Made by a program: the position numbers and the translations under genes
The notes under the pieces: model-generated
The model's input: only the letters and a program-made list of their open reading frames with translations
What the model was told of the DNA's origin: nothing
The model's database searches: none
Origin: Kiritimatiellia bacterium
GTDB lineage: Bacteria > Verrucomicrobiota > Kiritimatiellia > UBA8416 > JABMPJ01
Reading direction: 5' to 3'
NCBI GenBank assembly: GCA_030745755.1
Contig: JASLOA010000004.1
Span: 3,462-67,461 of the forward strand
Length of the DNA stretch: 64,000 bases
Shown: piece by piece, positions 1 through 64,000 of the stretch
How positions within the stretch are numbered: position 1 is the stretch's first letter
Layout of the letters: every line of letters starts with the position of its first letter

Positions 1-392
1 CGATGAATCCGCAGCATGTTGGCCATAAGGTGTTCCAGTGTGAGAACGCGGGTCGCCACGCCCTCGATCTGCACCGCGACAGCCTTCTTCATCGCCTCCT
101 CCAGCAGGCCCGGTTCTGCGGGTATGAACTGGACCGGTACGCCTTCGACCACCACGCGGTCTTCCTCTCCGAATGCGTATCCTCTCCGCCTCAGGTCTGC
201 AAAGAGCGGGCTGGGATCGATTAGAAGGCCGGAGCCAGGGAAATGGCAGACAACGTCGAAGTCGTATGTCAATACGGGTTCAATGTAGTACAGGACGCCC
301 ACGGCACCGCCGATGGCATATTCAACGAGAAGTCCACTCTCCACGAGTTCACTGAGAACCTGCAAGACCGGGCCCAATACACTCCCCGTCAC
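1..392 (-). CDS. Minimal/AbiEii-like nucleotidyltransferase, truncated by window edge
   Basis: Manual translation from GTG at 392: VTGSVLGPVLQVLSELVESGLLVEYAIGGAVGVLYYIEPVLTYDFDVVCH...RVLTLEHLMANML. GG-A plus DxD Pol-beta NTase motifs. Absent from the ORF track because it runs off the edge. Confidence 0.75.
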   Translation of the reverse strand, partial: MTGSVLGPVLQVLSELVESGLLVEYAIGGAVGVLYYIEPVLTYDFDVVCHFPGSGLLIDPSPLFADLRRRGYAFGEEDRVVVEGVPVQFIPAEPGLLEEAMKKAVAVQIEGVATRVLTLEHLMANMLRIH

Positions 393-488
393 ACTCTCGA
401 GGGGAGGGGCGCTTTTGCTGCCGCTGTTCATGCCATAACGCTAGCGTGCGTCTGTGCGGTTGTCGATGATGGAATCAGAAGGTCATCC

Positions 489-572
489 ATCGATGGCCAC
501 ACGGTAATCGTCGGCAGCCATAACTGGACATGCTCCGGGCTTGCTCAGAACATCGAGAACAGCTCGATTATC
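489..572 (+). pseudogene. Remnant of phospholipase D-like (HKD) domain
   Basis: IDGHTVIVGSHNWTCSGLAQNIENSSII matches the D-x6-GSxN-x8-NxE tail of the HKD motif; the preceding HxK is missing. Confidence 0.55.
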
Positions 573-723
573 CCGAACATGAAGGCACCCGGGACCGTGC
601 CTTCCAAGGCTGGGTCATTCAGAAAATCGCCGGTCTGCAGCTCTGCATCAACCACCTCGGTGCTCAGCTCGACCAACTGCAAGCGGAGTGATCGTCGACC
701 GGCCGATGTGCGCGCCCCGAAGC

Positions 724-773
724 TTGCCTTCACACGGCAGAAGTCACAGGTTCAAATCCTGTATCGCCCACCA
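724..773 (+). tRNA. tRNA-Val(CAC) 3' fragment / pseudo-tRNA (att-like)
   Basis: Anticodon arm TTGCC-TTCACAC-GGCAG, T-arm ACAGG-TTCAAAT-CCTGT, acceptor 3' strand ATCGCCC-A-CCA. No canonical D-arm upstream, although 701-707 GGCCGAT could pair 6/7 with the acceptor strand. Confidence 0.75.
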
Positions 774-785
774 TCCAAAAGTTCA

Positions 786-813
786 AGGCCGCCGCAGGCG
801 GCCTTTCTCATTT
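786..813 (+). terminator. Rho-independent terminator-like hairpin
   Basis: AAGGCCGCC-GCA-GGCGGCCTT followed by TCTCATTT, directly after the tRNA 3' end. Confidence 0.6.
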
Positions 814-854
814 AGGATGGCAGGCCACCCATGGGATTGCGTAGAGTCAGCGCC

Positions 855-1121
855 ATGGCTTTCGCATTCACATATGTTCTGCTGTGCTCCGATGAAAACT
901 GGTACATAGGATCCACAGACGACCTAAAACGGTGCATCAAGCAACACGAAGACGGTGAATGCAGGAACACATCCAAGCGGCTACCTGTCGAGCTCGTGTA
1001 CTTCGAAGGATGCCGTTCGCTCGGGGCCGCTCGTGACAGAGAACGTCAGCTGAAGAGTGGGTTTGGTCGCGGCTACCTTAACAAGAGATTGTCTTACGAG
1101 AGGTCCTGCCCGCCCTCCTGA
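855..1121 (+). CDS. Small GIY-YIG nuclease (UPF0213-like), possibly inactive
   Basis: FTYVLLCSDENWYIGSTDDLKRCIKQH...LVYFE...ARDRERQLKS; the conserved Arg four residues before His reads Cys (TGC at 933-935). Confidence 0.85.
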   Translation: MAFAFTYVLLCSDENWYIGSTDDLKRCIKQHEDGECRNTSKRLPVELVYFEGCRSLGAARDRERQLKSGFGRGYLNKRLSYERSCPPS

Positions 1122-1162
1122 CTGGGAGCGAAGCGACCTGTCGGAGGGTATCGCCCACCATC
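1104..1162 (+). repeat. Duplicated tRNA 3' end split by a 40-bp hairpin
   Basis: TCCTG (1104-1108) + 40-bp hairpin (1109-1148) + TATCGCCCACCATC (1149-1162) reconstitutes 757-775. Confidence 0.8.
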
Positions 1163-1219
1163 TTGTCAGGCTTGGACCTCCGAGTTACGTCAGAGTACAC
1201 CTAGACCACCGGTCAATCC

Positions 1220-2263
1220 CTATGCGCTCTGCTTCGTGATCGCCTCCAGTACTCCGGCAATGTCGCGCTCAAAGATGGGCAGATACGCTTCGGCAACGTA
1301 GTTACTGTCATCCGCGATGTCGAAGTCGATTCCGCTGCCGTACAAGTCGTCACGCGCCTGCCGCATGGCAACTCGCATCTTCGATGACACGATGTACTCA
1401 TCAACGCGGGCCTCATCCAGGTTCCATGCCTCTCGCCAGACCGACGTCAGTCCGCGGGCAAGCGGCCGCCAGCTTACCCAGCGAGGAGAAAGCTCTTGGT
1501 TGGGGAACATCACAGGTCCCCACCGTTCTCGGTCGATCCAGTAGTTCTTAGTCTTTCCTTCGGTTCGGACGGCGACGAAACCAGCATTCGCGAGTGCCGA
1601 GAGAACGCTTTGCACACGCATGTGGTTGAAGCACAGCAATTCCGCGATGCGTCGGGCATGTCCGCCTTCTGCCGTCAGCAGATAGACGATAACATCGGCA
1701 CGGATGTTGATCCCGAACAGGGCGCGAGAACGGAAGATGACGTTGGCCGGATGACGCATGTTCACCGACTGCGTCATGCCACGCGTTTGGATGGCCTCAC
1801 GCATGAGTCCGTATCGTTCGAAATGCGCATCCGGTTCCTCAACAGCCGACATCACCTCGTCTGGAGCACTCCGGAACAGCGATTCTGAAGTGGGCTGTGA
1901 GTTGTCATGATATCGCTTGGCTACGCCTCGCCACTTCATTGACTTGTCACGATCACACATCCATGCCGCCATTGCGCCCATTACCTTTGGGCAGCCAATC
2001 CGGTCTTGTTTCATGATGGCGGACAGACGCTGTGTGTTGACCCATGAACCGTTTGTCTCCAGCCAGTCCAGCACTTCATCGAAGAGGCGTGCGTCGTGAC
2101 GGCCGATCTCACTCGTGAATGCCAACAGCACCTCCGGGTCGATCACTCGGTCGCAGCGCCCTACTGAGGATCCGGATACTCCCAGCCTGCACCACTGCTG
2201 CCAGACGAAGTCTACCAGGCGCTCTTTCAGCTCACTTCGGAATGTCATTGCAGATGTTGTCAT
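1220..2263 (-). CDS. Uncharacterised protein with C-terminal winged HTH, partner of upstream nucleotidyltransferase
   Basis: 347-aa ORF overlapping the NTase stop; RADVIVYLL..GHARRIAELLCFNHMRVQSVLSALANAGFV..KTKNY is wHTH-like. Confidence 0.7.
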   Translation of the reverse strand: MTTSAMTFRSELKERLVDFVWQQWCRLGVSGSSVGRCDRVIDPEVLLAFTSEIGRHDARLFDEVLDWLETNGSWVNTQRLSAIMKQDRIGCPKVMGAMAAWMCDRDKSMKWRGVAKRYHDNSQPTSESLFRSAPDEVMSAVEEPDAHFERYGLMREAIQTRGMTQSVNMRHPANVIFRSRALFGINIRADVIVYLLTAEGGHARRIAELLCFNHMRVQSVLSALANAGFVAVRTEGKTKNYWIDRERWGPVMFPNQELSPRWVSWRPLARGLTSVWREAWNLDEARVDEYIVSSKMRVAMRQARDDLYGSGIDFDIADDSNYVAEAYLPIFERDIAGVLEAITKQSA

Positions 2264-2846
2264 ATCCCAGCGCTCCCACTATCAGGCGTATGCGGTCCCG
2301 GAACTGCGGCGATGTTTCGCGGTCCAACAACCACTCAGCAGCGGAGCGGACCTCTTCTTCAGATGGTTTAATTCGGTCAACCAGATCCTCCAGATGTCTG
2401 GCGCGCGCTTTTGGGTCCATCGCGGCCAACAGCTTGAAATGAACCTGGTCCAGGCGACTTATGAAGAACGCCTTCAGCAATGGCCCGTATTCGCGTTCCT
2501 CCCATCGGCTCGTCATGCCCTTCGGTGCACCGTACACCGTTAGGACATCCTTCGGCCCCATGTTCAGCCAGTCCTCGTCCAGTTGTAGGTCCGCCGCAAC
2601 CCAAGCGACAACCTGGCAGAAGTCGGCCGGCAGAGCCCTGTCTGACCGAAGTACAAGTCCCGATTCAGTCTCCTCAACAATTGCCAACACGTCGACCTCT
2701 CGAGTTGTTCGTTGGGCTATATTCAGCACGTTCAGCGCACTGCCTCCGCAAATCACCAAGGCAATAGGGTCTGTGTACTCGTACAGTAGACGCGACCCCA
2801 GCCGCTGCAAGGCTCCCTCAATCTGATCTGGATTATCGAAACTCAT
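2232..2846 (-). CDS. DUF6036-type nucleotidyltransferase
   Basis: LVICGGSALNVLNIAQRTTREVDVL, WLNMGP, KLLAA...HLEDL; start placed at ATG 2846 (MSFDNP). Confidence 0.8.
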   Translation of the reverse strand: MSFDNPDQIEGALQRLGSRLLYEYTDPIALVICGGSALNVLNIAQRTTREVDVLAIVEETESGLVLRSDRALPADFCQVVAWVAADLQLDEDWLNMGPKDVLTVYGAPKGMTSRWEEREYGPLLKAFFISRLDQVHFKLLAAMDPKARARHLEDLVDRIKPSEEEVRSAAEWLLDRETSPQFRDRIRLIVGALGYDNICNDIPK

Positions 2847-3109
2847 AACTGCAATGTAGCATACGATATGTATGCTACACTGCAAGTATAATCTGCGCCA
2901 CAGGCACAGCAACACCCCTCACTCATTGAGTTGGCCTGCTGTTGACCAGCGATGACGACCACCGGAGGCAGGATGAAGCGGATGGCAGGTGATACCGACA
3001 GCGACCATTCTGGCGATCACTTCTGCCCTCGAAATGGGCCTTAAACAGTTAGGGTAAGGCTCCTCGACAACACATTTCCGTGGAGACTAACTGACTCATA
3101 GGCAACAAC

Positions 3110-3142
3110 TTGGGTCGGTCCGACCCCAATCCTGCCAATCCC
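3110..3142. repeat. Short palindrome with adjacent tandem duplication
   Basis: TTGGGTCGGTCCGACCCCAA followed by CCAATCC twice, just downstream of the PQQ gene. Confidence 0.4.
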
Positions 3143-3147
3143 ATATT

Positions 3148-6100
3148 CTACATTGGTCCAGACAGGCACAGAAGTGTGCCATCGACGGTGCATAGGTAGA
3201 GCGCGCCGCGTGCGGCAGCCAGGCCGTCAAATACAGGCGGCGATGCAAGGGCGTGCGTGAATGCCATGGCCCCGTCTTGGGTGTTGAATCCCTGCAGAAG
3301 GCCAGTGTCGATTGGGCCGGACTGTGCAGCGCCCGTGCGATTGGGGTCCAGCGGATCGGAATTGCCCGCGGCAAACAGCGTACCTTCGGTAAGTACCAGG
3401 GCCCGCACTCTCATGTTGACCGGAACGCGCCAGCCAGAAGTGGCACTGCGTCGCAGCTCGACGTCGCTGATGTTGGGTTTGCGGAACAGATTGTACTCGC
3501 CTTGTCCGGGTTTATTCATGTTGTGCTTGTTGCCCCTATGGCTTTCCTTGTTGCTATAGGAGTCCGCGCCATAGATAAATCTGTCGTTGAAGCAGAGTAG
3601 ATGGCCAATGATATCGCCACCGAACACACCTTCTGGACGCGTTCCGAGGCTCTTGGTCCAGTAGGTGCGGAACGCATACGTGTCGTCCTCAAAGTTGCTG
3701 CTTGCTCCAGAGGAAAGCGCGGGCTTGCCCGGGTAGACCCTCTTCAGCCCGGCCATGCTTATTGTGTGGTTGCCCATCACCAGATGCTCGCCGTGCTTGA
3801 CAATCATATTGTTCATGCTCGCGACAACCGGATCGATCGGGGCCTGTGCCGTCGTCGCTCCGGTGTCGAGGTTGAGGCGGGCCAGAAGGATGCCACCATC
3901 CATCCCTGTATGCCTGCCCGCGGTGGCGTAGACCTCGCCGTTTTCCACCAGAACGCTCCCCAGGATCGGACGCGCCGACTCGATACGCCCATAGGCGACA
4001 ATCAGCGGGTCTGCCGGGGCGGGCTGGTACCGCCAGACGAGTTGCCCGTCTTCTGCGTTCAGGCAGTACACGCTTCCATCGCGACACCCGAATACAAAAC
4101 GCCCGCGGGCATAGGTCGGCGATTGGTCCACCCGGTTGCCGGCGACGAAGTCCCAGAGCGGTTTGCCCGTGTTCGAATCGAAGGCCAATATAGAATGCGA
4201 TTCGACGGCGGAGACCACCACCTTGCCGTCGGCAATGACCGGCGAGGTGAGTCGTCCGCCAATTTGTGTCTTCCACGCGACTTTAGGGTTCGCCGGCACC
4301 TGGGTCGCGAGATATCCCGCTCGCTCAGCTGTGCCTCGGTAGATAGGCCAATCCTCTGTCGCCGGGGCAGCGGCCTTTAGTTTCGCGCCGTAGGCCGGTC
4401 CCTTGATGAGGCGTCCCGCCTCGGGGTTCATGCTCTTGGGATCCTTCCCCGAGCCCGGCGCCATGGCCATATCGCCCCGCAGGTAGGGATTGCATCGGCA
4501 ATCCGTCGGGAAGGTGTAGAGCATCCCATTTGCAGGCATCCATCCATGGCCGCAGACACTTCGCCCGGATCGGATGCTTGTCTTCTTGCCCGTTTCAATA
4601 TCGAAAAAGGTGCTCTTTCCGGCGATCAGATATCTCGCGGTGGCGGTATCCGGAGCACATCCTTTCGGATAGTCCTTGATGGGAATCTTGCGCACCGTCT
4701 TGCCAGTTTGCGGATCCAGTGCTGACCAGTTAGGGTCCTTGATCTTCCTGCCTATCATCTTCCCCACCGCTTTGGGGTCTGCTTTTTGCTCGCCGCGAAC
4801 CCAGAGTTGCCCATCCACACGGAAGAAGTCCAAGAAGTTCTCTCCGTGTGCATACATGGTGAATGGAGTGCTCCACAGGTAGGCGCCGTCTTTTGCGTCC
4901 ATGCCGTGAATGTTGGTCGGGTTCTTCGCCGTGCCACAGATCAGGACACCGTCAATCACCGTGCGTAGGCGGATATCCTTGAGCTCGGGATCGCTAAGGG
5001 CCTCGTACTTCTGTCGCCAGATTTCCTTGCCGTCGGCTATCCGCAGGCAGGCGAGCTCACGGCTGTTTTTGAGGTACGCATAGACAAATCCGTCTTGCGC
5101 GATGACATTATCTGAGGTCTGTTCGGATGTCCAAATCGCCTTTCCTGAAATCCGATCTACTGCCCGTATCGGGCCGCCGCCGGTCAGCACAAGACGGTCG
5201 CCAACCAGCAGGACGCTTGTCGGCTTGTCTTCAAACACGGTGATCGTCTTGCCGTTCGAGGCATCGAGGGCGTGAAGTGTTCCGCCCGGTTCCAACGCGG
5301 AGTAGAGGCGATCGGCGGTGGCACACATTGCGGTATCCCTGAACGTGCGGTTGAGGTCCTGGGTTGCCTCTTTCACGATGGGCAGCTCGCGTCGCCAGAG
5401 CACAAGTCCGTTGTATGCGTCGCGGCAGACGAACACGGGACGGGCGGGAGCGACGTAGAAGCGGGGGCCTTCGTCCACCAGCATGAAGTTGCGGCCGCCA
5501 GCGGAGACCGAACCATTGGGGTGGTCCTTATGGCTGCGGGAGCGTCGCTGACCGGAGATCCATCTCAAATGAACAGGGGGGCCGACGAGCGTATCCGCCG
5601 ACGTCCTGCTGCGGGCACTGTCGCGACCAAACTGGGGCCACTCATCCATGCCGGCCGGTCGACGCTTGGTGATGATGATCCAGGGCTGCCCCTGTATTCG
5701 AATGCGCTTCAGTTTGACAACCTTGGCAGACAACGTCTTCGCCAGCCATGCTTCATCTTGCTTCGATACATGGAGAAACGCCTGGCCGTTGGGAGAGAGG
5801 CATCGAACCAGATCGGCCACATCTATTCCCTGGTCAGGCCCGAAGGTCTCGGCCACAAAAATGCTCACGATACCGTCGGCATAGGGCAGTCTGCCCGGGG
5901 CGACTATCATGGCAGTGGCCCGAGAGTCATGACTCTGGGCACGGACATGCTCGCGAAGCTGAAGGGTTCTCGCCTCGGTAGCTGCGAGCGTCTGCAGCAG
6001 AAATTGCGGTCGCTTCGAGAACGCATCGGCCAGCGTTGTGTCCCCGTTGTCTAGCAAAACCACCAATCCGCCGGTGCGTTCTGCCTGCTTCACAACGTCC

Positions 6101-6183
6101 GCCACGAGCGATGACGCAGGCTTTGCGTCCAACGTGGCCCCGGCCGCGAGAAGCATTGATACCGCTAAGAATCTGTAGATCAT
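3148..6183 (-). CDS. Secreted PQQ-type/BamB-like beta-propeller repeat protein with degenerate N-terminal methyltransferase-like domain
   Basis: Signal peptide; RLPYADGIVSIFV..LVRCLSPNG; two DWP(Q/I)..G propeller starts; many DAxxGxxxW repeats; GGAGG RBS. Confidence 0.9.
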   Translation of the reverse strand: MIYRFLAVSMLLAAGATLDAKPASSLVADVVKQAERTGGLVVLLDNGDTTLADAFSKRPQFLLQTLAATEARTLQLREHVRAQSHDSRATAMIVAPGRLPYADGIVSIFVAETFGPDQGIDVADLVRCLSPNGQAFLHVSKQDEAWLAKTLSAKVVKLKRIRIQGQPWIIITKRRPAGMDEWPQFGRDSARSRTSADTLVGPPVHLRWISGQRRSRSHKDHPNGSVSAGGRNFMLVDEGPRFYVAPARPVFVCRDAYNGLVLWRRELPIVKEATQDLNRTFRDTAMCATADRLYSALEPGGTLHALDASNGKTITVFEDKPTSVLLVGDRLVLTGGGPIRAVDRISGKAIWTSEQTSDNVIAQDGFVYAYLKNSRELACLRIADGKEIWRQKYEALSDPELKDIRLRTVIDGVLICGTAKNPTNIHGMDAKDGAYLWSTPFTMYAHGENFLDFFRVDGQLWVRGEQKADPKAVGKMIGRKIKDPNWSALDPQTGKTVRKIPIKDYPKGCAPDTATARYLIAGKSTFFDIETGKKTSIRSGRSVCGHGWMPANGMLYTFPTDCRCNPYLRGDMAMAPGSGKDPKSMNPEAGRLIKGPAYGAKLKAAAPATEDWPIYRGTAERAGYLATQVPANPKVAWKTQIGGRLTSPVIADGKVVVSAVESHSILAFDSNTGKPLWDFVAGNRVDQSPTYARGRFVFGCRDGSVYCLNAEDGQLVWRYQPAPADPLIVAYGRIESARPILGSVLVENGEVYATAGRHTGMDGGILLARLNLDTGATTAQAPIDPVVASMNNMIVKHGEHLVMGNHTISMAGLKRVYPGKPALSSGASSNFEDDTYAFRTYWTKSLGTRPEGVFGGDIIGHLLCFNDRFIYGADSYSNKESHRGNKHNMNKPGQGEYNLFRKPNISDVELRRSATSGWRVPVNMRVRALVLTEGTLFAAGNSDPLDPNRTGAAQSGPIDTGLLQGFNTQDGAMAFTHALASPPVFDGLAAARGALYLCTVDGTLLCLSGPM

Positions 6184-6200
6184 CGCATTATCCTCCTATA

Positions 6201-6446
6201 GCAGACAGAACCATAGTAACCGGCAGAGGCAGGGCTAGCCAATGTGCGAGTCCTGTATATTGTCGGCACATTCCCGACTTCGACGGGGACAACCCGGACC
6301 CATAGCCATATCCTCACTCTGGAACGTGCAGTGACAGCACTGGCTCCATAATGTCGGAAATGTACCGTAAATCACGGAACTGACCCCCTTGTTGCATACA
6401 GCGGGACGCTGGTATATTTGAGTCTAACCCTAAGTTAGGAGTCATC
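6201..6446. promoter_or_regulatory. Divergent promoter module (complete copy) with two GTCGG-N7-CCGAC-type sites
   Basis: Sites at 6262-6278 (GTCGGCACATTCCCGAC) and 6353-6369 (GTCGGAAATGTACCGTA); leftward TTGGCT-18-TACTAT; segments recur at about 15.2, 21.6, 21.95, 26.7 and 45.1 kb. Confidence 0.75.
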
Positions 6447-7268
6447 ATGTTCATGCAAGTTCGCAGGCAAATCGGTGCGGTGGGAGTCACGTTGTATCTC
6501 ACCGCCATTCTGCTTTCGGTCGCGACGGCGCACGGAGCCGGGGAGCAAGCGGCAGCGGCGATATCGACGCCCACACACCATGCCGTCACAGCGGCACCCA
6601 GGATTGACGGGTGGTGGTTCGCTCTACAGGCCGAGAATATCGATCTGATGAAGAAGGGCGACATCGATCTGCTGATGGTGGGCGATTCGATCACGCACAA
6701 TTTTGCAAACGAAAAGGTTGGGCTGAAGGTGTGGGAGAAGCACTTCGTTCCGCTCAAGGCTATCAATCTCGGGGCTGGCGGCGATCGCACGCAGCACGTC
6801 TTGTGGCGTCTGAACCATCTGCCTGTCATGAAGCAGGCGCCCAAAGGCGCGGTCGTCCTGATAGGCACCAACAACATGGGCTGGGGTACCGATACACCGC
6901 AGCAGACCGGCGATGGCATCAAGGCTATTGTCATGAAACTCAAGGAGCTCTATCCCGACATGGACGTTCTTGTTCTCGGCGTGCTGCCCCGAAGGCGCAA
7001 GCTCGATCACCCACACCGCAAACGAATCATCGAACTCAATGCCCTCCTGCCGGACCTGCTCAAAGACATCAAGGGCGTGAAGTTCCTGAACATTGGCCCC
7101 GCGTTTCTCGATGAGGCCGGTTTCCTGTCGCCAGAGATGATGCCCGATGGCACACATCCCAGCGAGAAGGGTCACGAGATCTTGACCGCAGCCATCATGC
7201 CTGAGCTGGAGAGAATGCTCGCTCCAGATGGTGACGCGGCTCCGGGGGATGACGCCGTTAAGGAGTGA
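6447..7268 (+). CDS. Secreted GDSL/SGNH hydrolase (PAF-acetylhydrolase-Ib-like esterase)
   Basis: GDSIT, NLGAGGDRTQHVLWRL, IGTNN, DGTHP motifs; signal peptide. Confidence 0.92.
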   Translation: MFMQVRRQIGAVGVTLYLTAILLSVATAHGAGEQAAAAISTPTHHAVTAAPRIDGWWFALQAENIDLMKKGDIDLLMVGDSITHNFANEKVGLKVWEKHFVPLKAINLGAGGDRTQHVLWRLNHLPVMKQAPKGAVVLIGTNNMGWGTDTPQQTGDGIKAIVMKLKELYPDMDVLVLGVLPRRRKLDHPHRKRIIELNALLPDLLKDIKGVKFLNIGPAFLDEAGFLSPEMMPDGTHPSEKGHEILTAAIMPELERMLAPDGDAAPGDDAVKE

Positions 7269-7301
7269 TCCAGTTCCAGAAAAAGCCACCAAGGAGCATC
7301 C

Positions 7302-10300
7302 ATGCATAAGGCTGTGTTGACCGTTATCTCTTTGTTGGCGTGCCAGGCTGCGATCGCTGCGGGGTACGATTTCTACGCCAACACGGTGTACCCGGGCGCG
7401 AACCTGCGGCCGGATGTTGACCTGTACGAGGTCAAGAAGTCCGGGGGCGGCGATCCGCTGGCCTACGAAAGACGCGAGGTCGATTGGTGGCCACGCAAGG
7501 GCGTCGACATCATTGCGGTTAAGAAAGGGATGCCGCTGCGCACATGGACGTTGCGTGCCGGGCCTCTCAAGACAATCAGTGCCGGCGAAGTGAAGCCGGT
7601 GTTGGAGGAGATGGAGACGCTTGAGGCCAAGCAGAACTGTGGCGATCGCTTCTTCCGCAGGATCAGGGGCTACCTGTATCCGCCGGCAAGCGGCGAGTTC
7701 ACGTTTGTGTTTGCTGCCGACGATCAGGGCTCGTTGTTCCTGAGCACAGATGAGAAGCCGGAGAACAAGAAGCGGATAGCCTGGAACCCGGTTTGGGCGA
7801 AGCACAGACGATGGAACATGTTCCCCTCGCAGACCTCAGACAAGATCACGCTCGAGAAAGGTAAGCGTTACTACATAGAGGTCGTTCACCAGGAACAATC
7901 CTTCGGCGACCACGTGTCGGTCGGCTGGAAGGGCCCGAGCATTGACGCGATCACGATCATTGACGGCGAGTTTCTGTCAGGCCTCGACGGCAAGCGCGGC
8001 AAGATCGTGGCCGAGCGCAAGACGACGCCGGTGCTCGGTAAACGCCAGGCCTGGTCGGCTCCCGGGCAGTTCGAGGCCCACCTCATCGGCTTCCGTGGCA
8101 TGGGCAACACCATGACCAGCAAGTTTGGCGGCGGCGACGGCGGTCCGCGTGAGCCTGGCGTAGTCCTGCGCCTGCCGGACGGGCGTAAGCGTTTCTTCGG
8201 CACCGGCAGCTTTAGCGAGCAGGACAAGACCTACATCATGGACCTCTACGTGAAGGAAATGACGCGGATCAAGAAGGGCCTGGTCAAGAGGGAGTACATC
8301 AAGCGGCCGAACGCCAAGTTCCCGGACAGCGCCAAGCCCGGCGAGCCCGGCACGACGCACGTCGAGAGCGAGCATGTCGTGTGGATGTCCGGTAGTCAGG
8401 CGGGGAGCGACGACGATCCGTGGATGAATGAGTTGGAGCCGGAGAAAGCCCAGTGGTACCGCGATGGCTCGATCGAGTGCGCGGAGTACTTCTGGGCCCT
8501 GAACGAATATGCCGGCCACCTCATGCCGTTCTGGGACCATACGAAGCTTCACAAATACCAGATCACCGTGCCCGGCACGAAGCGCGACGGCTACCTGGTG
8601 ATTCCCGGCTATGCCGGCGGCGGCTATGGCGGCTGCGGCATCAAGGGCGCCGGCGGCGGTCCGTGGGCCGGCGCGCTGTTCCACGAATGGGGGCACGGTG
8701 CAAGGCCAGCCCCGCAAGGGATCGGCAGCGGCGAAGCCTTGGCCGATACGTACCAGACATTTCCCGATCCGGGCAACATGAAAGGCAACCACCACATCGC
8801 CCGGCCTTGGCGCAACGTGTTCAATGGCGATGGCGGCTATGGTTTTACCGTCTTCTACAACATGACCGGCGAGGATCCGAACTGGGGCTACGGCGGCTTC
8901 GCCGCGATGCCCTTTGGTGAAGCAGAATGCGTATTCATGACCATGGCGCGTACCGGCGAGCAGCGCGGGATGTTCAAGGACGGGATACGGGGATTCGGCG
9001 ACACGGTCGGCGAATACGGCGCGCGACTGACAACCTTCGACTGTGAGCTTGAAGATAGTTACCGCCGTACCTACTTCGCGCCTACACGCAACTGGCTCGA
9101 GACGGTCGACGCCGACAAGCGGATCTACCGCATCCCACTCGAGGAGGCATCCGAACCGTTCGGTATCAACATAACCCGGCTCGTGGCCGACGAGCAGGCA
9201 GGCAGGATCGTTGTGGACTTCAGCGGCTTGCACGATCCCGAGCTCTACAGTGACTGGCGCGCCTGCATCATTGCCGTTTCGGCGGACGGTACACGTCGCT
9301 ACTCCCCGATGTGGAGCAAGGGGAAGATGTCATTGCGCCTTGAGCCGGGCGATCTGTCGCACTGGCTCAGCGTTGCGGCGACACCGACCGCGCTCTATGC
9401 GGCCAAAAGCGGCGGACGTCGCGGCGGTGTGGATAAGAGGAAGCTATACAGTGGGCGCCATTCGTATCGCTATCCGTGGTCGGTTCAGTTGACCGGCGCG
9501 CGTCCGGGGTCCCCGCGTGAATGTCGCGCGGATATGGATGATGCCGATCTTCTCTACAAGGTGGTCGATTCGATACCGGCGCCCCATGACAAACCTGCTG
9601 GTGCGCGCCTGCTCAAGAAGCTCAAGGCCTTGCGTGCCGCCCTGGACGAAGAGCGGGACAAGCCCGGCCTGACGGACGCACAATCCTATACCGTCATGAA
9701 TGTGTATGGTGATGTTCAGACTGAGATCGACCGCATGAGCAAGGGCGCGCGTCATCCCAACGGCGGCGGCTGGGTGCAGGCTACGGCAACGGTGGCGCCG
9801 ACGGCTTATGTGGGCCCGAACGCCATGGTGCTGGATGGCGCTCACGTGTTGGACAACGCTATTATCGATGAGTTTGGTGTCGTAATGGGAACGGCCGTCG
9901 TGTCCGGCCACGCGAGAGTTTGCGGGCAGGGCGTGGTCAGAGACAAGGCGACGGTCGGCGGCTACTCACGTGTGTGGCAGACTCTCAAAGGGGAGGATGC
10001 TGCGAAGCTCATGCCCAAACGGCCCGGCGCAAAAGATGTCCATGAGTTTGGGTTGTGGGCCAACTACGCGATGGATCGGGGCGACAGCACAATACTTGAG
10101 GACTGGTACCGGTTCGCGTTTAGCGCCGACAGGGGTTACGCCGCAGACCTGACACCCGTGCTCAACGGTTATCTCTATGGGAAGCCGGAATTTGTGGCTG
10201 ATGGCGAGCATCTCGGATTCCGCTTTGATGGCAAGAGGCAACACGGCGAGCTTTGTCCGAGGGTGGCCGATCTTGGGGCCATCACGGTCAACATCTCACT

Positions 10301-12284
10301 CAAACCCGAGGGTAAGGGCGAACAGGCGATCTTTGATTTCGGATGTTCGGCGGACGACTGCCTCGTATTGAAGATAGCTGGCAACGGGAAACCTGAGCTG
10401 GTTGCGACTGTTGGTGGAGAGACGGTTTTGACGCTGGCCGGCAAGATGCCGCTCGCCACGGGCGCGTGGGCCAACCTGCGCGTTGAGATTGACGGCAAGA
10501 AGGCTGTGTTGTGGGTGGATGGCAAGAAGGCTAACGAGAAATCGACGACCTTCAGGCCGTGCGACGTGTTCCCGGGCGGAGGCGTGAAACGCAACACCAT
10601 CGCGGCAGCACGTGACGGCAAGCACCACTTCGCCGGTGTGCTGGATCAGGTGGTCATCTACCATGCCGTGCACGCAGACTATGCAGGACTTCCAGAGCCC
10701 ACCCTCGATTCACCCGTGCGCCCGACTCCGGATTACATTGCTGCGTTGGCAGAAAAGTACGGCAATCTGAAGGCTCTGAATGCCAAGGCCCGCGCAATGG
10801 AAGGGGAGCTGATGGCTCCGTACAGGGAAATGGAGAAGCAATCCAAGGCTCGCCAGCAGGAGATCATGGATCGCTCCCCTGAGTATGTTCAGGCGGTCGC
10901 TGATCAGAAGGCGGCAGAAGAGGCCCTTGAGCAGCGAAAGCGTGAATTGACCAAAGCGTTCGACAAGCTTCCTGAAAACATAGAAATGCAGAAGAAGATC
11001 AGCGATGCCCGCGCGAAGAATGATGCGCTGCGCAACAAGATCAATGCTCTTGAGCGCAAGGCCTTTGAGCCCGATGAGCAGCTGGTTGCGCTTAAGAAAC
11101 AGCGGGACGAAGCAGAGACGACGCGCCGAGCCGTTGAGCAGGAACTGAGGAAGGAATTCGACAAACGGCCAAAGACTGTTGAGGCGCGCGCCGAGATCGA
11201 TCCGCTGCGCAAGCAGGCGAACGCGTTGAGGTCAGAGGTGCAGAAGCTGGAGAAGGATGCAATGCAGGCAGACGAGGAGCTCCAGCAATTGCGCGCGAAG
11301 CGCGCCAAGTGTGAGGCCGATCGGGGCGCGCGTCAAAAGGTTCTGAGACCTGAGTTTGATGCCGGCGAGGATGCTGCGGAGTTGGCAGGTAAGGCTGATG
11401 ATGCGCGCGAACGGCGACACAACAACGAACTGACCAAGGAGGAGCGCGACAAGGCTGCGAGGGAAGAAGACGCCCTTCGCCGCAAGTGGAATGAGATGTG
11501 GCATGGCTTCTTGAGGGCCGACGCGACCTACAATGGGGCTGATCGAGCTCGGAGCGAATTGAACAGGCCGATCCACGAGCGGGAAACATCGGCTCGCGAA
11601 GGTGTCCGCAAGAACAGCGAGGTCGCGCGGAATTACGATAAACTGAACAACAAGGTGAGAGAGCTGGATGACCAACTGCGCAGGAAGTTCGATCTGGAGC
11701 TCAACAACAATGAGCGATATGCCGCAGCTCAGGCCAGTCGGATCCAGAGCGACCAGGCGATCCGCAATCGACAGGAGGACTTGCGTGCGGATCTGAGAGT
11801 ATCGGCGCCGATCTATCGTGAGCAGAAGAGGGCTGAGCAGCGGCTGCGCAATGCTGAGCAGGAACTACGCGGAACACGCGAGTTGGTTGTGGGCAAGGGC
11901 GCTGTCGACCTCGAGCGGAAGGTCGGCGAGACAAAGGGCGCAGTGGTCGAGGCGGAGAAGGTCGCGTGGAAGGCGTACGGCCCCGAGCGGGGGTGGCTCT
12001 ACAGCTTCAACAACCAGGGCTATCGAGGATACTACAATACGGCCTACAACCACTACCTTGGCGGTCACGCCAAGGCTATTGTTGGTGGCGGCGAGATGCG
12101 CGAGGACACCAACTTCCTTGAGGCATTGGCGAAGGCCGTCTCAGGCGATGATCCTGGCTGGCGTACCAAAGTTGACTGGGATTGGCGTGTGAGAGAGGAG
12201 ATCGATGGCAGCATCGCCGATGCGCCCCTGATGAGGAAATGGCTCGAACGCGTGCGCGGCCCGGTGATGATGGAGAAGCCATGA
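7302..12284 (+). CDS. Giant secreted DUF6055/Svx-AvrXca-like zincin: SHD1-like + PA14 + HEWGH + hexapeptide repeat + LamG + coiled coil
   Basis: Signal peptide; PA14 (IRGYLYPPASGEFTFVFAADD..LEKGKRYYIEV); HEWGH at 8682-8696; HPNGGGWV..VAPTAYVGPNAMVLD; LamG (IFDFG..LWVDG..FAGVLDQV); about 400-aa E/K/R/A-rich helix. Confidence 0.8.
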   Translation: MHKAVLTVISLLACQAAIAAGYDFYANTVYPGANLRPDVDLYEVKKSGGGDPLAYERREVDWWPRKGVDIIAVKKGMPLRTWTLRAGPLKTISAGEVKPVLEEMETLEAKQNCGDRFFRRIRGYLYPPASGEFTFVFAADDQGSLFLSTDEKPENKKRIAWNPVWAKHRRWNMFPSQTSDKITLEKGKRYYIEVVHQEQSFGDHVSVGWKGPSIDAITIIDGEFLSGLDGKRGKIVAERKTTPVLGKRQAWSAPGQFEAHLIGFRGMGNTMTSKFGGGDGGPREPGVVLRLPDGRKRFFGTGSFSEQDKTYIMDLYVKEMTRIKKGLVKREYIKRPNAKFPDSAKPGEPGTTHVESEHVVWMSGSQAGSDDDPWMNELEPEKAQWYRDGSIECAEYFWALNEYAGHLMPFWDHTKLHKYQITVPGTKRDGYLVIPGYAGGGYGGCGIKGAGGGPWAGALFHEWGHGARPAPQGIGSGEALADTYQTFPDPGNMKGNHHIARPWRNVFNGDGGYGFTVFYNMTGEDPNWGYGGFAAMPFGEAECVFMTMARTGEQRGMFKDGIRGFGDTVGEYGARLTTFDCELEDSYRRTYFAPTRNWLETVDADKRIYRIPLEEASEPFGINITRLVADEQAGRIVVDFSGLHDPELYSDWRACIIAVSADGTRRYSPMWSKGKMSLRLEPGDLSHWLSVAATPTALYAAKSGGRRGGVDKRKLYSGRHSYRYPWSVQLTGARPGSPRECRADMDDADLLYKVVDSIPAPHDKPAGARLLKKLKALRAALDEERDKPGLTDAQSYTVMNVYGDVQTEIDRMSKGARHPNGGGWVQATATVAPTAYVGPNAMVLDGAHVLDNAIIDEFGVVMGTAVVSGHARVCGQGVVRDKATVGGYSRVWQTLKGEDAAKLMPKRPGAKDVHEFGLWANYAMDRGDSTILEDWYRFAFSADRGYAADLTPVLNGYLYGKPEFVADGEHLGFRFDGKRQHGELCPRVADLGAITVNISLKPEGKGEQAIFDFGCSADDCLVLKIAGNGKPELVATVGGETVLTLAGKMPLATGAWANLRVEIDGKKAVLWVDGKKANEKSTTFRPCDVFPGGGVKRNTIAAARDGKHHFAGVLDQVVIYHAVHADYAGLPEPTLDSPVRPTPDYIAALAEKYGNLKALNAKARAMEGELMAPYREMEKQSKARQQEIMDRSPEYVQAVADQKAAEEALEQRKRELTKAFDKLPENIEMQKKISDARAKNDALRNKINALERKAFEPDEQLVALKKQRDEAETTRRAVEQELRKEFDKRPKTVEARAEIDPLRKQANALRSEVQKLEKDAMQADEELQQLRAKRAKCEADRGARQKVLRPEFDAGEDAAELAGKADDARERRHNNELTKEERDKAAREEDALRRKWNEMWHGFLRADATYNGADRARSELNRPIHERETSAREGVRKNSEVARNYDKLNNKVRELDDQLRRKFDLELNNNERYAAAQASRIQSDQAIRNRQEDLRADLRVSAPIYREQKRAEQRLRNAEQELRGTRELVVGKGAVDLERKVGETKGAVVEAEKVAWKAYGPERGWLYSFNNQGYRGYYNTAYNHYLGGHAKAIVGGGEMREDTNFLEALAKAVSGDDPGWRTKVDWDWRVREEIDGSIADAPLMRKWLERVRGPVMMEKP

Positions 12285-12303
12285 AAGAGTAGAAATGGGG
12301 AAT

Positions 12304-12389
12304 CGGTTAACGAGAACGGCGACGAGAACGGATTACGAGTAGGGACTCCCTCAATCGTCCACCATTCTCGTCGCCGCTCTCGTTCACCG
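12304..12389 (+). repeat. ~86-bp palindromic intergenic element, copy 1
   Basis: CGGTTAACGAGAACGGCGACGAGAACGGATTACGA...AATCGTCCACCATTCTCGTCGCCGCTCTCGTTCACCG. Confidence 0.85.
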
Positions 12390-12420
12390 CAGTCGACAGG
12401 CAAATGAGGGAAATAACACC

Positions 12421-13395
12421 ATGAAGGCACGAACAGCAAAAGCCGCATCGCTCGCGTTGCTTCTCGCATGCAGCACCGTGCGTGCCGATGACGCGGCGGG
12501 AATGAAGAGGCTGGCGGCAGGGGACTGGACGGTGCCGGGCATCGAGCTGGAGATGAAGCGGATACCGGCCGGCAGTTTCACGATGGGTAGTCCCAAGAGC
12601 GAAGCGCATCGGCGCGATGATGAGGTCCAGCACAGGGTCGAGATATCGAAGCCGTTCTACATGGGCGTCTACGAAGTTACCCAGGGCCAGTTCTACAAAC
12701 TGATGATGCCGAAGGATTACGACTACAAGGCGTGGCAGTACAAGCGCGGCCCTGTCGCCGACGGCGCAGCCTATCATTTTCGGCCGCGGCCCCATGGCAT
12801 CATGTTCAACGACAGCTCCGTGGGCGGCCCGGTGCAGTTGCAGTATCCCATGGAATGCATTAGCTGGGAACGGTCGCGTGAGTTCTGCCGGAAGCTCACG
12901 GAGACCGAGCGCAAGGCTGGACGCCTGCCGGAAGGCTATGTCTACAGGCTGCCTACCGAGGCGGAATGGGAATACGCCTGTCGTGCAGGCACCAAGGGTC
13001 CCTACAATGTTGATAGTGACCCTGCAAACATCAAGAGCTTGAAGAAGTTTGCGTTCTATGGCGGCAACAACTGGTGGCAGACGCGTACCAGTAAGTGCGG
13101 CGACCATCGCCTGCCCAATGCGTGGGGTTTATACGACATGCATGGCAATGTGTACGAGTGGTGCCTTGACTGGTATGGCGCGTATCCTTCAGCCACCTCA
13201 CCGCAGGCGGACCCGACAGGTCCGGCGGAAGGCAAGGAGAAGGTCGTGCGTGGCGGGTGTTTCTACCTGGACGACGACAATGCACACATGTTCCTGCGTT
13301 CGGCGAGCCGCTATTCAGTGCCGCCGGACGTCGACTTCTACGGTATCGTCGGCATGCGCCTTGTGCTTGCGCCAGTTGTCGCGGGGGCAAACTGA
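12421..13395 (+). CDS. Secreted FGE-sulfatase/SUMF1-fold protein
   Basis: IPAGSFTMGSP, EVTQ, RLPTEAEWEYACRAG, PNAWGLYDMHGNVYEW, VVRGG, GMRLV. Confidence 0.92.
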   Translation: MKARTAKAASLALLLACSTVRADDAAGMKRLAAGDWTVPGIELEMKRIPAGSFTMGSPKSEAHRRDDEVQHRVEISKPFYMGVYEVTQGQFYKLMMPKDYDYKAWQYKRGPVADGAAYHFRPRPHGIMFNDSSVGGPVQLQYPMECISWERSREFCRKLTETERKAGRLPEGYVYRLPTEAEWEYACRAGTKGPYNVDSDPANIKSLKKFAFYGGNNWWQTRTSKCGDHRLPNAWGLYDMHGNVYEWCLDWYGAYPSATSPQADPTGPAEGKEKVVRGGCFYLDDDNAHMFLRSASRYSVPPDVDFYGIVGMRLVLAPVVAGAN

Positions 13396-13688
13396 AAATA
13401 TCAAGTCTAGTGCAGTCGCGCACACGTCACCGACCCTCGCGCCAATATCGCGGAGGATCTGATCTCCCTGATCGAGGGCCGCATCGTAGGCCACCAACGC
13501 GAGCGCGCCGAAGCTTCTGCGTGAACGCCGGAGGGCCCTGTTGAGATGCCGGATGAGGATCTCACAGGTACAGTTCTTCAGTCACTATCGTTGAGAGCTC
13601 AACAGGGGTAAATGCTCCTCCAAGCATGTGGGGAGGCCGGCAGGCCAAGCCGCCGGTGAAGGGGGCGTGTGACATGGACGCTGGAAGG

Positions 13689-14993
13689 TCAGAGGAGCCA
13701 CTTCCAGGCTGGGATTGCGGCTATCTGAGTGCCGTCGTACTCCAGAGTCTTCTCTTCGTTCCGGGTAACGACGACGGCTTCCGGGATTCCAAAGAACCGG
13801 ACGGCGGCGGCCAATGGGGCGACTTCTCGCTCCACGGTTTCCGGTGACGACAGGTCGCTGCAGACCTGGACGGCGAGGGCCGGGTTGCCCCGATTGTCCA
13901 CGGCAATGAAGTCGACTTCCTGGCGTTTCGACCGCGTCAGATAGTAGTACAGACGGTCAAAAGAACGCCTCAGGTGCAGATAGACCAAGTTCTCCAAGGC
14001 TCTTGCGAACGAACCATCCCACACGTTGCTGTTTCGAACTGCCAGCGCCCAGTCGATACAGTAGACCTTCTTGTAGTTGCGCTCCTGTTCCTTCTGCGAA
14101 TGTGAGTAGATCGGTACCGAGCACATCAACCAGGCATCCTCTGCCCAGCGCAAGTAGTCCCGAACCGAATCGCGACTCGTCGCATGTCCGGCTTGCTTCA
14201 GATGGACATAGGCGCTCTGGAGCGTGTGCGGCTTGGCAATATTGGACAGCAGATGCCGATAGAGCTGCGTGCAGTGCATCGGCTTGCTGACGTTATACCG
14301 TTGAATCACATCGCGCAGGATCATGGTGTCAAAATACTCGCGCAGCAGCGCCTCGCGAAGGGGCTCATCAGCCAACACCACGGCGGGATACGCACCCCAT
14401 GCCAGGTAGGCATCGAACAGGCGAGCGGCCTCTGCTTGACCCTTGGTTGATGCCGGTGAATGCTTGAAGCCGCGGAAATTGAGAAACTCCTTGAACGAGA
14501 GCGGATAGACCGTGGAGGAGACGGACTTTCCTCGCAGCTCGGTGGCAATCTCATCCCGCAACAGCTTCGATGATGACCCGGTGACAATCACCTTCCAGTT
14601 CGGGTTGCGGGAGAGGTCAATCACATAGGACTCCCACCCTTGGATCTTATGGATCTCGTCCAGGACAAAGACCGCGGGTGTCTTTAGATCACACTCCGGC
14701 GTGGCTTCCAGGAAGACGCTCTGAATCTGCCGCAGTTCTGAGGCCTCGAGTGCTCCCAGAATCGGGTTGTCGAAATCGACAGGACAAACATGGCGAGTGT
14801 CAGGAAGGGCGCCTTGGGCAATCAAGTCGTCGGCCACTTGAAGTGAGCGGAAGCTCTTGCCCGCCCGACGGGCGCCGACAATCGTCGACACCATGCGGTC
14901 CGCGAGATGCACGGGCGCTTCGCGTGGAACGTACTCAGGTATGCCAAGCTCCCTGAAGTCCGCGATCTTGCGATGTATCTCTTCCTTGATCAT
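13689..14993 (-). CDS. AAA_14 ATPase with DUF4143 (wHTH/PD-(D/E)xK-like) C-terminus
   Basis: GARRAGKS Walker A, LDEIH, VTGSSSKLL..ELRG, YPLSFKEF, KKVYCID, ENLVY, EVDFI..AVQVC. Confidence 0.9.
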   Translation of the reverse strand: MIKEEIHRKIADFRELGIPEYVPREAPVHLADRMVSTIVGARRAGKSFRSLQVADDLIAQGALPDTRHVCPVDFDNPILGALEASELRQIQSVFLEATPECDLKTPAVFVLDEIHKIQGWESYVIDLSRNPNWKVIVTGSSSKLLRDEIATELRGKSVSSTVYPLSFKEFLNFRGFKHSPASTKGQAEAARLFDAYLAWGAYPAVVLADEPLREALLREYFDTMILRDVIQRYNVSKPMHCTQLYRHLLSNIAKPHTLQSAYVHLKQAGHATSRDSVRDYLRWAEDAWLMCSVPIYSHSQKEQERNYKKVYCIDWALAVRNSNVWDGSFARALENLVYLHLRRSFDRLYYYLTRSKRQEVDFIAVDNRGNPALAVQVCSDLSSPETVEREVAPLAAAVRFFGIPEAVVVTRNEEKTLEYDGTQIAAIPAWKWLL

Positions 14994-15186
14994 GGCGCCT
15001 TTCCTTATTTGCGGCGTATAATAAGTCGGTACATGCTGGGTTGCGGCTATATATTAGTCGCAACGTGGCGCCGTTGTCAACCGGAGAGCGTGGCGAAAAC
15101 GCGCGAGCCCTTTTTTCTTGCTATCAGGAACTATTCATCTTCTCTCCCCGGGGACGGGTCGGGAGGCGGCGTTATCACGCATCGTG

Positions 15187-15375
15187 TCGGAATGTCGCCA
15201 ACTGGTGAGCGAACGGGTCCCCTATGGGCTTGCCCTGCGCCTCGGTGAAGCTCTGGCTCGTTGGTTCTAATTTCCATGATGTCGGGAATGTACCGTTAAT
15301 CACGGAGCTGACCCCCTTGTTGCATGCAGCGGGATGGAGCTATCGTTTGCTTCTAATCCTAAGTGAGGAGTCACT
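15187..15375 (+). promoter_or_regulatory. Partial copy of promoter module (rightward half)
   Basis: 15279-15378 matches 6351-6449; 15197-15256 matches 45121-45181; site GTCGGGAATGTACCGTT at 15281-15297. Confidence 0.75.
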
Positions 15376-15684
15376 ATGGTCATGCGAGTTCGCAGGCAAA
15401 TCGGTGCTGTGGGAGTCACGCTGCATCTCACCGCCATGCTGCCTTCGGTCGCGACGACGGACGGAGCCGGGCAGCAAGCGGCAGCGACGATATCGACACC
15501 AACACCCCACGCCGTCACACCGGCACCCAGGATTGACGGGTGGTGGTTCGCTCTACAGGCCGAAAGCATCGACCTGATGAAGAAGGGCCGCGAGATCTTG
15601 ACTGAAGCCATCATGCCTGAGCAGAAGAGAATGCTCGGAACAGATGGTGACGCGGCTTCGGGCGATGGCGACGTTCAGGAGTGA
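15376..15684 (+). pseudogene. Internally deleted copy of GDSL esterase 6447..7268
   Basis: N-terminal ~70 aa and C-terminal ~30 aa match the GDSL gene; 513 bp (171 aa) removed in frame between AGAAGGG repeats (6652-6658 / 7165-7171 in the parent); 273-171=102 aa. Confidence 0.9.
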
Positions 15685-15717
15685 TCGAATTCCAGAAGCA
15701 TCCACCACGGAGAATCC

Positions 15718-15819
15718 ATGCATAAGGCTGTGTTGATCGTTATCTCTCTGTTGGCGTGCCAGGCTGCGATCGCGGCGGATTATGATTTCTACGCCAACAC
15801 GATGTACCCGGGAGCGTAG
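15718..15819 (+). pseudogene. 5' stub of DUF6055 giant gene 7302..12284
   Basis: MHKAVLIVISLLACQAAIAADYDFYANTMYPGA* vs parent MHKAVLTVISLLACQAAIAAGYDFYANTVYPGA. Confidence 0.9.
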
Positions 15820-15834
15820 GGCAAGAGGGGGTCG

Positions 15835-15949
15835 ATATTCTGCATTGGCCCAGACAGGCACTGAAGCGTGCCATCGACGGTGCATAGGGAGAGAGCGCCG
15901 CGTGCGGCAACAAGACCATCGAATATGGGCGGCGAGGGAAGGGCGTGCG
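15835..15949 (-). pseudogene. 3' stub of PQQ propeller gene 3148..6183
   Basis: HALPSPPIFDGLVAARGALSLCTVDGTLQCLSGPM vs parent HALASPPVFDGLAAARGALYLCTVDGTLLCLSGPM (30/35 identical by hand count). Confidence 0.9.
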
Positions 15950-15951
15950 GG

Positions 15952-18900
15952 TCACCGCCCAGCCCTGCCGTCGCCTGCCCCCTGTGCCGCCCGCTCAAGC
16001 TCTGCGGCCGTGCGCGGATAGTCATAGGCCTTCAGGTCAGCGATAGCACCTTTGAACATGTACTTCGCGCCTTCCGTGGGGTTCAGCATGCCTCCGATGG
16101 TCATCGGGTAGCCGCCGATGGTGTCCATTGTGGCAAAGTCGCTCTTCCCATCCAGTTTGCCATCGCGGTACACGCGCACCTCGGTCCGCGCGCCGCCGTC
16201 GTAGACCCATGCCAGGTGCGTCCACTTGCCTGTCACATCGCGATTGGTGTTCCAGGCGACTCCGGCTCGGCTCGGCTTCACGAGTGCCTTCCTCTGCCTT
16301 CCGCCGAATCCGAGCGATACATGGCGCCGCGCGACTTCCTTGTTCATTGCGAATAGCCTGGCGTCACCGTCCTCGTCGCAATAGGCCCACATCTCGATGG
16401 TGAACGGATGGTCGTCGGTCAGCCCTTTGGGCAACGTGATGTCAGACTGAAGCATCGCCTTGCCGTTGAACACAACGGCCTTGCGCCCGCCAAGCGTCTT
16501 CACTTCCGCGCTGCGATCGATATCAACCGACATCCCGAACTGGCCGTTCAGCTTGCCGGTGTTCTCAATACGCCCAATCGCCTCACCATCCCTGGCATTT
16601 CCGACGTTGATGGCCACCTGCAGGTTCCGCGTGGCAGCGCTCTCGCCGGCCGTGAGCTTCTTGATGTCGCCAGCGCTCAACGCCTTGTCGAAGATGCGTA
16701 GCTCACGCAAGATGCCGTACTCCCCCGCATCACCAATGGTGAGCCTGCCCGCACGCGCAATACCGTAATCCACCTTCTCCTCTCGGAGCAAACGGCCGTC
16801 CCGGTAGAGCTTCGCTATGCCATTCTCATACGTAACGGCAAACTTCATCCACTGGCATACCAGTCCCGCATTGCCGATTGGGTAGTTGAACGACTTCTCT
16901 CCGCGTCCTCTATTCCCTTGCTTTCCCCATTCTAGGCAGGGGCGGCCGGACGCGCCGGACAACACAATACCTGTGCTATCGGGTGCCTCGCCCCACGACA
17001 CAATCCGTTGTTCGGCGGCGCCGTATCTGCTGCCGAAATCATAGTAGATGGTGAACGGACCGTTCGTCAGGCAATCCGGCGCAGCGAACGAAGATTCAAG
17101 CCTCAGGCCCTTTGCGAGCTGGACGCCGGTCCGTCCCCGGAACTCCTGGGCCGTCAGCGCAAACGTGGTACCAAGCGTCGCCGGCACGAATGTGCCGCCA
17201 GCCTTGCCCCTGTTATTCCATGCGGCAAGCTTACCGTCGGACAGCTGATCGGCCTCCAAGTCCAGGATGACACCTTCACGGGTAGTGAAAGACCACAGTG
17301 GGCCATTGCCTGCACGCCAGTAGTAGACCTTGCCCGGTGCCAGCTCAGGCCTGAACTCGCCGGGCGCGAACACTCCCACAGGCTTTACTGCATTCGGTGC
17401 ATCGCCAAGATAGACCTGCTCCTTGTCACCACCAGCTAATCCTTTGCCCCAGCTCAAAGCCGGACGCCGACTCGCAACCGCCATACCACGATCTGCCGGC
17501 ACCGGCTTGTGCGGCACGGCGATGAAATCATTCCTGCTGTTCTCGGCCAGTTGCTCGGCAGTCAGCGCAAGCTGATGCACGCGCAGCACGGCTATCGCGC
17601 CATTGAATGACTTGCGCCAGTTCCAGCGCTGTCTGTCATAGTGCCCGCCGAGATGCAGGTAGTCACCATCGTCGGCCCACAACACGCCATCCTGCTCGCC
17701 CACCTTCTGGCCGTTGCGGTAGATCTCGGTCTTGCCCGAGACCCGTGCCGAGTCGGTCATCCGCTTGCCCTTCTTCGCCTCACCCTTGAAGACCATGGCC
17801 ATATGCTGCCACCCCGGCTGCAGGTGCGCCGCGCCGAGCTGGAAGCTCTTGCCCCACTCGAGGACGACCTCGTCACTCGACTGAGCGTCAGAGTAGACCC
17901 AGGCTTCGAGCGTCCCGCTGACCGGACCTTCAGCAGCGGCACTGCCCTTGGCATCGATCACGCCGATCATCCTGTCCATACCGTCGAAGTATGGCGCCGG
18001 TATGCCTGCGACGTCCTGGAACTTGGGCGCACTGCCGGAATAGTGCCAGAAGCTGTGGATATCGTTGTGAATCCGGCCCTGCAGCGTGCCGTGGTTGGCA
18101 GCGCTCCGTAGCCACGGCTTGTTCATGCGTTTTGAGTAGAGCGGACGATGATACTCGGCGCCAACTTCACTGAGGAACCGCGTGTCGATGTCGACATAGA
18201 GCTTCCCACCCACATGCGGGGGAACGCGCCGCTGGTAGAAGGCGAGTTCGTCCGCAAAATGGTTTTCCACCTGCTCGTGATCGATGTCGTAGTTGTAGGC
18301 GCGGACATGCGCGACTGCGCCTTTGAAGCCGCCGACAACCTGCCCGTCGGTAACACCGCCGCCAACGAACATGCGCACGTTAGGCTTCAGCGCCAGCTTG
18401 TGCTTGGCGCGCTGGATCTCCTTCCCATCAACGTAGATCAGGAACTTACCTTCGGTATCATCCAACCCGCCGCTCTCGAACACCCAGGCCACGTGATGCC
18501 AGCCGTCAGCAAGCGCAACGCCAGATACCTCACCGGAAATCCCCGCGTTGAGCTGGTAGGCAATCGTATTGGGTCCCACTTTGAGCCGGGCGCCCTCTGA
18601 GTCCGGCCCCCAACCGAGAATAGTCTGTGTGCCATCAGCTTCCGGACCGCAGTTGACCCACAGTTCGACCGACCACTCGCGGTTGTCCTGGAAGCCCTGC
18701 TTCGTGTCCAGGTTCCAGAGCATGGCATCATCGCCATCAAAGAGAACCGCCGTGACCCCGTCAATCGTCTCAAGGCTGGGGTCGCCGAGATTCTCGAATG
18801 CACCTGTGGACTCGGGATCTCTGACAGGGCGCGTGGTCCCGTCAGGCAGGTCCTGTATATTCACCAGGCCGCCGCGATTCTCCCAACGCGTCACGGTGTC

Positions 18901-21522
18901 ATTCCGACTGACGGCCAGTCCGTCGGCTGGATGCAATTCGACAGCAAGCGCGCCGGGCAAATACTCTGCCAGCAGAAAGTACATCTCCCGGTCTTCCGTG
19001 AGCAGATCCTCGCGCCCGCTGGCCTGGACATACTGGTGAGCGCACACCGCCATGTTCTCGCCAATGTTGGCGGAGGCATAGTCGCCCAGCCACGCATTGT
19101 TGTCACCGTGCGCAATGAACACCTCAAGCAGTCTCTTATCGAAATCGTCCGATATCGCGTTCAGTCCATTGTGAAGCTGATGCCCCATCTCGTGGAGCTG
19201 CAAGCCCCAATTCGGTATGCCTCCGTAGCTGCCGCAATTGAACCCGCGCGGCCTTGCCTTGCCCTCGAACGTGCCGACCGTGCTGCCCCACGGACCCGCC
19301 ATGTATTGGCGCCTCAGGTCCGCGCTCTTGCGCAGGAACATGCTGGTGCCATAGGTAACAGCCCAGAGGTCATCTTCGTCCGCACCGGGAGTACTGATGC
19401 TGGGATGGCCCATCCCCTCCATCACGCGCGCACCGGGACGACCGGGCTCGATTTCGTCGAAATAGGGCTCACTTACCGGCACGTCAGCCTCGGCCGTGAA
19501 GTAGTTCTTTGTCGTGAAGCTCCAGACGTCTCCGGGCGTGACCGTGTCATCCTGCTGCACACACTCGATCCGCCAGTAGTAGGTCCGTCCCGGCTTGAGT
19601 GCCCGGATGTTGTTGTAGCTGTTGCGGCCAACCTTTGCCAGCGGCTCGGTGGCGGCAAGCACGGCTTCTTCAGTTTCGGCGATGTAGAGGCGACGTTCCT
19701 TGGCATCGCTGTCATCCTTCCACCTGAAATCGCCCAGCAGGTTGACCGTGCTGCCGTCTTCGGGGAACGGCTCAAACGCCTGGCCCCTGGTCACCCGGAA
19801 CGACCAGAGGTCACCGGCAACCACAATCTTGCCGGCCGCATCAAGCTGATCGACACGCCAGTAGTAAATACGCCCCGGCTTCAGCTCCACATCCTCAGCG
19901 GCCTCCGCGGTGACTTCTTTGAGGAGACTCTTACTGTTCTCCACCTCGGCTTTGTCTGGCGAAAGATAGACGCGGTACTTTGCAACGCCCTTCGAGCCGG
20001 CCATCCAGCTCAACGCCACCTTCGTGTCGTTGTAGTCGCTGCCGTCCGCGGGACTCGCGCCGAAGGCACTCGTCAGATCGGCTTCCCGGCGCACATCAAG
20101 ATCATCGAGAGCGCGGTCATACAGCCGCGTGTCGCCGATGTAGCCGCGATACCAGCCCGACGGCCCGTCATACGCCGTATACCAACGGCTGCCCCAATGG
20201 ACACCCATGAAGAGATGCTGATCATCGTCACGTGGCAGAATCTTGCCCGGTTTGCCGTCCGCCGTGGCCGTCACGAACGAGCCCACGCCATTGGCCCACC
20301 TGCGCTGCTGGTTGCCGTAGTTGGCATAGTCCGTGTCGCCGCAGGCGAGCATACGATAGTAGTAGCGCCTGCCCGGTTCGAGGCCCTCGATCTTCGAAGA
20401 GAACGGCCCCGGGTTCACCCACCCGACTTTATCATAGTGCTCCCACATCCCTATGTGACGATGCTGCATCCAGTAGTGGGAATCGAACAGGCCCAGGTAG
20501 GTCACCACATAGGCCTGCTCGCCGCCTGCGGTGTTCAACTGCCCATTCAGCGTGACTGACGTGCTTGTGATCTCCGTCGGCTCGGCCAGCTCTGGGAGGC
20601 GGTCATACTTCACGGTGTGCTTCAGCACCCCGTTCTCATAGACCTTGAACTCGCCTTCAATGCCACCCGTATAGACGTAGGCCATATGCGTCCATTCAGG
20701 CACAGGAGCCTGAACATCGCGGCCCGGAACAGGGAAGTCCCCGCCCAGCCCTGCGATATAGCAGGAGCCCCAGTTCCGCGACAGTTTCCAGTCAATACTG
20801 GTGCCGTGATTGCCACCGAGACTGTGCCAACTCATCAGCACCTCCGGATCATCCCAATCCGGCTTCTCAGGATGGCAAATCCACGTCGAGAGCGTGAAGG
20901 GCTTGCCTTCAGCCAGTGATTTCGGCGCGAGCACGTCAGCCGTCATCCCGTTGTATTCCGGATCGATGTACCAGCGTGAGTAATCGAAGCGCACGCCTTT
21001 GCGGCCGTTGATCTCCTCAACAATCGGCGTCTTGTTCATCGAGTGAAACGCGCCGCCAAGTGCGCCGTTGTTCTTCCAGCTCTCCAGCGGGCCCAAAGGG
21101 AGATCAGCCGTCTTCATGTCCAACAGCGGCTTCTCGTCCGGCGTGCGCTCTATATCAAGCACCTCTTCCGGGAACTTCGCCATCCTGTTGAGGATATAGC
21201 CCAGGTCGCGCGCCGTGAAATGGAACAGTGGCACTTCCACAACATCGCCGTCAGCTTCCTTGATCAGGGCGCGGTTATTGTTTTTCACGCCGAGGAATGT
21301 GCCCTCGACCAGGGCCGCCTTATTGTGCGAATGCCAGCCAGTGTTGTCCCCGATGTTCTGGTCGAACGGCCGCGGCTCTGTATAGGCCTTCGTACTGACC
21401 CGCCTTAGAGTCTTTGGAACCGACGTGGCTTCGGCGGCGACACTGTGGATGGTCAGCGCCAGTAGCAGGGCGTAGCGTCCCAGACGAACGAATCGGCGAC
21501 GTGTTCTTGGTAATGGTTTCAC
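15952..21522 (-). CDS. Giant secreted multi-LamG protein with SHD1-like N-terminus, FN3-like YYWRVD repeats and anthrax-LF/M90-like zincin
   Basis: Signal peptide; VEGTFLGV..DGDVVEVPLFHFTARDLGYI; several W(T/H/Q)HxAxVY..GAIADL LamG units; HEMGH (19180-19194)...YASANIGENMA...REDLLTEDREMYFLL. Confidence 0.8.
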   Translation of the reverse strand: MKPLPRTRRRFVRLGRYALLLALTIHSVAAEATSVPKTLRRVSTKAYTEPRPFDQNIGDNTGWHSHNKAALVEGTFLGVKNNNRALIKEADGDVVEVPLFHFTARDLGYILNRMAKFPEEVLDIERTPDEKPLLDMKTADLPLGPLESWKNNGALGGAFHSMNKTPIVEEINGRKGVRFDYSRWYIDPEYNGMTADVLAPKSLAEGKPFTLSTWICHPEKPDWDDPEVLMSWHSLGGNHGTSIDWKLSRNWGSCYIAGLGGDFPVPGRDVQAPVPEWTHMAYVYTGGIEGEFKVYENGVLKHTVKYDRLPELAEPTEITSTSVTLNGQLNTAGGEQAYVVTYLGLFDSHYWMQHRHIGMWEHYDKVGWVNPGPFSSKIEGLEPGRRYYYRMLACGDTDYANYGNQQRRWANGVGSFVTATADGKPGKILPRDDDQHLFMGVHWGSRWYTAYDGPSGWYRGYIGDTRLYDRALDDLDVRREADLTSAFGASPADGSDYNDTKVALSWMAGSKGVAKYRVYLSPDKAEVENSKSLLKEVTAEAAEDVELKPGRIYYWRVDQLDAAGKIVVAGDLWSFRVTRGQAFEPFPEDGSTVNLLGDFRWKDDSDAKERRLYIAETEEAVLAATEPLAKVGRNSYNNIRALKPGRTYYWRIECVQQDDTVTPGDVWSFTTKNYFTAEADVPVSEPYFDEIEPGRPGARVMEGMGHPSISTPGADEDDLWAVTYGTSMFLRKSADLRRQYMAGPWGSTVGTFEGKARPRGFNCGSYGGIPNWGLQLHEMGHQLHNGLNAISDDFDKRLLEVFIAHGDNNAWLGDYASANIGENMAVCAHQYVQASGREDLLTEDREMYFLLAEYLPGALAVELHPADGLAVSRNDTVTRWENRGGLVNIQDLPDGTTRPVRDPESTGAFENLGDPSLETIDGVTAVLFDGDDAMLWNLDTKQGFQDNREWSVELWVNCGPEADGTQTILGWGPDSEGARLKVGPNTIAYQLNAGISGEVSGVALADGWHHVAWVFESGGLDDTEGKFLIYVDGKEIQRAKHKLALKPNVRMFVGGGVTDGQVVGGFKGAVAHVRAYNYDIDHEQVENHFADELAFYQRRVPPHVGGKLYVDIDTRFLSEVGAEYHRPLYSKRMNKPWLRSAANHGTLQGRIHNDIHSFWHYSGSAPKFQDVAGIPAPYFDGMDRMIGVIDAKGSAAAEGPVSGTLEAWVYSDAQSSDEVVLEWGKSFQLGAAHLQPGWQHMAMVFKGEAKKGKRMTDSARVSGKTEIYRNGQKVGEQDGVLWADDGDYLHLGGHYDRQRWNWRKSFNGAIAVLRVHQLALTAEQLAENSRNDFIAVPHKPVPADRGMAVASRRPALSWGKGLAGGDKEQVYLGDAPNAVKPVGVFAPGEFRPELAPGKVYYWRAGNGPLWSFTTREGVILDLEADQLSDGKLAAWNNRGKAGGTFVPATLGTTFALTAQEFRGRTGVQLAKGLRLESSFAAPDCLTNGPFTIYYDFGSRYGAAEQRIVSWGEAPDSTGIVLSGASGRPCLEWGKQGNRGRGEKSFNYPIGNAGLVCQWMKFAVTYENGIAKLYRDGRLLREEKVDYGIARAGRLTIGDAGEYGILRELRIFDKALSAGDIKKLTAGESAATRNLQVAINVGNARDGEAIGRIENTGKLNGQFGMSVDIDRSAEVKTLGGRKAVVFNGKAMLQSDITLPKGLTDDHPFTIEMWAYCDEDGDARLFAMNKEVARRHVSLGFGGRQRKALVKPSRAGVAWNTNRDVTGKWTHLAWVYDGGARTEVRVYRDGKLDGKSDFATMDTIGGYPMTIGGMLNPTEGAKYMFKGAIADLKAYDYPRTAAELERAAQGAGDGRAGR

Positions 21523-21567
21523 GGCAATTCCTTCTTTCTTCAGGCGGAGGATTCAGGTGTCCAACTT

Positions 21568-21653
21568 GCAGACAGAACCATAGTAACCGGCAGAGGCAGG
21601 GCCGGCCAATGTGCGAGTCCTGTATATTGTCGGCACATTTCCGACCTCGACGG
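21568..21653 (-). promoter_or_regulatory. Copy of leftward promoter half
   Basis: Near-identical to 6201-6286; perfect GTCGG-CACATTT-CCGAC at 21629-21645; TTGGCC-18-TACTAT on the minus strand. Confidence 0.85.
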
Positions 21654-21719
21654 CTCTGACCCGCCCCAGTTGCACGAGCGCTAACCTGCATATTTTACGA
21701 GTGCTCGTGAAACAGCAGG

Positions 21720-21888
21720 AATGACGAAACACCCAAGCAGCCAAATACCCAAATCCGAAGAGTCCTATCTGTAAGGCCTCTTGAATTTGCGGACCGTGGA
21801 TTCTTGCATGGGGCACTTCCAGAGGAGCTTTGGAGTTCGGAATTGGGAATTCCTTGGGTATTTGGGTACTTCGTCATTGGGTATTTCC
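21720..21888. repeat. Inverted array of short (7-8 bp) tandem repeats
   Basis: AATGACGAA..CCAAATACCCAAAT on the left, TTGGGTATTTGGGTACTTCGTCATT on the right; lies between the two promoter halves. Confidence 0.65.
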
Positions 21889-21951
21889 GAACACTTCGCC
21901 TCTCTGGTGAAATGTTCGGGCTAAGAGATATACCATCTGTAGAGTGCTGCG

Positions 21952-22049
21952 ATGTCGGAAATGTGACGTGAATCAACGGAACTGACCCCCTTGTTGAATA
22001 AGGCGGGACGATGATATAGTTCGAGTCTGACGAGAAGCGAGGAGTCACC
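21952..22049 (+). promoter_or_regulatory. Diverged copy of rightward promoter half
   Basis: Matches 6351-6446 (ATGTCGGAAATGT..ACGGAACTGACCCCCTTGTTG..GAGTCT..AGGAGTCA). Confidence 0.8.
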
Positions 22050-22208
22050 ATGTTCATGCAGGTTCACAGACAAATCGGCGCCGGCAGAGTCACGTTGTGT
22101 CTCGCGGCGGTTATCCTGTCGGTCGCAACGGCATTGTGCATATCCCCATGTTGCAAGCACCCCACCCCATCTATAGAATACGCCAATCAAGAATGTTCGC
22201 CAATATAG
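22050..22208 (+). pseudogene. 5' stub (signal peptide) of GDSL esterase
   Basis: MFMQVHRQIGAGRVTLCLAAVILSVATA vs parent MFMQVRRQIGAVGVTLYLTAILLSVATA; homology ends after about 28 codons. Confidence 0.85.
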
Positions 22209-22221
22209 GGAAATGTGAACG

Positions 22222-23310
22222 ATGCGGGGGAAAGTAGATTCCTATTTAGCTGGAATGAGTCTGGCGCGAAGACTGATGAGATCCTGGGTCTTCGTGAGCA
22301 TGATTGCTATACCGGGCTTGGTGTTCGCATGCTCTACACCGGTATTTGACTTTGCTCTGCAACACTGGGCGCCCGACTCCTACGGAATACAGGCATCACA
22401 CTCGGCAGAACCAAGTGGTGATGAGGCGGCGGCAATTGAACTTCTGACTGAAAGCGCGGCCGGTGCGAATATCAGCAATAGCTTCTCTATCGCATCTGAT
22501 GCACCACCGACCATCACCGTCTCATATCCCCGTTCAGCCCGGATACAGAAGCCTGTCTGGCAGGCACCGCTGACACTGAAGAGTGTTGAGAAGGTTGTGG
22601 GGTCACCCGTTCGCAAGATGTTGGTAGAGGAAATTGCCGCAGGTCGGTGCGCTGTCTGGTTGTTTCTCGAATCGGGCAACAAGGAACTGGATGACGCGGC
22701 GGAACAGAGGTTGCGAGCGTCACTGACCGAGTTAGAGAAGACGTTGCTGCTTCCCGAGCGTCCGGATACAGATGAGGCCGAAGGAATTGCGCCCACGAAT
22801 GCTGCTCGCAAAGCATCGTTTGCTGTAATACGCCTGTCACGCAACGACCCGGCTGAATCATTTCTTGTTAGCAACCTTTTGAATTCTGAATCCGATCTGC
22901 ATGAGTTCGCAGAGCCCATGGCGTTCCCTGTCTTCGGAAGAGGCAGGGCGCTCTACGCAATCGTGGGAAAAGGGATCAATGCGGATATCGTCGAGAGGGC
23001 TTCCGTCTTTGTGACGGGCTCGTGCTCATGCGAGGTGAAGAGCGGTAATCCAGGTGTAGATCTCCTTATCAGCGCGAATTGGAACGACGTCTTGACGAAA
23101 TTCGAGTATAAGGAAGATGCGCTGCCGCCGCTTACCGGAATAGCGAGTGGTGTGCCAGTGGCATCTGCTCCTGTTGCGGTAGAGGACGCAATAGCTTCCG
23201 ATGCAGGGGGAAACACCGCGAAGAACACAATCATTGCTCTTGCCGGGCTCGCGGCTCTTGTCTTCATTGGCAGTCTGATCGTCTTGTGGCGGGCAAAGAA
23301 ATCACAATGA
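22222..23310 (+). CDS. Exported protein with C-terminal membrane anchor, ABC-cassette associated
   Basis: N-terminal hydrophobic segment then ACSTPVFDFALQHW; PVFGRGRAL; CSCEVKSGNPGVDLL; C-terminal TM plus basic tail; start codon uncertain (22222-22280). Confidence 0.7.
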   Translation: MRGKVDSYLAGMSLARRLMRSWVFVSMIAIPGLVFACSTPVFDFALQHWAPDSYGIQASHSAEPSGDEAAAIELLTESAAGANISNSFSIASDAPPTITVSYPRSARIQKPVWQAPLTLKSVEKVVGSPVRKMLVEEIAAGRCAVWLFLESGNKELDDAAEQRLRASLTELEKTLLLPERPDTDEAEGIAPTNAARKASFAVIRLSRNDPAESFLVSNLLNSESDLHEFAEPMAFPVFGRGRALYAIVGKGINADIVERASVFVTGSCSCEVKSGNPGVDLLISANWNDVLTKFEYKEDALPPLTGIASGVPVASAPVAVEDAIASDAGGNTAKNTIIALAGLAALVFIGSLIVLWRAKKSQ

Positions 23311-24554
23311 ATATTCTGCACCTTACAACACGGGAAATAGCACACAGGAAGCTGAGCTTTGGCATAGGTGTGCTCTCCATAGCTATCGCTGTTGGCGCGT
23401 TGATGGGATCGCTGATCCTTCTAAAGGCACATGATCAGAGGACGGCGACGATCCTGCGTGAGAAGGAAGAGGCGTTGGTGCAGAACACCAAGGCGCTGGA
23501 TGACGATGTGCGCAGGGCTATGCTGAAGCTGGGTTTCAATCTTGTTATAATTCCTAAGGATCAGAATCTGGGTGACTGGTATGCTGATGACTACGCAGCA
23601 AAGTCCATGCCGGAAGAATATGTGACGCGTCTGGCAGAGTCCGGCATAGTTACGGTCCGACACTTCCTGCCCAGCCTCCAGCAGAGGATTACCTGGCCGG
23701 AGAAGAAACGAACGATCATTCTTGTTGGTACGCGAGGTGAAGTTCCTAACCTTCACAAGAATCTGGTAAAGCCGCTCGTTCAGCCGGTACCTGCAGGCAC
23801 CATCGTTCTCGGCTACGAACTGCACAACAGCATGGGCTTAAAGGAGGGGGATGAAGTAACACTGATGGGCAGACAGCTTGCTGTGCACCAGTGCTATGAC
23901 GAAAGGGGAACGAAAGACGATATCACTGCGTGGATAAGCCTGCCCGAAGCACAAGAGCTTCTGGACAAGAAGGGCAAGATCAACGCGATTCTTGCTCTGC
24001 AGTGTAACTGCCCCGGGTCAGAGATACATAACATTAGACGTGAGATTGCGAAGACTCTGCCTGACACTAAGGTTGTCGAAAGGGCTTCAAAGCTGGTGGC
24101 GCGCGAAGAGGCGCGGTATCGGGTGAAGGCCGAAGGTCGCGCTGCTCTGCAGAGAGAGATTGATGGGCGCAATACGCTCCGGCAGGAGCGCGAACAGCTG
24201 ACTGCTCTTCTTATTCCGATTATTATGATTGCCTGTGCTGCGTGGGTTGGTTTTCTTGCGTTCGGGAATGTTCGCGACCGCGAAGCGGAGATTGGCATAC
24301 TGCGCTCACTTGGCGTTGGGTCTATGAAGATTTTCGCCATCTTCCTGCTGCGCGCGGCTGCGATGGGTGTGGCGGGTGGCGCATTGGGTCTGCTGGCTGG
24401 ACTCGCTTTGGGTCAGAAGATGGCTGTCGATTCAGACGCACCAATGATCCTGCTGGCTCTACTCGTTGCGCCGATTCTTAGCCTGGTGGCAAGCTGGATA
24501 CCGGCGCTCATTGCGACGCAGCAGGATCCTGCAGAAATCTTGAGGAAAGAATGA
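23307..24554 (+). CDS. FtsX/MacB-type ABC transporter permease
   Basis: 1+3 TM layout; NVRDREAEIGILRSLG; DPAEILR C-terminus; ATGA overlap with the upstream gene. Confidence 0.9.
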   Translation: MNILHLTTREIAHRKLSFGIGVLSIAIAVGALMGSLILLKAHDQRTATILREKEEALVQNTKALDDDVRRAMLKLGFNLVIIPKDQNLGDWYADDYAAKSMPEEYVTRLAESGIVTVRHFLPSLQQRITWPEKKRTIILVGTRGEVPNLHKNLVKPLVQPVPAGTIVLGYELHNSMGLKEGDEVTLMGRQLAVHQCYDERGTKDDITAWISLPEAQELLDKKGKINAILALQCNCPGSEIHNIRREIAKTLPDTKVVERASKLVAREEARYRVKAEGRAALQREIDGRNTLRQEREQLTALLIPIIMIACAAWVGFLAFGNVRDREAEIGILRSLGVGSMKIFAIFLLRAAAMGVAGGALGLLAGLALGQKMAVDSDAPMILLALLVAPILSLVASWIPALIATQQDPAEILRKE

Positions 24555-25213
24555 CACTGAAGCTTGAGAATGTGACAAAGAGCTACCGGAAGGCAGGCGT
24601 AGATATAGACGCCGTGGATACTGTGTCTCTCAGCATTCAGCCAGGTGAATTCGCGTCGGTGACGGGCGCCAGTGGCTGCGGGAAGACAACGCTCTTGCTC
24701 CTGGTGGGCGGTCTCCTGCACCCGTCATCAGGGACAGTCAGCATCTGTGATATTGAACCTTACGGGCTTTCGTCCAATAAGCGCGCGCGATTCAGAGCAG
24801 AGCATATCGGGTTCGTGTTTCAGCAGTTCTGCCTCATACCATACCTTGATGTGCGTGAGAATATAGTCTCTGCCGCGCTGGCGGCCCGACACCCAAATGC
24901 CGAACTACGCGCTGAGGAACTCATGGAGCAGTTCAATTTGAGCGATCGGGCGAAGCATTTGGCGGAAGAACTGAGCACGGGCGAAAGACAACGCACCGCA
25001 TTGGCAAGAGCCATGCTGAACAAGCCAAAGGTGTTGCTTGCTGACGAGCCTACAGGGAATCTTGATGACGCGAATGCCGAAGTGGTCCTCAAAGCACTGG
25101 CCGGCTTCGCGGGGAATGGCGGCTCTGTGCTGCTGGTCACGCATGATGCGCGCGCCGCAGGCTATGCTGACACTACGCATCGTATGCAGGGCGGCAAGCT
25201 GTCAGTGGACTGA
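24551..25213 (+). CDS. ABC transporter ATP-binding protein (LolD/MacB-type)
   Basis: GASGCGKT, IGFVFQQF, LSTGERQR, LLADEPTGNLD, LVTHD. Confidence 0.95.
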   Translation: MTLKLENVTKSYRKAGVDIDAVDTVSLSIQPGEFASVTGASGCGKTTLLLLVGGLLHPSSGTVSICDIEPYGLSSNKRARFRAEHIGFVFQQFCLIPYLDVRENIVSAALAARHPNAELRAEELMEQFNLSDRAKHLAEELSTGERQRTALARAMLNKPKVLLADEPTGNLDDANAEVVLKALAGFAGNGGSVLLVTHDARAAGYADTTHRMQGGKLSVD

Positions 25214-25246
25214 TCTTAAGAAAAGGAGAGGACGCTTAGGGACGCT

Positions 25247-26717
25247 TAGGGACAGGCCAGCAGCACGCCAATCCTGCTCGTAAGAGCGGGTCCGCTGGAT
25301 TCTTGGTCATTCTGACCGTTTCAGGTCCTCCAGCATCCCAATTCAGGCATCTCTGCTGCAATCGCGGAAGGCCGAAATCATCATAAGTGCTTGATTATCA
25401 ACGACCGGCCTCGATCTTTGCAAAATCTTTACAACTTTTTTCCGGAAATCAGGGGTCGAGATTACTTCAAGGGGGTAGAGGGGCGCGCTGTCGCGTTCCG
25501 CGAAAACCCGAGGAGTAGAGCTATGAGAGTGTCCCGGATAAAGGAAGAAGGCGCCGCCCACTACCACATCATGTCCCGCATCGTCGATCGACAGATGCTC
25601 ATGAATCCCAGCGAGAAGGAGTACTTCCGAAAGCTGATGCGAGCCGTCGAGGCCTTCTCGGGCTGCCAGGTCATTACGCACGCCACGCTCAACAATCACT
25701 GGCACTGCCTAGTGCATGTCCCCGAACGGCAACCGGTTTCTGATGAAGAGCTGCTCATCCGACTGAGACACCTCTACAGCCGGACGGAGGTGCAGGGCAT
25801 TGCCCAGTCGATCCAGTACCACCGCGACAATGGCCATGAACAGGCCGCCGAAGCGATCAAGGCGCGTTACACCTGTAGGATGTATGACCTCTCCGAATTC
25901 GTCAAAACGCTCAAGCAGCGCTACACCCAATCCTACAACCGCCGGCATGGACGCAAAGGCACGCTATGGGAGGAGCGCTACAAGAGCGTACTGGTGGGCG
26001 GGCGCGGCGCACTACTCACCATTGCCGCCTACATCGATCTGAACGCCGTCCGCGCCAGAATTGTCGAGGACCCCGGCAGTTACCGTTTCTGCGGCTACGG
26101 CGAAGCAGTGGGCGGATCAAAGGCCGCCCGTGAAGGCATCATGACACTGTTCGAGCACCTCGACCACAAATCCGACTGGAAAGAAGCCGCCCGCCTCTAC
26201 CGCCAGCAGCTCTTCGTCCGCGGCGAACAGCTTGCCGAAGACCCCAAACCCGGATTCAGCCCCGAAGCCGTCCAGGCCGTCCTTGACGCGGGCGGCACCC
26301 TCCCGAAGGGACAGGCCCTGCGCTGTCGTGTCCGCTACTTCAGTGACGGGGTGATCCTGGGCAGCCGCAGCTTTGTGGATGAAGCCTTCAAACGGCATCG
26401 CGACTACTTCAGTCCCGATCGCGCAACTGGGGCGCGTGCCATGAAGCACGGGCAGTGGGAAGGATTATGCACGGCCCGCCGCCTGCGCATGAGCGTGATC
26501 CAGGTACCCCACCTGGCTTAGCCCGGTCGGGCCAATCACAACGGCCGCATCCACCGCCAACCTGGCCGGCGCCACCGGAGGTCTGCCCACAACCGGCGAT
26601 TCCGGCCGTGCTCCAGTGAGATCCCCCTCTGGGGAGTCGAAGTCGCCGGCAGATCAGCCACAAACCAGGCCCCACAGCCAAAATCCGCACGGCACCTTCA
26701 CAGCTGGCCTGTCCCTA
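25247..26717 (+). mobile_element. RAYT-type element bounded by perfect 15-bp inverted repeats
   Basis: TAGGGACAGGCCAGC (25247-25261) and GCTGGCCTGTCCCTA (26703-26717); GGACGCTTAG tandem duplication at the left end. Confidence 0.7.
25523..26521 (+). CDS. REP-associated tyrosine (HUH/Y1) transposase
   Basis: YHIMSR, NHWHCLV (HUH), YNRRHGRKGTLWEERYKS, YIDLNAVRA; GAGGAG RBS before ATG 25523. Confidence 0.9.
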   Translation: MRVSRIKEEGAAHYHIMSRIVDRQMLMNPSEKEYFRKLMRAVEAFSGCQVITHATLNNHWHCLVHVPERQPVSDEELLIRLRHLYSRTEVQGIAQSIQYHRDNGHEQAAEAIKARYTCRMYDLSEFVKTLKQRYTQSYNRRHGRKGTLWEERYKSVLVGGRGALLTIAAYIDLNAVRARIVEDPGSYRFCGYGEAVGGSKAAREGIMTLFEHLDHKSDWKEAARLYRQQLFVRGEQLAEDPKPGFSPEAVQAVLDAGGTLPKGQALRCRVRYFSDGVILGSRSFVDEAFKRHRDYFSPDRATGARAMKHGQWEGLCTARRLRMSVIQVPHLA

Positions 26718-26724
26718 CTCCCTT

Positions 26725-26849
26725 CGTTCCAGAGCGAGGATATGGCTATGGGTCCGGGTTGTCCCCGTCGAAGTCGGAAATGTGCCTGAAATATACAGGA
26801 CTCGCACATTGGTAGTCCTGCCTCTACAGCTTACAATCCTTCTGTCTGC
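26725..26849 (+). promoter_or_regulatory. Inverted copy of leftward promoter half
   Basis: Reverse complement of 6201-6326; site GTCGGAAATGTGCCTGA at 26773-26789; TTGGTA-17-TACAAT at 26809-26837. Confidence 0.85.
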
Positions 26850-26871
26850 GCGCTGGAAAACGAACGGAACG

Positions 26872-27018
26872 AGGCGCTAGTTAAGAAGGCATTAGGTGCT
26901 AGGCGTTAGTTGTTAGGGACCGAGGTCAGGAATTTGGGCTCGTAGGAGTCTACTAATGCCTAACGCCTAATGCCTAACTCCTTTCCCTGCTAGCGCTTAG
27001 CGCCTAACGCCTAACTCC
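26872..27018. repeat. Inverted heptamer tandem-repeat array
   Basis: TAGGTGC/TAGGCGT/TAGTTGT units facing CTAATGC/CTAACGC units. Confidence 0.75.
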
Positions 27019-27031
27019 TGGGGGAGAACAA

Positions 27032-27063
27032 CCTGCCCGCGGTGCTACAGCGTTGCAGGCGGG
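27032..27063 (+). repeat. CCTGCCCGC-type mini hairpin
   Basis: CCTGCCCGCGGTGCTACAGCGTTGCAGGCGGG; same start as 1105-1148 and as the reverse complement of 30446-30479. Confidence 0.5.
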
Positions 27064-27155
27064 CCAATCAGCTATAAGTACCTCATGAAACGCGGATTAG
27101 CCCGCAACCGGGGCAGGATTCTTGACAAAACGAAAACCACCATCAGGAGAGAACG

Positions 27156-30100
27156 ATGAAACGATGTGTATGGCTACTCATGGCGGCTTTGCTTTGGGCC
27201 GGTGTTGCCCAAGCGGAACTGAAGGTAGCAGGGATCCTGGGCGACCACATGGTCTTGCAGCGGCAGGAATCCGTTCCGATTTGGGGAAGCGCCAATCCGG
27301 GCGACGTGGTGACCGTTGAATTCGCGGGGCAGAAGAAAGCCGCCACCTCCGACAAAGCCGGCCGGTGGAAGGTGCAGCTCGACTCGATGAAAGCATCCAG
27401 CAAGGGACGTGCCCTCGTAGTCAGCGACAAGACAACCCGCTTCACTTTGGACGATGTCCTCGTCGGCGAGGTCTGGCTATGCTCGGGCCAATCGAACATG
27501 GACTACGAATTCGCCGGCGGTCGACGTGGCAAGCGAAACCTGCTTGCTGCCTTTGACGCCGAGGCTGACTATCCCACCATTCGACATTTCGCCGTGGCAG
27601 AGAAATCCGCCATCTCGCCGCAGAGCAACCCAGCCAAACCGGCATCCTGGCAAGTCTGCTCTCCGGAGACCGTAGCGAGTTTCTCCGCAGTGGGTTACTT
27701 CTTTGGCCGCATGGTCCACAAAGAAACGGGCGTTCCGGTCGGCCTGATTACCTCGGCCGTGGGCGGAACGAAGATCGACGCGTGGGCCCCAGCGCAAGAG
27801 CTGGCCAAGGTGCCCGGCTGTGAGACTGCGGTCGGTGCGGTGCTCGAGCGTGCAAAGGATGTCGCGGCCGGCACGTTCACGATGGAAGGGGCGATGGATA
27901 AATGGACGGCCAAGTGTGATCCGGGTCTGGGTTGGAAATCCCCGACCTACGATGCATCCGGCTGGAAGACCATGCCCGTCCCTACACGCTGGGGATCGGC
28001 GAAGGACAAGGCGCTGGCAACATTCAAAGGGCTGGTCTGGTTTCGACGCACGGTGACTCTGCCCGTCGATTTCGTCGGGAAGGACCTCGTCGTGAGCGTT
28101 GCCCAGATTGACGACCGCGACGCGACGTTCTTCAATGGGGAACGAATCGGATCCGGCATGAGCTTCAATATACCTCGCCGCTACACGGTTCCGGCGAAGT
28201 GGGTCAAAGCTGGCCCGAACGTCATCGCGGTTCGCGTGTGGAACGGATGGGGCGATGGAGGCATCTGGGGGGAGGCCAAGGACGTGTCGGTCTACCCGAA
28301 AGGTCAGCCCGAGAAAGCAATCTCACTCGCAGGCGACTGGCGGTACAAGGAGAGTCTCCCGGCCGGTCAGGGATGGCCCGCGCCTGTGCGTATGGGAATC
28401 AAGTCGCGAGAGAATATGGCGACGGGACTATATAACGGCATGATCGCCCCGGTGGTTCCCTACGCGATTCGCGGTGCGATTTGGTATCAGGGCGAGTCCA
28501 ACGGAAACGAAGGTCGTTCCTATATGCTCAAGACACGGGCGTTGGTCGAAGGCTGGCGAAGCGCATGGGGCCAAGGCGAATTCCCGTTCTACTATGTGCA
28601 GCTGGCGAACTTCCAGGATCCCGGAACATCTCCCGAAGGCGGCGATGGATGGGCGAAGATTCGGATGGCCCAACTGAAGGCGCTCGACATACAGAACACC
28701 GGGATGGCCGTCGCGATCGAACTCGCCGACGCGGAGAATCCGAAGGATGTTCACCCCGAAAACAAAAAGGACGTCGGCGAACGCCTCGCATTGTGGGCCC
28801 TGGCGAAAGACTATGGCAAGAAGGTCGAATACAGCGGGCCCCTCTACAAGAGCATGACGATCAAGGGCCGCGATGCGATCATTCACTTCGACCATGTGGG
28901 CAGCGGCTTGATGGTGGCCACAAAGGTCGGGATAGAACCGGCGAAAGAAGTCGCCGGCGGAACACTGAAGGAGTTTTCGATTTCCGGTGCCGATGGCCAA
29001 TGGCACCTCGCTGACGCGAAGATCGTCGGCGATACGGTTGTCGTGTCGAGCAAGGACGTCGCCAGACCGGTGGCGGTCCGATATGCCTACACCATGAACC
29101 CCGCGGGCGCGAACTTGTACAACAAAGCAGGCTTGCCTGCATCGCCGTTCACGACCGACGATCACTGGCATGACCCCCCGAAAGAAGAAAAGAGTAGCCC
29201 TGCCGCAGCAGTGACAACCGAGCCGCCCAAGGCAACGCTCTCGCTGGCGCATATGAAACAACTGCAGGCCGGCATCTACGAAGTCCCGAAATCGCACGGC
29301 CTATTGCTGACGCGAATCGCACCGGGCACCTTCATCATGGGCAGCCCGGCCGATGAAGTCGGACGCCAACCCCACGAAACGCAACGATCGATCACGATCA
29401 CCAAAGCATTCTACATGGGCATCGTCGAGGTCACGCAAGCACAGTACCTCAACGCGATGCACCCGGACCACATGGAATTCTGTCAGAACAAAGGGCCCTG
29501 GGGTCACACGCTACCGACGATCTTCAAGGGCGGCCCGTGGGGCGTCGATCGCAGTGCGGGCATCAATGCCGGCCTCGAGAGTGATCACCCGATGGACATG
29601 CTCACCTGGGTCGAAGCCTCGCAATATGCTGCATGGCTGAACAAGCGAGAAGCCGCTGCGGGCCGACTGCCGAAAGGTTATGTCTACCGCCTGCCCACCG
29701 AGGCTGAGTGGGAATACGCCTGCCGCGCCGGAACGAAAGGTCCCTTCGGCACGGCCGGTGAGATCACGGAATTCTTCGGGTTCAGCCCCAGCGACTTCGA
29801 TGGAAACGTGCGGCCCCCCTATGGCCGTCGCAAACCCAACGCGTGGGGCCTGTACGACATGCACGGCTCGCTCTACGAGTGGGTCCAGGACTGGCACGGC
29901 CCCTACGACACGACACAAACCACCGACCCCGCAGGACTATCCGCTGGCAAGGAGAAGATCGTCCGCGGCGGCTCGTATATCTCATACAAAGAGAAAGATG
30001 ACGGCGTCGAAACTACGCCCGCCCAGCGAATGCGGACCATCCGCAGCGCGTCGCGAAACCATTTCCCGCCGGACTACTCCCTACCCATCACCGGAATGCG

Positions 30101-30179
30101 AATCGTTCTGGCGCCGGCACTGACGCCCGCTTCAGTCAATAGTTCAATGAAAAGTAATGGAAACGGGGGAAACGGTTAA
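27156..30179 (+). CDS. Sialate O-acetylesterase (SASA, SGNH) with galactose-binding insert, fused to C-terminal FGE-fold domain
   Basis: GDHMVLQR, GEVWLCSGQSNM, FSAVGYFFG, LYNGMIAP, WYQGESN, DVHPENK; then RLPTEAEWEYACRAG and PNAWGLYDMHG. Confidence 0.9.
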   Translation: MKRCVWLLMAALLWAGVAQAELKVAGILGDHMVLQRQESVPIWGSANPGDVVTVEFAGQKKAATSDKAGRWKVQLDSMKASSKGRALVVSDKTTRFTLDDVLVGEVWLCSGQSNMDYEFAGGRRGKRNLLAAFDAEADYPTIRHFAVAEKSAISPQSNPAKPASWQVCSPETVASFSAVGYFFGRMVHKETGVPVGLITSAVGGTKIDAWAPAQELAKVPGCETAVGAVLERAKDVAAGTFTMEGAMDKWTAKCDPGLGWKSPTYDASGWKTMPVPTRWGSAKDKALATFKGLVWFRRTVTLPVDFVGKDLVVSVAQIDDRDATFFNGERIGSGMSFNIPRRYTVPAKWVKAGPNVIAVRVWNGWGDGGIWGEAKDVSVYPKGQPEKAISLAGDWRYKESLPAGQGWPAPVRMGIKSRENMATGLYNGMIAPVVPYAIRGAIWYQGESNGNEGRSYMLKTRALVEGWRSAWGQGEFPFYYVQLANFQDPGTSPEGGDGWAKIRMAQLKALDIQNTGMAVAIELADAENPKDVHPENKKDVGERLALWALAKDYGKKVEYSGPLYKSMTIKGRDAIIHFDHVGSGLMVATKVGIEPAKEVAGGTLKEFSISGADGQWHLADAKIVGDTVVVSSKDVARPVAVRYAYTMNPAGANLYNKAGLPASPFTTDDHWHDPPKEEKSSPAAAVTTEPPKATLSLAHMKQLQAGIYEVPKSHGLLLTRIAPGTFIMGSPADEVGRQPHETQRSITITKAFYMGIVEVTQAQYLNAMHPDHMEFCQNKGPWGHTLPTIFKGGPWGVDRSAGINAGLESDHPMDMLTWVEASQYAAWLNKREAAAGRLPKGYVYRLPTEAEWEYACRAGTKGPFGTAGEITEFFGFSPSDFDGNVRPPYGRRKPNAWGLYDMHGSLYEWVQDWHGPYDTTQTTDPAGLSAGKEKIVRGGSYISYKEKDDGVETTPAQRMRTIRSASRNHFPPDYSLPITGMRIVLAPALTPASVNSSMKSNGNGGNG

Positions 30180-30292
30180 CGAGAGCGGCGACGAGAAAGG
30201 ATTACGATCCGCCTTCGCCCTGCGGGCTACGGCGCGACAGGGCAGAGATTTTCCCAATCGTCGACCATTCTCGTCGCCGCTATCGTCAACCG
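30173..30292 (+). repeat. ~86-bp palindromic element, copy 2, with nested 33-bp hairpin
   Basis: Arms as in copy 1; insert TCCGCCTTCGCCCTGCGGGCTACGGCGCGACAG at 30208-30240; the element supplies the TAA stop of the upstream gene. Confidence 0.85.
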
Positions 30293-30332
30293 ATCTAGGT
30301 GTTCTCTTAGACTAGGGGACAGGGCAGGGGAG

Positions 30333-30389
30333 CACGCTAAAGCGTGGACTACATACTGGGAAAGTGTATGTAGTACAGGCTTTAGCCTG
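30333..30389. repeat. Inverted doublet of GTAG-type REP sequences (REPIN-like)
   Basis: Reverse complement of 30333-30352 = GTAGTCCACGCTTTAGCGTG; 30370-30389 = GTAGTACAGGCTTTAGCCTG. Confidence 0.75.
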
Positions 30390-30425
30390 ATGCGGATGGA
30401 CAGGTAAAAGAATGAAAACGGGAAA

Positions 30426-30546
30426 CGGTTGAGGAGAACGGCGACCCAGCCTTCGCGCTTCGCGGCTACGGCGGGCAGGCTGAGAGCGGATTACGAGGAG
30501 AGATTCTCTCAATCGTCCGCCATTCTCGTCGCCGCTATCGTCAACC
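30426..30546 (+). repeat. ~86-bp palindromic element, copy 3, with nested ~36-bp hairpin
   Basis: Insert CCAGCCTTCGCGCTTCGCGGCTACGGCGGGCAGGCT at 30446-30481 interrupts the left arm. Confidence 0.85.
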
Positions 30547-30609
30547 AAAATGGACAGGAAAATGGGGGAGAAGACAGATATGCCGCTACCCCCCACACAC
30601 ACAAAGCTA

Positions 30610-33600
30610 ATGAAGTACGCCACACACATCCTTACCGCCTCTGCGATCCTTTCGGGGGCGATTTGCCTGGCGGCCCCGCCGAAGACGGAGTCTCGCTCCG
30701 ATCAGTCCTTCCACGATTTCCATTACGACGCACGCTACCCGGGCTACCGTCGCGGCGACGTAAGCTTGGACAAAGTCACCCAAAAGGGAAACGGCGACCT
30801 GAAGACCTACCACGAACGCCGCGTCGAATGGTGGCCTAAGCGCGGGGTGGACGTGGTCCCACTGGCTGACATCCCCCATGCGCCGCTTCGCACGTGGACG
30901 GTGAAGAAACACCTCCCCCACAACTTCTATGTCGAGAACCTGCCTCGGGGACAATTCAAAGCGCACCTGCTGGGCTTTCGCGGTGTGGGCGACCCGTACC
31001 CGATGGACCCGAAGGACCCCGATTCGTTCCACTGCCCCGCCGTCGTGTTGCGACTGGCCGACGGCCGGAAACGTATCTTCCTCGGCGAGTATTTCACCCC
31101 GGAAGATCGGCAATACATCATCAAGACCTACATGAAAGAGCGCAAGCGGGTGGATGCGACGCTCCTGAAGGAAGAGTACCATGTAACGGCCCGGGATGCA
31201 GAACATCCCGAGGGCGAAAGTCATCTCTACAAACCCGGCAAGGTGCGGTTCGACACGACGCACTTCACCGTCCCAACCGGGTCGCAAAGCCCCACGGATC
31301 GCCCCGCGAGCCACTGGATCAACGTCAAGAAGCAAGACGAAACCCGGGCGATGCGGAACCACTATCTCAGTCAGCTCGAAAGCTTCTGGGCCTACATGGA
31401 GTACGCCGGTTGTCATATGCGATTCTGGAAAGACCCGGTGATGCACAAATACTCCATCCGCATCGGCGGAACGCTGTACGACGGCCATGAGGTCGTGGGC
31501 AGCGAACGCGGGGGCGGCGGAGGAGGCTATAGTGGCTGCACGACAGGCGGCCCGTGGATCGAGATCGTGTTCCATGAGTGGGGACACGGAATGCAGACGG
31601 CGAATATCTTGTCGTTGGGTGGTGGCGAGACCGGCTCGGACGGATGCGCCATCATGGCTGAACCCCATGTCGTCGCCAAAGCGGACCACCAGATGCTCAA
31701 GCCGTGGAAGAACTTCTTTCATGGCGCCTACCCAGGCACGGGCGGATACGAAATGCTCGCCGACGACCCGAACTGGGGATACGCAGTCGTCCCCATCCTG
31801 CTGGGTATGGCCAGCGAGGAAGACCTGACCCCAATGCACGTGATTGCTCACCTGGGCGAAGAACGCGGCATCTGGCCCAAAGGACAAGGGATTCGCGGAA
31901 TGGGCGACCTGATGGGCCAAATCGGTGCACGATTTGCCGAATTTGACGTACAGCAGGAGTACCAATTCCGAGGATGGAACGGCACGGCGAACTTCTCCTA
32001 CCTCGAAGCCGTCGACCCGGCCAAGGGACTCTATCGCTGCCCGCCCTACGAGGCGCCCGAGCCATTCGGTGTACACGCCTCGCGACTCGTAGCCAAGAAG
32101 GACGCGAAAGAGATCAGCGTCGACTTCAAAGGCCAATTTGACCCGGAGACCTATTCCGATTGGCGTGCGTGCATCGTCGCGGTCGGCAAGGACGGCACCT
32201 GCCGGTACTCGCCGCTGTGGAACAAGGGCACGATGACGATGAAAGTTCAGCCGGGCGACCGACGCTACTGGCTAACCGTCACAGCCACCCCAACGGCCCT
32301 GCTGGAATCGGCCGGCACGCTCTACCAAGGTGCGTTTGCGTTCCGGTACCCCTTTGACGTGGTGCTAGAGAATTGCCGACCCGCCCGATCCTTGGGCATC
32401 GTCGCAACGAAAGAACGCGCGTTCCTGCTGGGTCTGTATGACCGTCAGCGTGCACACGACCCGGCGCTGTTCACCAGCGAGGCGGCACGCGAAACATTTA
32501 TGAACTCCCTCAAGCCCAGCGCCGCGATGGCTGAAGCAACGCTCGAAAAGGAAGGGCTCTTGAAGAAGGAGAAACCTGCCGCCCGCGATCACCGACGCAT
32601 GGGTACGCTCCGAAGCCGCATGGAACGCCCAAGTCTGCTGCTGGACGACCGAGGCGGCCATCGCCATCCCAACGGTGGCGGATGGATTTCGTCGACCTCG
32701 TTTGCCGCGCCGACGGCCTACGTCGGCCCGGAGTGCATGGTCCTCGAAGGCGCGAAGGTGCTCGACCATGCCTCACTCGTCAACGGCGCCGTCGCAATAG
32801 GCAAGGGCGCTGTCGTGAAGAATCACGCCCGACTCAGCGGCAAGGGCGCCGCGATAGGCTTGGTCGAAGTGGGCGGATACGCCCGCGTCATTCGCCCGAT
32901 CGCCAACCATATTACAGCCCAGATGGACCCCCTGTCGGTCAAAACCACCGTCGTGCCGGTCGTGCCGATGCGCATCAAAGACCTCTCCGCCGATGGACTC
33001 TTTGCCAACTACGATTGCCGCCGCCCCGAGACCGTCCTGTTCGAGGACTGCCTCAAAGAACGGACGACCGGGCCCTTCTTCCTGGGCCATCACACCGACG
33101 CGAAGGAAATCTTCTTCGACGGCATCCTGGTGAACAAACCGGGCTTCGAAGCATTTGGCCGTGCCGATGGCGCGCTGCTGTTCGACGGAGAAACGCAATA
33201 CGCAGAAGCCGACCCCGCCGTGGCGGACCTCGGCGAGATCACCGTGATCTTGCGGGTACGCCCTGCCACCACGAAAGGCCAACAGGTGCTCTTCGATTTC
33301 GGTAGCGGACCGGGCGACTACTTCCGACTCGCCCTGCACGGCGCCGAACCCGTGCTCGAGTGGAGCGCCGGTGGCAAGAGTGACTCGCTCACGTCAAGCG
33401 TCGCACTTCAAGCGGGCCAGTGGGCCGTCTGTCGCGTGGAGATCAGCGGAACGGCCGCATCTCTCTTCGTAGGCGACAAACAGGTCGCGTCTAAGGCGAC
33501 GACGTTCCGTCCGGCACAGGCCTGTGTCCCGGGGCAAGGGCGTCGCAACTACATCTTCCGATCACGCGATGAGGCGACCCCCGCCTACAGCGCCGGCGCG

Positions 33601-34854
33601 CTCGACTACCTGCGAATCTACTACCTGGCACTGGGTGGCAAGCCCGCACCGGCTACGCCGCTGATCAGCCCGGTCAAGCCCATGGCTGAAATTCTCAAGA
33701 TGGAAGACGAAGAGTTCGGCGACCGAAGCGCACGCGTGCAGGTCTATCAGGATCTGTTCCGCAGTTCGTCGCTGGCCAAGACGATGCGGGACTATAACGA
33801 CCGATTCGAAGCCCGCGCTGTGGAGAATTCGATGGGCCCGACGGCGGAGACCCGAGAGGCGGTAATCGCGTTGCGTGCAAGAATCGAGCAACTCGAAGCC
33901 GACATCGAAACGAAGAGCAAGTCGGTCAAGCGCGAGTACGACGCGAGGAAGAAGCCCGCCGCAAAACCCAAGACAATGGCAAAAAGCGTGCACGAGCGCA
34001 TCGCCGAATTGGAAAAGAAGCGTCACGCGTTGCGTCCTGCGATGAAGGCCGAATCGGCCGCCGCGGAGAAAGCCCACAAGGCTGAGGTGGCTCGCATTGA
34101 GACGACGAAGGAATACGCCGCCTATCAGGCCGCCAAGGCAGAGCGAGACCGACAGCGGGCCCTCGAACGCGAGAGCAGGAAACAGGCCGACGCGATAAGG
34201 GACGAGGTGCGAAAGAGCGTGCTGGAGGCCAATCCGGACCTCGAAGCGAAGGAGGTAGACGCGCGGACCTCCGATCAACTGCTGAAGAACAAGCCCTACA
34301 TCGAAACCGCTGTCCGGGCCGCCTACGCACAGCAGAAAGCACGCGAAAAGCTGCCCGAATTGCCGATTCCAGAGCCCAAACCGACCCCCGCGAAGGCGGA
34401 GTTCGACGCGTTGGGCCGCGAGATCAACCAGTTGAGAGGTCGGTCGCGTAACAGCAGGCCCGAGGCCGGTTTCGAGGCAGTGAAGCGGAAAGCACTCGCC
34501 CCGCTCACCGACGAACTGGGCCAACTCAAGGGCGAACTGACGGCGATGTTGGCCCGCAACTCGCTGGCCGCCCGCCCGGATGAGTATCGCATGCGTGAGG
34601 TGACGAGGTACAAACGGCAACAGATGGTCGGTCGGAACAGTCAGCTATGGTCCAATGCCGCCCAGATCATGGCCGGCCCGGACGCGCCCGACGATCGCAA
34701 GCAGCTCCGCGCTGCCCTGACAGACCAGGGCACCTGGCACACCGAATGCGATTGGGACACGATGAACAAGTGGGAAAAGGATTTTGACAATCTGAACCCG
34801 CGCCTAAAACGCTGGCTGCGTCGAGCGAAACCCTATCGTTATGCCGACAAATAG
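30610..34854 (+). CDS. Giant secreted DUF6055/Svx-like zincin, paralogue of 7302..12284 lacking PA14
   Basis: Signal peptide MKYATHILTASAILSGAICLA; ERRVEWWP, LRTWT, HEWGH (31573-31587), DPNWGY, YSDWRACIVAV, HPNGGGW, LamG, coiled coil. Confidence 0.8.
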   Translation: MKYATHILTASAILSGAICLAAPPKTESRSDQSFHDFHYDARYPGYRRGDVSLDKVTQKGNGDLKTYHERRVEWWPKRGVDVVPLADIPHAPLRTWTVKKHLPHNFYVENLPRGQFKAHLLGFRGVGDPYPMDPKDPDSFHCPAVVLRLADGRKRIFLGEYFTPEDRQYIIKTYMKERKRVDATLLKEEYHVTARDAEHPEGESHLYKPGKVRFDTTHFTVPTGSQSPTDRPASHWINVKKQDETRAMRNHYLSQLESFWAYMEYAGCHMRFWKDPVMHKYSIRIGGTLYDGHEVVGSERGGGGGGYSGCTTGGPWIEIVFHEWGHGMQTANILSLGGGETGSDGCAIMAEPHVVAKADHQMLKPWKNFFHGAYPGTGGYEMLADDPNWGYAVVPILLGMASEEDLTPMHVIAHLGEERGIWPKGQGIRGMGDLMGQIGARFAEFDVQQEYQFRGWNGTANFSYLEAVDPAKGLYRCPPYEAPEPFGVHASRLVAKKDAKEISVDFKGQFDPETYSDWRACIVAVGKDGTCRYSPLWNKGTMTMKVQPGDRRYWLTVTATPTALLESAGTLYQGAFAFRYPFDVVLENCRPARSLGIVATKERAFLLGLYDRQRAHDPALFTSEAARETFMNSLKPSAAMAEATLEKEGLLKKEKPAARDHRRMGTLRSRMERPSLLLDDRGGHRHPNGGGWISSTSFAAPTAYVGPECMVLEGAKVLDHASLVNGAVAIGKGAVVKNHARLSGKGAAIGLVEVGGYARVIRPIANHITAQMDPLSVKTTVVPVVPMRIKDLSADGLFANYDCRRPETVLFEDCLKERTTGPFFLGHHTDAKEIFFDGILVNKPGFEAFGRADGALLFDGETQYAEADPAVADLGEITVILRVRPATTKGQQVLFDFGSGPGDYFRLALHGAEPVLEWSAGGKSDSLTSSVALQAGQWAVCRVEISGTAASLFVGDKQVASKATTFRPAQACVPGQGRRNYIFRSRDEATPAYSAGALDYLRIYYLALGGKPAPATPLISPVKPMAEILKMEDEEFGDRSARVQVYQDLFRSSSLAKTMRDYNDRFEARAVENSMGPTAETREAVIALRARIEQLEADIETKSKSVKREYDARKKPAAKPKTMAKSVHERIAELEKKRHALRPAMKAESAAAEKAHKAEVARIETTKEYAAYQAAKAERDRQRALERESRKQADAIRDEVRKSVLEANPDLEAKEVDARTSDQLLKNKPYIETAVRAAYAQQKAREKLPELPIPEPKPTPAKAEFDALGREINQLRGRSRNSRPEAGFEAVKRKALAPLTDELGQLKGELTAMLARNSLAARPDEYRMREVTRYKRQQMVGRNSQLWSNAAQIMAGPDAPDDRKQLRAALTDQGTWHTECDWDTMNKWEKDFDNLNPRLKRWLRRAKPYRYADK

Positions 34855-34886
34855 ACCCACCCAGAGCAAGCCAACACGGAGTAGTT

Positions 34887-37169
34887 ATGAGTCTTGCGCA
34901 ACGTGATCCATCGTTTCGAGACCGGTTTCTGTCAGGCGATCAGCCGGACGGTGGCGTTGTGCTGTGGTGGCTGAATGGGACACTGACTCGAGAGAAAATA
35001 TATGAGCAGTTGTCCTATTTCAAACACGTGGACGGATTTGGCGGGATCGCGCCGCTGACGCTGTTCAGATTCCGGGGAAAAACCGAGCCGGAGTATTTGT
35101 CCGAGGGGTATTTTGAGTTCTATCAATACATTCTCGACACGGCCCGTGAGCTTGAATTGACGGTGGTCTTCTATGACGATTGCGATTTTCCGACCGGCTC
35201 GGCAGGGGGGAAGATCCGCGAGGAATGTCCGCAGCATTTGATGAAATACCTCTGCCGGAGAACCGCCCGAAACACGACCGAGCAGAAGGGGCTTTCTGAT
35301 TCGATTTCCATCGCGTTTGACGGGAAGTTGATGTCGGCTGTGGCTAGACGGGTGTCCGATAACTCGTATCATGTGGTGACTGACGCGCTGGAGTGCCAGC
35401 CCATCGCGACGGCAGAAGATCAGGTCGAGAGCTATCGCGCAATATGGCGATGTGGCGAAGGTGTCTTGCCGGCGGAGGAAAATCGGCGGTGGGAACTTCA
35501 GGTGTTCTCCGCGCCCATCACGAACAAGACGGGTTTGTGGCTGATCGATTTTCTGTCGCCGGAGGCTGTCGAAGCGATGTTGAGCGCGACCTATGAGCAG
35601 TTCTACCGCCGATTCGGCGAGCACTTTGGTACGACGATCAAGATGAGTTTCTTCGACGATCTCGCGGTGGCCGACGCGCCCGACAACGCGCTGTGGACGG
35701 ACGGGTTCAACGAGAAGTTCGAGGCCCGATATGGCTATGATCCGTCGACGTTGTATCCTGCGTTGTTTGAGGATATTGGCGAGTCGACGCGAGCGGCCCG
35801 GGCGCAGTTGCTGGACTTTCGCAATGACTTGTTTTCGCGGGGGTTCCCCAAGGTGGTTGAGGAATGGGCCCACACGCACGGGATCAAATGTTCGGGCCAT
35901 CCGGGGGGGAGCTATCGGGCGGCTCCGCTGGAAGCAGCCGGCGACGCGATCAAGTTCTACAAGCACCAAGGCTATCCGCTGACCGACTGCATCTGCTCGT
36001 TGGACAACGGGATGGATGGCTTCAAGATACCCGCGGCCGCTACGCACACATACGACAAATCTCTACTCGTATGCGAGACGTTTGGCGCGTTCCTGAATCG
36101 CGAGTGCGACCAGACGACGCCGTATCGAACAGCCATGCAGTTGTACACGCGAGGCGTGAACTATATGCTCCCGCACGGGGCGTGGTATGACATGGACAAT
36201 ATCAACATTTACCCCGAAGTTACGTCGCGTCACCCCGTGTTCGGTGATGAGGTCAAGCCCTTCAACACGTGGGTTTCGCGATGCGAGCCACTCTTGCGGG
36301 CAGGGCGGCACGTTGCAGACATCGCGGTCTATTACCCGATCGACGATCTGTGTTCGCGGTTCACGTTTGCTCCCGGTGCGGACGGCCGCGGGCGATTGCT
36401 CCCGCACGGCACGGATTACTATGAGGTCAACCGGATTCTCTTTGCGGAGCTTCGGCGAGATTTCACCTTCGTCCATCCGGAAGTCCTTATCGACAACACG
36501 ACGGTATCCGATGGCTGGCTTCATCTGAATAACCGCGTCAATCACGAGCATTGGAAGGTGCTGATTTTACCGACGTGCGAGACGATTCAGGTCGAGGCCT
36601 TGCGGAAGATCAAAGCCTTCCATGACGATGGCGGAATTGTGATCGCCACCGGTGCATTGCCGGCGTATTCGTTCGAGCTGGACTGCGATGTGGAAGTCCG
36701 GCAGTTGGCGGAGTCGATATTCGATCCGGCCTTGGGTGGCTGTGGGCGATTTGTTCCCTATGCCACGGAGGAGTCGTTGGCGGCGGAGTTGGATTCGTTG
36801 GATCATGTGTGGGATGTGCGTTGGTCGGACACGACCGAGCTCCCCAAGCGTGATGCCCAGTGGGAGTTGAAGGGGGTGCATGGCGATTGGTACCGCGGTG
36901 GGAATCGTCAGTTCACCTATATTCACCGCCACGTGGATCGGGCGGCGGGCCAGGCTGGAATGGAAGTATACTACTTCGCCAATTCGAGCGATGAGTCCGT
37001 CCGTAGCGAGATCACGCTACGCGGCGAGCATCGGCTGGAAGCGTGGGACCCCAAAACCGTACAGAGTCAACCGCTGCCCGTTGAGACCAGCGATGGCCAA
37101 ACACGATTCACCCTAACCCTCCCGCCAGTCAGTTCCCTATTCGTAGTCTCTCAGCCTGACGAAGAGTGA
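34887..37169 (+). CDS. Glycoside hydrolase family 106-like (alpha-L-rhamnosidase-like), no signal peptide
   Basis: WWLNGTLT, YLSEGYF, FYDDCDFPTGSAGG, DFLSPEAV..TYEQFY, CETFG, GVN..PHG, HVADIAVYYP, YFANS, EAWDP. Confidence 0.75.
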   Translation: MSLAQRDPSFRDRFLSGDQPDGGVVLWWLNGTLTREKIYEQLSYFKHVDGFGGIAPLTLFRFRGKTEPEYLSEGYFEFYQYILDTARELELTVVFYDDCDFPTGSAGGKIREECPQHLMKYLCRRTARNTTEQKGLSDSISIAFDGKLMSAVARRVSDNSYHVVTDALECQPIATAEDQVESYRAIWRCGEGVLPAEENRRWELQVFSAPITNKTGLWLIDFLSPEAVEAMLSATYEQFYRRFGEHFGTTIKMSFFDDLAVADAPDNALWTDGFNEKFEARYGYDPSTLYPALFEDIGESTRAARAQLLDFRNDLFSRGFPKVVEEWAHTHGIKCSGHPGGSYRAAPLEAAGDAIKFYKHQGYPLTDCICSLDNGMDGFKIPAAATHTYDKSLLVCETFGAFLNRECDQTTPYRTAMQLYTRGVNYMLPHGAWYDMDNINIYPEVTSRHPVFGDEVKPFNTWVSRCEPLLRAGRHVADIAVYYPIDDLCSRFTFAPGADGRGRLLPHGTDYYEVNRILFAELRRDFTFVHPEVLIDNTTVSDGWLHLNNRVNHEHWKVLILPTCETIQVEALRKIKAFHDDGGIVIATGALPAYSFELDCDVEVRQLAESIFDPALGGCGRFVPYATEESLAAELDSLDHVWDVRWSDTTELPKRDAQWELKGVHGDWYRGGNRQFTYIHRHVDRAAGQAGMEVYYFANSSDESVRSEITLRGEHRLEAWDPKTVQSQPLPVETSDGQTRFTLTLPPVSSLFVVSQPDEE

Positions 37170-37202
37170 CGCCCTCTGTTCGGGCGAAAGCCGGCACAAC
37201 GG

Positions 37203-38678
37203 CTACGCCAGATCGATCGCAAGAGCATTGGTATAATCGGTCGGAAGCTTTTCCGGCAGCTCGACGGTCAGCACACCAAAGGCCTGGCTGAAGCGGCACT
37301 CACCGGCACCCAGAAGCCTGACGGATGCGACCCGGTCGGCCTCGGTCAGGCTCTTGATGACCGCCACGCGCTTCTCGGGCACACCAAGCATAAAGGCATA
37401 CAGCGTGTTGCCCTTGGCGACAAAACGGTAATCCGAACTGTTCCAGGCAACTTTTTCCTCGCTGAAGCCCTCGAGCAGTACGCGGCTATCTCCTTCCCCA
37501 TACTCACGCCAGGGCCGCGTGCCGTAGATCGCTTCGCCGCAGACGGCGAACCAATTGGCCAGCTCTTCCAAGAGGTAACGCGTCTCGTCGTCGATCGTGC
37601 CGTCCGGCTTCTGCAGAATGTTCAGCAGCATGCAGCCGTTCTTGGCGATGATATCGATCAGCATCTCGATGACGTGCCCCGGCTTCTTGAAGGCCTGCTT
37701 CACATCGTAGAACCAGTTGCCGATACAGGTATCGGTCTGCCACGGCTCGGGATTGATCCCGGGCAGCTGGCTCTTTTCGATATCCAGAACGCCCACCTTA
37801 TAGATCTCGGGACGCCGGTCTTTCTGGTTGTAGACGGCCCGGTTCTCGCCATGTTGCGCGATCGATGTGTTGTAGAGATGTGCGACGACATCAAGGCCCT
37901 GTGCAAAGTCAGCATCTCCCGGTTCCGACTCATCATGTGCCCCGAATGGCAAGACTCCGTCGGAGTAGAGCAGGTCCGGCTGGTAGAGATCCACCACCTC
38001 GCGCAACACGGCCTGCCAGTAGTCACGGAACTTCGCGTTGGGGGTATACCACGGGCGGCACGTCAGCCATTTGGAGAGATCCTCGCCTGTCCGCACGTGT
38101 TCGTAGTTGTCGAGGTAGAAGTCGCGGTAAGCCGGATCATTGCCGTCGTAGGGAACGCCGGCATAGGGACCATCGACATCGGCCCCCTTGTTCGTACGCC
38201 ACCACGAAAAGGTGGTGGCCAGATGTTCGGTCAGCCCAAAGGGCATGTCCTGGGCTTTCGCGGCAGCCTTCCAGAGGCCGCAGATATCCTTCATCGGCCC
38301 GACCTGCATCGAGTTGAAGCGGTTAAGCTTGCTGGGATAGTTGAAGAAATGGTCGTGATGCATGGCCTGGCCGACGAAGTAGCGAGCTCCGGCCTTCCTG
38401 TAGAGCGCCATCAACTCCTCGGGATCAAACTTCTCCGCCTTCCAGAGGGCGCAAATGTCCTTGTAACCGAACTCGGATGGATGTCCGTAGTGACGAACGT
38501 GATAAAGGTTCTGCGGGTGGCCCTGCACATACATGTGGCGCGCATACCAGTCCCCGTACATGGGCACGCTCTGCGGCCCCCAGTGACTCCAGATCCCGAA
38601 CTTCGCATCCCGAAACCACGCCGGACACTCGTACTGTTGTAGCGATTGAAACGTCGGCTCAAATGTGTTTGTACTCAT
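37203..38678 (-). CDS. Alpha-L-fucosidase (GH29)
   Basis: PAWFRDAKFGIWSHWG, WKAEKFDP, AGARY..MHHD, PDLLYSDG, WQTDTCIGNWFY, KNGCMLLNI, GEAIYGTRPW. Confidence 0.93.
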   Translation of the reverse strand: MSTNTFEPTFQSLQQYECPAWFRDAKFGIWSHWGPQSVPMYGDWYARHMYVQGHPQNLYHVRHYGHPSEFGYKDICALWKAEKFDPEELMALYRKAGARYFVGQAMHHDHFFNYPSKLNRFNSMQVGPMKDICGLWKAAAKAQDMPFGLTEHLATTFSWWRTNKGADVDGPYAGVPYDGNDPAYRDFYLDNYEHVRTGEDLSKWLTCRPWYTPNAKFRDYWQAVLREVVDLYQPDLLYSDGVLPFGAHDESEPGDADFAQGLDVVAHLYNTSIAQHGENRAVYNQKDRRPEIYKVGVLDIEKSQLPGINPEPWQTDTCIGNWFYDVKQAFKKPGHVIEMLIDIIAKNGCMLLNILQKPDGTIDDETRYLLEELANWFAVCGEAIYGTRPWREYGEGDSRVLLEGFSEEKVAWNSSDYRFVAKGNTLYAFMLGVPEKRVAVIKSLTEADRVASVRLLGAGECRFSQAFGVLTVELPEKLPTDYTNALAIDLA

Positions 38679-38797
38679 GATCAAGTTTCCCCGCTTGTTG
38701 TGTGGGTTCTGTCAAAGCTGACAGCCCGTATTCTTGCCTAATGCTATTTGTTACAGGGGTGGCCATGTTGTGACCTTCTCCCGTTTTACTGCCATGT

Positions 38798-38884
38798 CGG
38801 TGGACGATAGCGGGCGACGAGAGCGGTGGACGATGAGACGCTCTCCACTCGTTACCCGCTCTCGTCGCCCGCCATCGTCAACCC
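38798..38884 (-). repeat. ~86-bp palindromic element, copy 4 (minus orientation)
   Basis: Reverse complement GGTTGACGATGGCGGGCGACGAGAGCGGGTAACGA...ATCGTCCACCGCTCTCGTCGCCCGCTATCGTCCACCG. Confidence 0.8.
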
Positions 38885-38982
38885 AGTCCCCTCTTCATGA
38901 CTTTTTCTTAAAATTTTTTGACCGAATCGTTGTGTGTTCAGTTCTCTCAACTTCCCGTTGCAGCCCCTCAGTCGTAGAAGCG

Positions 38983-41900
38983 CTAGTCCGAGATCTCGTC
39001 TTTCGCCAACGGATGATCGGTGAGCATTGCTTTGTCCGCGGCGGATTGGATTTCTTTTGCGGTTCGGGGGTAGTTGTATACCGTCAGCGAGCGGATGGCT
39101 CCGTTGAAGGGGTTGGTTTCGCCTTGGGTGTCGCCGAAACCGGCGCCGAGGTACATCGAGTATCCGGGCAGTGTCGCGATCGACGTGGTGCGGTCGGCGA
39201 CTTGTTGGCCATTGATGTAGATGCGGGCCTGGCTCCGCGGTCCACCGTCGTAGACGTAGGTCACGTGCATCCACTGGTCGGCTTGGACGCCCTTCGGGAG
39301 CGAGCGGTTGTATCCGACGCCCTGAGAGATGCCCGTGTTACCCGGGGAACCGAAGTAGGTTTCTCCCCGCACGCGTCCAAGCTGTGGCGACAGGGCGAAG
39401 ACGGCCTCTTTCGTATTCAGCTTCTTGGGACGAATCATCATCTCGACCGTGAACGGGCAATCGGCCGTCAGCGTGGCCGGCGTCTTGGCTGTAGACATCA
39501 TGTAGGTCGTCTTGCCGTTGAACTCGACGGCTCGCAGCCCATCTACCGTGGTGACGGTCGGCGTGTGGTCCACATCGGGAATCGTCGCGAACGAACCCTT
39601 CAGCGACCCGGTGTTCTTCAGCATCGAGACCCGCTGATTCTTTTTCACGTCTTGGCCCACGCGGACGTTGACCAGGGCTTCATCGTCGCCCACGGTGTGG
39701 TCCCTGGCGAGGGCCTGGACCTCGTCGGCCGACAAGGCTCGCCCCAGAATCTTCAGCGAATGCAGGTAGACATAATTGATGCCGTTTTGCTTCGATCCGA
39801 TCACCAGCTTACCGTCGCCGGGGATGTCGATCCCGTCGCATTCCATCTCGTTGGTCATTCGCCCATCGACGTAATATTTCAGCATCTTGCCGTCGTAGAC
39901 GAGCGACACGTTGCGCCACATGTAGGCCATGTGCGGATTGAAATCGTTGTCCTCACGAATGTTGTAATGCGTTTCACGTTTTGGGGCACGGGAGAACGCA
40001 ACCTTCACCTGTTTCTTCTGTGCGTCGAGGCTATGTGCCGTAAACGCGATCGCGTCTTGCGGCAGCTGCACACCGTAGTCAAAGGCGGCGCCGTCACCGC
40101 ACCAGCTCAGGACGCGGGGCCCGCGCCGTTGGCTGACCTCGTCGACGATTTGGACGTTCAGCGTGAACGGACCTTTTTTCAGCGCTTCGGGCGTGTCGAA
40201 CGTTGCGGTCAACGTCCGGCCGGGGGTCATCTTGATCGCATGGACCTTATTGAACACCATGCCGGTGAGACCAAAGATGTCGCCGCGTTTTCCTGCGACG
40301 AAATCGACCTTGGCCGACCCGGTGTTTTTCCATTCGTCCAGCTTGCCGGGGGGCAGGGCCTCGGCCTGCAGTGCGATCAGCGCCGGCGGGGTCTTGCGGG
40401 CCGGCGGAACCACGCCACTGCCGCCCTTGGCGAACACATGCGACGTCGCGTTGGCGGCGATTTGCTCGGGGGTCAATTTGCCCTTGTGCAAACGCACGGC
40501 TGCGATGGATCCGTTGAAGTAGTCCTTCCAGTTCCATCGGATATCGTCATATCGTCCGCCGAGGTGCATTCGCTGATTCGCCTTGGGTGCGAGCGCGCCG
40601 ACGGTTTTCTTGATCGGGCTGCCGTTGACGTACACGTTCGCGGGGCCATCAAACACCACCGTCACCGCCTGTTGTCCCTTGGGCAGGTTGTCGGCGGTCA
40701 GCAGGAAATCGCCCCATTGCAGAATCACTTCGCCGGGGTTCTCTGCCTGGTTGTCCAGCCACAATTCCAGCGTGCCGGGTGCGTTCCTGATGAGCTCAGC
40801 GGTCGGCTCGAACCCAGAGACCATGCGGTCCATACCGTCGAAGGTCGGGATCTTCCCGCCCAGCTTCTTTCTCAATACCGGCGTGCTTCCGGAGTATCCC
40901 CACGTCGTCGCGTGAATATCGTTATGCACGCGCCCGCCAAGGATGCCCTTGTTGCTCCAGCTCCGCAGCCACGGTTTTCGCAGGCGTTTGGGGTACGTCG
41001 GCTGATGATACCGCTTCTGCGTGTCGGCCAGCAGGCGCGCGTCCAAGTCGATGAACAACTTGTCGGCCACCGCCAAATCGTCGCGGGTGAAGCTCGGCAA
41101 TTGCATCGAATAGAACCGACGCACTTGATACTCGGTCAGGTCGTAATCGTAAATCTTCACCGACGCCAACGCGCCAAGCAAACCGTCGCTGACCTTGCCG
41201 CGGGCATCCACTCGACCGCCGACATAAATCGACTGCTTCTGCGGAATGCTGAATGTCATCGGCGTCTCGTGTTCGAGGATTCCGTTCACATAGACGCGGT
41301 ACAGGCCCACGCCGGTGTCGATCGAGCCTTCTTCGCCCGGCCCCTTGTAGACCTGTATGACATGGTTCCAGTGGCCCTTCGGCAGGTTCAGCCTGGCGGT
41401 CTTCTTTTGGCCATGATCGTAGATCGTTCCGTCGCGGTTCAGATAGAAGCCGGTTCCGTTGTCATCTTTTTCGCCCCATCCGGCGATGAGTTGCTCGGCG
41501 CTGCCGGAGGCGTCCGCAGCTTGGTAGACCCAGTATTCGATACTGAACGGCAAGTTTCGGCTGAGGTTCCATTTGATCTTCTCGTCCCACTTGAATGCGG
41601 TGGTTCCGTCGAAGCTGACGGCAGAGACGCCGGCGACGGTGGTGAGTGTGGGCTTGCCGCCGTAGGGGAGGAAGCTTCCCTTGGTTCCGGGTCTGGGGTA
41701 GAGCCGGGCGGTGGTTCCATTCCAGGCTTTGATCCAGGCATTGTTGTTCCACTTCGTCACATGTCCCGACGCATCGGTTTCGACATCGGTGTTTGCATCG
41801 AGATCGACCATCCGATCGCCCGGAAGGTAGTCCGTCAGCGCGACGGCCTGTCGATAGTTGTTACTGAACATGGCTTCGCGTCTGGCAGGATCACCAAATG

Positions 41901-44484
41901 CCTGCATGAAGACGGCCATATTCTCGTGGTAGTTGTTGGCGTTGTATCCGGCGAGACCGATGTTGGTATCGGCGGTCCCCAGCCAGATATCCTCGATCAG
42001 AGAGAAGTACCCAGGAACACCAAAGCCCAGCAGATTGAAGACCTCGTGTCCCATCTCGTGCACGAGCAGCAAGTCCTTCGATTCGACTCCGCCGTAGCTC
42101 TGTCCCGTGCCAAACCCGCGGAAGAAGGGCTTGCCTGATCCTTCATAGGAGGTGAGGGTGCTTGCGATGTTTCGCTGTGCTGCCAGGGCGAGCAGGTATC
42201 GGTTTTTTCCGTACATCTCGGTGGTTGCGATGACTTTGTGGAGCATCATGTCCTGATCGGATCCCATCGAGGCCACGGCGCCGGGGCCGAAGTCCAACTT
42301 CACTATTTTCGCACCGCGACCGGCGGATTGGTTTGAGTCCAGGTTCGGCAACGACGAGGGAATGTCTCGCTCGGGGGTGAAGTAGGGCTTGGTTGTGAAC
42401 GACCACGTGTCGCCCTTGGCGATGTAGGAGGTGAGCAGTTTTCCGGGTTTCATTCCGTGGTGGGGTTGGCCTTTAACCTTCGGTTCGGTTCCCGGCTCGC
42501 GTGTTTCGTATGCGATATCGACGCGCCAGTAGTAGGTCTTTCCGGGAACGGTCTCGGTTCCGTTCAGCTGATACTCCGAGGTGCCTCCCCAGCGACCGGG
42601 GCGTACCCGCGCGAGGGGTTCGGTCATCGCGTCGAGTTCCTCTGGTGTTTCAGCTACATACAAATGCTGAGAGGAGGCGGCCGGCGCCGGGCCGCCCGTC
42701 CATTTCAGCGTGTAGATCGTGTTGACCGATTCGCCCTCAGCCGGGTTGGGGTCTCGTGCGATTCCCGTGCCCGCGGAGAACGACCAGACGTCGCCTGCGA
42801 CCAGGAGATTTCCCTTGTCGTCCAGCTGGTCGACGGCCCAGAAGTAGGTGCGTCCGGGAAGTGTGTCAAACCGCGGCAAGGAGGACTCTTTCGTGCGTGT
42901 GGCCTTGGCGCTCCGGTTCTTCACGGCCTCTTCGTCCAGCGACAGGGCGACATCGTATTGCGTCGCCTCCGGGTGGGCGGCAGACCAACGCGGCGTGGCA
43001 AACTGTGCCATCATCTTTTCTTTGTCCGCCGGTTGGGGGCCCGCTGCCTTCGTGAACCCGGCATTCAGGCGGACACCCAGTGGCGTCATCGCGTAGTCGT
43101 ACAGCCGTAGGTCGGCGATTCCACCGTCGAGGACGCTGAGCACATCGGGTCCCTGAGCGGCCATATACCACGCCGATCCCCAGTTTCCGCCAAGGAAGAA
43201 ATGTTTCCGCCTATCTTCGGGGATGGTTTTTCCGGGCGTCTTTCCATCTTCGCTGGGGGTGACGAACGATCCGGGCCCATACATCCACCGCCGCATCGGA
43301 TTGAGGGTGTAGCTCCCGTGGTCCGTGCCGTAATCGATGCTCATGATTCGGTAGTAGTATCGGGTTCCTGGCTCGAGCTTCTCGAACGAGAATTGCACCT
43401 CGCCCTCCGGTGCCCACGCGATCGACGCACACTGATCCCAACGCCAATGCCGCATCTGGAACCAATGCTTATGGTCGACCTTGTCGAGGTAGCACGAGAC
43501 GGTGGCCGTCCCATTTTTCGCAAGCAACTGCGCCTGGACCGTCGCGGACTCGGACGTCAGCTTCGTGACGGTGGGTGTCTCGACAATACTGTCGTACTGC
43601 GTTTCGTAGGTCATCTCGCCATCGACATAGACGCGGAACACCCCATCGTCTCCGCCGGTGTAGGTGTAGGTCACATGCTGCCATCGGTCGGCGGGATGGA
43701 TCCCGGTGTGTCCCTTGCGGTCGCCCTTCGTGCCGCGTGCTGTTTTGCTCATGCCGCCGATATCGCACTCGCGTCCATGGTTGAGGATCGTGCCGTGGTC
43801 ACCCCCGATGCTATGCCAGGACAGAAGCGTTCTCCCACCCTCGACGGATGCATCGGTTTGTGTGTACAGCCAGGCCGAGGCGGTGAATGGCTGCTTTTGG
43901 TCCAAACGATCCTCGAGCGTGAAGCTGCTGGTCATCATCTCGAACTTCGGTGGCGCGAACTGCCCCTTCTTGTTGGTCTCAAAGAAGATGCCTTTTCTTC
44001 CCTGCACCTCGCGAACGTGCGGCGGGTAGTTGATCTTCACAAACTCGCCCCCGAGCGTGCCGGTGTTTTTTACTTCCTTCAGCGGCCCGATGGGCAAATC
44101 GTCCACCGTGACGTGGATGAGTCGGTTTTTGCTCTTTTCATCACCGGAGAAGGTCCAATGCGTCATTTCCCTGGGGAAGTCACGCAGAGCCATCTGCGAA
44201 AGCAGGTAGCACATGTCCGGGGCCGAGAAGTAAAAGAGCGGAACCCGCAGGTTCTTGCCCGTCTTGGGGTCGATGAGATTCGCGCGGTACTCTTCGAGCG
44301 AGTCTAGCTTGCCCCGGAAGTTTCCCGTCTTGTTCCCCCAATGCTGGAATACTCTGTCCTGGGTCGGTTCCGGGGTGAAGGCCTGGGTCGTCTTCTCAAT
44401 TCCCGCATGGGCTATCCCGCCACACAGCGTCGCCAATACGAGGAGTCCTACCGTCAACGTCCGATACCGATTCGAATGAGTCAT
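38983..44484 (-). CDS. Giant secreted multi-LamG zincin, paralogue of 15952..21522
   Basis: Start ATG 44484 with GGAG RBS and signal peptide; shared SWHS(I/L)GGxHGT, GxxWGSxWY, HEMGH (42046-42060)..ENMAV, KPWLRS, GR(V/I)HNDIH, WxYSGS, FDGMDRM. Confidence 0.82.
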   Translation of the reverse strand: MTHSNRYRTLTVGLLVLATLCGGIAHAGIEKTTQAFTPEPTQDRVFQHWGNKTGNFRGKLDSLEEYRANLIDPKTGKNLRVPLFYFSAPDMCYLLSQMALRDFPREMTHWTFSGDEKSKNRLIHVTVDDLPIGPLKEVKNTGTLGGEFVKINYPPHVREVQGRKGIFFETNKKGQFAPPKFEMMTSSFTLEDRLDQKQPFTASAWLYTQTDASVEGGRTLLSWHSIGGDHGTILNHGRECDIGGMSKTARGTKGDRKGHTGIHPADRWQHVTYTYTGGDDGVFRVYVDGEMTYETQYDSIVETPTVTKLTSESATVQAQLLAKNGTATVSCYLDKVDHKHWFQMRHWRWDQCASIAWAPEGEVQFSFEKLEPGTRYYYRIMSIDYGTDHGSYTLNPMRRWMYGPGSFVTPSEDGKTPGKTIPEDRRKHFFLGGNWGSAWYMAAQGPDVLSVLDGGIADLRLYDYAMTPLGVRLNAGFTKAAGPQPADKEKMMAQFATPRWSAAHPEATQYDVALSLDEEAVKNRSAKATRTKESSLPRFDTLPGRTYFWAVDQLDDKGNLLVAGDVWSFSAGTGIARDPNPAEGESVNTIYTLKWTGGPAPAASSQHLYVAETPEELDAMTEPLARVRPGRWGGTSEYQLNGTETVPGKTYYWRVDIAYETREPGTEPKVKGQPHHGMKPGKLLTSYIAKGDTWSFTTKPYFTPERDIPSSLPNLDSNQSAGRGAKIVKLDFGPGAVASMGSDQDMMLHKVIATTEMYGKNRYLLALAAQRNIASTLTSYEGSGKPFFRGFGTGQSYGGVESKDLLLVHEMGHEVFNLLGFGVPGYFSLIEDIWLGTADTNIGLAGYNANNYHENMAVFMQAFGDPARREAMFSNNYRQAVALTDYLPGDRMVDLDANTDVETDASGHVTKWNNNAWIKAWNGTTARLYPRPGTKGSFLPYGGKPTLTTVAGVSAVSFDGTTAFKWDEKIKWNLSRNLPFSIEYWVYQAADASGSAEQLIAGWGEKDDNGTGFYLNRDGTIYDHGQKKTARLNLPKGHWNHVIQVYKGPGEEGSIDTGVGLYRVYVNGILEHETPMTFSIPQKQSIYVGGRVDARGKVSDGLLGALASVKIYDYDLTEYQVRRFYSMQLPSFTRDDLAVADKLFIDLDARLLADTQKRYHQPTYPKRLRKPWLRSWSNKGILGGRVHNDIHATTWGYSGSTPVLRKKLGGKIPTFDGMDRMVSGFEPTAELIRNAPGTLELWLDNQAENPGEVILQWGDFLLTADNLPKGQQAVTVVFDGPANVYVNGSPIKKTVGALAPKANQRMHLGGRYDDIRWNWKDYFNGSIAAVRLHKGKLTPEQIAANATSHVFAKGGSGVVPPARKTPPALIALQAEALPPGKLDEWKNTGSAKVDFVAGKRGDIFGLTGMVFNKVHAIKMTPGRTLTATFDTPEALKKGPFTLNVQIVDEVSQRRGPRVLSWCGDGAAFDYGVQLPQDAIAFTAHSLDAQKKQVKVAFSRAPKRETHYNIREDNDFNPHMAYMWRNVSLVYDGKMLKYYVDGRMTNEMECDGIDIPGDGKLVIGSKQNGINYVYLHSLKILGRALSADEVQALARDHTVGDDEALVNVRVGQDVKKNQRVSMLKNTGSLKGSFATIPDVDHTPTVTTVDGLRAVEFNGKTTYMMSTAKTPATLTADCPFTVEMMIRPKKLNTKEAVFALSPQLGRVRGETYFGSPGNTGISQGVGYNRSLPKGVQADQWMHVTYVYDGGPRSQARIYINGQQVADRTTSIATLPGYSMYLGAGFGDTQGETNPFNGAIRSLTVYNYPRTAKEIQSAADKAMLTDHPLAKDEISD

Positions 44485-44738
44485 GAGGGTCTCCATAGGG
44501 GTGTCCGATTCTCGAACACGAGCTCGTACGTACCATAGCGTCCAGTCGGCATCGTTGGGGCTCAGGGCCAGACCCAGGCTTAGCACTTTGCTAGCAACCT
44601 CTCTCACCGCTCCTACGTACATCGCGTTATCCTTCTGCCTCTGTAATCAGCTTGGCCTTTACTGCAGTCTCACCCCATCACCCATCAAGGCCGCGAAAGA
44701 CCTGCACCGGACCAGTTAATGTTCTGCGACCCCATGAC

Positions 44739-44990
44739 CTATGGACTGCACCGTAACACCAGACGCTTGGCCGCTTTGGCCCATTGCGTCAGCCGTTCTG
44801 GATGTTCGTGGCATGTGGCGATTTCGTGGTGGATCACTTCGACATGGCAGCCTTTGGATTTCTCCAGGATGTCCTCGAGATATACCATGTCCTGCGCCAC
44901 ATCCCACCCCGGTCGTGATATCGATGCAGCACTGGGTTTGATCGAGTAGATGTAGCCGGTACCAATTGCTTCCGCCGCGACGGCGACTCT
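44739..44990 (-). pseudogene. C-terminal remnant of a conserved hypothetical (UroD-like barrel family)
   Basis: AEAIGTGYIYSIKPSAA..WD..LEDILEKSKGCHVEVIHHEIATCHEHPERLTQWAKAA*; in-frame stop upstream and no start codon. Confidence 0.5.
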
Positions 44991-45075
44991 CTCAAGCGGA
45001 TTCTGTGTCGTTTTTCATACCACCAAAGCTTTACGCATCGATAGCCTTGCGATCAAGAGTACGCTTCCGTAGAAA

Positions 45076-45229
45076 ACAGGGACATTTCCGATGCTCAGGT
45101 GAGAGCATGCGTATGGCGGTGCCAACTGGTGAGCGAATGGGGTCCCATATGGGCTTGCCCTGCGCCTCGATGAAGCCCTGGGACGTGCAGCAACAGCACG
45201 GGGCTACAGGAAGTCGGAAATGACACCCT
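45076..45229. promoter_or_regulatory. Diverged relative of the divergent promoter module
   Basis: Site on minus strand 45076-45092 (ATCGGAAATGTCCCTGT) and on plus strand from 45213 (GTCGGAAATGAC); 45177-45222 aligns with 6317-6362; 45121-45181 aligns with 15197-15256. Confidence 0.7.
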
Positions 45230-45367
45230 AATGTACGGTTTCGTGCCGTTGGTGTGTGCCCCTCGTCGAACCTATACTGTGGTGTCAGCATTGAGGTGGG
45301 AAAGGTGTGTGTTGCCGGGGGTGCGTGGGCTGAATATGGGGAATGCGAGAAACAGAAAGGGCGCGTC

Positions 45368-46960
45368 ATGATCGATCGACGTGATTCGGAAATCAGATCG
45401 TCGTGGTTCCGCATGTTGTCTGTCGCCGTTCTGGCGTCGGTTTTTCTGACCTCCGTGCCCGTCGCCTTCGGGCAGGCTGGCCGAGGTGCATCCGCGGATG
45501 ACTGGTTTGTCAAATCTGCTAAGGACAGGAAAGAACAGTTGCAGCAGGGCATCAAGGGCGGTGAGAAACGCGATATCATTCCCTCTGTGCCCGGTATGCC
45601 GATTCCGCAAACCGACCGGATGAAGCCGCCGTCGCCTGATTTCCTGTTGGCGAAAGTAAAGTGGGGCAAGGCTGCGATTATCGGCGATGAGTTGACTCAG
45701 GATTGGAATCTCGCGCCCAATGATATGCTGGAGTTTCACCGGAAGGCGCGCAGCAGGGATTTCAAGTATATGCCCACCCAGACGTCCATCCATGAGTTCA
45801 GTTTTGACCCGCACCTGATGCCCTCCATTCTGTTGAGCGGTGTTCGTGAGTTGAATTTTTCTCCGGAAGGCATCAATCGACTCCGCAAATACGTTCTGGC
45901 TGGTGGGATGATTGTATGCGACTCGGTTTACGGATCGCCGTGGTTCTATGAATCGGCGAAGAAGCTGTTTGATGAGATGTTCCCTGAGTCACGGTTCAGG
46001 AAGCTGCCGCCGGATCACCCGCTCTTTCACATGGTGGCTGATCTTGATACGGCAACCTACCGCTGCGGCGGCGAGGAAGAGGATGGTAAACCGTTTTTGG
46101 AAGGGCTTTACATTGGCAGTCGTGTTGGCGTGTTGGTGTCGAAGTACGGCCTGGGCTGTGGTCTGGCCGGCGAGATGGATGTCTTTGAAAAGTTGGAGGC
46201 GAAAGGGCTTAAACCCAAGGCGTATAGCCAGGAGACCGCCCGGCTGATCGGCGAGAACCTGGCTCCGTACATCGTCGGCTACGGTCGGGTGGGGGAAGCG
46301 GAGGGTAAGGTCGAGCTGTTCGGAAAGCTTGATGAGAATGCGCCCACATCCGAATTCATCTTTGCCCAGGTGAAGCATGAGGGTGCCTGGAATGCGCATC
46401 CGGGTGCGGCACGACAGTTGTTGATGAAGCTGGAAAAGGATTCCGCTATTCCCGTCAACTTCAAGCGCGTGACAGTCGATCTTGCGCGCGACGACATTGA
46501 CGCCTATCCCTTCTTGTTCTTCACCGGGCTGGACGATTTCGTCTTGACTGATCAGCAGATCGCCGCCTTGCGTAAACACGTCATGCGCGGCGGCACGCTC
46601 GTCGTCAATAATGCGCTCGGACTGGCGACGTTTCATCAGGCCGTGGTTCGCGAGATGCGGCGTGCATTTCCGCAAAGCGAACTGGCGCTGCTGCCGCAAA
46701 CGCATGAGATATTCCGCAACTTGCACACGATTAAGCATGTCAGATATACCCCCACGCTGATGAAGGACAAGGGCGAGGAGCTGAAGGGGCGCCCCGTTCT
46801 GTTTGGTGCGAAAGTGGCAGGTAGACTGAGTGTGATTTATAGCCCGTACGATGTTGAGGGCGGCTGGAACGAGGTCCGCTATCCCTTGAGTCGAGGATAT
46901 CAGTCAGCCTCAGCGAAACAACTGGGTTGTAATATCGTGATGTATGCGATGGAACATTGA
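45368..46960 (+). CDS. Secreted tandem DUF4159 domain protein
   Basis: Two LRK(Y/H)VxxGG..F..LPxxHxxF units; YPFLFFTG; SPYDVEGGW; LGCNIVMYA; start uncertain (45368/45413). Confidence 0.8.
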   Translation: MIDRRDSEIRSSWFRMLSVAVLASVFLTSVPVAFGQAGRGASADDWFVKSAKDRKEQLQQGIKGGEKRDIIPSVPGMPIPQTDRMKPPSPDFLLAKVKWGKAAIIGDELTQDWNLAPNDMLEFHRKARSRDFKYMPTQTSIHEFSFDPHLMPSILLSGVRELNFSPEGINRLRKYVLAGGMIVCDSVYGSPWFYESAKKLFDEMFPESRFRKLPPDHPLFHMVADLDTATYRCGGEEEDGKPFLEGLYIGSRVGVLVSKYGLGCGLAGEMDVFEKLEAKGLKPKAYSQETARLIGENLAPYIVGYGRVGEAEGKVELFGKLDENAPTSEFIFAQVKHEGAWNAHPGAARQLLMKLEKDSAIPVNFKRVTVDLARDDIDAYPFLFFTGLDDFVLTDQQIAALRKHVMRGGTLVVNNALGLATFHQAVVREMRRAFPQSELALLPQTHEIFRNLHTIKHVRYTPTLMKDKGEELKGRPVLFGAKVAGRLSVIYSPYDVEGGWNEVRYPLSRGYQSASAKQLGCNIVMYAMEH

Positions 46961-46973
46961 GGGTTAGTTAAAG

Positions 46974-48149
46974 ATGACGGAATTGCAACATAACGATAAG
47001 CTGGCATCCTTTCCGCTGGACCTGTCACCGTCTCCCGTGGTGGAGGAAGACAACAGCGGCTTCGAGGACGGGTTGTCGGAGCATACGCTGGAGCTGGTCG
47101 CGCAACTTGCCGCAACGCGCAAGCATCTACTGGAAGAGGTCGGCCAGGTGATCGTGGGGCAGAAGGATGTGCTCGACCTGATCATGATCTCCCTGTTCGC
47201 CGGGGGGCATTGCCTGATGACCGGCGTCCCGGGCCTGGCCAAGACCCTGATGGTCAGCAGTCTCTCGAAGACCCTGTCGCTCGCGTTTAAGCGGATTCAG
47301 TTTACGCCGGACCTGATGCCGACGGACATCACTGGAACCATGGTGTTGGCGGAGGGGCATGAAAAGCACCGCTCCTTCGTCTTCCAAAGTGGTCCGATTT
47401 TCACCAATATGCTGCTGGCGGACGAGATCAACCGTACGCCGCCAAAGACGCAGGCCGCGTTGCTCGAAGGTATGGAAGAAAGGTCTGTGACCGTCGGCGG
47501 AGCGACCCACGCCCTGCCGAAACCGTTCCTGGTTCTGGCCACGCAGAACCCGATCGAGCAGGAAGGGACGTATCCCTTGCCGGTCGCGCAATTGGACCGT
47601 TTTCTGTTTATGGTCAATGTCGATTACCCCTCGCTGGACGAGGAAGAGGAAATCCTGATCAGGACCACCCTGGATTCCATGCCCGGCCTGGATGCTATGA
47701 TTACCCGCGAGCAGATCATGCAGTTTCAGCGCCTTGTGCGGCGTGTTCCGGTGAGTCGCTACGTCGCGAACTATGCCATGCGTCTTTCCCGGGCGACGCG
47801 CCCCGATGACCCCATCGCTCCCGACTTCATTCCGAAATGGGTGCAATGGGGCAGCGGTCCCCGGGCCGGGCAGTCCCTGCTGCTGGCGGCGAAAGCCCAC
47901 GTTCTGCTCAGCGGCCGGTTCAATGTCTCTGTGAACGACATTCGCAAGTTCGTTCATCCTGTTTTGCGGCACCGTTTTGGTTTGAGCTTTACCGCTGCCA
48001 GCGAAGGGTATGATCCCGACACTGTCATTGACTGGCTGCTCAAGGCCGTGCCGGTGATCTATGATGATCAACAGAAACCGAAGTTTATGGATAAGGTGCG
48101 GAGCTCGCTGCGCCGCAGGAAGAAAGCGCGTGTGATACAACATGGCTAA
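46974..48149 (+). CDS. moxR: MoxR family AAA+ ATPase
   Basis: [61 protein letters not shown]. Confidence 0.95.
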
Positions 48150-49032
48150 GAAACTGGGTACCTATAAATATCTGCCCTCGGGCACGGCCGACCATCTGCG
48201 GAATCTGCAGATCTCGGTCACCAAGCGGATGGACTGCGGCCTGCAGGGGCGGCACCGGTCATCGACGTTCGGCTCTTCCGTGGAGTTTGCGGAGTACCGG
48301 GAATATATGCAGGGCGATCCGATCGAGCGGATCGACTGGAATGTCTATGCTCGCACGGATAAATATGTGATCCGGCGCTTCCATGACGAAGTCAATATCC
48401 GGGCCAACATTCTGTTGGACACCTCGGAGAGCATGTCCTTCCACGATCTCGGATCGATGTCCAAGATGGACTACGGGTGTCACCTGGCGGCGGCCCTGAT
48501 GTATGTCATGATTAACCAGGGCGATTCGACCAGCATGATTACCTTTGACGACGATCTGCGTGACATACACGAACCCGCCGCGACCCTGGGCGGCCTGCGG
48601 CCCATGCTCAAGGGACTGGAAGAGATTGTGCCGAAGGGCAAAAGCAACCTAGAGCAGTCCCTGGCCAAGGCAACCGAGTTCATCCGGGGACGATCGCTGG
48701 TGGTCGTCATTTCCGACCTGCTTCAGGATCCGCGCCAAACGCTCAAAGGCATCGGCAGTCTCAGTTACGCGGGCCATGACGTGACGGTGTTTCATGTGCT
48801 GGACCCTGCCGAGATCCGCCTGCCCCAGGAGGGTCTGATTGAGGTCGAATGCCTTGAATCGCACAAGAAGATGAATGTCGATCTCGACGACTTCCGCGAT
48901 CTGTACCTGCAGAGAGTCCGCCAGTACTTGGACGACGTTCGCATTGGGTGTGCCAACGAGGGGGCCAACTACATACTGGTCGATACATCAACTGATTTGC
49001 ATGATGCGTTACTTAAGAGGGCCACAAGCTGA
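48142..49032 (+). CDS. DUF58 domain protein
   Basis: [44 protein letters not shown]. Confidence 0.93.
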
Positions 49033-51191
49033 TGACAATTGGTGCCGCATTATTCTTGGGTTTACTGCCGCTGGCTGCGGCGCCCGTTGTGTTTCATATG
49101 CTGATGCGACGCAATCGCAAGACGGTACTGTTTTCGACGGAACTGTTCTTTGACAGCATGAAGCCGCGATTGTCGTTTCATCGCAAGTTTCGCGAGCCGC
49201 TACTCCTGGCGGCCAGAACGCTGTTGCTGCTGTTCCTGCTTCTTGCCCTGGCGCGCATGGCGTTTCCGGGAATGGGCAGTTTTCTGGGCTTGAGCGGTGA
49301 TCAAGCGGTCGTGGTTGTGATCGACAACTCCAGCTCCATGGCGGGGCAGGTCGCGGGCGGTGATCGCACTAAATTGAGTGTGGCGCTTGAGGGTGCACGC
49401 GTGCTCTTGAAGAACATGGATGAACGCGGACAGGCCGCGGTGGTACTTCTAGTGCCGGACCCGGCGGCGGCCCGCTTTGGTGGCATGACCACCGACAAAG
49501 AGAACCTGTTGAATTTCCTCGAGTCGATTCGTGTGACCGAAGCGACCGGTGATACCGCGAGATCGCTTCTGCGTGCCACTAAGCTGCTCAAGGATGTGGC
49601 GCCCGCCGGCGGTGGTTCGATGCATATCTTCACAGACGTCCAGGAGGCGGAATGGACGGGGACAGCACTGGCGGCGGGCGATCTGGACGCGGGCGTGAGT
49701 GTTTTCGTTCATCGCCTGCCCAGTGCCGAGCCTGATATCCCGAATGTCTGCCCGCTGCGGGCCGAATTATCAGCGCGCCGGATCCTTCCCAATCAGCCGT
49801 ATTCGCTTCAGCTTCTGCTGCGTAATGATGGCGCCCGGGATGTACAGGTTCGAGTCAATCGCACGGATTCGGAGCATCCTCTTATGCAGACCGTTCCTGT
49901 TGCGGTGGGTGCCGGAGGCCAGAAATTGGTTAAGCTGCCGGTCCAGCCGAAAGCCGCCGGGCGTCATTGGGTCCGTGTGCGGATCGAAGGCGATGGCTTT
50001 GATGGCGATAATCGGGTCTTTGTTCCGTACATCTGTGAGAACAAAGGGGACATCTTCTTTCTCGGCGCCAAAGGCACCGGTACCTTCGGCCTGTTGCCGC
50101 TGGCTCTGTCGCCCGGTGGCGATGGCCGTTTCACGTCCCTGGTGCCGGTCTACCTGGAGCCGACCGAGCTGCAGGGCCGCTTGCAGAAGACGCCACCGAT
50201 GCTCGTGGTCATGACCTGGGCTATGGCGTCGTCGCTGGATGCGTCGACGAGCGCCTTGCTGGATCAATACACGCAGCAGGGCGGCCACCTGATGGTGTTG
50301 CCGTCCGTCGATGGCGGCAAATCAGCCGGCAAGCCACCGGCCTGGATTGGGGCCAATGTGGGTCCCCTGCAATCCGTGCCCGTGAGCCTGCCCTTGCGCA
50401 TTGCCAGTGCGCGGTCTGAATTCTGGTCCGACCTGCGTGGCTTGGACGGCCGGGTTCGGATCGGAAATGCGTTTGCGAGCAAATATCATCCACTGTCGTT
50501 CGTGCAAGACTCCGGTTACGAGCCACTGCTGGCGATCGGTGAGAACCATCAGATTTTGGCACTGCGCAAACACGGCAAAGGCCAGATCGTGGTGAGCGGT
50601 CTGGCCTTTGGGCGCACAGGGGCCTGGAGCACGCTACCGCGTCAGAAGAGCTTTCTGGTGATGGTGCAACCGGTCGCTTTGGGCGCTGCATCTGGACTGG
50701 TCAATGCCAACGTTTCGATTGTCGCGGGCCAGCCGATGCGCTTGATGCCGGGCGAAGGAAACGAACTGTCGATCACGACCCTGTTGGGCGACCAGGTCGA
50801 TTGGTCCGGCTTGAGGGACCAGTCGCCGCTGTTGGTGCGTAGCGGTGCATACATCGTCGCCATGGGCCAACGCGAAAGCTGTCTGACCGTTATGCCATCT
50901 GAGCGCGAAGGCCGCAGCCCCTTTATCGAGGGCGACAAAGTCGAGGGCCTCGCGGGCATCAAGTATCAGATCAGTACACTTTCGGATGAAGATGATTTTC
51001 GCGGCGACCTGGACAAATCACTGGCCGGGACCGGTCTGTTTTTGCCGCTTTTACTTTTGGCCCTGGCCTGCATGATTGCCGAGGGGCTGCTGGGTTCACC
51101 GGCCAAGAAATGGAAAGACAGCGTCGCGGCTGATTCTGACGATACGCCCTGGAGCGTAACGCCCGCAGGTCCGGATAAGGAGAGGTCGTGA
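49032..51191 (+). CDS. BatA N-terminal + vWA domain membrane protein
   Basis: LPLAAAPVVFHML..FS..LLLAARTLLLLFLLLALAR; IDNSSSM MIDAS; IFTDVQ; C-terminal TM. Confidence 0.88.
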   Translation: MTIGAALFLGLLPLAAAPVVFHMLMRRNRKTVLFSTELFFDSMKPRLSFHRKFREPLLLAARTLLLLFLLLALARMAFPGMGSFLGLSGDQAVVVVIDNSSSMAGQVAGGDRTKLSVALEGARVLLKNMDERGQAAVVLLVPDPAAARFGGMTTDKENLLNFLESIRVTEATGDTARSLLRATKLLKDVAPAGGGSMHIFTDVQEAEWTGTALAAGDLDAGVSVFVHRLPSAEPDIPNVCPLRAELSARRILPNQPYSLQLLLRNDGARDVQVRVNRTDSEHPLMQTVPVAVGAGGQKLVKLPVQPKAAGRHWVRVRIEGDGFDGDNRVFVPYICENKGDIFFLGAKGTGTFGLLPLALSPGGDGRFTSLVPVYLEPTELQGRLQKTPPMLVVMTWAMASSLDASTSALLDQYTQQGGHLMVLPSVDGGKSAGKPPAWIGANVGPLQSVPVSLPLRIASARSEFWSDLRGLDGRVRIGNAFASKYHPLSFVQDSGYEPLLAIGENHQILALRKHGKGQIVVSGLAFGRTGAWSTLPRQKSFLVMVQPVALGAASGLVNANVSIVAGQPMRLMPGEGNELSITTLLGDQVDWSGLRDQSPLLVRSGAYIVAMGQRESCLTVMPSEREGRSPFIEGDKVEGLAGIKYQISTLSDEDDFRGDLDKSLAGTGLFLPLLLLALACMIAEGLLGSPAKKWKDSVAADSDDTPWSVTPAGPDKERS

Positions 51192-53404
51192 TGTTAGGCA
51201 TGCTTGTATGGAAACCGCATCTGGGCACGCTGGCTAATAGCCTCGTTATCCTGGGTATCATGGGCTGGTTGTACGCCATGTGGTATCGCTACCGGGACCG
51301 CTACTCGGGCAAGAAGACACTGCTGCTCCTGGCGCCAAAGCTGGTCGTTACCCTACTCGTGGTGCTGGCTTTGATGGACCCGGCCTGGCGGGATGTGAAG
51401 CCGTCGGAAGATTCTCAAAAAGTGGCCGTCATCAGCGACATCTCAACATCGATGGATGTGGCAGACGATGGATCTGCACCCCGCGCCAAACGCGCCGAAA
51501 AGATCGCGGGTGATATCGCCGGCAGCTTGCGGGGCACAGCCGAGGTGGAGAACTACCGCTTTGACGTCGACATCCTGGGCCCGGAAGAGGTGCCTGCTGA
51601 GGGCACCCGCCATACGGATCTGGGTCGGACGGTGGTGTCGCTTTCGGAGCGCCCGGATGTGTCTGATTGCAAGGCGGTTGTCCTTCTGACGGATGGTGGC
51701 GACGAAATGATTCAGAGCCAGCGCCTGCCTCCGGTACCGATCTATATTGTTGGCATCGGAACGGACCCGTCGACGTGGAATGATCTGGAAATCAGTAATG
51801 CCGAGATTCCCGAAGATGTCGAGTTGGATACGCCGTTCAAGGTTTCCGCGGATATTGTTGTCCATAGCGCCTCGGGTGGTTTTGCGGCCAAGGCCCAGTC
51901 TGTTGACGTGCAGATCGAGAAGCAGGTCGCCGGTGTCTACCAGCTCCTGAAGACTGAGAAAGTGGATCCACGATCGGCCAATGGTCGGGTGGAGTTTGAT
52001 TTGCCGGCCGAGAAGACGCCGGGGGTGTACGAATACCGTCTATCCGTAAAGGGCATCAAAGGTGAAATGACGGAGTTGAATAACTCGCGCGACTTCGCGG
52101 TTCAGGTTCGTGAGAAGAGCATCAACGTCCTCTTGTATGGCAACATGTTGGATTGGAATTTTGCCCTGCTTAAGCGGGAGTTTGGCGATGACCCAACGAT
52201 TCAGCTCACGACGGTCTACCGCAAGAACGCCGAGACGGTGATCATTGACGGCAAACGGCAGGAAGGCGACACGGTGTTTGCGCGCGGGTTTCCCAAGGAT
52301 GAGGAGCTGCTGGGTCTCTATACGATCATTGTTCTGGGGTCCTTTCCTTCAGGGATGATTCCGTCCGATTCTTTCACGGCCTTAAAGAATTACGTGGAAG
52401 ACGGAGGTAAGCTCGTGATGCTTGGCGGCCCGAACTCCTTTGATAAGGGAGGCTATTATAATACCGCCATTGAGCCCCTTCTGCCATGGAAGAAGAGCAC
52501 CAGGGGGCAAGGTATCATGGCGGGAATGTTCCCGGTTATGGTGCCGCCGGAAGGGGCGTCGCATGGTCTGTTGGGCGCGACGGCGACAATTTTGAAGGGT
52601 GTGGGAAGTCCGGTGTTCCATTCGGTCAACAGGGTGGGGGAGCGCCGCAGCGGTGCTCTCAGTCTGATGAATGCCTCGGTTGGCAGCCGGGTGGTGCCGA
52701 TTGTTGTCCTGCAGCCGTACGGCAGGGGAGAGACCCTGGGGGTGGCTACCGATACACTCTGGCGCTGGGGGCGTATGGATGGTGATATCGCCGGCGCGTC
52801 TCATCAGTTCTGGCGGGATACGATTCGGTATTTGTCGGGCGAGATTGAAGGTGGCCGATTCCTGACCGTGAAATGGGATCGCAAACGCTACCGGCCGAGT
52901 GAGGAAGGGCTTTTGGATATCGGGGTGGTGGGCCGCTATGCTGAGGGCGCGGTGCATTTAGAGGGGACCGTTGAGCATGACGAAAAAACCGTGAACCTGC
53001 CGATTGTGCTCAAGCAGGAAAGCGATTTTCAGACTCGGGTGTTCTTTCCGAAACCGGGCGAATATAGGATCAGGATGGAAGCCACTCTGGCCGGGAATCC
53101 ACTGGACACCTATGAGCGTATAATCCGCGTTGGGTCGAGCGTTAGCGAAGGAGCCGATCTCGCGGTCGATCACCCCTTCCTGGAGAGCCTGGCGGCGCGC
53201 AGTGGCGGATCGTATAGTCGCGAGGGCGACACCGATGAGCTCATGGAACGGCTGGATGCGCTGTTGATGTCATCTGCCGACTTGCACGACACGCCGCTGG
53301 TAAGGAAGCCGGCACTGTTCAACCTGCTGCCCATCTATATCGTTCTTCTGATGGGGGCCCTGTTGTGGGAATGGCTGCTGCGTCGACGTATGAATATTGT
53401 CTAG
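51188..53404 (+). CDS. Membrane vWA + class I glutamine-amidotransferase-like domain protein
   Basis: DISTSM, TDLG, LLTDG, YVEDGGKLVMLGGPNSF, YGRG..TDTLWRW, FW, WEWLLRRR. Confidence 0.8.
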   Translation: MMLGMLVWKPHLGTLANSLVILGIMGWLYAMWYRYRDRYSGKKTLLLLAPKLVVTLLVVLALMDPAWRDVKPSEDSQKVAVISDISTSMDVADDGSAPRAKRAEKIAGDIAGSLRGTAEVENYRFDVDILGPEEVPAEGTRHTDLGRTVVSLSERPDVSDCKAVVLLTDGGDEMIQSQRLPPVPIYIVGIGTDPSTWNDLEISNAEIPEDVELDTPFKVSADIVVHSASGGFAAKAQSVDVQIEKQVAGVYQLLKTEKVDPRSANGRVEFDLPAEKTPGVYEYRLSVKGIKGEMTELNNSRDFAVQVREKSINVLLYGNMLDWNFALLKREFGDDPTIQLTTVYRKNAETVIIDGKRQEGDTVFARGFPKDEELLGLYTIIVLGSFPSGMIPSDSFTALKNYVEDGGKLVMLGGPNSFDKGGYYNTAIEPLLPWKKSTRGQGIMAGMFPVMVPPEGASHGLLGATATILKGVGSPVFHSVNRVGERRSGALSLMNASVGSRVVPIVVLQPYGRGETLGVATDTLWRWGRMDGDIAGASHQFWRDTIRYLSGEIEGGRFLTVKWDRKRYRPSEEGLLDIGVVGRYAEGAVHLEGTVEHDEKTVNLPIVLKQESDFQTRVFFPKPGEYRIRMEATLAGNPLDTYERIIRVGSSVSEGADLAVDHPFLESLAARSGGSYSREGDTDELMERLDALLMSSADLHDTPLVRKPALFNLLPIYIVLLMGALLWEWLLRRRMNIV

Positions 53405-54839
53405 GTGGATGCTTAACATGAAACATAAAACACAATGCGGGTGGTACTTCCTGGGGTTGCTTGTTGCCCTCTTGGTTGTGTTGCCGAGTGAGCTGCGCGC
53501 GCAGAAGACCAAGAGTCCTCGCAAGCGGAAAGCCATCCTGCATATGTCGGATGGGGAGCAGCGTGAGGGCGTCATCGAGCTGTCGCGCGGCACGGATTTT
53601 CAGTTGACGAACCTGAAACGCGCTGACACCGGTGAGAATGCCACGGTAGAGGCAGCCAAGTTTGCGGGCAGGAAGCACAAGATCTACACCTTCAATTTCA
53701 ATGTTGTCAAAGAGATGAGGTTTGCGCCCCACAGCGAGCAGTACCTGAAGAAGTTCAAGATGCTCAACGTCAGCTTCCAGGACGAAGTGGATGAAAACGG
53801 CAAATCCATGGTGAAGAAAGTGAGGTATGGCTTACCGTATCCGGTCATTAAGCCCAAGTGTACCGTTGTCTTTAACAGTGGTGAGGTCGTGACCGGACTC
53901 CTCCAAACGCGTGTCGTCTATCTGACGACCGTGGACCCCGATACCGGTTTCAAGATCAATACCTCTAAGGTGGTGGTGAAATCGAAGTATTCAGGTAAGC
54001 CGGGCCAGTCGTATGAGGATCTCGTGCGGGTCAAGCATATCCAGATGCTGGATGAGGGGACTCAGTTTGCGCGCAGCATGCCGATCACGTTCAACACTTT
54101 TGACTTTGATTCAATCGATACGAACTACGTTCGTATCAAGGATGCGGGTGATACCAAGCTCCTCGCCCACGGGGTGGTTCCTGAAGAAGTGCTTCTCAAG
54201 GCAAATGAGCGCGTGGTCTCCACGAATGGCACGCCGGCTACGGCCGAAGCCAGCCTTATACGCATGACCGGACTGACGCAGGATACCTTATCCAAGGTGC
54301 GCGTTCAGCAGGAGGCCGATGGCACCGTCAAGGTTCATTCAACCCTCGGCGAGAATGTATTTCTGGCTGCGCAAATCAACGGCAAGTGGGTGGCCGGCTG
54401 GCCGGCCGAGGGCACGGTGCGCACGGAGTTGTTCAAGTCGGTCGAGAAAGAATTCATGAAAACACTGGATTATTACAATGAACGAAAACTCATTGGGATT
54501 ATCCCGAAGAAGAACGGTCGAGCGATTCTCGCCCTGGTGCGGCTTCGCCGAGATATCCCGGACCCGGAGTTTGCCCTGGCGTGGGCGATGAGTACGCGGT
54601 GGGGGGATGCGGGAAGTTTCGAGATGGGTGCGGACGGCAAGTTGTTGGAGTACTACCGCTTGAGCATCTTGAAGTATGTGCGCGACCCCAAAACCGGCGA
54701 GATGAGTTTGGAGGATCGCGGTTCGTTCTGTCGCGTGCGTCTGGATCTTGAAGATGAAACACCGGAGGTGGGTGTGTCACCTGATCTCTGGCCGGTTGTG
54801 ATGAAGGACGGCAAGCTATTTGTGGGCCCCAAGCAGTGA
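53397..54839 (+). CDS. Secreted hypothetical protein
   Basis: 480-aa ORF with signal-like segment, co-oriented within the operon; start may be 53418. Confidence 0.7.
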   Translation: MSRWMLNMKHKTQCGWYFLGLLVALLVVLPSELRAQKTKSPRKRKAILHMSDGEQREGVIELSRGTDFQLTNLKRADTGENATVEAAKFAGRKHKIYTFNFNVVKEMRFAPHSEQYLKKFKMLNVSFQDEVDENGKSMVKKVRYGLPYPVIKPKCTVVFNSGEVVTGLLQTRVVYLTTVDPDTGFKINTSKVVVKSKYSGKPGQSYEDLVRVKHIQMLDEGTQFARSMPITFNTFDFDSIDTNYVRIKDAGDTKLLAHGVVPEEVLLKANERVVSTNGTPATAEASLIRMTGLTQDTLSKVRVQQEADGTVKVHSTLGENVFLAAQINGKWVAGWPAEGTVRTELFKSVEKEFMKTLDYYNERKLIGIIPKKNGRAILALVRLRRDIPDPEFALAWAMSTRWGDAGSFEMGADGKLLEYYRLSILKYVRDPKTGEMSLEDRGSFCRVRLDLEDETPEVGVSPDLWPVVMKDGKLFVGPKQ

Positions 54840-54921
54840 TCAGTAATCAGTAAGCAGTGATCAGTAAGCAGTAAGCAGTAATCAGTGAGCAGTGGCTGTT
54901 TGAGCTGATAACTGATTACTG
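54834..54921. repeat. Heptamer tandem array (CAGTRAK-like x9) with short inverted copy
   Basis: CAGTGAT CAGTAAT CAGTAAG CAGTGAT CAGTAAG CAGTAAG CAGTAAT CAGTGAG CAGTGGC ... CTGATAA CTGATTA CTG. Confidence 0.85.
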
Positions 54922-54940
54922 GCCGAAAAGGACAGGCAAC

Positions 54941-57900
54941 ATGAGCCAAGGTGAAGCATTGGATTTCAGGCAGGTCGTCGAACGGGCGAACCGTAGCCTG
55001 CATAAGACGTCAGTGATCCTGGGGTTCCTGACGTGGTTTGCCATAACCGCCACGACGTGGTTGGGCCTCTTTGCCCTCGACAACCTGCTTAATCTGCCCA
55101 CCGCCTTGCGGTTTCCGTTTGCGATTGTCGGGTTGGTCTTCACGGTGGTCTCCTTTGCCAAGTATGTCGTTGGCGCCCTGCGCGAGCACCGCAGTGACGA
55201 CCTGGCCGCTCTGATGCTGGAGGAGCAGTTCGGCATCGAGGGAAACGTTCTGATCAACACCATGCAGTTCGAAGAGATGGGCTACAGCGATGAACAGAAA
55301 GCGTTCATCAATGCCACCGCCAATGCGGCCACGACAGGATGGAGCCATGTGCCGCTGCGGGAGTTATGGCAGGTAGACCGCATGACCAAATGGTCGAGTG
55401 TGTTTGCCGTGCTCATGGTGCTTTGGATTGGGTACAGCGTACTGGCGCCGGATTATTTGAGGAGCGCTTTCACCCGCTACGCCTTCAGCTTCTCGGATGC
55501 ACCCCCTGCGGCCGCATCCATGCTGGTCATGACGCCGGCAGAGGATTTGACTATTGCCGAATACGACGATCTGGATGTCTCTCTGGATATCAGCGCGTTC
55601 GCCAAGGGCAAAGAATTGGTTATCTATCCGTCGATCAAATACAAGGAGGGTGTTGGCGTCTTTGATAGCCATAGTGACGACGGCGCGGAAGTCAAGATGC
55701 GGCCGGTTGTCGGTAACCCGAACCTCTATCAGTACACCTTTGAGACCGTTCGCCGGAGCTTCTCTTTCCGCATCTTCGTGGGTAGCACCTATACCCGCAG
55801 CGTGCAGGTCACGGTGAATGCGGCGGCTAAGATTGTGGAATCGACCTTCACCGTCACGCCGCCGGCCTACGTGGGCATGCCGGCACGGGAGCAAAGCGGA
55901 CCGCCGAACCCGGTCAAGTGTCTGCCCGCTTCCGAGTTGGGCGTGCGCATCAAAGTCGATAAGGACATTGAATCGCTGCGTTGGCAGTCGCCAGGTGGCA
56001 CGAACATGTTTCAGGATGCGGGTGACAGGGTCTGGAAGACGACGGTTGAGGTGGGCGACTCCGGCATCAACTACGATCTGATCGCCGTGGTGAAGCATAT
56101 GCCCGAACCCATTGTCTTGAGCAGTGGCAGCGTGCTGCTGATGACAGACAGGAAGCCCGACGTGCGCTATGTCGATACCGAAATGAGTCATGTCGTGGTG
56201 CCCGGCGCCACGTTGCCTTTGAAATTTGAAGGCAAGGATGACTACGGAATGAAGGATATGAAGCTGACGTTTCGCCGCGCCGAGGCCGGCAGTCAACCCG
56301 AGGTCCTTCAGGACTGGGACTTTGCGGCGCCCGGCGAAAGGGATCTGATTGAAAAGATCGTTCGGTTAAAGGTCGATGCCAGCCAGTTTGAACCGGGCAA
56401 CAAGTACTTTATCGAAGTGCACGGCAATGACTTCTGTCCCGCCACGGACGCCGCAATATCGGATGCGCTGCTGGTTACAGTGAAGGTCCTGGATGCGAGG
56501 CTTTCCGAGGGTGAGTCAGACATGAAGGGTCTCTACGCCGCGCTGGAGCGGGCCATCCAACTCCAGAGGCAGGCCCTTGATGGAACCGAGGGTCTGCTGG
56601 CCAACAGTGATGGTGTCTGGCTTGACTTGAACCGTAAACGGCGTGATGACAAAGCGATCCGGGGGGATCTCGATAAATACCACCTACGAATTTTCGGTCA
56701 GCAGATGGGGGTGCAGAAAACGCTTCTCGACGGTGTCAGGACGGTGCCGGATAGGGGCGTACACATGGCGAAGAGAATGAAGAGCATTGCCGAAGTTGAG
56801 GCCGTGGAAGCCAATACGCGCGCATTCGCCGCGGGCCGAGTGCGCCTTGATGCGGGTGCACTGAAGCGCGCCAACGGCTATGGCCCTGGGTCCTCATTCA
56901 GGAATACATCCACTCAGGTTATCCGATTCAAAGAGACGCCGGCACGCTATTTCGGGCTGGTTGTCTATTCGGCTCATGACTGGTCGGGCAAGGCCTTGCT
57001 CGATAGCCTGGCCCTCGTGGGTGAGAAGGATGCTTACCTTGACAGTTCGAGCTGGAAGCTTGTGTCGTCAAGCGTCAAGGATGCGAAGAAAGCCCTGGCG
57101 CCGCCTAAGGGACAGAGGTCGACGGGCGGTGTGTCGCTTGACTCATTACCCGCCAGCTTGATCTTCGATATGGGAAGCGAGCAGACGGTCTCCGGGATCG
57201 CTTGTTTGGGTAGAGGCCCTAGTGCCCCTAAGGGTGTTTCCGTATACCTAAGCACTGCAAAGGCACCCGCGATCGGGCCGATGCCACTTGAGCAGACCCG
57301 CGTCGACGGTGAGTTCAGGCACCTGCGAACCGTACAGCAGCAGATCTATAACGAGCTGCTGGCTTTGAAGGGCGCTGAATTTGAAGCCTTGGCAGAGGCG
57401 TCCGATCTTGAGCTTGCGGACTTGCTTGGCGAAGGCGAGGAGCAAGGCCCTTCGGTCGATGCGGACTTGGAGGACATGAAGGAAAAATTCGAAAACTGGC
57501 TGGAAGAGAATGAGGAGAACGAGAAGCTCCGGAATATTATCTCTTCGAAGGCTCCGGAAGATTTGACCGAAGACGATGAGAAAGCGTTGGCTGATCTGGA
57601 TCTGAAGAAGGAAGCGTTGAGGCGCGAACTTGAGGAAATGGCCCAGGACCACAGCGGCTATGACTGGGACTTTGCGGATCCGACTGACATCGCGACCTTC
57701 GAGGAGACGATGCACAATATCCAGGAGGAGAAGGAGTTGCTCGAACTGGGCGCGATGGCCATGAAGGATCGAGAGAAGCCGCGGGGCGATATGTCGCGCA
57801 ATATGGACAACAGTAAAGAGCAGGATGGGGCGATGGAACTGGAGACGGGCCAGATGCCCTCGCAATCCGGTGCCATGAAGGAGCCCGGGCATATGGAGAA

Positions 57901-58747
57901 TCCGGAAGATGAAGGTATGCCGCCAGACCTGGGCGAGCTGCCGGCGGAGCTTCCTATTCAGATCTCTGAGTTGACCAAGGGACTCGATGAATTGGGGGAG
58001 CCCATGCCCGAGTCCGGTAGCGAGATCATGGATATGAAGGACCCGGCAGGATCGCCTGTTTCGGATAACCTGGACTCTGCGAGTGCGGCCGGACAGATGA
58101 CCGACCAAACGCCGAACCCGATGGCCAAAGCGAAGGGTCGTGGGAACGTGGGGCGCGCCGGACAGGCCGATGGCCAGATGGTGGCCGACAAAGCACCCCC
58201 CATTCCAGACAATGAGGTGGCAATGCCTGCTCGCGTGTCTGACTCTCAGGCGGAATCAGGCCAGATTCATGATGAAGACCCCGCGGCGGCATCCTCTGTT
58301 GGGGTGGGTAAGGGAACCGGCAAGACGACAGATTTTGAGAAAAGCGGCAGACTCCCGCCGGATGCATATAACAAGCTGAAGGAACTGATGGGGGCGCCGA
58401 AGGAAGAGAGCCAGGAGAACAACCATGGGCTGCTGTTAGCGCTTCAGCGTCACCATTTGCCCACAACCGACCTTAAGAAAGCCCTCAACCTAATTGAGCA
58501 GCTGCGACGCGATGAGAAGAATGGCATCGATGTGAGGCAAGCGCTGAGCGCAGCGCAGGGACACGTCCGCGCTGCCGAAAGGGCATTGGCGGGCGCCTAC
58601 GAGCTGCGGGCGAAGGAACTGGCAGAGAGGAAAACCGGCGAAGCCTTTGAGAGCGATACGGCTGGCGGTGCGGTTCCCGCCGGCTACGAGGATATCGTCA
58701 GCAGCTACTTCAGAGCAGTTGCTGAAGAATCCATCAGACAGAAATAA
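54941..58747 (+). CDS. DUF4175-like large membrane protein with Ig-like, discoidin-like and acidic coiled regions
   Basis: Three N-terminal TMs (ALDNLLNLP..LR), PPAY, D..P..DDYG, C-terminal VPAGYEDIVSSYFRAV. Confidence 0.75.
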   Translation: MSQGEALDFRQVVERANRSLHKTSVILGFLTWFAITATTWLGLFALDNLLNLPTALRFPFAIVGLVFTVVSFAKYVVGALREHRSDDLAALMLEEQFGIEGNVLINTMQFEEMGYSDEQKAFINATANAATTGWSHVPLRELWQVDRMTKWSSVFAVLMVLWIGYSVLAPDYLRSAFTRYAFSFSDAPPAAASMLVMTPAEDLTIAEYDDLDVSLDISAFAKGKELVIYPSIKYKEGVGVFDSHSDDGAEVKMRPVVGNPNLYQYTFETVRRSFSFRIFVGSTYTRSVQVTVNAAAKIVESTFTVTPPAYVGMPAREQSGPPNPVKCLPASELGVRIKVDKDIESLRWQSPGGTNMFQDAGDRVWKTTVEVGDSGINYDLIAVVKHMPEPIVLSSGSVLLMTDRKPDVRYVDTEMSHVVVPGATLPLKFEGKDDYGMKDMKLTFRRAEAGSQPEVLQDWDFAAPGERDLIEKIVRLKVDASQFEPGNKYFIEVHGNDFCPATDAAISDALLVTVKVLDARLSEGESDMKGLYAALERAIQLQRQALDGTEGLLANSDGVWLDLNRKRRDDKAIRGDLDKYHLRIFGQQMGVQKTLLDGVRTVPDRGVHMAKRMKSIAEVEAVEANTRAFAAGRVRLDAGALKRANGYGPGSSFRNTSTQVIRFKETPARYFGLVVYSAHDWSGKALLDSLALVGEKDAYLDSSSWKLVSSSVKDAKKALAPPKGQRSTGGVSLDSLPASLIFDMGSEQTVSGIACLGRGPSAPKGVSVYLSTAKAPAIGPMPLEQTRVDGEFRHLRTVQQQIYNELLALKGAEFEALAEASDLELADLLGEGEEQGPSVDADLEDMKEKFENWLEENEENEKLRNIISSKAPEDLTEDDEKALADLDLKKEALRRELEEMAQDHSGYDWDFADPTDIATFEETMHNIQEEKELLELGAMAMKDREKPRGDMSRNMDNSKEQDGAMELETGQMPSQSGAMKEPGHMENPEDEGMPPDLGELPAELPIQISELTKGLDELGEPMPESGSEIMDMKDPAGSPVSDNLDSASAAGQMTDQTPNPMAKAKGRGNVGRAGQADGQMVADKAPPIPDNEVAMPARVSDSQAESGQIHDEDPAAASSVGVGKGTGKTTDFEKSGRLPPDAYNKLKELMGAPKEESQENNHGLLLALQRHHLPTTDLKKALNLIEQLRRDEKNGIDVRQALSAAQGHVRAAERALAGAYELRAKELAERKTGEAFESDTAGGAVPAGYEDIVSSYFRAVAEESIRQK

Positions 58748-58784
58748 CAGGTTGAATAGACTCGAAACAAGAGAGAGGTAAGAC

Positions 58785-59804
58785 ATGGAAACATCAGAAA
58801 GCACTAACCCCGAAGCCGTCAATCAAACCGAAGCCATCGCCGCGCTGGCGCGGGCAGGGGAAGCGATCAAGGCCGAAGTGGCAAAGATCATTGTGGGCCA
58901 GGTGGACGTGATTAACGAGGTGCTTACGGCTTTCTTTGCCAGGGGCCATTGCGTTATCGAGGGTGTGCCGGGCCTGGCCAAGACCTTGATGATCAGCAGC
59001 CTCTCAGAGACCATGTCGCTGGACTTCACACGTGTGCAGTTCACGCCTGACCTGATGCCAACGGACATAACCGGGACCACGCTGTTGAACGAGGATGAAC
59101 ACGGCAAGCGGCACTTCACGTTCTCCCGGGGGCCGGTCTTCACCAACATCCTGTTGGCGGATGAAATTAACCGTACCCCGCCGAAGACACAGGCTGCGCT
59201 GCTCGAATCGATGCAGGAGCGCAATGTGAGTGTCGGCGGCGAGAGCTATAAACTCCCCGAGCCGTTCCTCGTGTTGGCCACGCAGAACCCCATCGAGCAG
59301 GAAGGGACCTATGCCCTGCCGGAAGCGCAATTGGATCGCTTCCTGTTCCTGGTGAAGATCGATTATCCGTCGCTTAGCGAAGAAGAACGGATCCTGTTGT
59401 CGACCACGCTGGAGTCGCTGCCGAAGCTTTTGAGCATCATTGACGGTCCCACCATCATCCAGATGCAGAAAGCAGTGCGCGGCATTGCGGTGAGTCGCGA
59501 GGTGGCCAACTACGCGGCCCGCCTGGCCCGCGCCACCCGTCCCGGTACTCCTGACGCGCCCGACTTCGTGAATCAGTGGGTGCGCTGGGGATGTGGTCCG
59601 CGAGCTGGACAGGCGCTCCTGCTGGCAGGCAAGTCAAACGCGGGGCTTAGCGGCCGGAATGAAGTCACGGCCGAAGATGTGAAGAAATTCGTCCACCCGG
59701 TGATGCGGCATCGCATGGGGCTGAACTTCGCCGCCGTCAGCGAAGGCCAGAACACAGACGATATCGTCGACAAGCTTCTGGAACATGTGCCCGAGACGGT
59801 GTAG
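58785..59804 (+). CDS. moxR: Second MoxR family AAA+ ATPase
   Basis: Same motif set as 46974..48149. Confidence 0.95.
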   Translation: METSESTNPEAVNQTEAIAALARAGEAIKAEVAKIIVGQVDVINEVLTAFFARGHCVIEGVPGLAKTLMISSLSETMSLDFTRVQFTPDLMPTDITGTTLLNEDEHGKRHFTFSRGPVFTNILLADEINRTPPKTQAALLESMQERNVSVGGESYKLPEPFLVLATQNPIEQEGTYALPEAQLDRFLFLVKIDYPSLSEEERILLSTTLESLPKLLSIIDGPTIIQMQKAVRGIAVSREVANYAARLARATRPGTPDAPDFVNQWVRWGCGPRAGQALLLAGKSNAGLSGRNEVTAEDVKKFVHPVMRHRMGLNFAAVSEGQNTDDIVDKLLEHVPETV

Positions 59805-59807
59805 GCA

Positions 59808-59872
59808 GAGAACGGATAACGATGGGGAATCTCCGAATCGTCAACCGTTCGCGTCGCCGCTATCGTCAACCG
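59808..59872 (+). repeat. ~86-bp palindromic element, copy 5 (left arm truncated)
   Basis: GAGAACGGATAACGA...AATCGTCAACCGTTCGCGTCGCCGCTATCGTCAACCG. Confidence 0.75.
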
Positions 59873-59915
59873 GAGTGGCAATAGTAAGGAAGCTGGAAAT
59901 GCAAGAGGCCGAAAA

Positions 59916-61637
59916 ATGAATAAACACTCGACACTATGCTTCTTCACAGCAGCGGCCCTCTGCCTCTCATTGCGCGCTCCCACGAAAGCTGGGGTTATCG
60001 GGCAGGTAAAGAATGTGGTGCCTTCGACAATCCGGGTCAGCCCCGATGGGGAGCATGTTCTCTCGGTAACGGTTGACGCACGGACACAACAGCGACGTGT
60101 CAATCTCGATGGCAAACTGCTGCCCGGCTCATATGATGCCATCGCCAAGGGCACCCCTTTCTTCAGTGAGGATGGTAGGCACCATGCGTTTGTCGGCACG
60201 CGCGGCACGAATTGCATGGCGGTGGTGGACGGGGTGGAAGGGCCCTCCTATGCCATTACAACCAATCGGTGGCCCATTACCGGGGTGATGTTTGGTTCAG
60301 ATGGTGAGAAGACTCATGTGGCCTATCAGGCAACTGAGAAGGGCAAGCACTACGTGGTCGTGAATGGCCAGAAGCGGGGTGGTTACGACAGTATCGCAGG
60401 TGGAGTGCTGCCCGGGATCTGGGATTTCTATTTTCAGGGAAGCTATTTCGCCTATCGGGCCAAAGTCGGCGACAAGATGGTGGCGTGCCGCGGGCAGGTC
60501 GACCGTGACCGTGTCCATCTGGTCCAGAGCCGGCCCTATGAATCGATCGGCTCCGGATCACCGGTGTGGATGGGTGGCAAATCCGAGGGGAATAGCGGCG
60601 ATCTCTTTGCCTTTATTGCCAAGGATGGCCCGGGGAAAGAGCGTATTCTGACATTGCCCGGCGAGAAGCCGATCACCCAGAAGACGTGGAAATTCGTTGC
60701 GCGGAACATGTTGCAGGTGTCGCCCGGCGAGAACAGGGAAATGGTCTATGTGGCGGGCGATGAGAAGTGGCAAGTGGTCATCGGCGACAAAGTATGGCCG
60801 GCTTGCGACACCATGGGGCGGCTGATGTCGTCGCCGTCTGGCCAGACCTGGGCCAGCACGGCCAAACGCGACGGCAAGCTCGTGATGATGGTCAACGGTG
60901 TGCCCGGCAAGGCCTACGCGGAGATCCAACACGGGGATACCCTTTTCCCTGCCGGTGATGAACGCGTTGTTTATGCAGCGGCCCAGCTTGGCGAGTCCAA
61001 GACGCCCGCCCATATGGTGGTGGATGGCAAGGAAGGCAAGGCCTATGCGCAAGTGACCGGTGACAGCGTTATTTTTAGTGCAGACAAGAAAGCCATGGCC
61101 TATATCGCCGGGGATGGGAACAAGAATTTTGTCGTGCTTAACGGCAAGGAAGGACCGGCCTTTGACCAGGTGGCCGATTTACGTTTCTCGCCCGCTAAGT
61201 CACTACTGGCCTACCGCGCCAGGCGCGGGCTGGAACACTTCGTTGTTGTTGGCGGAAAACAGCTAGGACCGTATGGCGAAGTCGAGGCGCGCACGCTGGT
61301 GTTCAGCCCGGACGGAAAATCAGTGGCCTGGGCCGCATTCGGGGAAAATGGCCAGTGGTCTGTTTATGTGAATGGTAAACCGATCGATGAGGGCTGCGAT
61401 AGGATTATCAGCGAACTGACGTTTTCTCCGGGGGTGAAGGAGCCGGCCTACGTTGCGCGGTTCCTGCCCGAGGGTCGGCAAGCGTTTGCTCTGTCGATGG
61501 GCGGTAAATGTGGCCGGCAGTTTCCTTCAATATGGATGGGCGATGGCGGCAAACTGTTTGTCCAGGAAGATGGCAGTATCGAGTATTTCGCAAAAAGCGG
61601 ATCCCTGCTGTATAGGGTGGTCGCGAAGGCGGAGTGA
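59916..61637 (+). CDS. Secreted WD40/PD40-like beta-propeller repeat protein
   Basis: Repeats of FS(P/A)DG..AY.A..VVVDGKEG..Y; signal peptide. Confidence 0.8.
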   Translation: MNKHSTLCFFTAAALCLSLRAPTKAGVIGQVKNVVPSTIRVSPDGEHVLSVTVDARTQQRRVNLDGKLLPGSYDAIAKGTPFFSEDGRHHAFVGTRGTNCMAVVDGVEGPSYAITTNRWPITGVMFGSDGEKTHVAYQATEKGKHYVVVNGQKRGGYDSIAGGVLPGIWDFYFQGSYFAYRAKVGDKMVACRGQVDRDRVHLVQSRPYESIGSGSPVWMGGKSEGNSGDLFAFIAKDGPGKERILTLPGEKPITQKTWKFVARNMLQVSPGENREMVYVAGDEKWQVVIGDKVWPACDTMGRLMSSPSGQTWASTAKRDGKLVMMVNGVPGKAYAEIQHGDTLFPAGDERVVYAAAQLGESKTPAHMVVDGKEGKAYAQVTGDSVIFSADKKAMAYIAGDGNKNFVVLNGKEGPAFDQVADLRFSPAKSLLAYRARRGLEHFVVVGGKQLGPYGEVEARTLVFSPDGKSVAWAAFGENGQWSVYVNGKPIDEGCDRIISELTFSPGVKEPAYVARFLPEGRQAFALSMGGKCGRQFPSIWMGDGGKLFVQEDGSIEYFAKSGSLLYRVVAKAE

Positions 61638-61646
61638 GAGGGGGAT

Positions 61647-61732
61647 CGGTTGACGAGAACGGCGACGAGAACGGATTACGAGTAGAGCCTGTCCCAATCG
61701 TCCACCGTTCTCGTCGCCGCTATCGTCAACCG
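61647..61732 (+). repeat. ~86-bp palindromic element, copy 6
   Basis: CGGTTGACGAGAACGGCGACGAGAACGGATTACGA...TCTCGTCGCCGCTATCGTCAACCG. Confidence 0.85.
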
Positions 61733-61771
61733 GAAGGCTGGTGGATTTGGAACCTGGAAGGACTCAAACAC

Positions 61772-63445
61772 ATGACGAAACATATAACTATCTTCACCGC
61801 CTGCCTTTTCCTGCTGTGCGCGCACTCGCACGCGGCGGCTGAGCCGACCTCACCAGTAAAAGGGCTCAAGTGTGTGTTCCTCGCGCCGCGTGTTCCCGCT
61901 CCGTTTGAGTCGTCGCTGGTGGGCAGTCAAAAACGCCTGCCGGCGATTGCTGAAAAAGCCGGGATTTCGGGGCATTCGCAGGTGGAGTTGACGCTTGATC
62001 GGGACGACGAAAAACGAGCGGCCGAAATTACAGCCGCGCTGTCAAACGGGCCCATTGACTTGCTCGGGCTCACCGTTTCCGCTAAGCAAACGATTCCTTC
62101 AGAGGATGGAAAGAAAAAGGCTACAATAATCCCGGGGATCATGGGCGATGCCTCGCAGTGTATCCCCATCATGGACCAGGCCCTGGCGATTAATCCCAGA
62201 ATGCAGTTCCTTATTATGGTGCCCGGTCCCGTAAACATCCCGGTGCGGAAAGTAAGCGAGCTCAAATGGTCGGGTGACCGATATCATAAGGTCGCCTTCG
62301 AGGCTATTGTGAAGAAGATGCGCGTTCGCTATCCGAGCAACCGCATACTCTGTGCCTATTATGGGCGCACCGGCTCAGAGCTGAAAACGCGCTTTGAGGA
62401 TGGGGACCTGCCAGGTATAGCGGAGCTGGTCGGGGAGAAGGGTGTCTTTCGTGACGAGGCGGGAAATCCAGCACCTGTGCTGGATGATCTCAATGCAATG
62501 ATAACGGCCTCGATCATGTACGACGTCGATCTCACGCAGAAGGATCTGGGGCTGGGATACAAGGCGGATCTGGGTTCGATGCTCAAGACCGTTCTGAGGT
62601 TCGAATCCAAGCATCGTGAATACGTTCCAGAACCATTTGCTGGACCGGGACCGAACGTCTTTACCCCGGAAACCTGGGATCCGCCCTGGGGCTATACGGT
62701 TCCGCAGACCGACAAGAAGGGGGTCAAGGCCGTTTTGTGGGGACATAAATTCTTCGCTCCGCTGGTTGATGCGACAACGGCAATCGCTGAGAGAAGTGGG
62801 ATCAAGGACCAAACGGTAAAGGCTTATGTGCAAAAGCCTTTTCAAGGTGGGCCGGGTGTCGGTGCCATGAATCTGATGCCGCGAGAAAAGGGGAACTCAG
62901 TACAACTCGATCTCGCTGCCAATAAGTATGATCTCCTGTGCCTGACCTATCACATGCAGGATACGGGGAGGCTCCGACATTACAAGAAGTGGTTTGATTA
63001 TATTCTGGAGCGAAACCCGGAGGCGCGACTCCTCATTCATCTGCCAGCTTCTTTCGACCCCGTCAGTCGGGATCTCCGCTTGTTTAACGAAACTGGCGAT
63101 GCGATACGTGCCAGGTTCTACAAGGAGATCGTGCTGCCCATGCGGACGCTGTATCCGGATAACGAGATCATCTTCTGGTCTTCCGGGCGCGTGAACTCTG
63201 AGTTGCGACGCCGCTACGAAGAAGGGAAGTTGCCCCAGGTTAAACAGCTGGTCGGCCCCCGGGGAATCTTTGCGGTAAAGGGCGGCTTGCCGGGTCCCTT
63301 GTTAAAGGATCTGGAAGGGCTGATTCTCTACTCCCTCATCTACAAGGTCGATCTGCCGAAAAAGATGACCGGCCAGGAAGGCAAGCTCGACCTCAACGCA
63401 CTCGCCACCGAGATGATTGCCATGGAAAAGGCGAAGGGGCTTTGA
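61772..63445 (+). CDS. Secreted protein with two tandem SGNH-like domains
   Basis: Start ATG 61772 with signal peptide; internal repeat (IAEKAGI/IAERSGI, DLLGLT/DLLCLT, MRVRYP..ELKTRFEDGDLP/MRTLYP..ELRRRYEEGKLP). Confidence 0.7.
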   Translation: MTKHITIFTACLFLLCAHSHAAAEPTSPVKGLKCVFLAPRVPAPFESSLVGSQKRLPAIAEKAGISGHSQVELTLDRDDEKRAAEITAALSNGPIDLLGLTVSAKQTIPSEDGKKKATIIPGIMGDASQCIPIMDQALAINPRMQFLIMVPGPVNIPVRKVSELKWSGDRYHKVAFEAIVKKMRVRYPSNRILCAYYGRTGSELKTRFEDGDLPGIAELVGEKGVFRDEAGNPAPVLDDLNAMITASIMYDVDLTQKDLGLGYKADLGSMLKTVLRFESKHREYVPEPFAGPGPNVFTPETWDPPWGYTVPQTDKKGVKAVLWGHKFFAPLVDATTAIAERSGIKDQTVKAYVQKPFQGGPGVGAMNLMPREKGNSVQLDLAANKYDLLCLTYHMQDTGRLRHYKKWFDYILERNPEARLLIHLPASFDPVSRDLRLFNETGDAIRARFYKEIVLPMRTLYPDNEIIFWSSGRVNSELRRRYEEGKLPQVKQLVGPRGIFAVKGGLPGPLLKDLEGLILYSLIYKVDLPKKMTGQEGKLDLNALATEMIAMEKAKGL

Positions 63446-63465
63446 AGCATAGATCCACAATCAAG

Positions 63466-64000
63466 ATGCGATATAGGATTGGACTATTTTCCAGTGCGCT
63501 GTTGCTGACCGGTGCGACGCTCGTCTCGGCGGCGGACGCCGAGTCGGCCGCTGAGCCCGCAGCAGCGCCGGTTGCCTGGCATGTGCAGGACGCCGAGTTG
63601 CGCGTGCCGGTTAAGGTGGAGATGACGGATGCCTTGTTGCGGATGCCGCCGCAGGTCTATCTCGCGGATCTGAAACCGCTCGAAATTACGGGTGGCCTGG
63701 CCTTTGATCCGCAGACCAAGAGCGCCATCCGGCGTGACGTTCGCAAGCCGGAAGAGAAAGCGGCGACGATAGCCAAAGAGAAGGAACGCTACAAACGGGC
63801 GAAGACGAAGTGGGATCCTAAAGCCTACGGTCGACTGGACGAAGGCAGAGGCGGCCCGATCCTGCGAGTTTTCGGTTCGGCGACTTACGCCATCAAGCCG
63901 GAGTACAAATACTTTTGCTACTGGTCGGCCCTCTACCCTCAAAACAAGGTCTTCATCGATGGTAAGCCAGCTCGCCTAAGTGGCAGCAGCATAGTGGCCA
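63466..64000 (+). CDS. Secreted hypothetical protein, truncated by window edge
   Basis: MRYRIGLFSSALLLTGATLVSAADAESAAEPAAAPVAWHVQDAELRVPV...; frame appears open to the window end. Confidence 0.7.
   Translation, partial: MRYRIGLFSSALLLTGATLVSAADAESAAEPAAAPVAWHVQDAELRVPVKVEMTDALLRMPPQVYLADLKPLEITGGLAFDPQTKSAIRRDVRKPEEKAATIAKEKERYKRAKTKWDPKAYGRLDEGRGGPILRVFGSATYAIKPEYKYFCYWSALYPQNKVFIDGKPARLSGSSIVA

Follow-up and report, generated by a model that had tools for sequence, protein, structure and literature searches.

A probable divergent promoter pair from a lineage-specific, putatively protein-controlled promoter family associated with glycan-utilisation genes

The intergenic region 6201-6446 of the window (a 64,000-nucleotide stretch of contig JASLOA010000004.1 from a Kiritimatiellia bacterium) separates a PQQ-propeller gene from a GDSL esterase operon, and pieces of it recur elsewhere in the window. 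Do these repeats constitute a regulatory unit placed before several operons, or are they copies left behind by duplication? The original prediction described one divergent promoter/operator module, reused in five intergenic regions and carrying a 17-bp palindromic site.

Repeat copies and motif sites in the window

By a repeat search, BLAST and a family profile, the predicted repeat copies and all eight motif sites were found where they had been placed (Table 1). The left half at 6201-6286 was matched by 21568-21653 (L1 and L2; 95% over 86 nt), and 6239-6326 by the inverted repeat I1 at 26725-26812 (L1 and L3; 94% over 88 nt). A 34-nt repeat family was located at 6349, 15277, 21950 and 26769. 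Right-half copies extended into coding sequence, with 6417-6659 corresponding to 15346-15588 at 89% identity, and the predicted middle part at 45177-45222 agreed with 6318-6362 in register at 19/22 plus 10/10 bases. BLAST against the 3.07-Mb assembly accounted for the five intergenic regions, returning the window copies together with C4:103959-104122 and C19:11925-11999.

The 17-mer GTCGGRAATGTRCCGAC, with at most 2 mismatches, matched at 6262(-), 6353(+), 15281(+) and 21629(-); 0.08 matches were expected, and 4 were reached in none of 100 shuffles. At 21954, 26773, 45213 and 45076 only the first arm plus spacer (TCGGAAATG...) was retained. The bare palindrome GTCGG-N7-CCGAC, allowing 1 mismatch, occurred 6 times in the window versus 4.1 expected (18 of 100 shuffles reached 6), and both arms were perfect in 2 copies only. 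The bare palindrome is thus no commoner than chance would give, and the conserved unit is not the 17-bp palindrome that had been proposed. The family profile at E <= 0.01 recovered exactly the 8 window sites. The weakest one is directed at a short ORF on the minus strand (start at 45018), whose segment 44751-44955 is 92% identical to C4:128809-129013; we read this ORF as a putative gene remnant, possibly URO-D-like.

Table 1. Members of the predicted promoter family in the window and the genes that they face
Feature	Position	Strand	Elements	Evidence
L1 promoter block, PQQ-propeller gene	6201..6286	-	motif 6278->6253; -35 TTGGCT 6242->6237; 18-nt spacer; -10 TACTAT 6218->6213	sequence, repeats, profile C4:9670-9743(-), E 2.5e-11
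L1 target, 1011-aa PQQ/BamB-like beta-propeller protein	3148..6183	-		Pfam PF13360, 7e-33
R1 promoter block and 5'UTR, GDSL esterase operon	6348..6446	+	motif 6353-6377; -35 TTGTTG 6389-6394; 18-nt spacer; -10 TATATT 6413-6418; ATG 6447	profile C4:9811-9882, E 8.6e-12
R1 targets	6447..12284	+	GDSL esterase 6447-7268, then 1660-aa PA14/DUF6055/LamG protein 7302-12284	Pfam
R2 promoter copy	15277..15350	+	motif 15281-15305; TTG 15317-15319; TATCGT 15341-15346	profile E 3.4e-9
Decayed copy behind R2	15376..15949	+		repeat families D3, D4, D8; blastp
L2 promoter copy, 1856-aa LamG giant (15952-21522)	21568..21653	-	motif 21645->21620; TTG 21609->21607; TACTAT 21585->21580	95% to L1; profile E 1.2e-10; Pfam
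R3 promoter copy and 52-codon ORF	21950..22208	+	motif 21954-21979; TTG 21991-21993; TATAGT 22015-22020	profile E 2.6e-9
L3 promoter copy, inverted relative to L1	26725..26849	+	motif 26773-26798; TTG 26809-26811; TACAAT 26832-26837	repeat I1 94%; profile E 5.4e-9; Pfam
L3 targets			~310-nt 5'UTR; SASA/FGE-sulfatase 27156-30179; DUF6055/LamG 30550-34854; GH106 34887-37169	
M1, diverged member before DUF4159-MoxR-DUF58-BatA operon	45208..45285	+	motif 45213-45238; TTGGTG 45249-45254; TATACT 45273-45278	profile E 2.5e-9
Weakest member (predicted site 45076)	45052..45091	-		profile E 0.0034; nhmmer E 0.016

Anatomy and conservation of the predicted promoter family

The conserved unit is ~66 bp long and consists of AA-GTCGG-A-A-W-T-G-T-n-CCG-nn-AAT-n-TACGG, TTG, a spacer of 17-18 nt and TAnnnT. 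Its upstream element (~26-31 bp; consensus AA-GTCGG-R-A-W-T-G-T-n-CCG-nn-AAT-n-TACGG) has CGG/CCG triplets spaced by one helical turn, with an A/T-rich stretch after each, and A/T-rich tracts recur every ~10-11 bp between -70 and -45. A degenerate -35 (TTGnnn) begins 32 nt after GTCGG, and the element lies at ~-72 to -47, at a fixed distance from the -35/-10 pair in 22/22 members. This geometry agrees with the prediction that the operator is placed like an activator site.

Conservation was counted over 22 non-redundant members (alignment A4); many members are recent duplicates, and part of the conservation reflects shared ancestry. T, C, G and G at m2-5, A at m7 and T at m20 were each found in 22/22, and the first arm GTCGG was conserved in 21-22 of 22. 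At the second arm, C, C and G occurred in 16/22, 20/22 and 17/22, the last two positions were unconserved, and the full CCGAC was present in 2/22. The bases of TTG were found in 22, 21 and 22 of 22 members and those of TA...T in 21, 21 and 21 of 22, whereas spacer sequences varied.

Among 10 right-type copies, mean pairwise identity was 0.85 in the motif and 0.77 from -35 to -10, but 0.31, 0.44 and 0.41 in the flanks at -60..-21 and -20..-1 and in the 5'UTR, respectively. The repeats thus behave as promoter-sized blocks with sharp ends, and the motif is better conserved than its neighbouring bases. In the orthologous GDSL pair R1/R9, 27/32 motif positions were kept and 21/36 of the core. The core sequences of the left and right types are unrelated, but both types have the same motif at the same distance, and the similarity of the PepP and DUF6785 copies is limited to a 66-nt block between unrelated flanks. 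Diverged members have nothing but the motif, TTG and TAnnnT in common, so the motif is not simply passenger sequence.

Comparison with housekeeping and other promoter classes

Of 49 tRNA genes examined, 19 carry TTG-N19-21-TAnnnT at -43 to -52, mostly as TTGACa-17-TAnnnT. Family members have the same -10, a 17-18 nt spacer and a -35 that agrees with the tRNA promoters in TTG only; TTGnnn, a spacer within 16-18 nt and TAnnnT are found as in the strong promoters of the organism. Judged by these housekeeping promoters of the same genome (TTGACa-17-TAnnnT), the family appears to be of the sigma70 type; its -35 is degenerate, and its upstream element sits where an activator would bind. The sigma70-like pairs that had been predicted downstream of the site are present as TTG/TAnnnT at a fixed distance, but a simple scanner tuned to E. 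coli reported no pair inside the module at its 9/12 threshold (TTGGCT-18-TACTAT scored 8/12).

A sigma54 promoter was also considered. The sigma54 consensus has GG and GC 10 nt apart (-24/-12). On visual inspection of alignment A4, members with TTGC have their closest upstream GG at a distance of 12 nt, and right-type copies have TTGT or TTGA; this class was rejected. A structured RNA was rejected as well: the window gave 0 Rfam matches at the gathering score, the consensus fold was weak (-7.95 kcal/mol) and 0/14 predicted pairs covaried.

Copying of the cassettes

The eight window members are mostly young copies, 82-95% identical, that arose by segmental duplication and recombination. Left-type copies lose their likeness at the same base, ~+5, whereas right-type copies R1-R4 and R8 also share the signal peptide, with the first 28-71 codons in common. 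The copy was cut close to the predicted transcription start in the left type and taken with the 5'UTR and signal peptide in the right type. M1 is missing from another contig whose DUF4159 gene is 96% identical; the break lies ~30 nt beyond the predicted start. M1 itself has the same layout in the ortholog of a congener (G001), and the true start codon of its operon is likely ATG 45368.

The R2 region, 15277-15949, combines three separate pieces of 3143-7400 into a mosaic. Its GDSL gene at 15376-15684 is internally deleted, with aa 1-71 fused to aa 240-273, and is followed up to 15949 by pieces equal to 7165-7400 and 3143-3257. Behind R3, the first 28 codons of the 52-codon ORF (ATG 22050) match the shared signal peptide, and the next intact genes are those of an ABC/FtsX cassette at 22222-25213. 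The downstream genes had been described as unrelated. This is borne out, with left-type targets differing in Pfam content, but two of the five genes (15376-15684 and the ORF at 22050) are remnants.

No terminal inverted repeats, hairpins or target-site duplications were seen at the copy ends, which coincide with promoter boundaries; the M1-less contig was the one empty site used for comparison. REP-like hairpins in the window (12297-12389 and others) are a separate family. A MITE-like inverted repeat at 21718-21888 and IS200/Y1-type transposase genes adjoin several copies, and the ABC cassette beside R3 is polymorphic in the population, as an indel.

Distribution and targets of the family

Genome-wide counts were made with family profile R2. 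This genome (G000) holds 19 members on 6 contigs, 12 of them on the window's contig, and the congener G001 holds 16. The profile gave 0 matches in four other congeners (G002-G005; 12.8 Mb) and 0 matches in 55/58 genomes from other genera of the order; it is patchily represented in bins from three other taxonomic families, with nucleotide identities of 65-98% (86-98% for the loci that match best). The set is wider than the local regulon that had been suggested, and copying is not its only origin: the window copies are duplicated, but G001 has older, diverged and orthologously conserved members. In G000, 14/19 members end -33 to +102 nt from a same-strand ORF of at least 100 aa; among the remaining 5, 2 lie within 320 nt of an ORF, 1 is at a contig end and 2 face remnants.

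Almost all targets are glycan-utilisation genes: GDSL and SASA esterases, GH127, GH4, a GH106 operon, a GH63-like protein and DUF6055/LamG/PA14 giants, together with FGGY kinase, FGE-sulfatase, sulfatase, BNR, SBP_bac_5 and PepP. The promoter precedes the same genes in G000 and G001 at GH4, FGGY kinase, GH127, PepP, GDSL and DUF4159-MoxR. Three sigma proteins of G000 are 87-88%, 79-82% and 86-88% identical to those of G003/G005 versus 74%, 77% and 81% to those of G001. Because the family is patchy while these proteins are closer to G003/G005, the notion of one genome with one regulon is not fully secure; the binning of these metagenome-assembled genomes possibly mixes organisms.

Alternative readings of the repeats

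Probably, 6201-6446 is a divergent promoter pair of a lineage-specific family that forms a putatively protein-controlled glycan-utilisation regulon. The housekeeping RNA polymerase would use the -10 and the weak -35, and would depend on, or be tuned by, a sequence-specific protein at ~-72 to -47. This protein would most likely be an activator; the geometry is like that of AraC/XylS- or OmpR/PhoB-type sites. Co-regulation of the glycan-utilisation genes would be the outcome. We infer promoter activity, and activation rather than repression, from the sequence; a repressor, an anti-activator or a nucleoid protein could also use this site. Pure duplication debris, in which copies are alike through recent segmental duplication or rearrangement in a plastic glycan island and the motif has no regulatory role, is improbable. 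The mosaic at 15277-15949, the two copies before gene remnants, the signal peptide shared by R1-R4 and R8 and the polymorphic ABC cassette are in its favour, as is a bimodal 24-nt weight matrix (8 sites of at least 34 bits, then 22.9 and 21.2; control maximum 17.5). However, diverged members, located on five other contigs and in G001, have nothing in common beyond the motif, TTG and TAnnnT at a fixed spacing, the PepP and DUF6785 copies are alike in the 66-nt block alone, and the unrelated left and right cores have the same motif at the same distance. The repeats are very unlikely to be a small mobile element (MITE/REP-like) or to encode a structured RNA or leader, even with REP-like hairpins, a MITE-like repeat and transposase genes nearby and with the two motifs of 6201-6446 mutually inverted: conservation runs outward from these motifs to the genes, so the motifs are not the borders of an element, every member points to a gene start close by, and neither Rfam nor covariation points to an RNA.

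The upstream element may otherwise be read as a promoter for an ECF-type sigma factor (-35 GGAAT, 17 nt, -10 GTT), with TTG/TAnnnT as a second promoter or leader. ECF promoters have -35 GGAAC/T and -10 CGT/GTT separated by ~16-18 nt, and GGAAT/GTT is the consensus of SigR/SigH-type factors. About half of the diverged members have GGAAT-N17-GTT, G is found in 21/22 at m26 and T in 12/22 at each of the next two positions, and G000 has three ECF-sized sigma genes. We nevertheless give this reading little chance: GTT occurs in none of the left or right cassette copies of the window, which have GAA or GGA instead; the near-invariant TTG and the TAnnnT of 21/22 members are left unexplained; and all three ECF-like sigmas have 71-88% orthologs in congeners without family matches, although one was found in G002 at 43% only. 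High constitutive expression from a weak promoter strengthened by a factor-independent element, with phased A/T tracts (AAAT at m6-9 and m17-20) acting as curved or UP-like DNA through polymerase alpha subunits, is likewise improbable. The ~10-11 bp phasing is consistent with it, and UP elements overlap the -70 to -45 tracts in position, but the best-conserved bases are G/C (GTCGG 21-22/22, C14 20/22, G26 21/22) rather than A/T tracts, and the tRNA promoters examined lack the element.

Relation to known systems

The preferred reading, a protein-controlled promoter family, resembles activator-dependent sigma70 promoters whose tandem sites adjoin the -35 (AraC/XylS, RhaS, PhoB/OmpR): the -35 is weak, the spacer is non-optimal, and a ~30-bp site at ~-72 to -35 keeps a constant phase, its half-sites separated by one or two turns of the helix. 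It differs from them in the arrangement CGG / CCG / CGG on alternating strands, which, to our knowledge, matches no textbook box for these families. Lentisphaeria/Victivallales are uncultured marine glycan degraders, and we know of almost nothing about their promoters and regulons. What is gained here is a housekeeping consensus (TTGACa-17-TAnnnT), a defined cis-element, a predicted regulon of ~15-20 operons, a short DNA bait for its regulator and an operon set for co-expression checks in metatranscriptomes.

The family is a clear instance of promoter reuse, though one with precedents. The closest concept is putative mobile promoters (PMPs), or promoter propagation in prokaryotes: upstream sequences at least 80% similar over at least 50 nt before non-homologous genes in one genome, and shared with other genomes (Nijveen, Matus-Garcia and van Passel 2012, PMC3575422). 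L1/L2 (PQQ versus LamG giant) and L1/L3 fall within this definition. L1 spans -18 to -103 relative to its start codon (6183) and L2 spans -46 to -131 relative to its own (21522), so that more than 50 nt of their 95% match fall in the -150 to -50 zone in which the definition asks for 80% identity or more across at least 50 nt; the PQQ, LamG giant and SASA/FGE proteins differ in Pfam, and likeness ends before the start codons. Right-type R1-R4, with their shared signal peptide, fall outside it with respect to non-paralogy. Unlike PMPs, the copies are part of a larger family with diverged members, a defined motif, a -35 and a -10, and hence a plausible regulatory logic, and some extend into the signal peptide, a situation that the PMP screen excluded by design (PMC3575422). 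Correia elements, ERIC and REPIN are promoter-bearing miniature mobile elements (PMC3575422) that likewise supply promoters to neighbours from repeated intergenic DNA; the family appears to differ in its ends, which lie at functional boundaries where no delimiting terminal inverted repeats or target-site duplications were seen.

No new kind of mechanism is revealed, and the locus serves as an example of regulon growth, in which a promoter is copied, sometimes with a signal peptide, before new genes. There is a small chance that it represents a portable expression/secretion cassette, i.e., an activator-dependent promoter with or without 5'UTR and signal peptide, recombined before acquired glycan genes and forming an accessory regulon shared horizontally across Victivallales; the patchy bins would then reflect transfer rather than mis-binning.

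Candidate regulator genes

The motif could not be linked to a regulator gene. On the contigs holding most sites, no OmpR-, AraC- or sigma-family genes were found except an AraC gene on contig C30, which was considered as the regulator and rejected. The window had been said to have no regulator gene. One ORF, 1220-2263, has a weak winged-helix match; it looks like half of a toxin-antitoxin-like pair instead of a regulator.

Repeated copies of a predicted promoter in the window

Employing a self-repeat search and BLAST against the host assembly (G000; 3.07 Mb in 63 contigs, 92% complete, 60% G+C), we found every repeat described in the original prediction. The region was also recovered as DNA contigs in independent assemblies from four runs. 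The right half of the module, starting at 6349, recurs at 15277 and 21950, and a 34-nt core is common to 6349, 15277, 21950 and 26769; the copies in the window are 82-95% alike. With up to 2 mismatches, the 17-mer proposed as an operator matched at 4 positions in the window (0.08 expected); the bare palindrome GTCGG-N7-CCGAC was present at the chance level.

Positions of promoter copies and associated features (without contig label, window positions; C4, the contig carrying the window; C#, other contigs)
Feature	Position	Description
Left half of the module (left-type copies)	6201-6286; 21568-21653 (95%); 26725-26812, inverted (94% over 88 nt)	the three are upstream of a PQQ propeller, a 1856-aa LamG giant and a SASA/FGE-sulfatase protein
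Right-type copies	6353, 15281, 21954; outside the window, C4:103973, C19:11931	two kinds
Signal peptide	6447	heads 273-aa GDSL esterase
Signal peptide	C4:104069	heads unrelated 2127-aa LamG protein
Signal peptide	15376	heads GDSL gene with internal deletion (aa 1-71 joined to aa 240-273)
Signal peptide	22050	heads 52-codon ORF, first 28 codons alike, upstream of ABC/FtsX cassette
Shared leader	6447-6539; G000:C4:104069-104161	one promoter/5'UTR/31-aa signal peptide before two unrelated mature proteins
Promoter pair	C30:5465-6863	would drive GH4 glycosidase (6885-8492) and, on the minus strand, FGGY sugar kinase (3776-5383)
Overlapping ORFs	1220-2915, minus strand	conserved gene pair
MITE-like imperfect inverted repeat	21718-21888	GGAATGACGAAACACCCAAG...; inserted in the second module, separating its two promoters; related fragments on C38, C45, C3, C27
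REP-like hairpins	12297-12389, 30166-30295, 30414-30547, 38799-38883, 59824-59892, 61640-61732	arms of ~35 nt (GGTTRACGAGAACGGCGACGAGAACGG...), directly 3' of gene ends
IS200/Y1-type transposase genes	25391-26521; C4:608-1654	
Abundant palindromic repeat	e.g. C8:54661, C18:18654, C37:58832	GGACCGGTTCGGAATACCGAACCGCTAAGG...; throughout G000
7-nt tandem array	54831-54894	AAGCAGT / GATCAGT / AATCAGT; between gene end 54839 and gene start 54941
G000-like contigs in bins of three other families	G051:C98, G051:C103, G030:C68/C399, G048:C490	

In 4 of the 5 right-type copies, similarity extends through the 5'UTR into a common signal peptide (MFMxVRRQIGAVGVTL...). Between the GDSL esterase and the LamG protein, the 87% identity is confined to aa 1-31, which amounts to a secretion leader shuffled jointly with its promoter. 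Similarity of the fifth copy (on C19, upstream of pepP) is restricted to a block of ~66 nt; the block alone was also found in the congener G001, upstream of pepP and a DUF6785 gene, and in one metagenome contig. Among 10 right-type copies, mean pairwise identity reached 0.85 over the motif and 0.77 across the -35 to -10 segment, versus 0.31-0.44 in both flanks.

The left-type copies lose similarity at one common base, ...TCTGTCTGC, ~5 nt past the predicted transcription start. Left and right types are similar over the first ~31 nt only; numbered from the G of GTCGG, both place TTG at 37-39 and TAnnnT at 61-66. The layout of a diverged copy at 45213 is identical.

Conserved unit of the predicted promoter family

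With a profile derived from 17 copies, further and much more distant members were picked up in both G000 and G001, and an nhmmer genome search was concordant. We counted conserved bases in an alignment of 22 non-redundant members, with m1 as the first G of GTCGG. This element is nearly invariant (21, 22, 22, 22 and 22 of 22 at m1-5) and is preceded by A at m-1 (18/22) and m0 (16/22). Downstream are A at m7 (22/22), G at m10 (18/22), T at m11 (19/22), CCG at m13-15 (16, 20 and 17), AAT at m18-20 (17, 17 and 22) and TACGG at m22-26 (18, 16, 16, 17 and 21). CC stands ahead of the -35 element (18 and 21), which is kept as TTG (22, 21 and 22); past 17-18 non-conserved bases, the T, A and final T of the -10 element were each found in 21 of the 22 members. 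The CGG/CCG triplets (m3-5, m13-15, m24-26) and CCC (m34-36) follow one another at intervals of one helical turn. The promoter orthologous to 45213 in G001 keeps GTCGG, AT-TAC-G, TTG and TA in position, most remaining bases being changed.

The inference of a copied promoter cassette was largely right in spirit. The repeats stood, and the eight sites named are exactly the eight matches in the window of a second profile of the family (profile R2). The palindrome did not hold as the conserved unit, its second arm being kept merely as CCG. As an observation, the repeated family is real and well delimited.

Predicted promoter architecture

Among 49 tRNA genes examined, 19 showed TTG-N19-21-TAnnnT at -43 to -52, mostly as TTGACa-17-TAnnnT, which we took as the housekeeping promoter of G000. 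Compared to it, the family promoters have an identical -10, a -35 reduced to TTG and a spacer longer by one base. A reduced -35 and a longer spacer are the usual look of promoters needing help. In general, transcription starts ~7 nt past a -10 element; with such a start assumed, the upstream element lies at about -72 to -47. As judged from this arrangement, the family would work like an activator-dependent sigma70 promoter.

Other readings of the upstream element were weighed. Read as GGAAT-N17-GTT, it could belong to an ECF-type promoter, and about half of the diverged members fit this pattern, but none of the cassette copies in the window does, and congeners without the promoter family have conserved versions of the three ECF-like sigmas. 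A factor-independent role as an UP-like element or curved DNA is less likely; the best-conserved bases are G/C. The spacing of a sigma54 promoter was not seen in the alignment by eye, and neither an Rfam match nor covariation indicated a structured RNA.

Upstream of genes, the Bacteroidetes-type -7 box (TAnnTTTG) was not enriched, with 20 sense and 19 antisense occurrences against 33 in the reversed control. TCGGAAT was in excess there (57 sense, 50 antisense, 7 control), largely from other palindromic repeat families; much of the intergenic excess is due to the separate abundant repeat GGACCGGTTCGGAATACCGAACCGCTAAGG..., which is unrelated to the promoter family.

Distribution across genomes

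Profile R2 was run on 64 genomes of the order, all compared genomes being MAGs. At E <= 0.01, it gave 19 matches in G000, 12 of them on C4. G001 had 16 matches, and three bins of other families, G048, G051 and G030, had 14, 12 and 4; two genomes had one weak match each, and no match was found in the remaining 57 of the 64, among them the congeners G002-G005.

Many motif loci of G030, G048 and G051 are 86-98% identical to G000 contigs, the others being 65-81% identical or without match. A PQQ gene among these contigs shows 88% nucleotide identity to that of G000, and MoxR of G051 is 96% identical in amino acids to that of the window versus 52% in its own congener G050. Because of these identities and the MoxR contrast, we did not count the three bins as cross-family conservation and treated their loci as contigs of G000-like organisms, acquired via mis-binning or transfer. 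Either DNA of a G000-like organism contaminates these MAGs, or the glycan islands are exchanged across families.

Only G001 has the promoter family and its target genes in common with G000, despite the sigma proteins of G000 being nearer those of G003 and G005 than those of G001. These two relationships conflict; therefore, either the predicted regulon is part of a pool of accessory genes or contigs were imperfectly binned. In a tetranucleotide PCA, G000 forms a continuum; C4 and C30 lie at its low-GC extreme, C48 at the other.

Target genes

Fourteen of the 19 matches in G000 end within -33 to +102 nt of an ORF of 100 aa or longer on the same strand. A further two lie within 320 nt of a gene (copy R3, upstream of the ABC cassette; copy L3, upstream of the SASA gene), one is located where a contig ends, and two face remnants only. 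Nearly all downstream genes have glycan-utilisation functions. GH4, FGGY kinase, GH127, PepP, GDSL and DUF4159-MoxR genes carry the family promoter in G000 and G001 alike. Genes in the window include LamG/PA14/DUF6055 giants, FGE-sulfatase, GH106, fucosidase and DUF4159-MoxR-BatA.

Search for a regulator

The search identified no regulator, and the family is not claimed for the regulon of any regulator family. A literature search gave nothing relevant on Victivallales promoters or regulons among the papers listed. None of the 4 OmpR-type and 21 AraC-type genes of the genome is on C4 or C19, and no DNA-binding domain was found in 20 small ORFs of these contigs.

A cupin-AraC gene (C30:5605-6438) has a family promoter on either side. 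No ortholog was found in G001 (best 31%, partial) or at matching contig ends, and the gene probably adds a second, local level of control. A PAS-AraC gene on G051:C103 is under a family promoter, with homologs (61-64%) in G000 (C7:25062-25775), G001 and G030 and none in G002-G004 at E <= 1e-40. No motif was found upstream of the G000 copy. We regard the PAS-AraC protein as a candidate regulator, as a lead only.

A weak match to a TrmB-type winged helix (21 bits; cut-off 25.6) was obtained for a 347-aa ORF (1220-2263). G001 has this ORF (76%), and none was found in G002-G005. The ORF was rejected as the regulator for its constant partner, a 227-aa ORF (2232-2915) next to it at all 8 loci checked, and for its presence (16 of 64 genomes of the order, searched with the 347-aa ORF) not tracking the motif. 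The partner has sub-threshold nucleotidyltransferase matches (AbiEii, E 0.012; DUF6036, E 0.007). The two ORFs probably constitute an undescribed family of toxin-antitoxin or defence-like module.

Origin of the copies

The copies probably arose by recombination and duplication in a plastic island rather than by transposition of a delimited element. The stretch 15277-15949 is a mosaic of pieces from 6349-6659, 7165-7400 and 3143-3257. The module halves are separated by 75 nt at 6.2 kb, by 309 nt at 21.6 kb, where the MITE-like repeat lies in the gap, and by ~1.17 kb on a contig of the G051 bin, where a Y1-transposase fragment intervenes. A contig 96% identical to 45317-46956 is without the 45213 promoter, and contigs from independent runs end at the repeats.

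In such contigs, the ABC cassette (22416-25238) is missing in part of the population: contigs of runs X3, X4 and X6 join 22415 to 25239 directly, at depths of 21, 21 and 14 for the joined form and 13.8, 13.7 and ~4-6 for the cassette. The joint shows no microhomology. An apparent joint of opposite strands (6326 to 26099) was merely the L3 copy.

By the published criteria, the family copies are putative mobile promoters (PMC3575422); beyond these, the family offers a motif-level rationale and a signal-peptide variant.

The REP-like hairpins of the window may be terminators or REP elements.

Follow-up and report, generated by a model that had tools for sequence, protein, structure and literature searches.

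The window, a 64,000-nucleotide stretch of contig JASLOA010000004.1 from a marine Kiritimatiellia bacterium, carries four giant open reading frames, each where the initial annotation had placed it, which fall into two paralogous pairs, here called families A and B (34% and 32% identity). Family A comprises P0001 (1660 residues) and P0002 (1434 residues counted from the longest start at 30550), and family B comprises P0003 (1856 residues) and P0004 (1879 residues counted from the longest start at 44622). The shorter starts originally given for P0002 (30610) and P0004 (44484) are plausible, since a signal-peptide-like stretch begins at each and homologues do not align upstream. The genes and promoter regions at the locus are

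6201..6372, no strand: divergent promoter region with a repeated motif at 6259-6278 (-) and 6353-6372 (+)
6447..7268, + strand: GDSL esterase, first gene of the P0001 unit (Lipase_GDSL_2, 87.4 bits)
7302..12284, + strand: P0001, putative family A giant zincin (ORF; Pfam, NF040510, family alignment)
12421..13395, + strand: P0154, FGE-fold protein directly downstream of P0001 (FGE-sulfatase, 153.4 bits)
15952..21522, - strand: P0003, putative family B giant zincin (ORF; Pfam, alignment)
21568..21973, no strand: divergent promoter region with motif sites 21626-21645 (-) and 21954-21973 (+)
22222..25213, + strand: 362-residue membrane protein or lipoprotein ORF, FtsX permease and ABC ATPase, divergent from P0003
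26725..26812, + strand: 88-nt element with the motif at 26773-26792, upstream of the unit SASA-FGE, P0002, GH106
27156..30179, + strand: SASA esterase, GH2_N-like and FGE-fold protein directly upstream of P0002 (Pfam; FGE-sulfatase, 121.1 bits)
30610..34854, + strand: P0002, putative family A giant zincin (ORF; Pfam, NF040510, alignment)
34887..37169, + strand: GH106 alpha-L-rhamnosidase-like gene, 32 nt after P0002
37203..38684, - strand: GH29 alpha-L-fucosidase (Alpha_L_fucos, 276 bits)
38983..44484, - strand: P0004, putative family B giant zincin with five LamG domains (ORF; Pfam, alignment)

Each giant protein contains exactly one HExxH motif: HEWGH at residue 461 of P0001 and residue 342 of P0002, and HEMGH at residue 777 of P0003 and residue 855 of P0004 (longest-ORF numbering). 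All four also contain LamG domains, as had been proposed, with scores of 33.8, 38.6, 189.4 and 182.4 bits for Laminin_G_3 (LamG_3; Pfam PF13385; gathering score 27.6 bits) and with one such stretch per family A protein and five per family B protein.

The motif GTCGGAAATGTRCCGWMAAT occurs at six sites, against 0.03 expected. Three units, those of P0001, P0003 and P0002, have it in front, and it is also present at a dead duplicate (15281). In the first divergent region the minus-strand site faces the gene of a 1011-residue beta-propeller protein and the plus-strand site faces the GDSL esterase and P0001; in the second, the minus-strand site faces P0003 and the plus-strand site faces the 362-residue ORF, FtsX and ABC genes. 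The 88-nt element is 94% complementary to 6239-6326, and in a related MAG the motif again stands ~100 nt before the GDSL orthologue. A promoter with a conserved upstream element common to three of the four units suggests that one regulator may serve these three. The operator that the initial annotation assigned to all four giants is therefore present for P0001, P0002 and P0003 but not for P0004, upstream of which the best match has six mismatches and is background (11 such matches in the window).

Family A and its FGE-fold partner

The layout of family A is a signal peptide, ~65 residues, an SH3-fold module of SHD1 type carrying insertions in two loops, a DUF6055/Svx-type gluzincin domain, a left-handed beta-helix, one LamG domain, a coiled coil of ~450 residues and a conserved C-terminal end. 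The segments assigned in P0001 (+ strand) are

about 7536-7556: first strand of the SHD1-like module, PLRTWT
7641..7964: PA14 domain, residues 114-221 (Pfam PA14, 41.3 bits)
8043..8246: second part of the SHD1-like module, residues 248-315 (alignment, hhalign)
8319..9581: catalytic region, HEWGH 461-465 and Glu478 (Pfam, alignment)
9738..9998: left-handed beta-helix (Svx acyltransferase-like), residues 813-899 (best NF040510 stretch)
10269..10664: LamG domain (Laminin_G_3)

and those in P0002 (+ strand) are

~30877-31149: SHD1-like module (alignment, hhalign)
31237-32469: catalytic region with HEWGH (Pfam, alignment)
32650-32883: beta-helix (best NF040510 stretch, residues 701-778)
33184-33633: LamG domain, then the coiled coil and C-terminal end

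P0001 follows the family order with a split SHD1-like module, its nested PA14 domain lying between the RTWT strand and the FEAHLIGF strand; this insert is present in four of the 30 aligned family members. The signal peptide of P0001 has a lipobox-like LLAC (read by eye from the sequence).

The DUF6055 family (PF19527) matches P0001 with 67.3 bits and P0002 with 61.9 bits (cut-off 27). Among the 30 aligned members, DUF6055 and LamG_3 are above their cut-offs in every one and Hexapep is found in 20. A glutamate follows the HEWGHG motif 12 (P0001) or 13 (P0002) residues on, which satisfies the gluzincin definition HEXXHX(8,28)E (PMC9266454), and His342, Glu343, Gly345, His346, Gly347, Glu360 and Asp364 are invariant in all 30 members. 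The Svx model NF040510 matches P0001 and P0002 (E values of 4.5e-31 and 1.5e-23, best over the beta-helix), with whole-protein scores of 108.1 and 83.3 bits that fall under the equivalog cut-off of 625, indicating that family A is a distant relative of Svx and not an orthologue. Judged from these matches, family A is a DUF6055/Svx-type gluzincin, in agreement with the initial annotation.

Svx is a proven gluzincin of the form HEXXHX(22)E, and its E-to-A mutants are reported to be less active (PMC9266454). Its cleavage of extensins needs the beta-helix domain (PMC13164431), which is described as reading the arabinan decoration of extensins while the peptidase cuts (PMC9266454, PMC13164431). Svx/AvrXca of Pectobacterium and Xanthomonas (NF040510; DUF6055) and family A have in common a gluzincin HExxH...E core followed by a left-handed beta-helix, as well as secretion, which for family A is predicted. 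Family A proteins are, however, 2-3 times longer than the 601-position Svx model, adding the SHD1-like N-terminal module, LamG, the coiled coil and the conserved C-terminal end; the glutamate lies 12-13 residues after HExxH compared with 22 in Svx; and, unlike Svx, family A has an FGE-fold neighbour. The Svx paper names Proteobacteria only, and the terms Verrucomicrobi, Planctomyc and Kiritimatiell do not occur in its text (PMC9266454). Family A hosts are marine PVC-type, Sumerlaeota and Armatimonadota MAGs.

The FGE-fold gene, which the initial annotation had missed as a partner, is the tightest partner of family A. In 36 of 46 metagenome loci it lies within 1.5 kb downstream; among 66 loci it adjoins family A or is fused to it in 44, with fusions in both orders, and in the genome studied here it adjoins six of the eight family A paralogues. 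In the PDB, P0154, which has a lipoprotein-like signal, matches PvdO (1.6e-21), FGEs (~2e-17) and PorK/GldK (1.7e-16) best. The Cys pair of FGE is catalytic. P0154 lacks it, with LCHDSYC and LCHESYC of solved FGEs aligning to YLDDDNAH, and no Cys pair stands at the FGE position in any of 13 alignment rows (read by eye). By these alignments the partner is non-catalytic. It shares the FGE-sulfatase fold with PvdO and PorK/GldK, which are non-catalytic as well; PorK/GldK are type IX secretion lipoproteins, whereas no type IX secretion genes were seen in the annotated stretches (the window; eight further island genes and C49).

Family B

Family B proteins consist of a signal peptide, an SHD1-like SH3-fold module, a LamG domain, FN3-like domains, an M34/PPEP-like zincin domain and four further LamG domains. 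The segments of P0003 and P0004 (both - strand) are

21169..21351: P0003 SHD1-like SH3-fold module, residues 58-118 (Pfam SHD1, below cut-off; AF2; VIA-align with 2hbp)
18853..19545: P0003 catalytic domain, residues 660-890, with His777, Glu778, His781, Tyr815 and Glu822 (AF2, Foldseek, VIA-align, invariance)
~44185-44349: P0004 SHD1-like module
41683-42402: P0004 catalytic domain with HEMGH

No Pfam peptidase family reaches its cut-off in the 22 family B members (ATLF is found in one at E 0.011 and M90 in three), and the family has no Pfam or NCBIfam peptidase name. An AF2 model of residues 650-900 of P0003 (pLDDT 81.3, pTM 0.73) was compared with known structures. The first ten Foldseek hits are without exception chains of PPEP-2 or PPEP-3 (best E 0.025, probability 0.97-0.99), and none of the PDB matches reaches E <= 0.001. 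VIA-align, run over 48,161 chains, placed PPEP-3 first (Z 10.7 over 157 residues), followed by PPEP-2 (Z 9.7) and lethal factor (Z 9.3), with the next match at Z 7.2; these Z values of 9-11 are only moderately higher than the background of 7-8 stated by the tool. The likeness to M34/ATLF enzymes (PPEP-1, -2 and -3, lethal factor) extends over a zincin with an N-terminal subdomain, an active-site helix bearing HExxH and a helical C-terminal subdomain. In both, an oxyanion Tyr precedes the third ligand Glu (in ENMA in family B, after an HExGH motif) by seven residues, and the His-to-Glu distance is 41 in family B and 40 in PPEP-3. His777, Glu778, His781, Tyr815 and Glu822 mirror His153, Glu154, His157, Tyr190 and Glu197 of PPEP-3 (PMC12828418). 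Together with Gly780, Asn819 and Ala825, they are invariant in all 22 members and in 21 of 21 catalytic domains. The fold model and the invariant HExGH...Y...E place family B beside the M34 Pro-Pro endopeptidases and lethal factor. The zincin context that the initial annotation had claimed for HExxH is thus supported for both families, in A by DUF6055/Svx and in B by a fold model nearest M34.

Identity to M34 enzymes is about 10-15%, and the catalytic domain of family B is embedded between FN3-like and LamG domains in a protein of 1.8-2.1k residues, whereas PPEPs are single domains of ~200 residues; both groups are secreted, family B by prediction. Ten smaller relatives were found with the family B catalytic profile, two of which exceed the Pfam ATLF (PF07737) cut-off (41.1 and 33.8 bits; gathering score 27.4). 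Family B is rare: 1.84 billion representatives contain 23 clusters that match it at E <= 1e-30.

SHD1-like N-terminal modules

The Pfam SHD1 model (PF03983, gathering score 23.7 bits) matched one of the four N-terminal fragments, that of P0003, below the cut-off (E 0.0033, 17.7 bits; 19.3 bits in the genome scan, still below). It appears at E <= 1 in three of 22 family B members and is absent from the best 25 of the 41 families matched by family A. An hhalign comparison of the family A module with 12 bona fide SHD1 domains, taken from genomes of the same phylum, gave a probability of 91% over 68 columns (E 8.9e-7 local, 1.4e-7 global), with all four SHD1 elements collinear (RTWT, the aromatic strand, V.L..DG and LS..D..Y). 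The corresponding values for the family B module were 33% and 4.6e-4. VIA-align of Foldseek's best 995 PDB chains on an AF2 model of the P0003 module (pLDDT 72) returned the SHD1 domain of Sla1 (2hbp) on top with a modest Z of 5.4, superposing 52 of 66 residues at an r.m.s.d. of 2.3 Å; the next match has Z 3.7. These comparisons bear out the initial suggestion of an SHD1-like N-terminal module, in that the modules of both families appear to be SH3-fold and SHD1-like, A by profile-profile alignment and B by fold match. Both modules would share the small barrel plus helix of SHD1 (A judging by profile, B by model), but that of family A is interrupted by insertions in two loops, one of which is in P0001 an entire PA14 domain. 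The SHD1 domain of Sla1 binds NPFxD. Earlier work already mentions secreted bacterial proteins in which SH3-fold domains are joined to zincin-like peptidases and occur together with SHD1 (PMC5906684).

Genomic context and possible function

The 3.07-Mb genome encodes not four but 14 giants (eight of family A and six of family B), with four A-B pairs lying within about 6 kb. Family B is directly upstream of family A on the same strand in nine of 66 metagenome loci with usable flank, a related MAG has the gene order A-GDSL-A-FGE-B, and the GDSL orthologue holds the same place in locus L042, so that the expected co-occurrence elsewhere is observed. A role in glycoprotein or glycan degradation, as first proposed, fits the GDSL, SASA, GH106 and GH29 genes of the window and the GH127 (one gene, 50 kb away), GH2, sulfatase and heparinase-like genes of the island outside it. 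Other neighbours cited in support of the giants fared less well. At 16 related loci neither GH29 and GH106 nor the MoxR-vWA operon (MoxR, DUF58 and BatA genes) were seen beside family B, and the trio of 362-residue ORF, FtsX and ABC genes, taken for an exporter, recurs clearly only in L044 (a Planctomycetota-labelled MAG), again divergent from a family B gene. As the accessory genes vary between loci, the idea of a Hyp/Pro-rich substrate draws on the likeness to Svx and PPEPs and on one GH127 gene.

The reading that we prefer, at a probability of about 0.55, is that the four genes represent two families, unrelated to each other, of giant multidomain zinc endopeptidases that are exported through Sec and work side by side in a large island for glycan and glycoprotein breakdown. 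Its basis is the domains present, the invariance of the catalytic residues, the likeness in fold, the expansion of paralogues, the conservation of gene neighbourhoods and the DNA motif; from these we infer that the giants are exported and co-regulated, that they act as proteases, and which class of substrate and which exosite roles they have. None of the RNA runs contains the locus, a result that weighs in neither direction. The common add-on modules and the sugar-trimming enzymes alongside suggest that the giants probably cut heavily sugar-coated proteins, and degradation of glycoprotein backbones is the most likely purpose of the system as analysed here. The neighbouring esterases and exo-glycosidases would strip acetyl, fucose, rhamnose, beta-L-arabinofuranose and sulfate, while the lectin-like LamG, PA14, beta-helix and SH3-fold modules would hold the decorated, probably Pro/Hyp-rich polypeptide. 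The backbone could then be cut by the two zincins, family A acting in the manner of the extensin-cleaving Svx, together with a dedicated non-catalytic FGE-fold lipoprotein, adjacent or fused, and family B perhaps, like its closest structural relatives, at Pro-rich sites.

M60-like O-glycopeptidases (enhancin, ZmpB, IMPa) also join a gluzincin to carbohydrate-binding modules and cut mucin-type glycoproteins. They resemble the giants by way of Svx only, and no Pfam M60 match to the four proteins was obtained at E <= 0.01. Svx itself has been modelled on ZmpB (PMC9266454).

A fuller version of the preferred reading is decidedly speculative when taken as a whole. The FGE-fold lipoprotein and families B and A might form a conserved, dedicated machine with two proteases, present in marine PVC-type bacteria and in other uncultured ones, that dismantles Pro/Hyp-rich arabinosylated, fucosylated and sulfated algal glycoproteins (extensin-, AGP- or mucin-like). 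Family A would be a Svx-like O-glycoprotein endopeptidase and family B, cutting the Pro-rich core, the first M34/PPEP-type protease beyond Firmicutes-style single-domain enzymes. The SHD1-like SH3 modules would serve as exosites for Pro-rich peptides, and the FGE-fold protein would be an obligate subunit tethering or activating family A at the cell surface via the coiled-coil stalk. The SHD1 domain of Sla1 binds NPFxD.

The C-terminal coiled coil of family A, 450 residues long, is not accounted for by a simple secreted enzyme. It would suit a cell-surface stalk and so fits a rather unlikely alternative, in which the targets are giant surface proteins of the bacterium itself (WD40/PA14 giants), cut to switch between attachment and release, much as PPEP-1 of C. 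difficile frees adhesins of its own cell; PPEP-1 cleaves two adhesion proteins (PMC12828418). The nearest structural relatives of family B are indeed PPEPs, and three WD40 giants (1612-1689 residues) lie within the same island. However, no PPEP-type substrate gene adjoining family B was identified, the glycan-trimming enzymes and lectin-like domains point outward to foreign glycoconjugates, and Svx, the nearest characterized relative of family A, cuts host extensins (PMC13164431).

The initial annotation had suggested that the SHD1-like module may be a shared tag for docking or sorting, by which both families would reach a single partner or route of export (the ABC exporter or MoxR-vWA). The position of the module directly after the signal peptide in both families would agree with this, as would the ABC/FtsX trio divergent from family B here and in L044. 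The A and B modules are alike only in fold, though (hhalign 4%, E 0.01), and loops of the family A module accommodate insertions from 7 to ~170 residues long. Over the 16,613 six-frame ORFs of the genome, the module HMMs find eight proteins (A) and six (B), each of its own family only, so that no other exported protein bears the supposed tag, and an HMM of true SHD1 domains matches neither family. With the MoxR, DUF58 and BatA genes not seen at any of the 16 family B loci either, the modules appear to be family-specific, no support for a shared tag was found and this explanation is improbable.

It is very unlikely that the giants are adhesins or surface fibres that no longer cut anything, their zincin domains being vestigial and glycan binding through LamG and PA14 their main role. 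Non-catalytic regions make up the larger part of each protein (five LamG domains in B, the coiled coil in A) and the NCBIfam TafC fimbrial model matches the LamG parts, but the full set of catalytic residues is kept without exception in the 30 family A members, the 22 family B members and the 21 family B catalytic domains, at identities as low as ~30%, a degree of conservation that an inactive site would not be expected to show. Toxins or antagonistic effectors that are secreted, with an M34 lethal-factor-like protease and lectin-like targeting domains acting on other cells, are suggested by lethal factor among the three best fold matches and by weak matches of the LamG profile to the lectin-like domains in the heavy chains of clostridial neurotoxins (E 4e-4), but can hardly be credited given that these likenesses are at the fold level in widespread domains, that no immunity or toxin-delivery genes were seen in the annotated stretches (the window; eight further island genes and C49) and that the genes sit among carbohydrate-active enzymes, with six to eight paralogues per genome and conserved metabolic neighbours.

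To our knowledge, degradation of the protein part of marine glycoconjugates, such as algal cell-wall glycoproteins and proteoglycan-like exopolymers, is much less understood than that of the sugar part. The locus offers two concrete, testable enzyme families for this protein-degrading step. Family B would extend the PPEP/lethal-factor clan to giant lectin-decorated proteins, and family A, paired as it is with an FGE-fold protein that lacks the Cys pair, becomes a testable partner for one branch of the very large, mostly unexplained FGE-sulfatase expansion of these bacteria. The 14 giants take up ~2.3% of the genome (our own arithmetic from their lengths), suggesting that they matter to the organism.

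Two families of giant putative metallopeptidases

The window (58-60% G+C) contains four very long ORFs that form two paralogous pairs, families A and B. These and the neighbouring features referred to here are as follows.

Giant ORFs and associated features (window coordinates unless contig C4 is stated)
6447-7268, +: GDSL esterase gene heading the P0001 unit
7302-12284, +: P0001, family A
12421-13395, +: P0154, FGE-fold ORF directly downstream of P0001
15952-21522, -: P0003, family B
22222-25213, +: 362-aa ORF, FtsX and ABC genes, divergent from P0003
27156-30179, +: fused SASA-FGE gene upstream of P0002
30610-34854, +: P0002, family A
38983-44484, -: P0004, family B
Contig C4, 111016-113370: L057, GH127 with PA14, adjoining L053
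Contig C4, 114554-118981: L053, ninth DUF6055 protein of the genome, with PA14, LamG and GH115_C and without the family A N-terminal module

The start codons at 30610 and 44484 are those of the initial annotation; they are reasonable, giving shorter proteins than the longest ORFs (from 30550 and 44622). P0001 and P0002 share 34% identity over 1205 residues (E = 8e-159), and P0003 and P0004 share 32% along their entire length. BLASTP of family A against family B gave nothing meaningful, the best alignment (E = 0.007) pairing a PA14 stretch with a LamG stretch. All four proteins contain exactly one HExxH motif and, in our reading, begin with a signal-peptide-like stretch; RRRF in P0003 is a possible Tat signal, but family members do not share a conserved N-terminus. 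The initial observation of four giants was thus largely right. A sequence search of PDB chains with P0001 and P0003 returned nothing useful, and no description of the giant proteins was found in the literature searched, with a limited text collection and set of terms. Words from the locus occur at 0.89-0.99 in eight seawater-metagenome runs from five studies, two of which runs may be the source of the assembly; none of the sequencing runs matched is an RNA run holding the locus.

Family A matches the Pfam domain DUF6055 well above its cut-off of 27 bits (P0001, 67.3 bits; P0002, 61.9 bits), with one LamG_3 domain in each protein and a PA14 domain in P0001. The NCBIfam Svx/AvrXca model also matches (E = 4.5e-31 and 1.5e-23, respectively), the scores of 108 and 83 bits being far from the equivalog cut-off of 625 bits, and the best-matching stretch is the hexapeptide β-helix. 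The LamG domain is followed by approximately 450 residues of coiled-coil-like sequence and a short C-terminal end conserved throughout the family. A search of 5.8 billion proteins yielded 225 relatives; all of the 120 listed have DUF6055 and most have LamG, and these are labelled as Verrucomicrobia, Kiritimatiellae, Planctomycetota, Sumerlaeota or Armatimonadetes MAGs. Residues that are invariant among 30 aligned members are His342, Glu343, Gly345, His346, Gly347, Glu360 and Asp364. The resulting pattern, HEXXH followed after 12-13 residues by a glutamate, fits the gluzincin pattern HEXXHX(8,28)E, shown by mutagenesis for Svx (PMC9266454, excerpt). In L053, the more canonical DUF6055 paralogue outside the window, HELVH...E...N falls within the Pfam match, indicating that the catalytic motif belongs to the DUF6055 domain. 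By sequence, family A would be an elaborated Svx-like O-glycoprotein peptidase. A CxPxR FGE-substrate motif was considered and dropped, with CRPAR being present in P0002 but alanine replacing the cysteine in P0001.

In family B, Pfam identifies five LamG_3 stretches and FN3-like domains and no peptidase domain in P0003 or P0004. The search of 5.8 billion proteins yielded only 29 relatives, 26 of them of about 1750-1860 residues and none with a functional name. His777, Glu778, Gly780, His781, Tyr815, Asn819, Glu822 and Ala825 are invariant in all 22 full-length members and likewise in all of a set of 21 catalytic domains, to which five further paralogues and 14 loci from other MAGs contribute. 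An AlphaFold2 model of P0003 residues 650-900 (pLDDT 81.3, pTM 0.73) gave no match at E ≤ 0.001 in a Foldseek search of the PDB; its ten highest-ranked entries are, without exception, Pro-Pro endopeptidases (best E = 0.025, probability 0.97-0.99), and lethal factor and PPEP-1/Zmp1 come next. Alignment with VIA-align against 48,161 representative chains placed PPEP-3 first (Z = 10.7 over 157 residues), ahead of PPEP-2 (Z = 9.7), the lethal factor catalytic domain (Z = 9.3) and an M90-like hydrolase (Z = 7.2), and it is VIA-align, not Foldseek, on which the fold assignments of both family B models (catalytic and N-terminal) rest. The invariant residues copy the spacing of the PPEP-3 active site, which comprises His153, Glu154, His157, the oxyanion Tyr190 and the third ligand Glu197 (PMC12828418, excerpt).

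A profile of the 21 catalytic domains found 846 matches at E ≤ 0.001 among 1.84 billion representative sequences; tightening the threshold to E ≤ 1e-10 left 126, and to E ≤ 1e-30 left 23. The last 23 are essentially giant family B, and the others listed are mostly of 200-900 residues. Two of ten smaller relatives scanned passed the Pfam cut-off for ATLF, the remainder being mostly sub-threshold matches to ATLF or M90; within family B itself there are only matches below the cut-off, to ATLF in one and to M90 in three of 22 members. A profile of the whole family matched PDB chains through LamG-type domains only. An ESM Atlas search with the catalytic part (scores ≤ 0.77; leads Mx1, ATLF and M90) was set aside as evidence. 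The fold matches, the PPEP-3-like residue spacing and the ATLF/M90-type relatives together place family B with the M34-like zincins, as a divergent branch that has no name.

N-terminal SHD1-like modules

The initial annotation described an SHD1-like module near the N-terminus of all four giants. The Pfam SHD1 model itself matches only P0003 among them, below the cut-off (E = 0.0033). With the threshold relaxed to E ≤ 1, three of the 22 aligned family B members match. Against 12 bona fide SHD1 domains collected within the phylum, hhalign gave the family A module a probability of 91% (E = 8.9e-7 over the C-terminal half), and in global mode E = 1.4e-7 over 68 columns with all four elements collinear (RTWT, FKAHLIGF, VVLRL.DGRKR and FS..D..YI). 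Insertions occupy two loops, the first of which holds a whole PA14 domain in P0001 and three others of the 30 aligned members. The family B module reached 33% in the same comparison. Its AlphaFold2 model (residues 36-135, pLDDT 72.3) gave weak SH3-fold matches in Foldseek against the PDB, none at E ≤ 0.001, the best geometry being that of the Sla1 SHD1 domain (PDB entry 2hbp; r.m.s.d. 1.5 Å over 42 columns). The same entry was the top match in VIA-align (Z = 5.4, r.m.s.d. 2.3 Å, 52 of 66 residues), well ahead of a chromodomain (Z = 3.7). The SHD1-like assignment is therefore upheld for family A by profile comparison and, more tentatively, for family B by the predicted model, yet the modules are not interchangeable copies.

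The further proposal that SHD1 acts as a common docking or sorting tag fared less well. Compared with each other by hhalign, the two modules scored 4%, and against 16,613 six-frame ORFs of the genome each module HMM matched only its own family (eight A and six B members), which speaks against a shared tag; an HMM of true SHD1 domains matched two other small ORFs, belonging to neither giant family. Nor is the reported expansion of SHD1 in PVC bacteria borne out in the phylum sample, where the domain occurs in ten of 61 genomes with one or two copies each. The simplest reading is that the module may serve as a peptide-binding exosite; the literature already mentions secreted SH3-fold domains joined to zincin-like peptidases (PMC5906684, excerpt).

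Paralogues, gene neighbourhoods and the FGE-fold partner

The assembly (3.07 Mb in 63 contigs, 92% complete) carries eight family A and six family B paralogues by tblastn, seven of them on C4, the contig of the window, with four A-B pairs lying within approximately 6 kb. Across the phylum sample of 401 genomes, this one included, family B is present in three and family A in seven, and a single other genome carries the two together, separated by 16 kb. Among the metagenome loci of family A (78 examined; the contigs are not independent, some coming from the same studies), family B is found in the flank in nine of 66, always directly upstream and on the same strand, and the gene orders include FGE-B-A and B-A-FGE. 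The two families thus do co-occur elsewhere.

Sixteen family B loci from other MAGs were also inspected, ten of which extend 2.8 kb or more beyond one end of the gene. A family A or A-like gene adjoins family B in two (L042 and L046), FGE-fold genes in four (L039, L040, L042 and L046) and ABC-type genes in three (L034, L036 and L044), with the complete trio of 362-aa ORF, FtsX and ABC genes only in L044. GH29, GH106 and MoxR-vWA genes were not seen beside family B in any of these loci, which leaves the MoxR-vWA operon unsupported as a part of the system. The window has two MoxR ATPase genes (46974-48149 and 58785-59804; 72-75% DNA identity over about 500 nt), each heading a Bat-like set (DUF58, BatA/VWA etc.), and in the other genomes neither was seen next to family B. 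A 376-aa ORF (25391-26521) with two IS200-type Y1 transposase stretches separates the ABC genes from the P0002 unit.

Where the downstream flank is 1.2 kb or longer (46 loci), a same-strand FGE-fold ORF follows family A within 1.5 kb in 36; where the upstream flank is that long (also 46 loci), an FGE-fold ORF precedes family A within 1.5 kb in eight. Of the 66 loci that have either flank, 44 have an FGE-fold ORF adjacent to or fused with family A, and in this genome one adjoins six of the eight paralogues. Fusions occur in both orders, with the FGE-fold domain N-terminal in P0046 and C-terminal in P0123, P0137 and P0140; in the C-terminal fusions it comes immediately behind the conserved C-terminal end of family A. 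P0154 has a lipoprotein-like signal, and its closest solved relatives are PvdO, FGEs and PorK/GldK. The cysteine pair of FGEs is catalytic; P0154 has YLDDDNAH at the position of LCHDSYC in solved FGEs and so lacks this pair. Complex prediction for P0002 residues 41-640 and the FGE-fold domain encoded just upstream scored 0.00 (mark 0.32), which counts neither for nor against an interaction. A near-identical signal peptide (MKY[AT]T.IL...) is present on P0002, on the FGE-fold genes L058-L060 and on P0046, which repeated splitting and rejoining of FGE-A genes would explain.

Promoter motif, duplications and predicted substrate

An element of 86-88 nt, 94-95% identical between copies, occurs at 6201-6286, at 21568-21653 and, inverted, at 26725-26812. 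Its 20-nt core, GTCGGAAATGTRCCGWMAAT, is present six times in the window (0.03 expected), within divergent promoter regions at 6184-6446 and at 21523-22221 and ahead of the unit formed by SASA-FGE, P0002 and GH106; in our reading, the sites lie approximately 37 nt upstream of -35-like and -10-like hexamers. The extended form occurs at only eight places in the genome, seven of them on C4, one of which immediately precedes the fourth family B paralogue on C4. The operator proposed to precede all four giants accordingly stands for three of them; upstream of P0004 no site was found. The space upstream of P0004, where other units have the shared promoter, contains an ORF fragment without a proper start (44700-45010, -), probably a pseudogene remnant. 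A further full copy of the motif lies on contig C19 at 11931 (+), with the contig's family A paralogue some 6 kb away.

In a related MAG the motif is kept approximately 100 nt upstream of the GDSL orthologue. It was not found upstream of the P0003 orthologue in L034, from a related MAG, where a different repeated word, TTATTCTGTCACCAATTATTCTGTCA, occurs twice in its place (about 9700-9900), suggesting that close relatives have swapped this promoter for another.

Dead duplicates that include the GDSL promoter and 5' end are present at 15277-15949 and 21950-22200. The former, by the 3' end of P0003, combines the promoter, the 5' and 3' ends of the GDSL gene, the first ~100 nt of P0001 and a β-propeller 3' end (pieces 87-89% identical); the latter consists of the promoter and GDSL 5' end and precedes the 362-aa ORF. 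These duplicates reveal recent recombination among the units and, together with the very high identity of the long element, show that some of the motif sharing is due to recent duplication, so that common regulation is not its sole cause. The window also has a family of long intergenic hairpins, resembling REP-type elements or terminators, whose arms of approximately 35 nt consist of CGACGAGAACGG-like units. They are placed immediately behind or between genes, with one directly after the P0001 stop codon and two in the gap from the SASA-FGE gene to P0002.

Hairpins of the CGACGAGAACGG type in the window
12297-12389
30166-30295
30414-30547
38799-38883
59824-59892
61640-61732

The giants have GDSL, SASA, GH106 and GH29 genes as neighbours in the window. 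Elsewhere on C4 are a GH127 β-L-arabinofuranosidase with PA14 (L057), a GH2 enzyme, a heparinase II/III-like protein and three WD40 giants, and contig C49 has a sulfatase gene flanked by one A and one B paralogue. The WD40 giants (L050-L052; C4 66903-93587, just past the window end) are of 1612-1689 residues with propellers near residues 1000-1300, one also having PA14, and flank another B-A pair. GH127 enzymes act on β-L-arabinofuranosides of extensins and AGPs (PMC10850190, excerpt), and it is this same decoration that the Svx β-helix domain reads (PMC13164431, excerpt). Since the GH127 target and the decoration read by the Svx β-helix coincide, Hyp/Pro-rich glycoproteins are favoured as the putative substrates, a suggestion that draws on one gene approximately 50 kb from the window.

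The initial interpretation thus appears right in kind: the giants are putative exported glycoprotein- or glycan-directed proteases, their activity, substrate, localization and regulation all being predicted from sequence. What is new here is a family A that would be an elaborated Svx-like peptidase, a family B modelled as unnamed and M34-like, and a conserved FGE-fold partner of family A. Both families have expanded, and together they account for 14 giants in this small marine genome.
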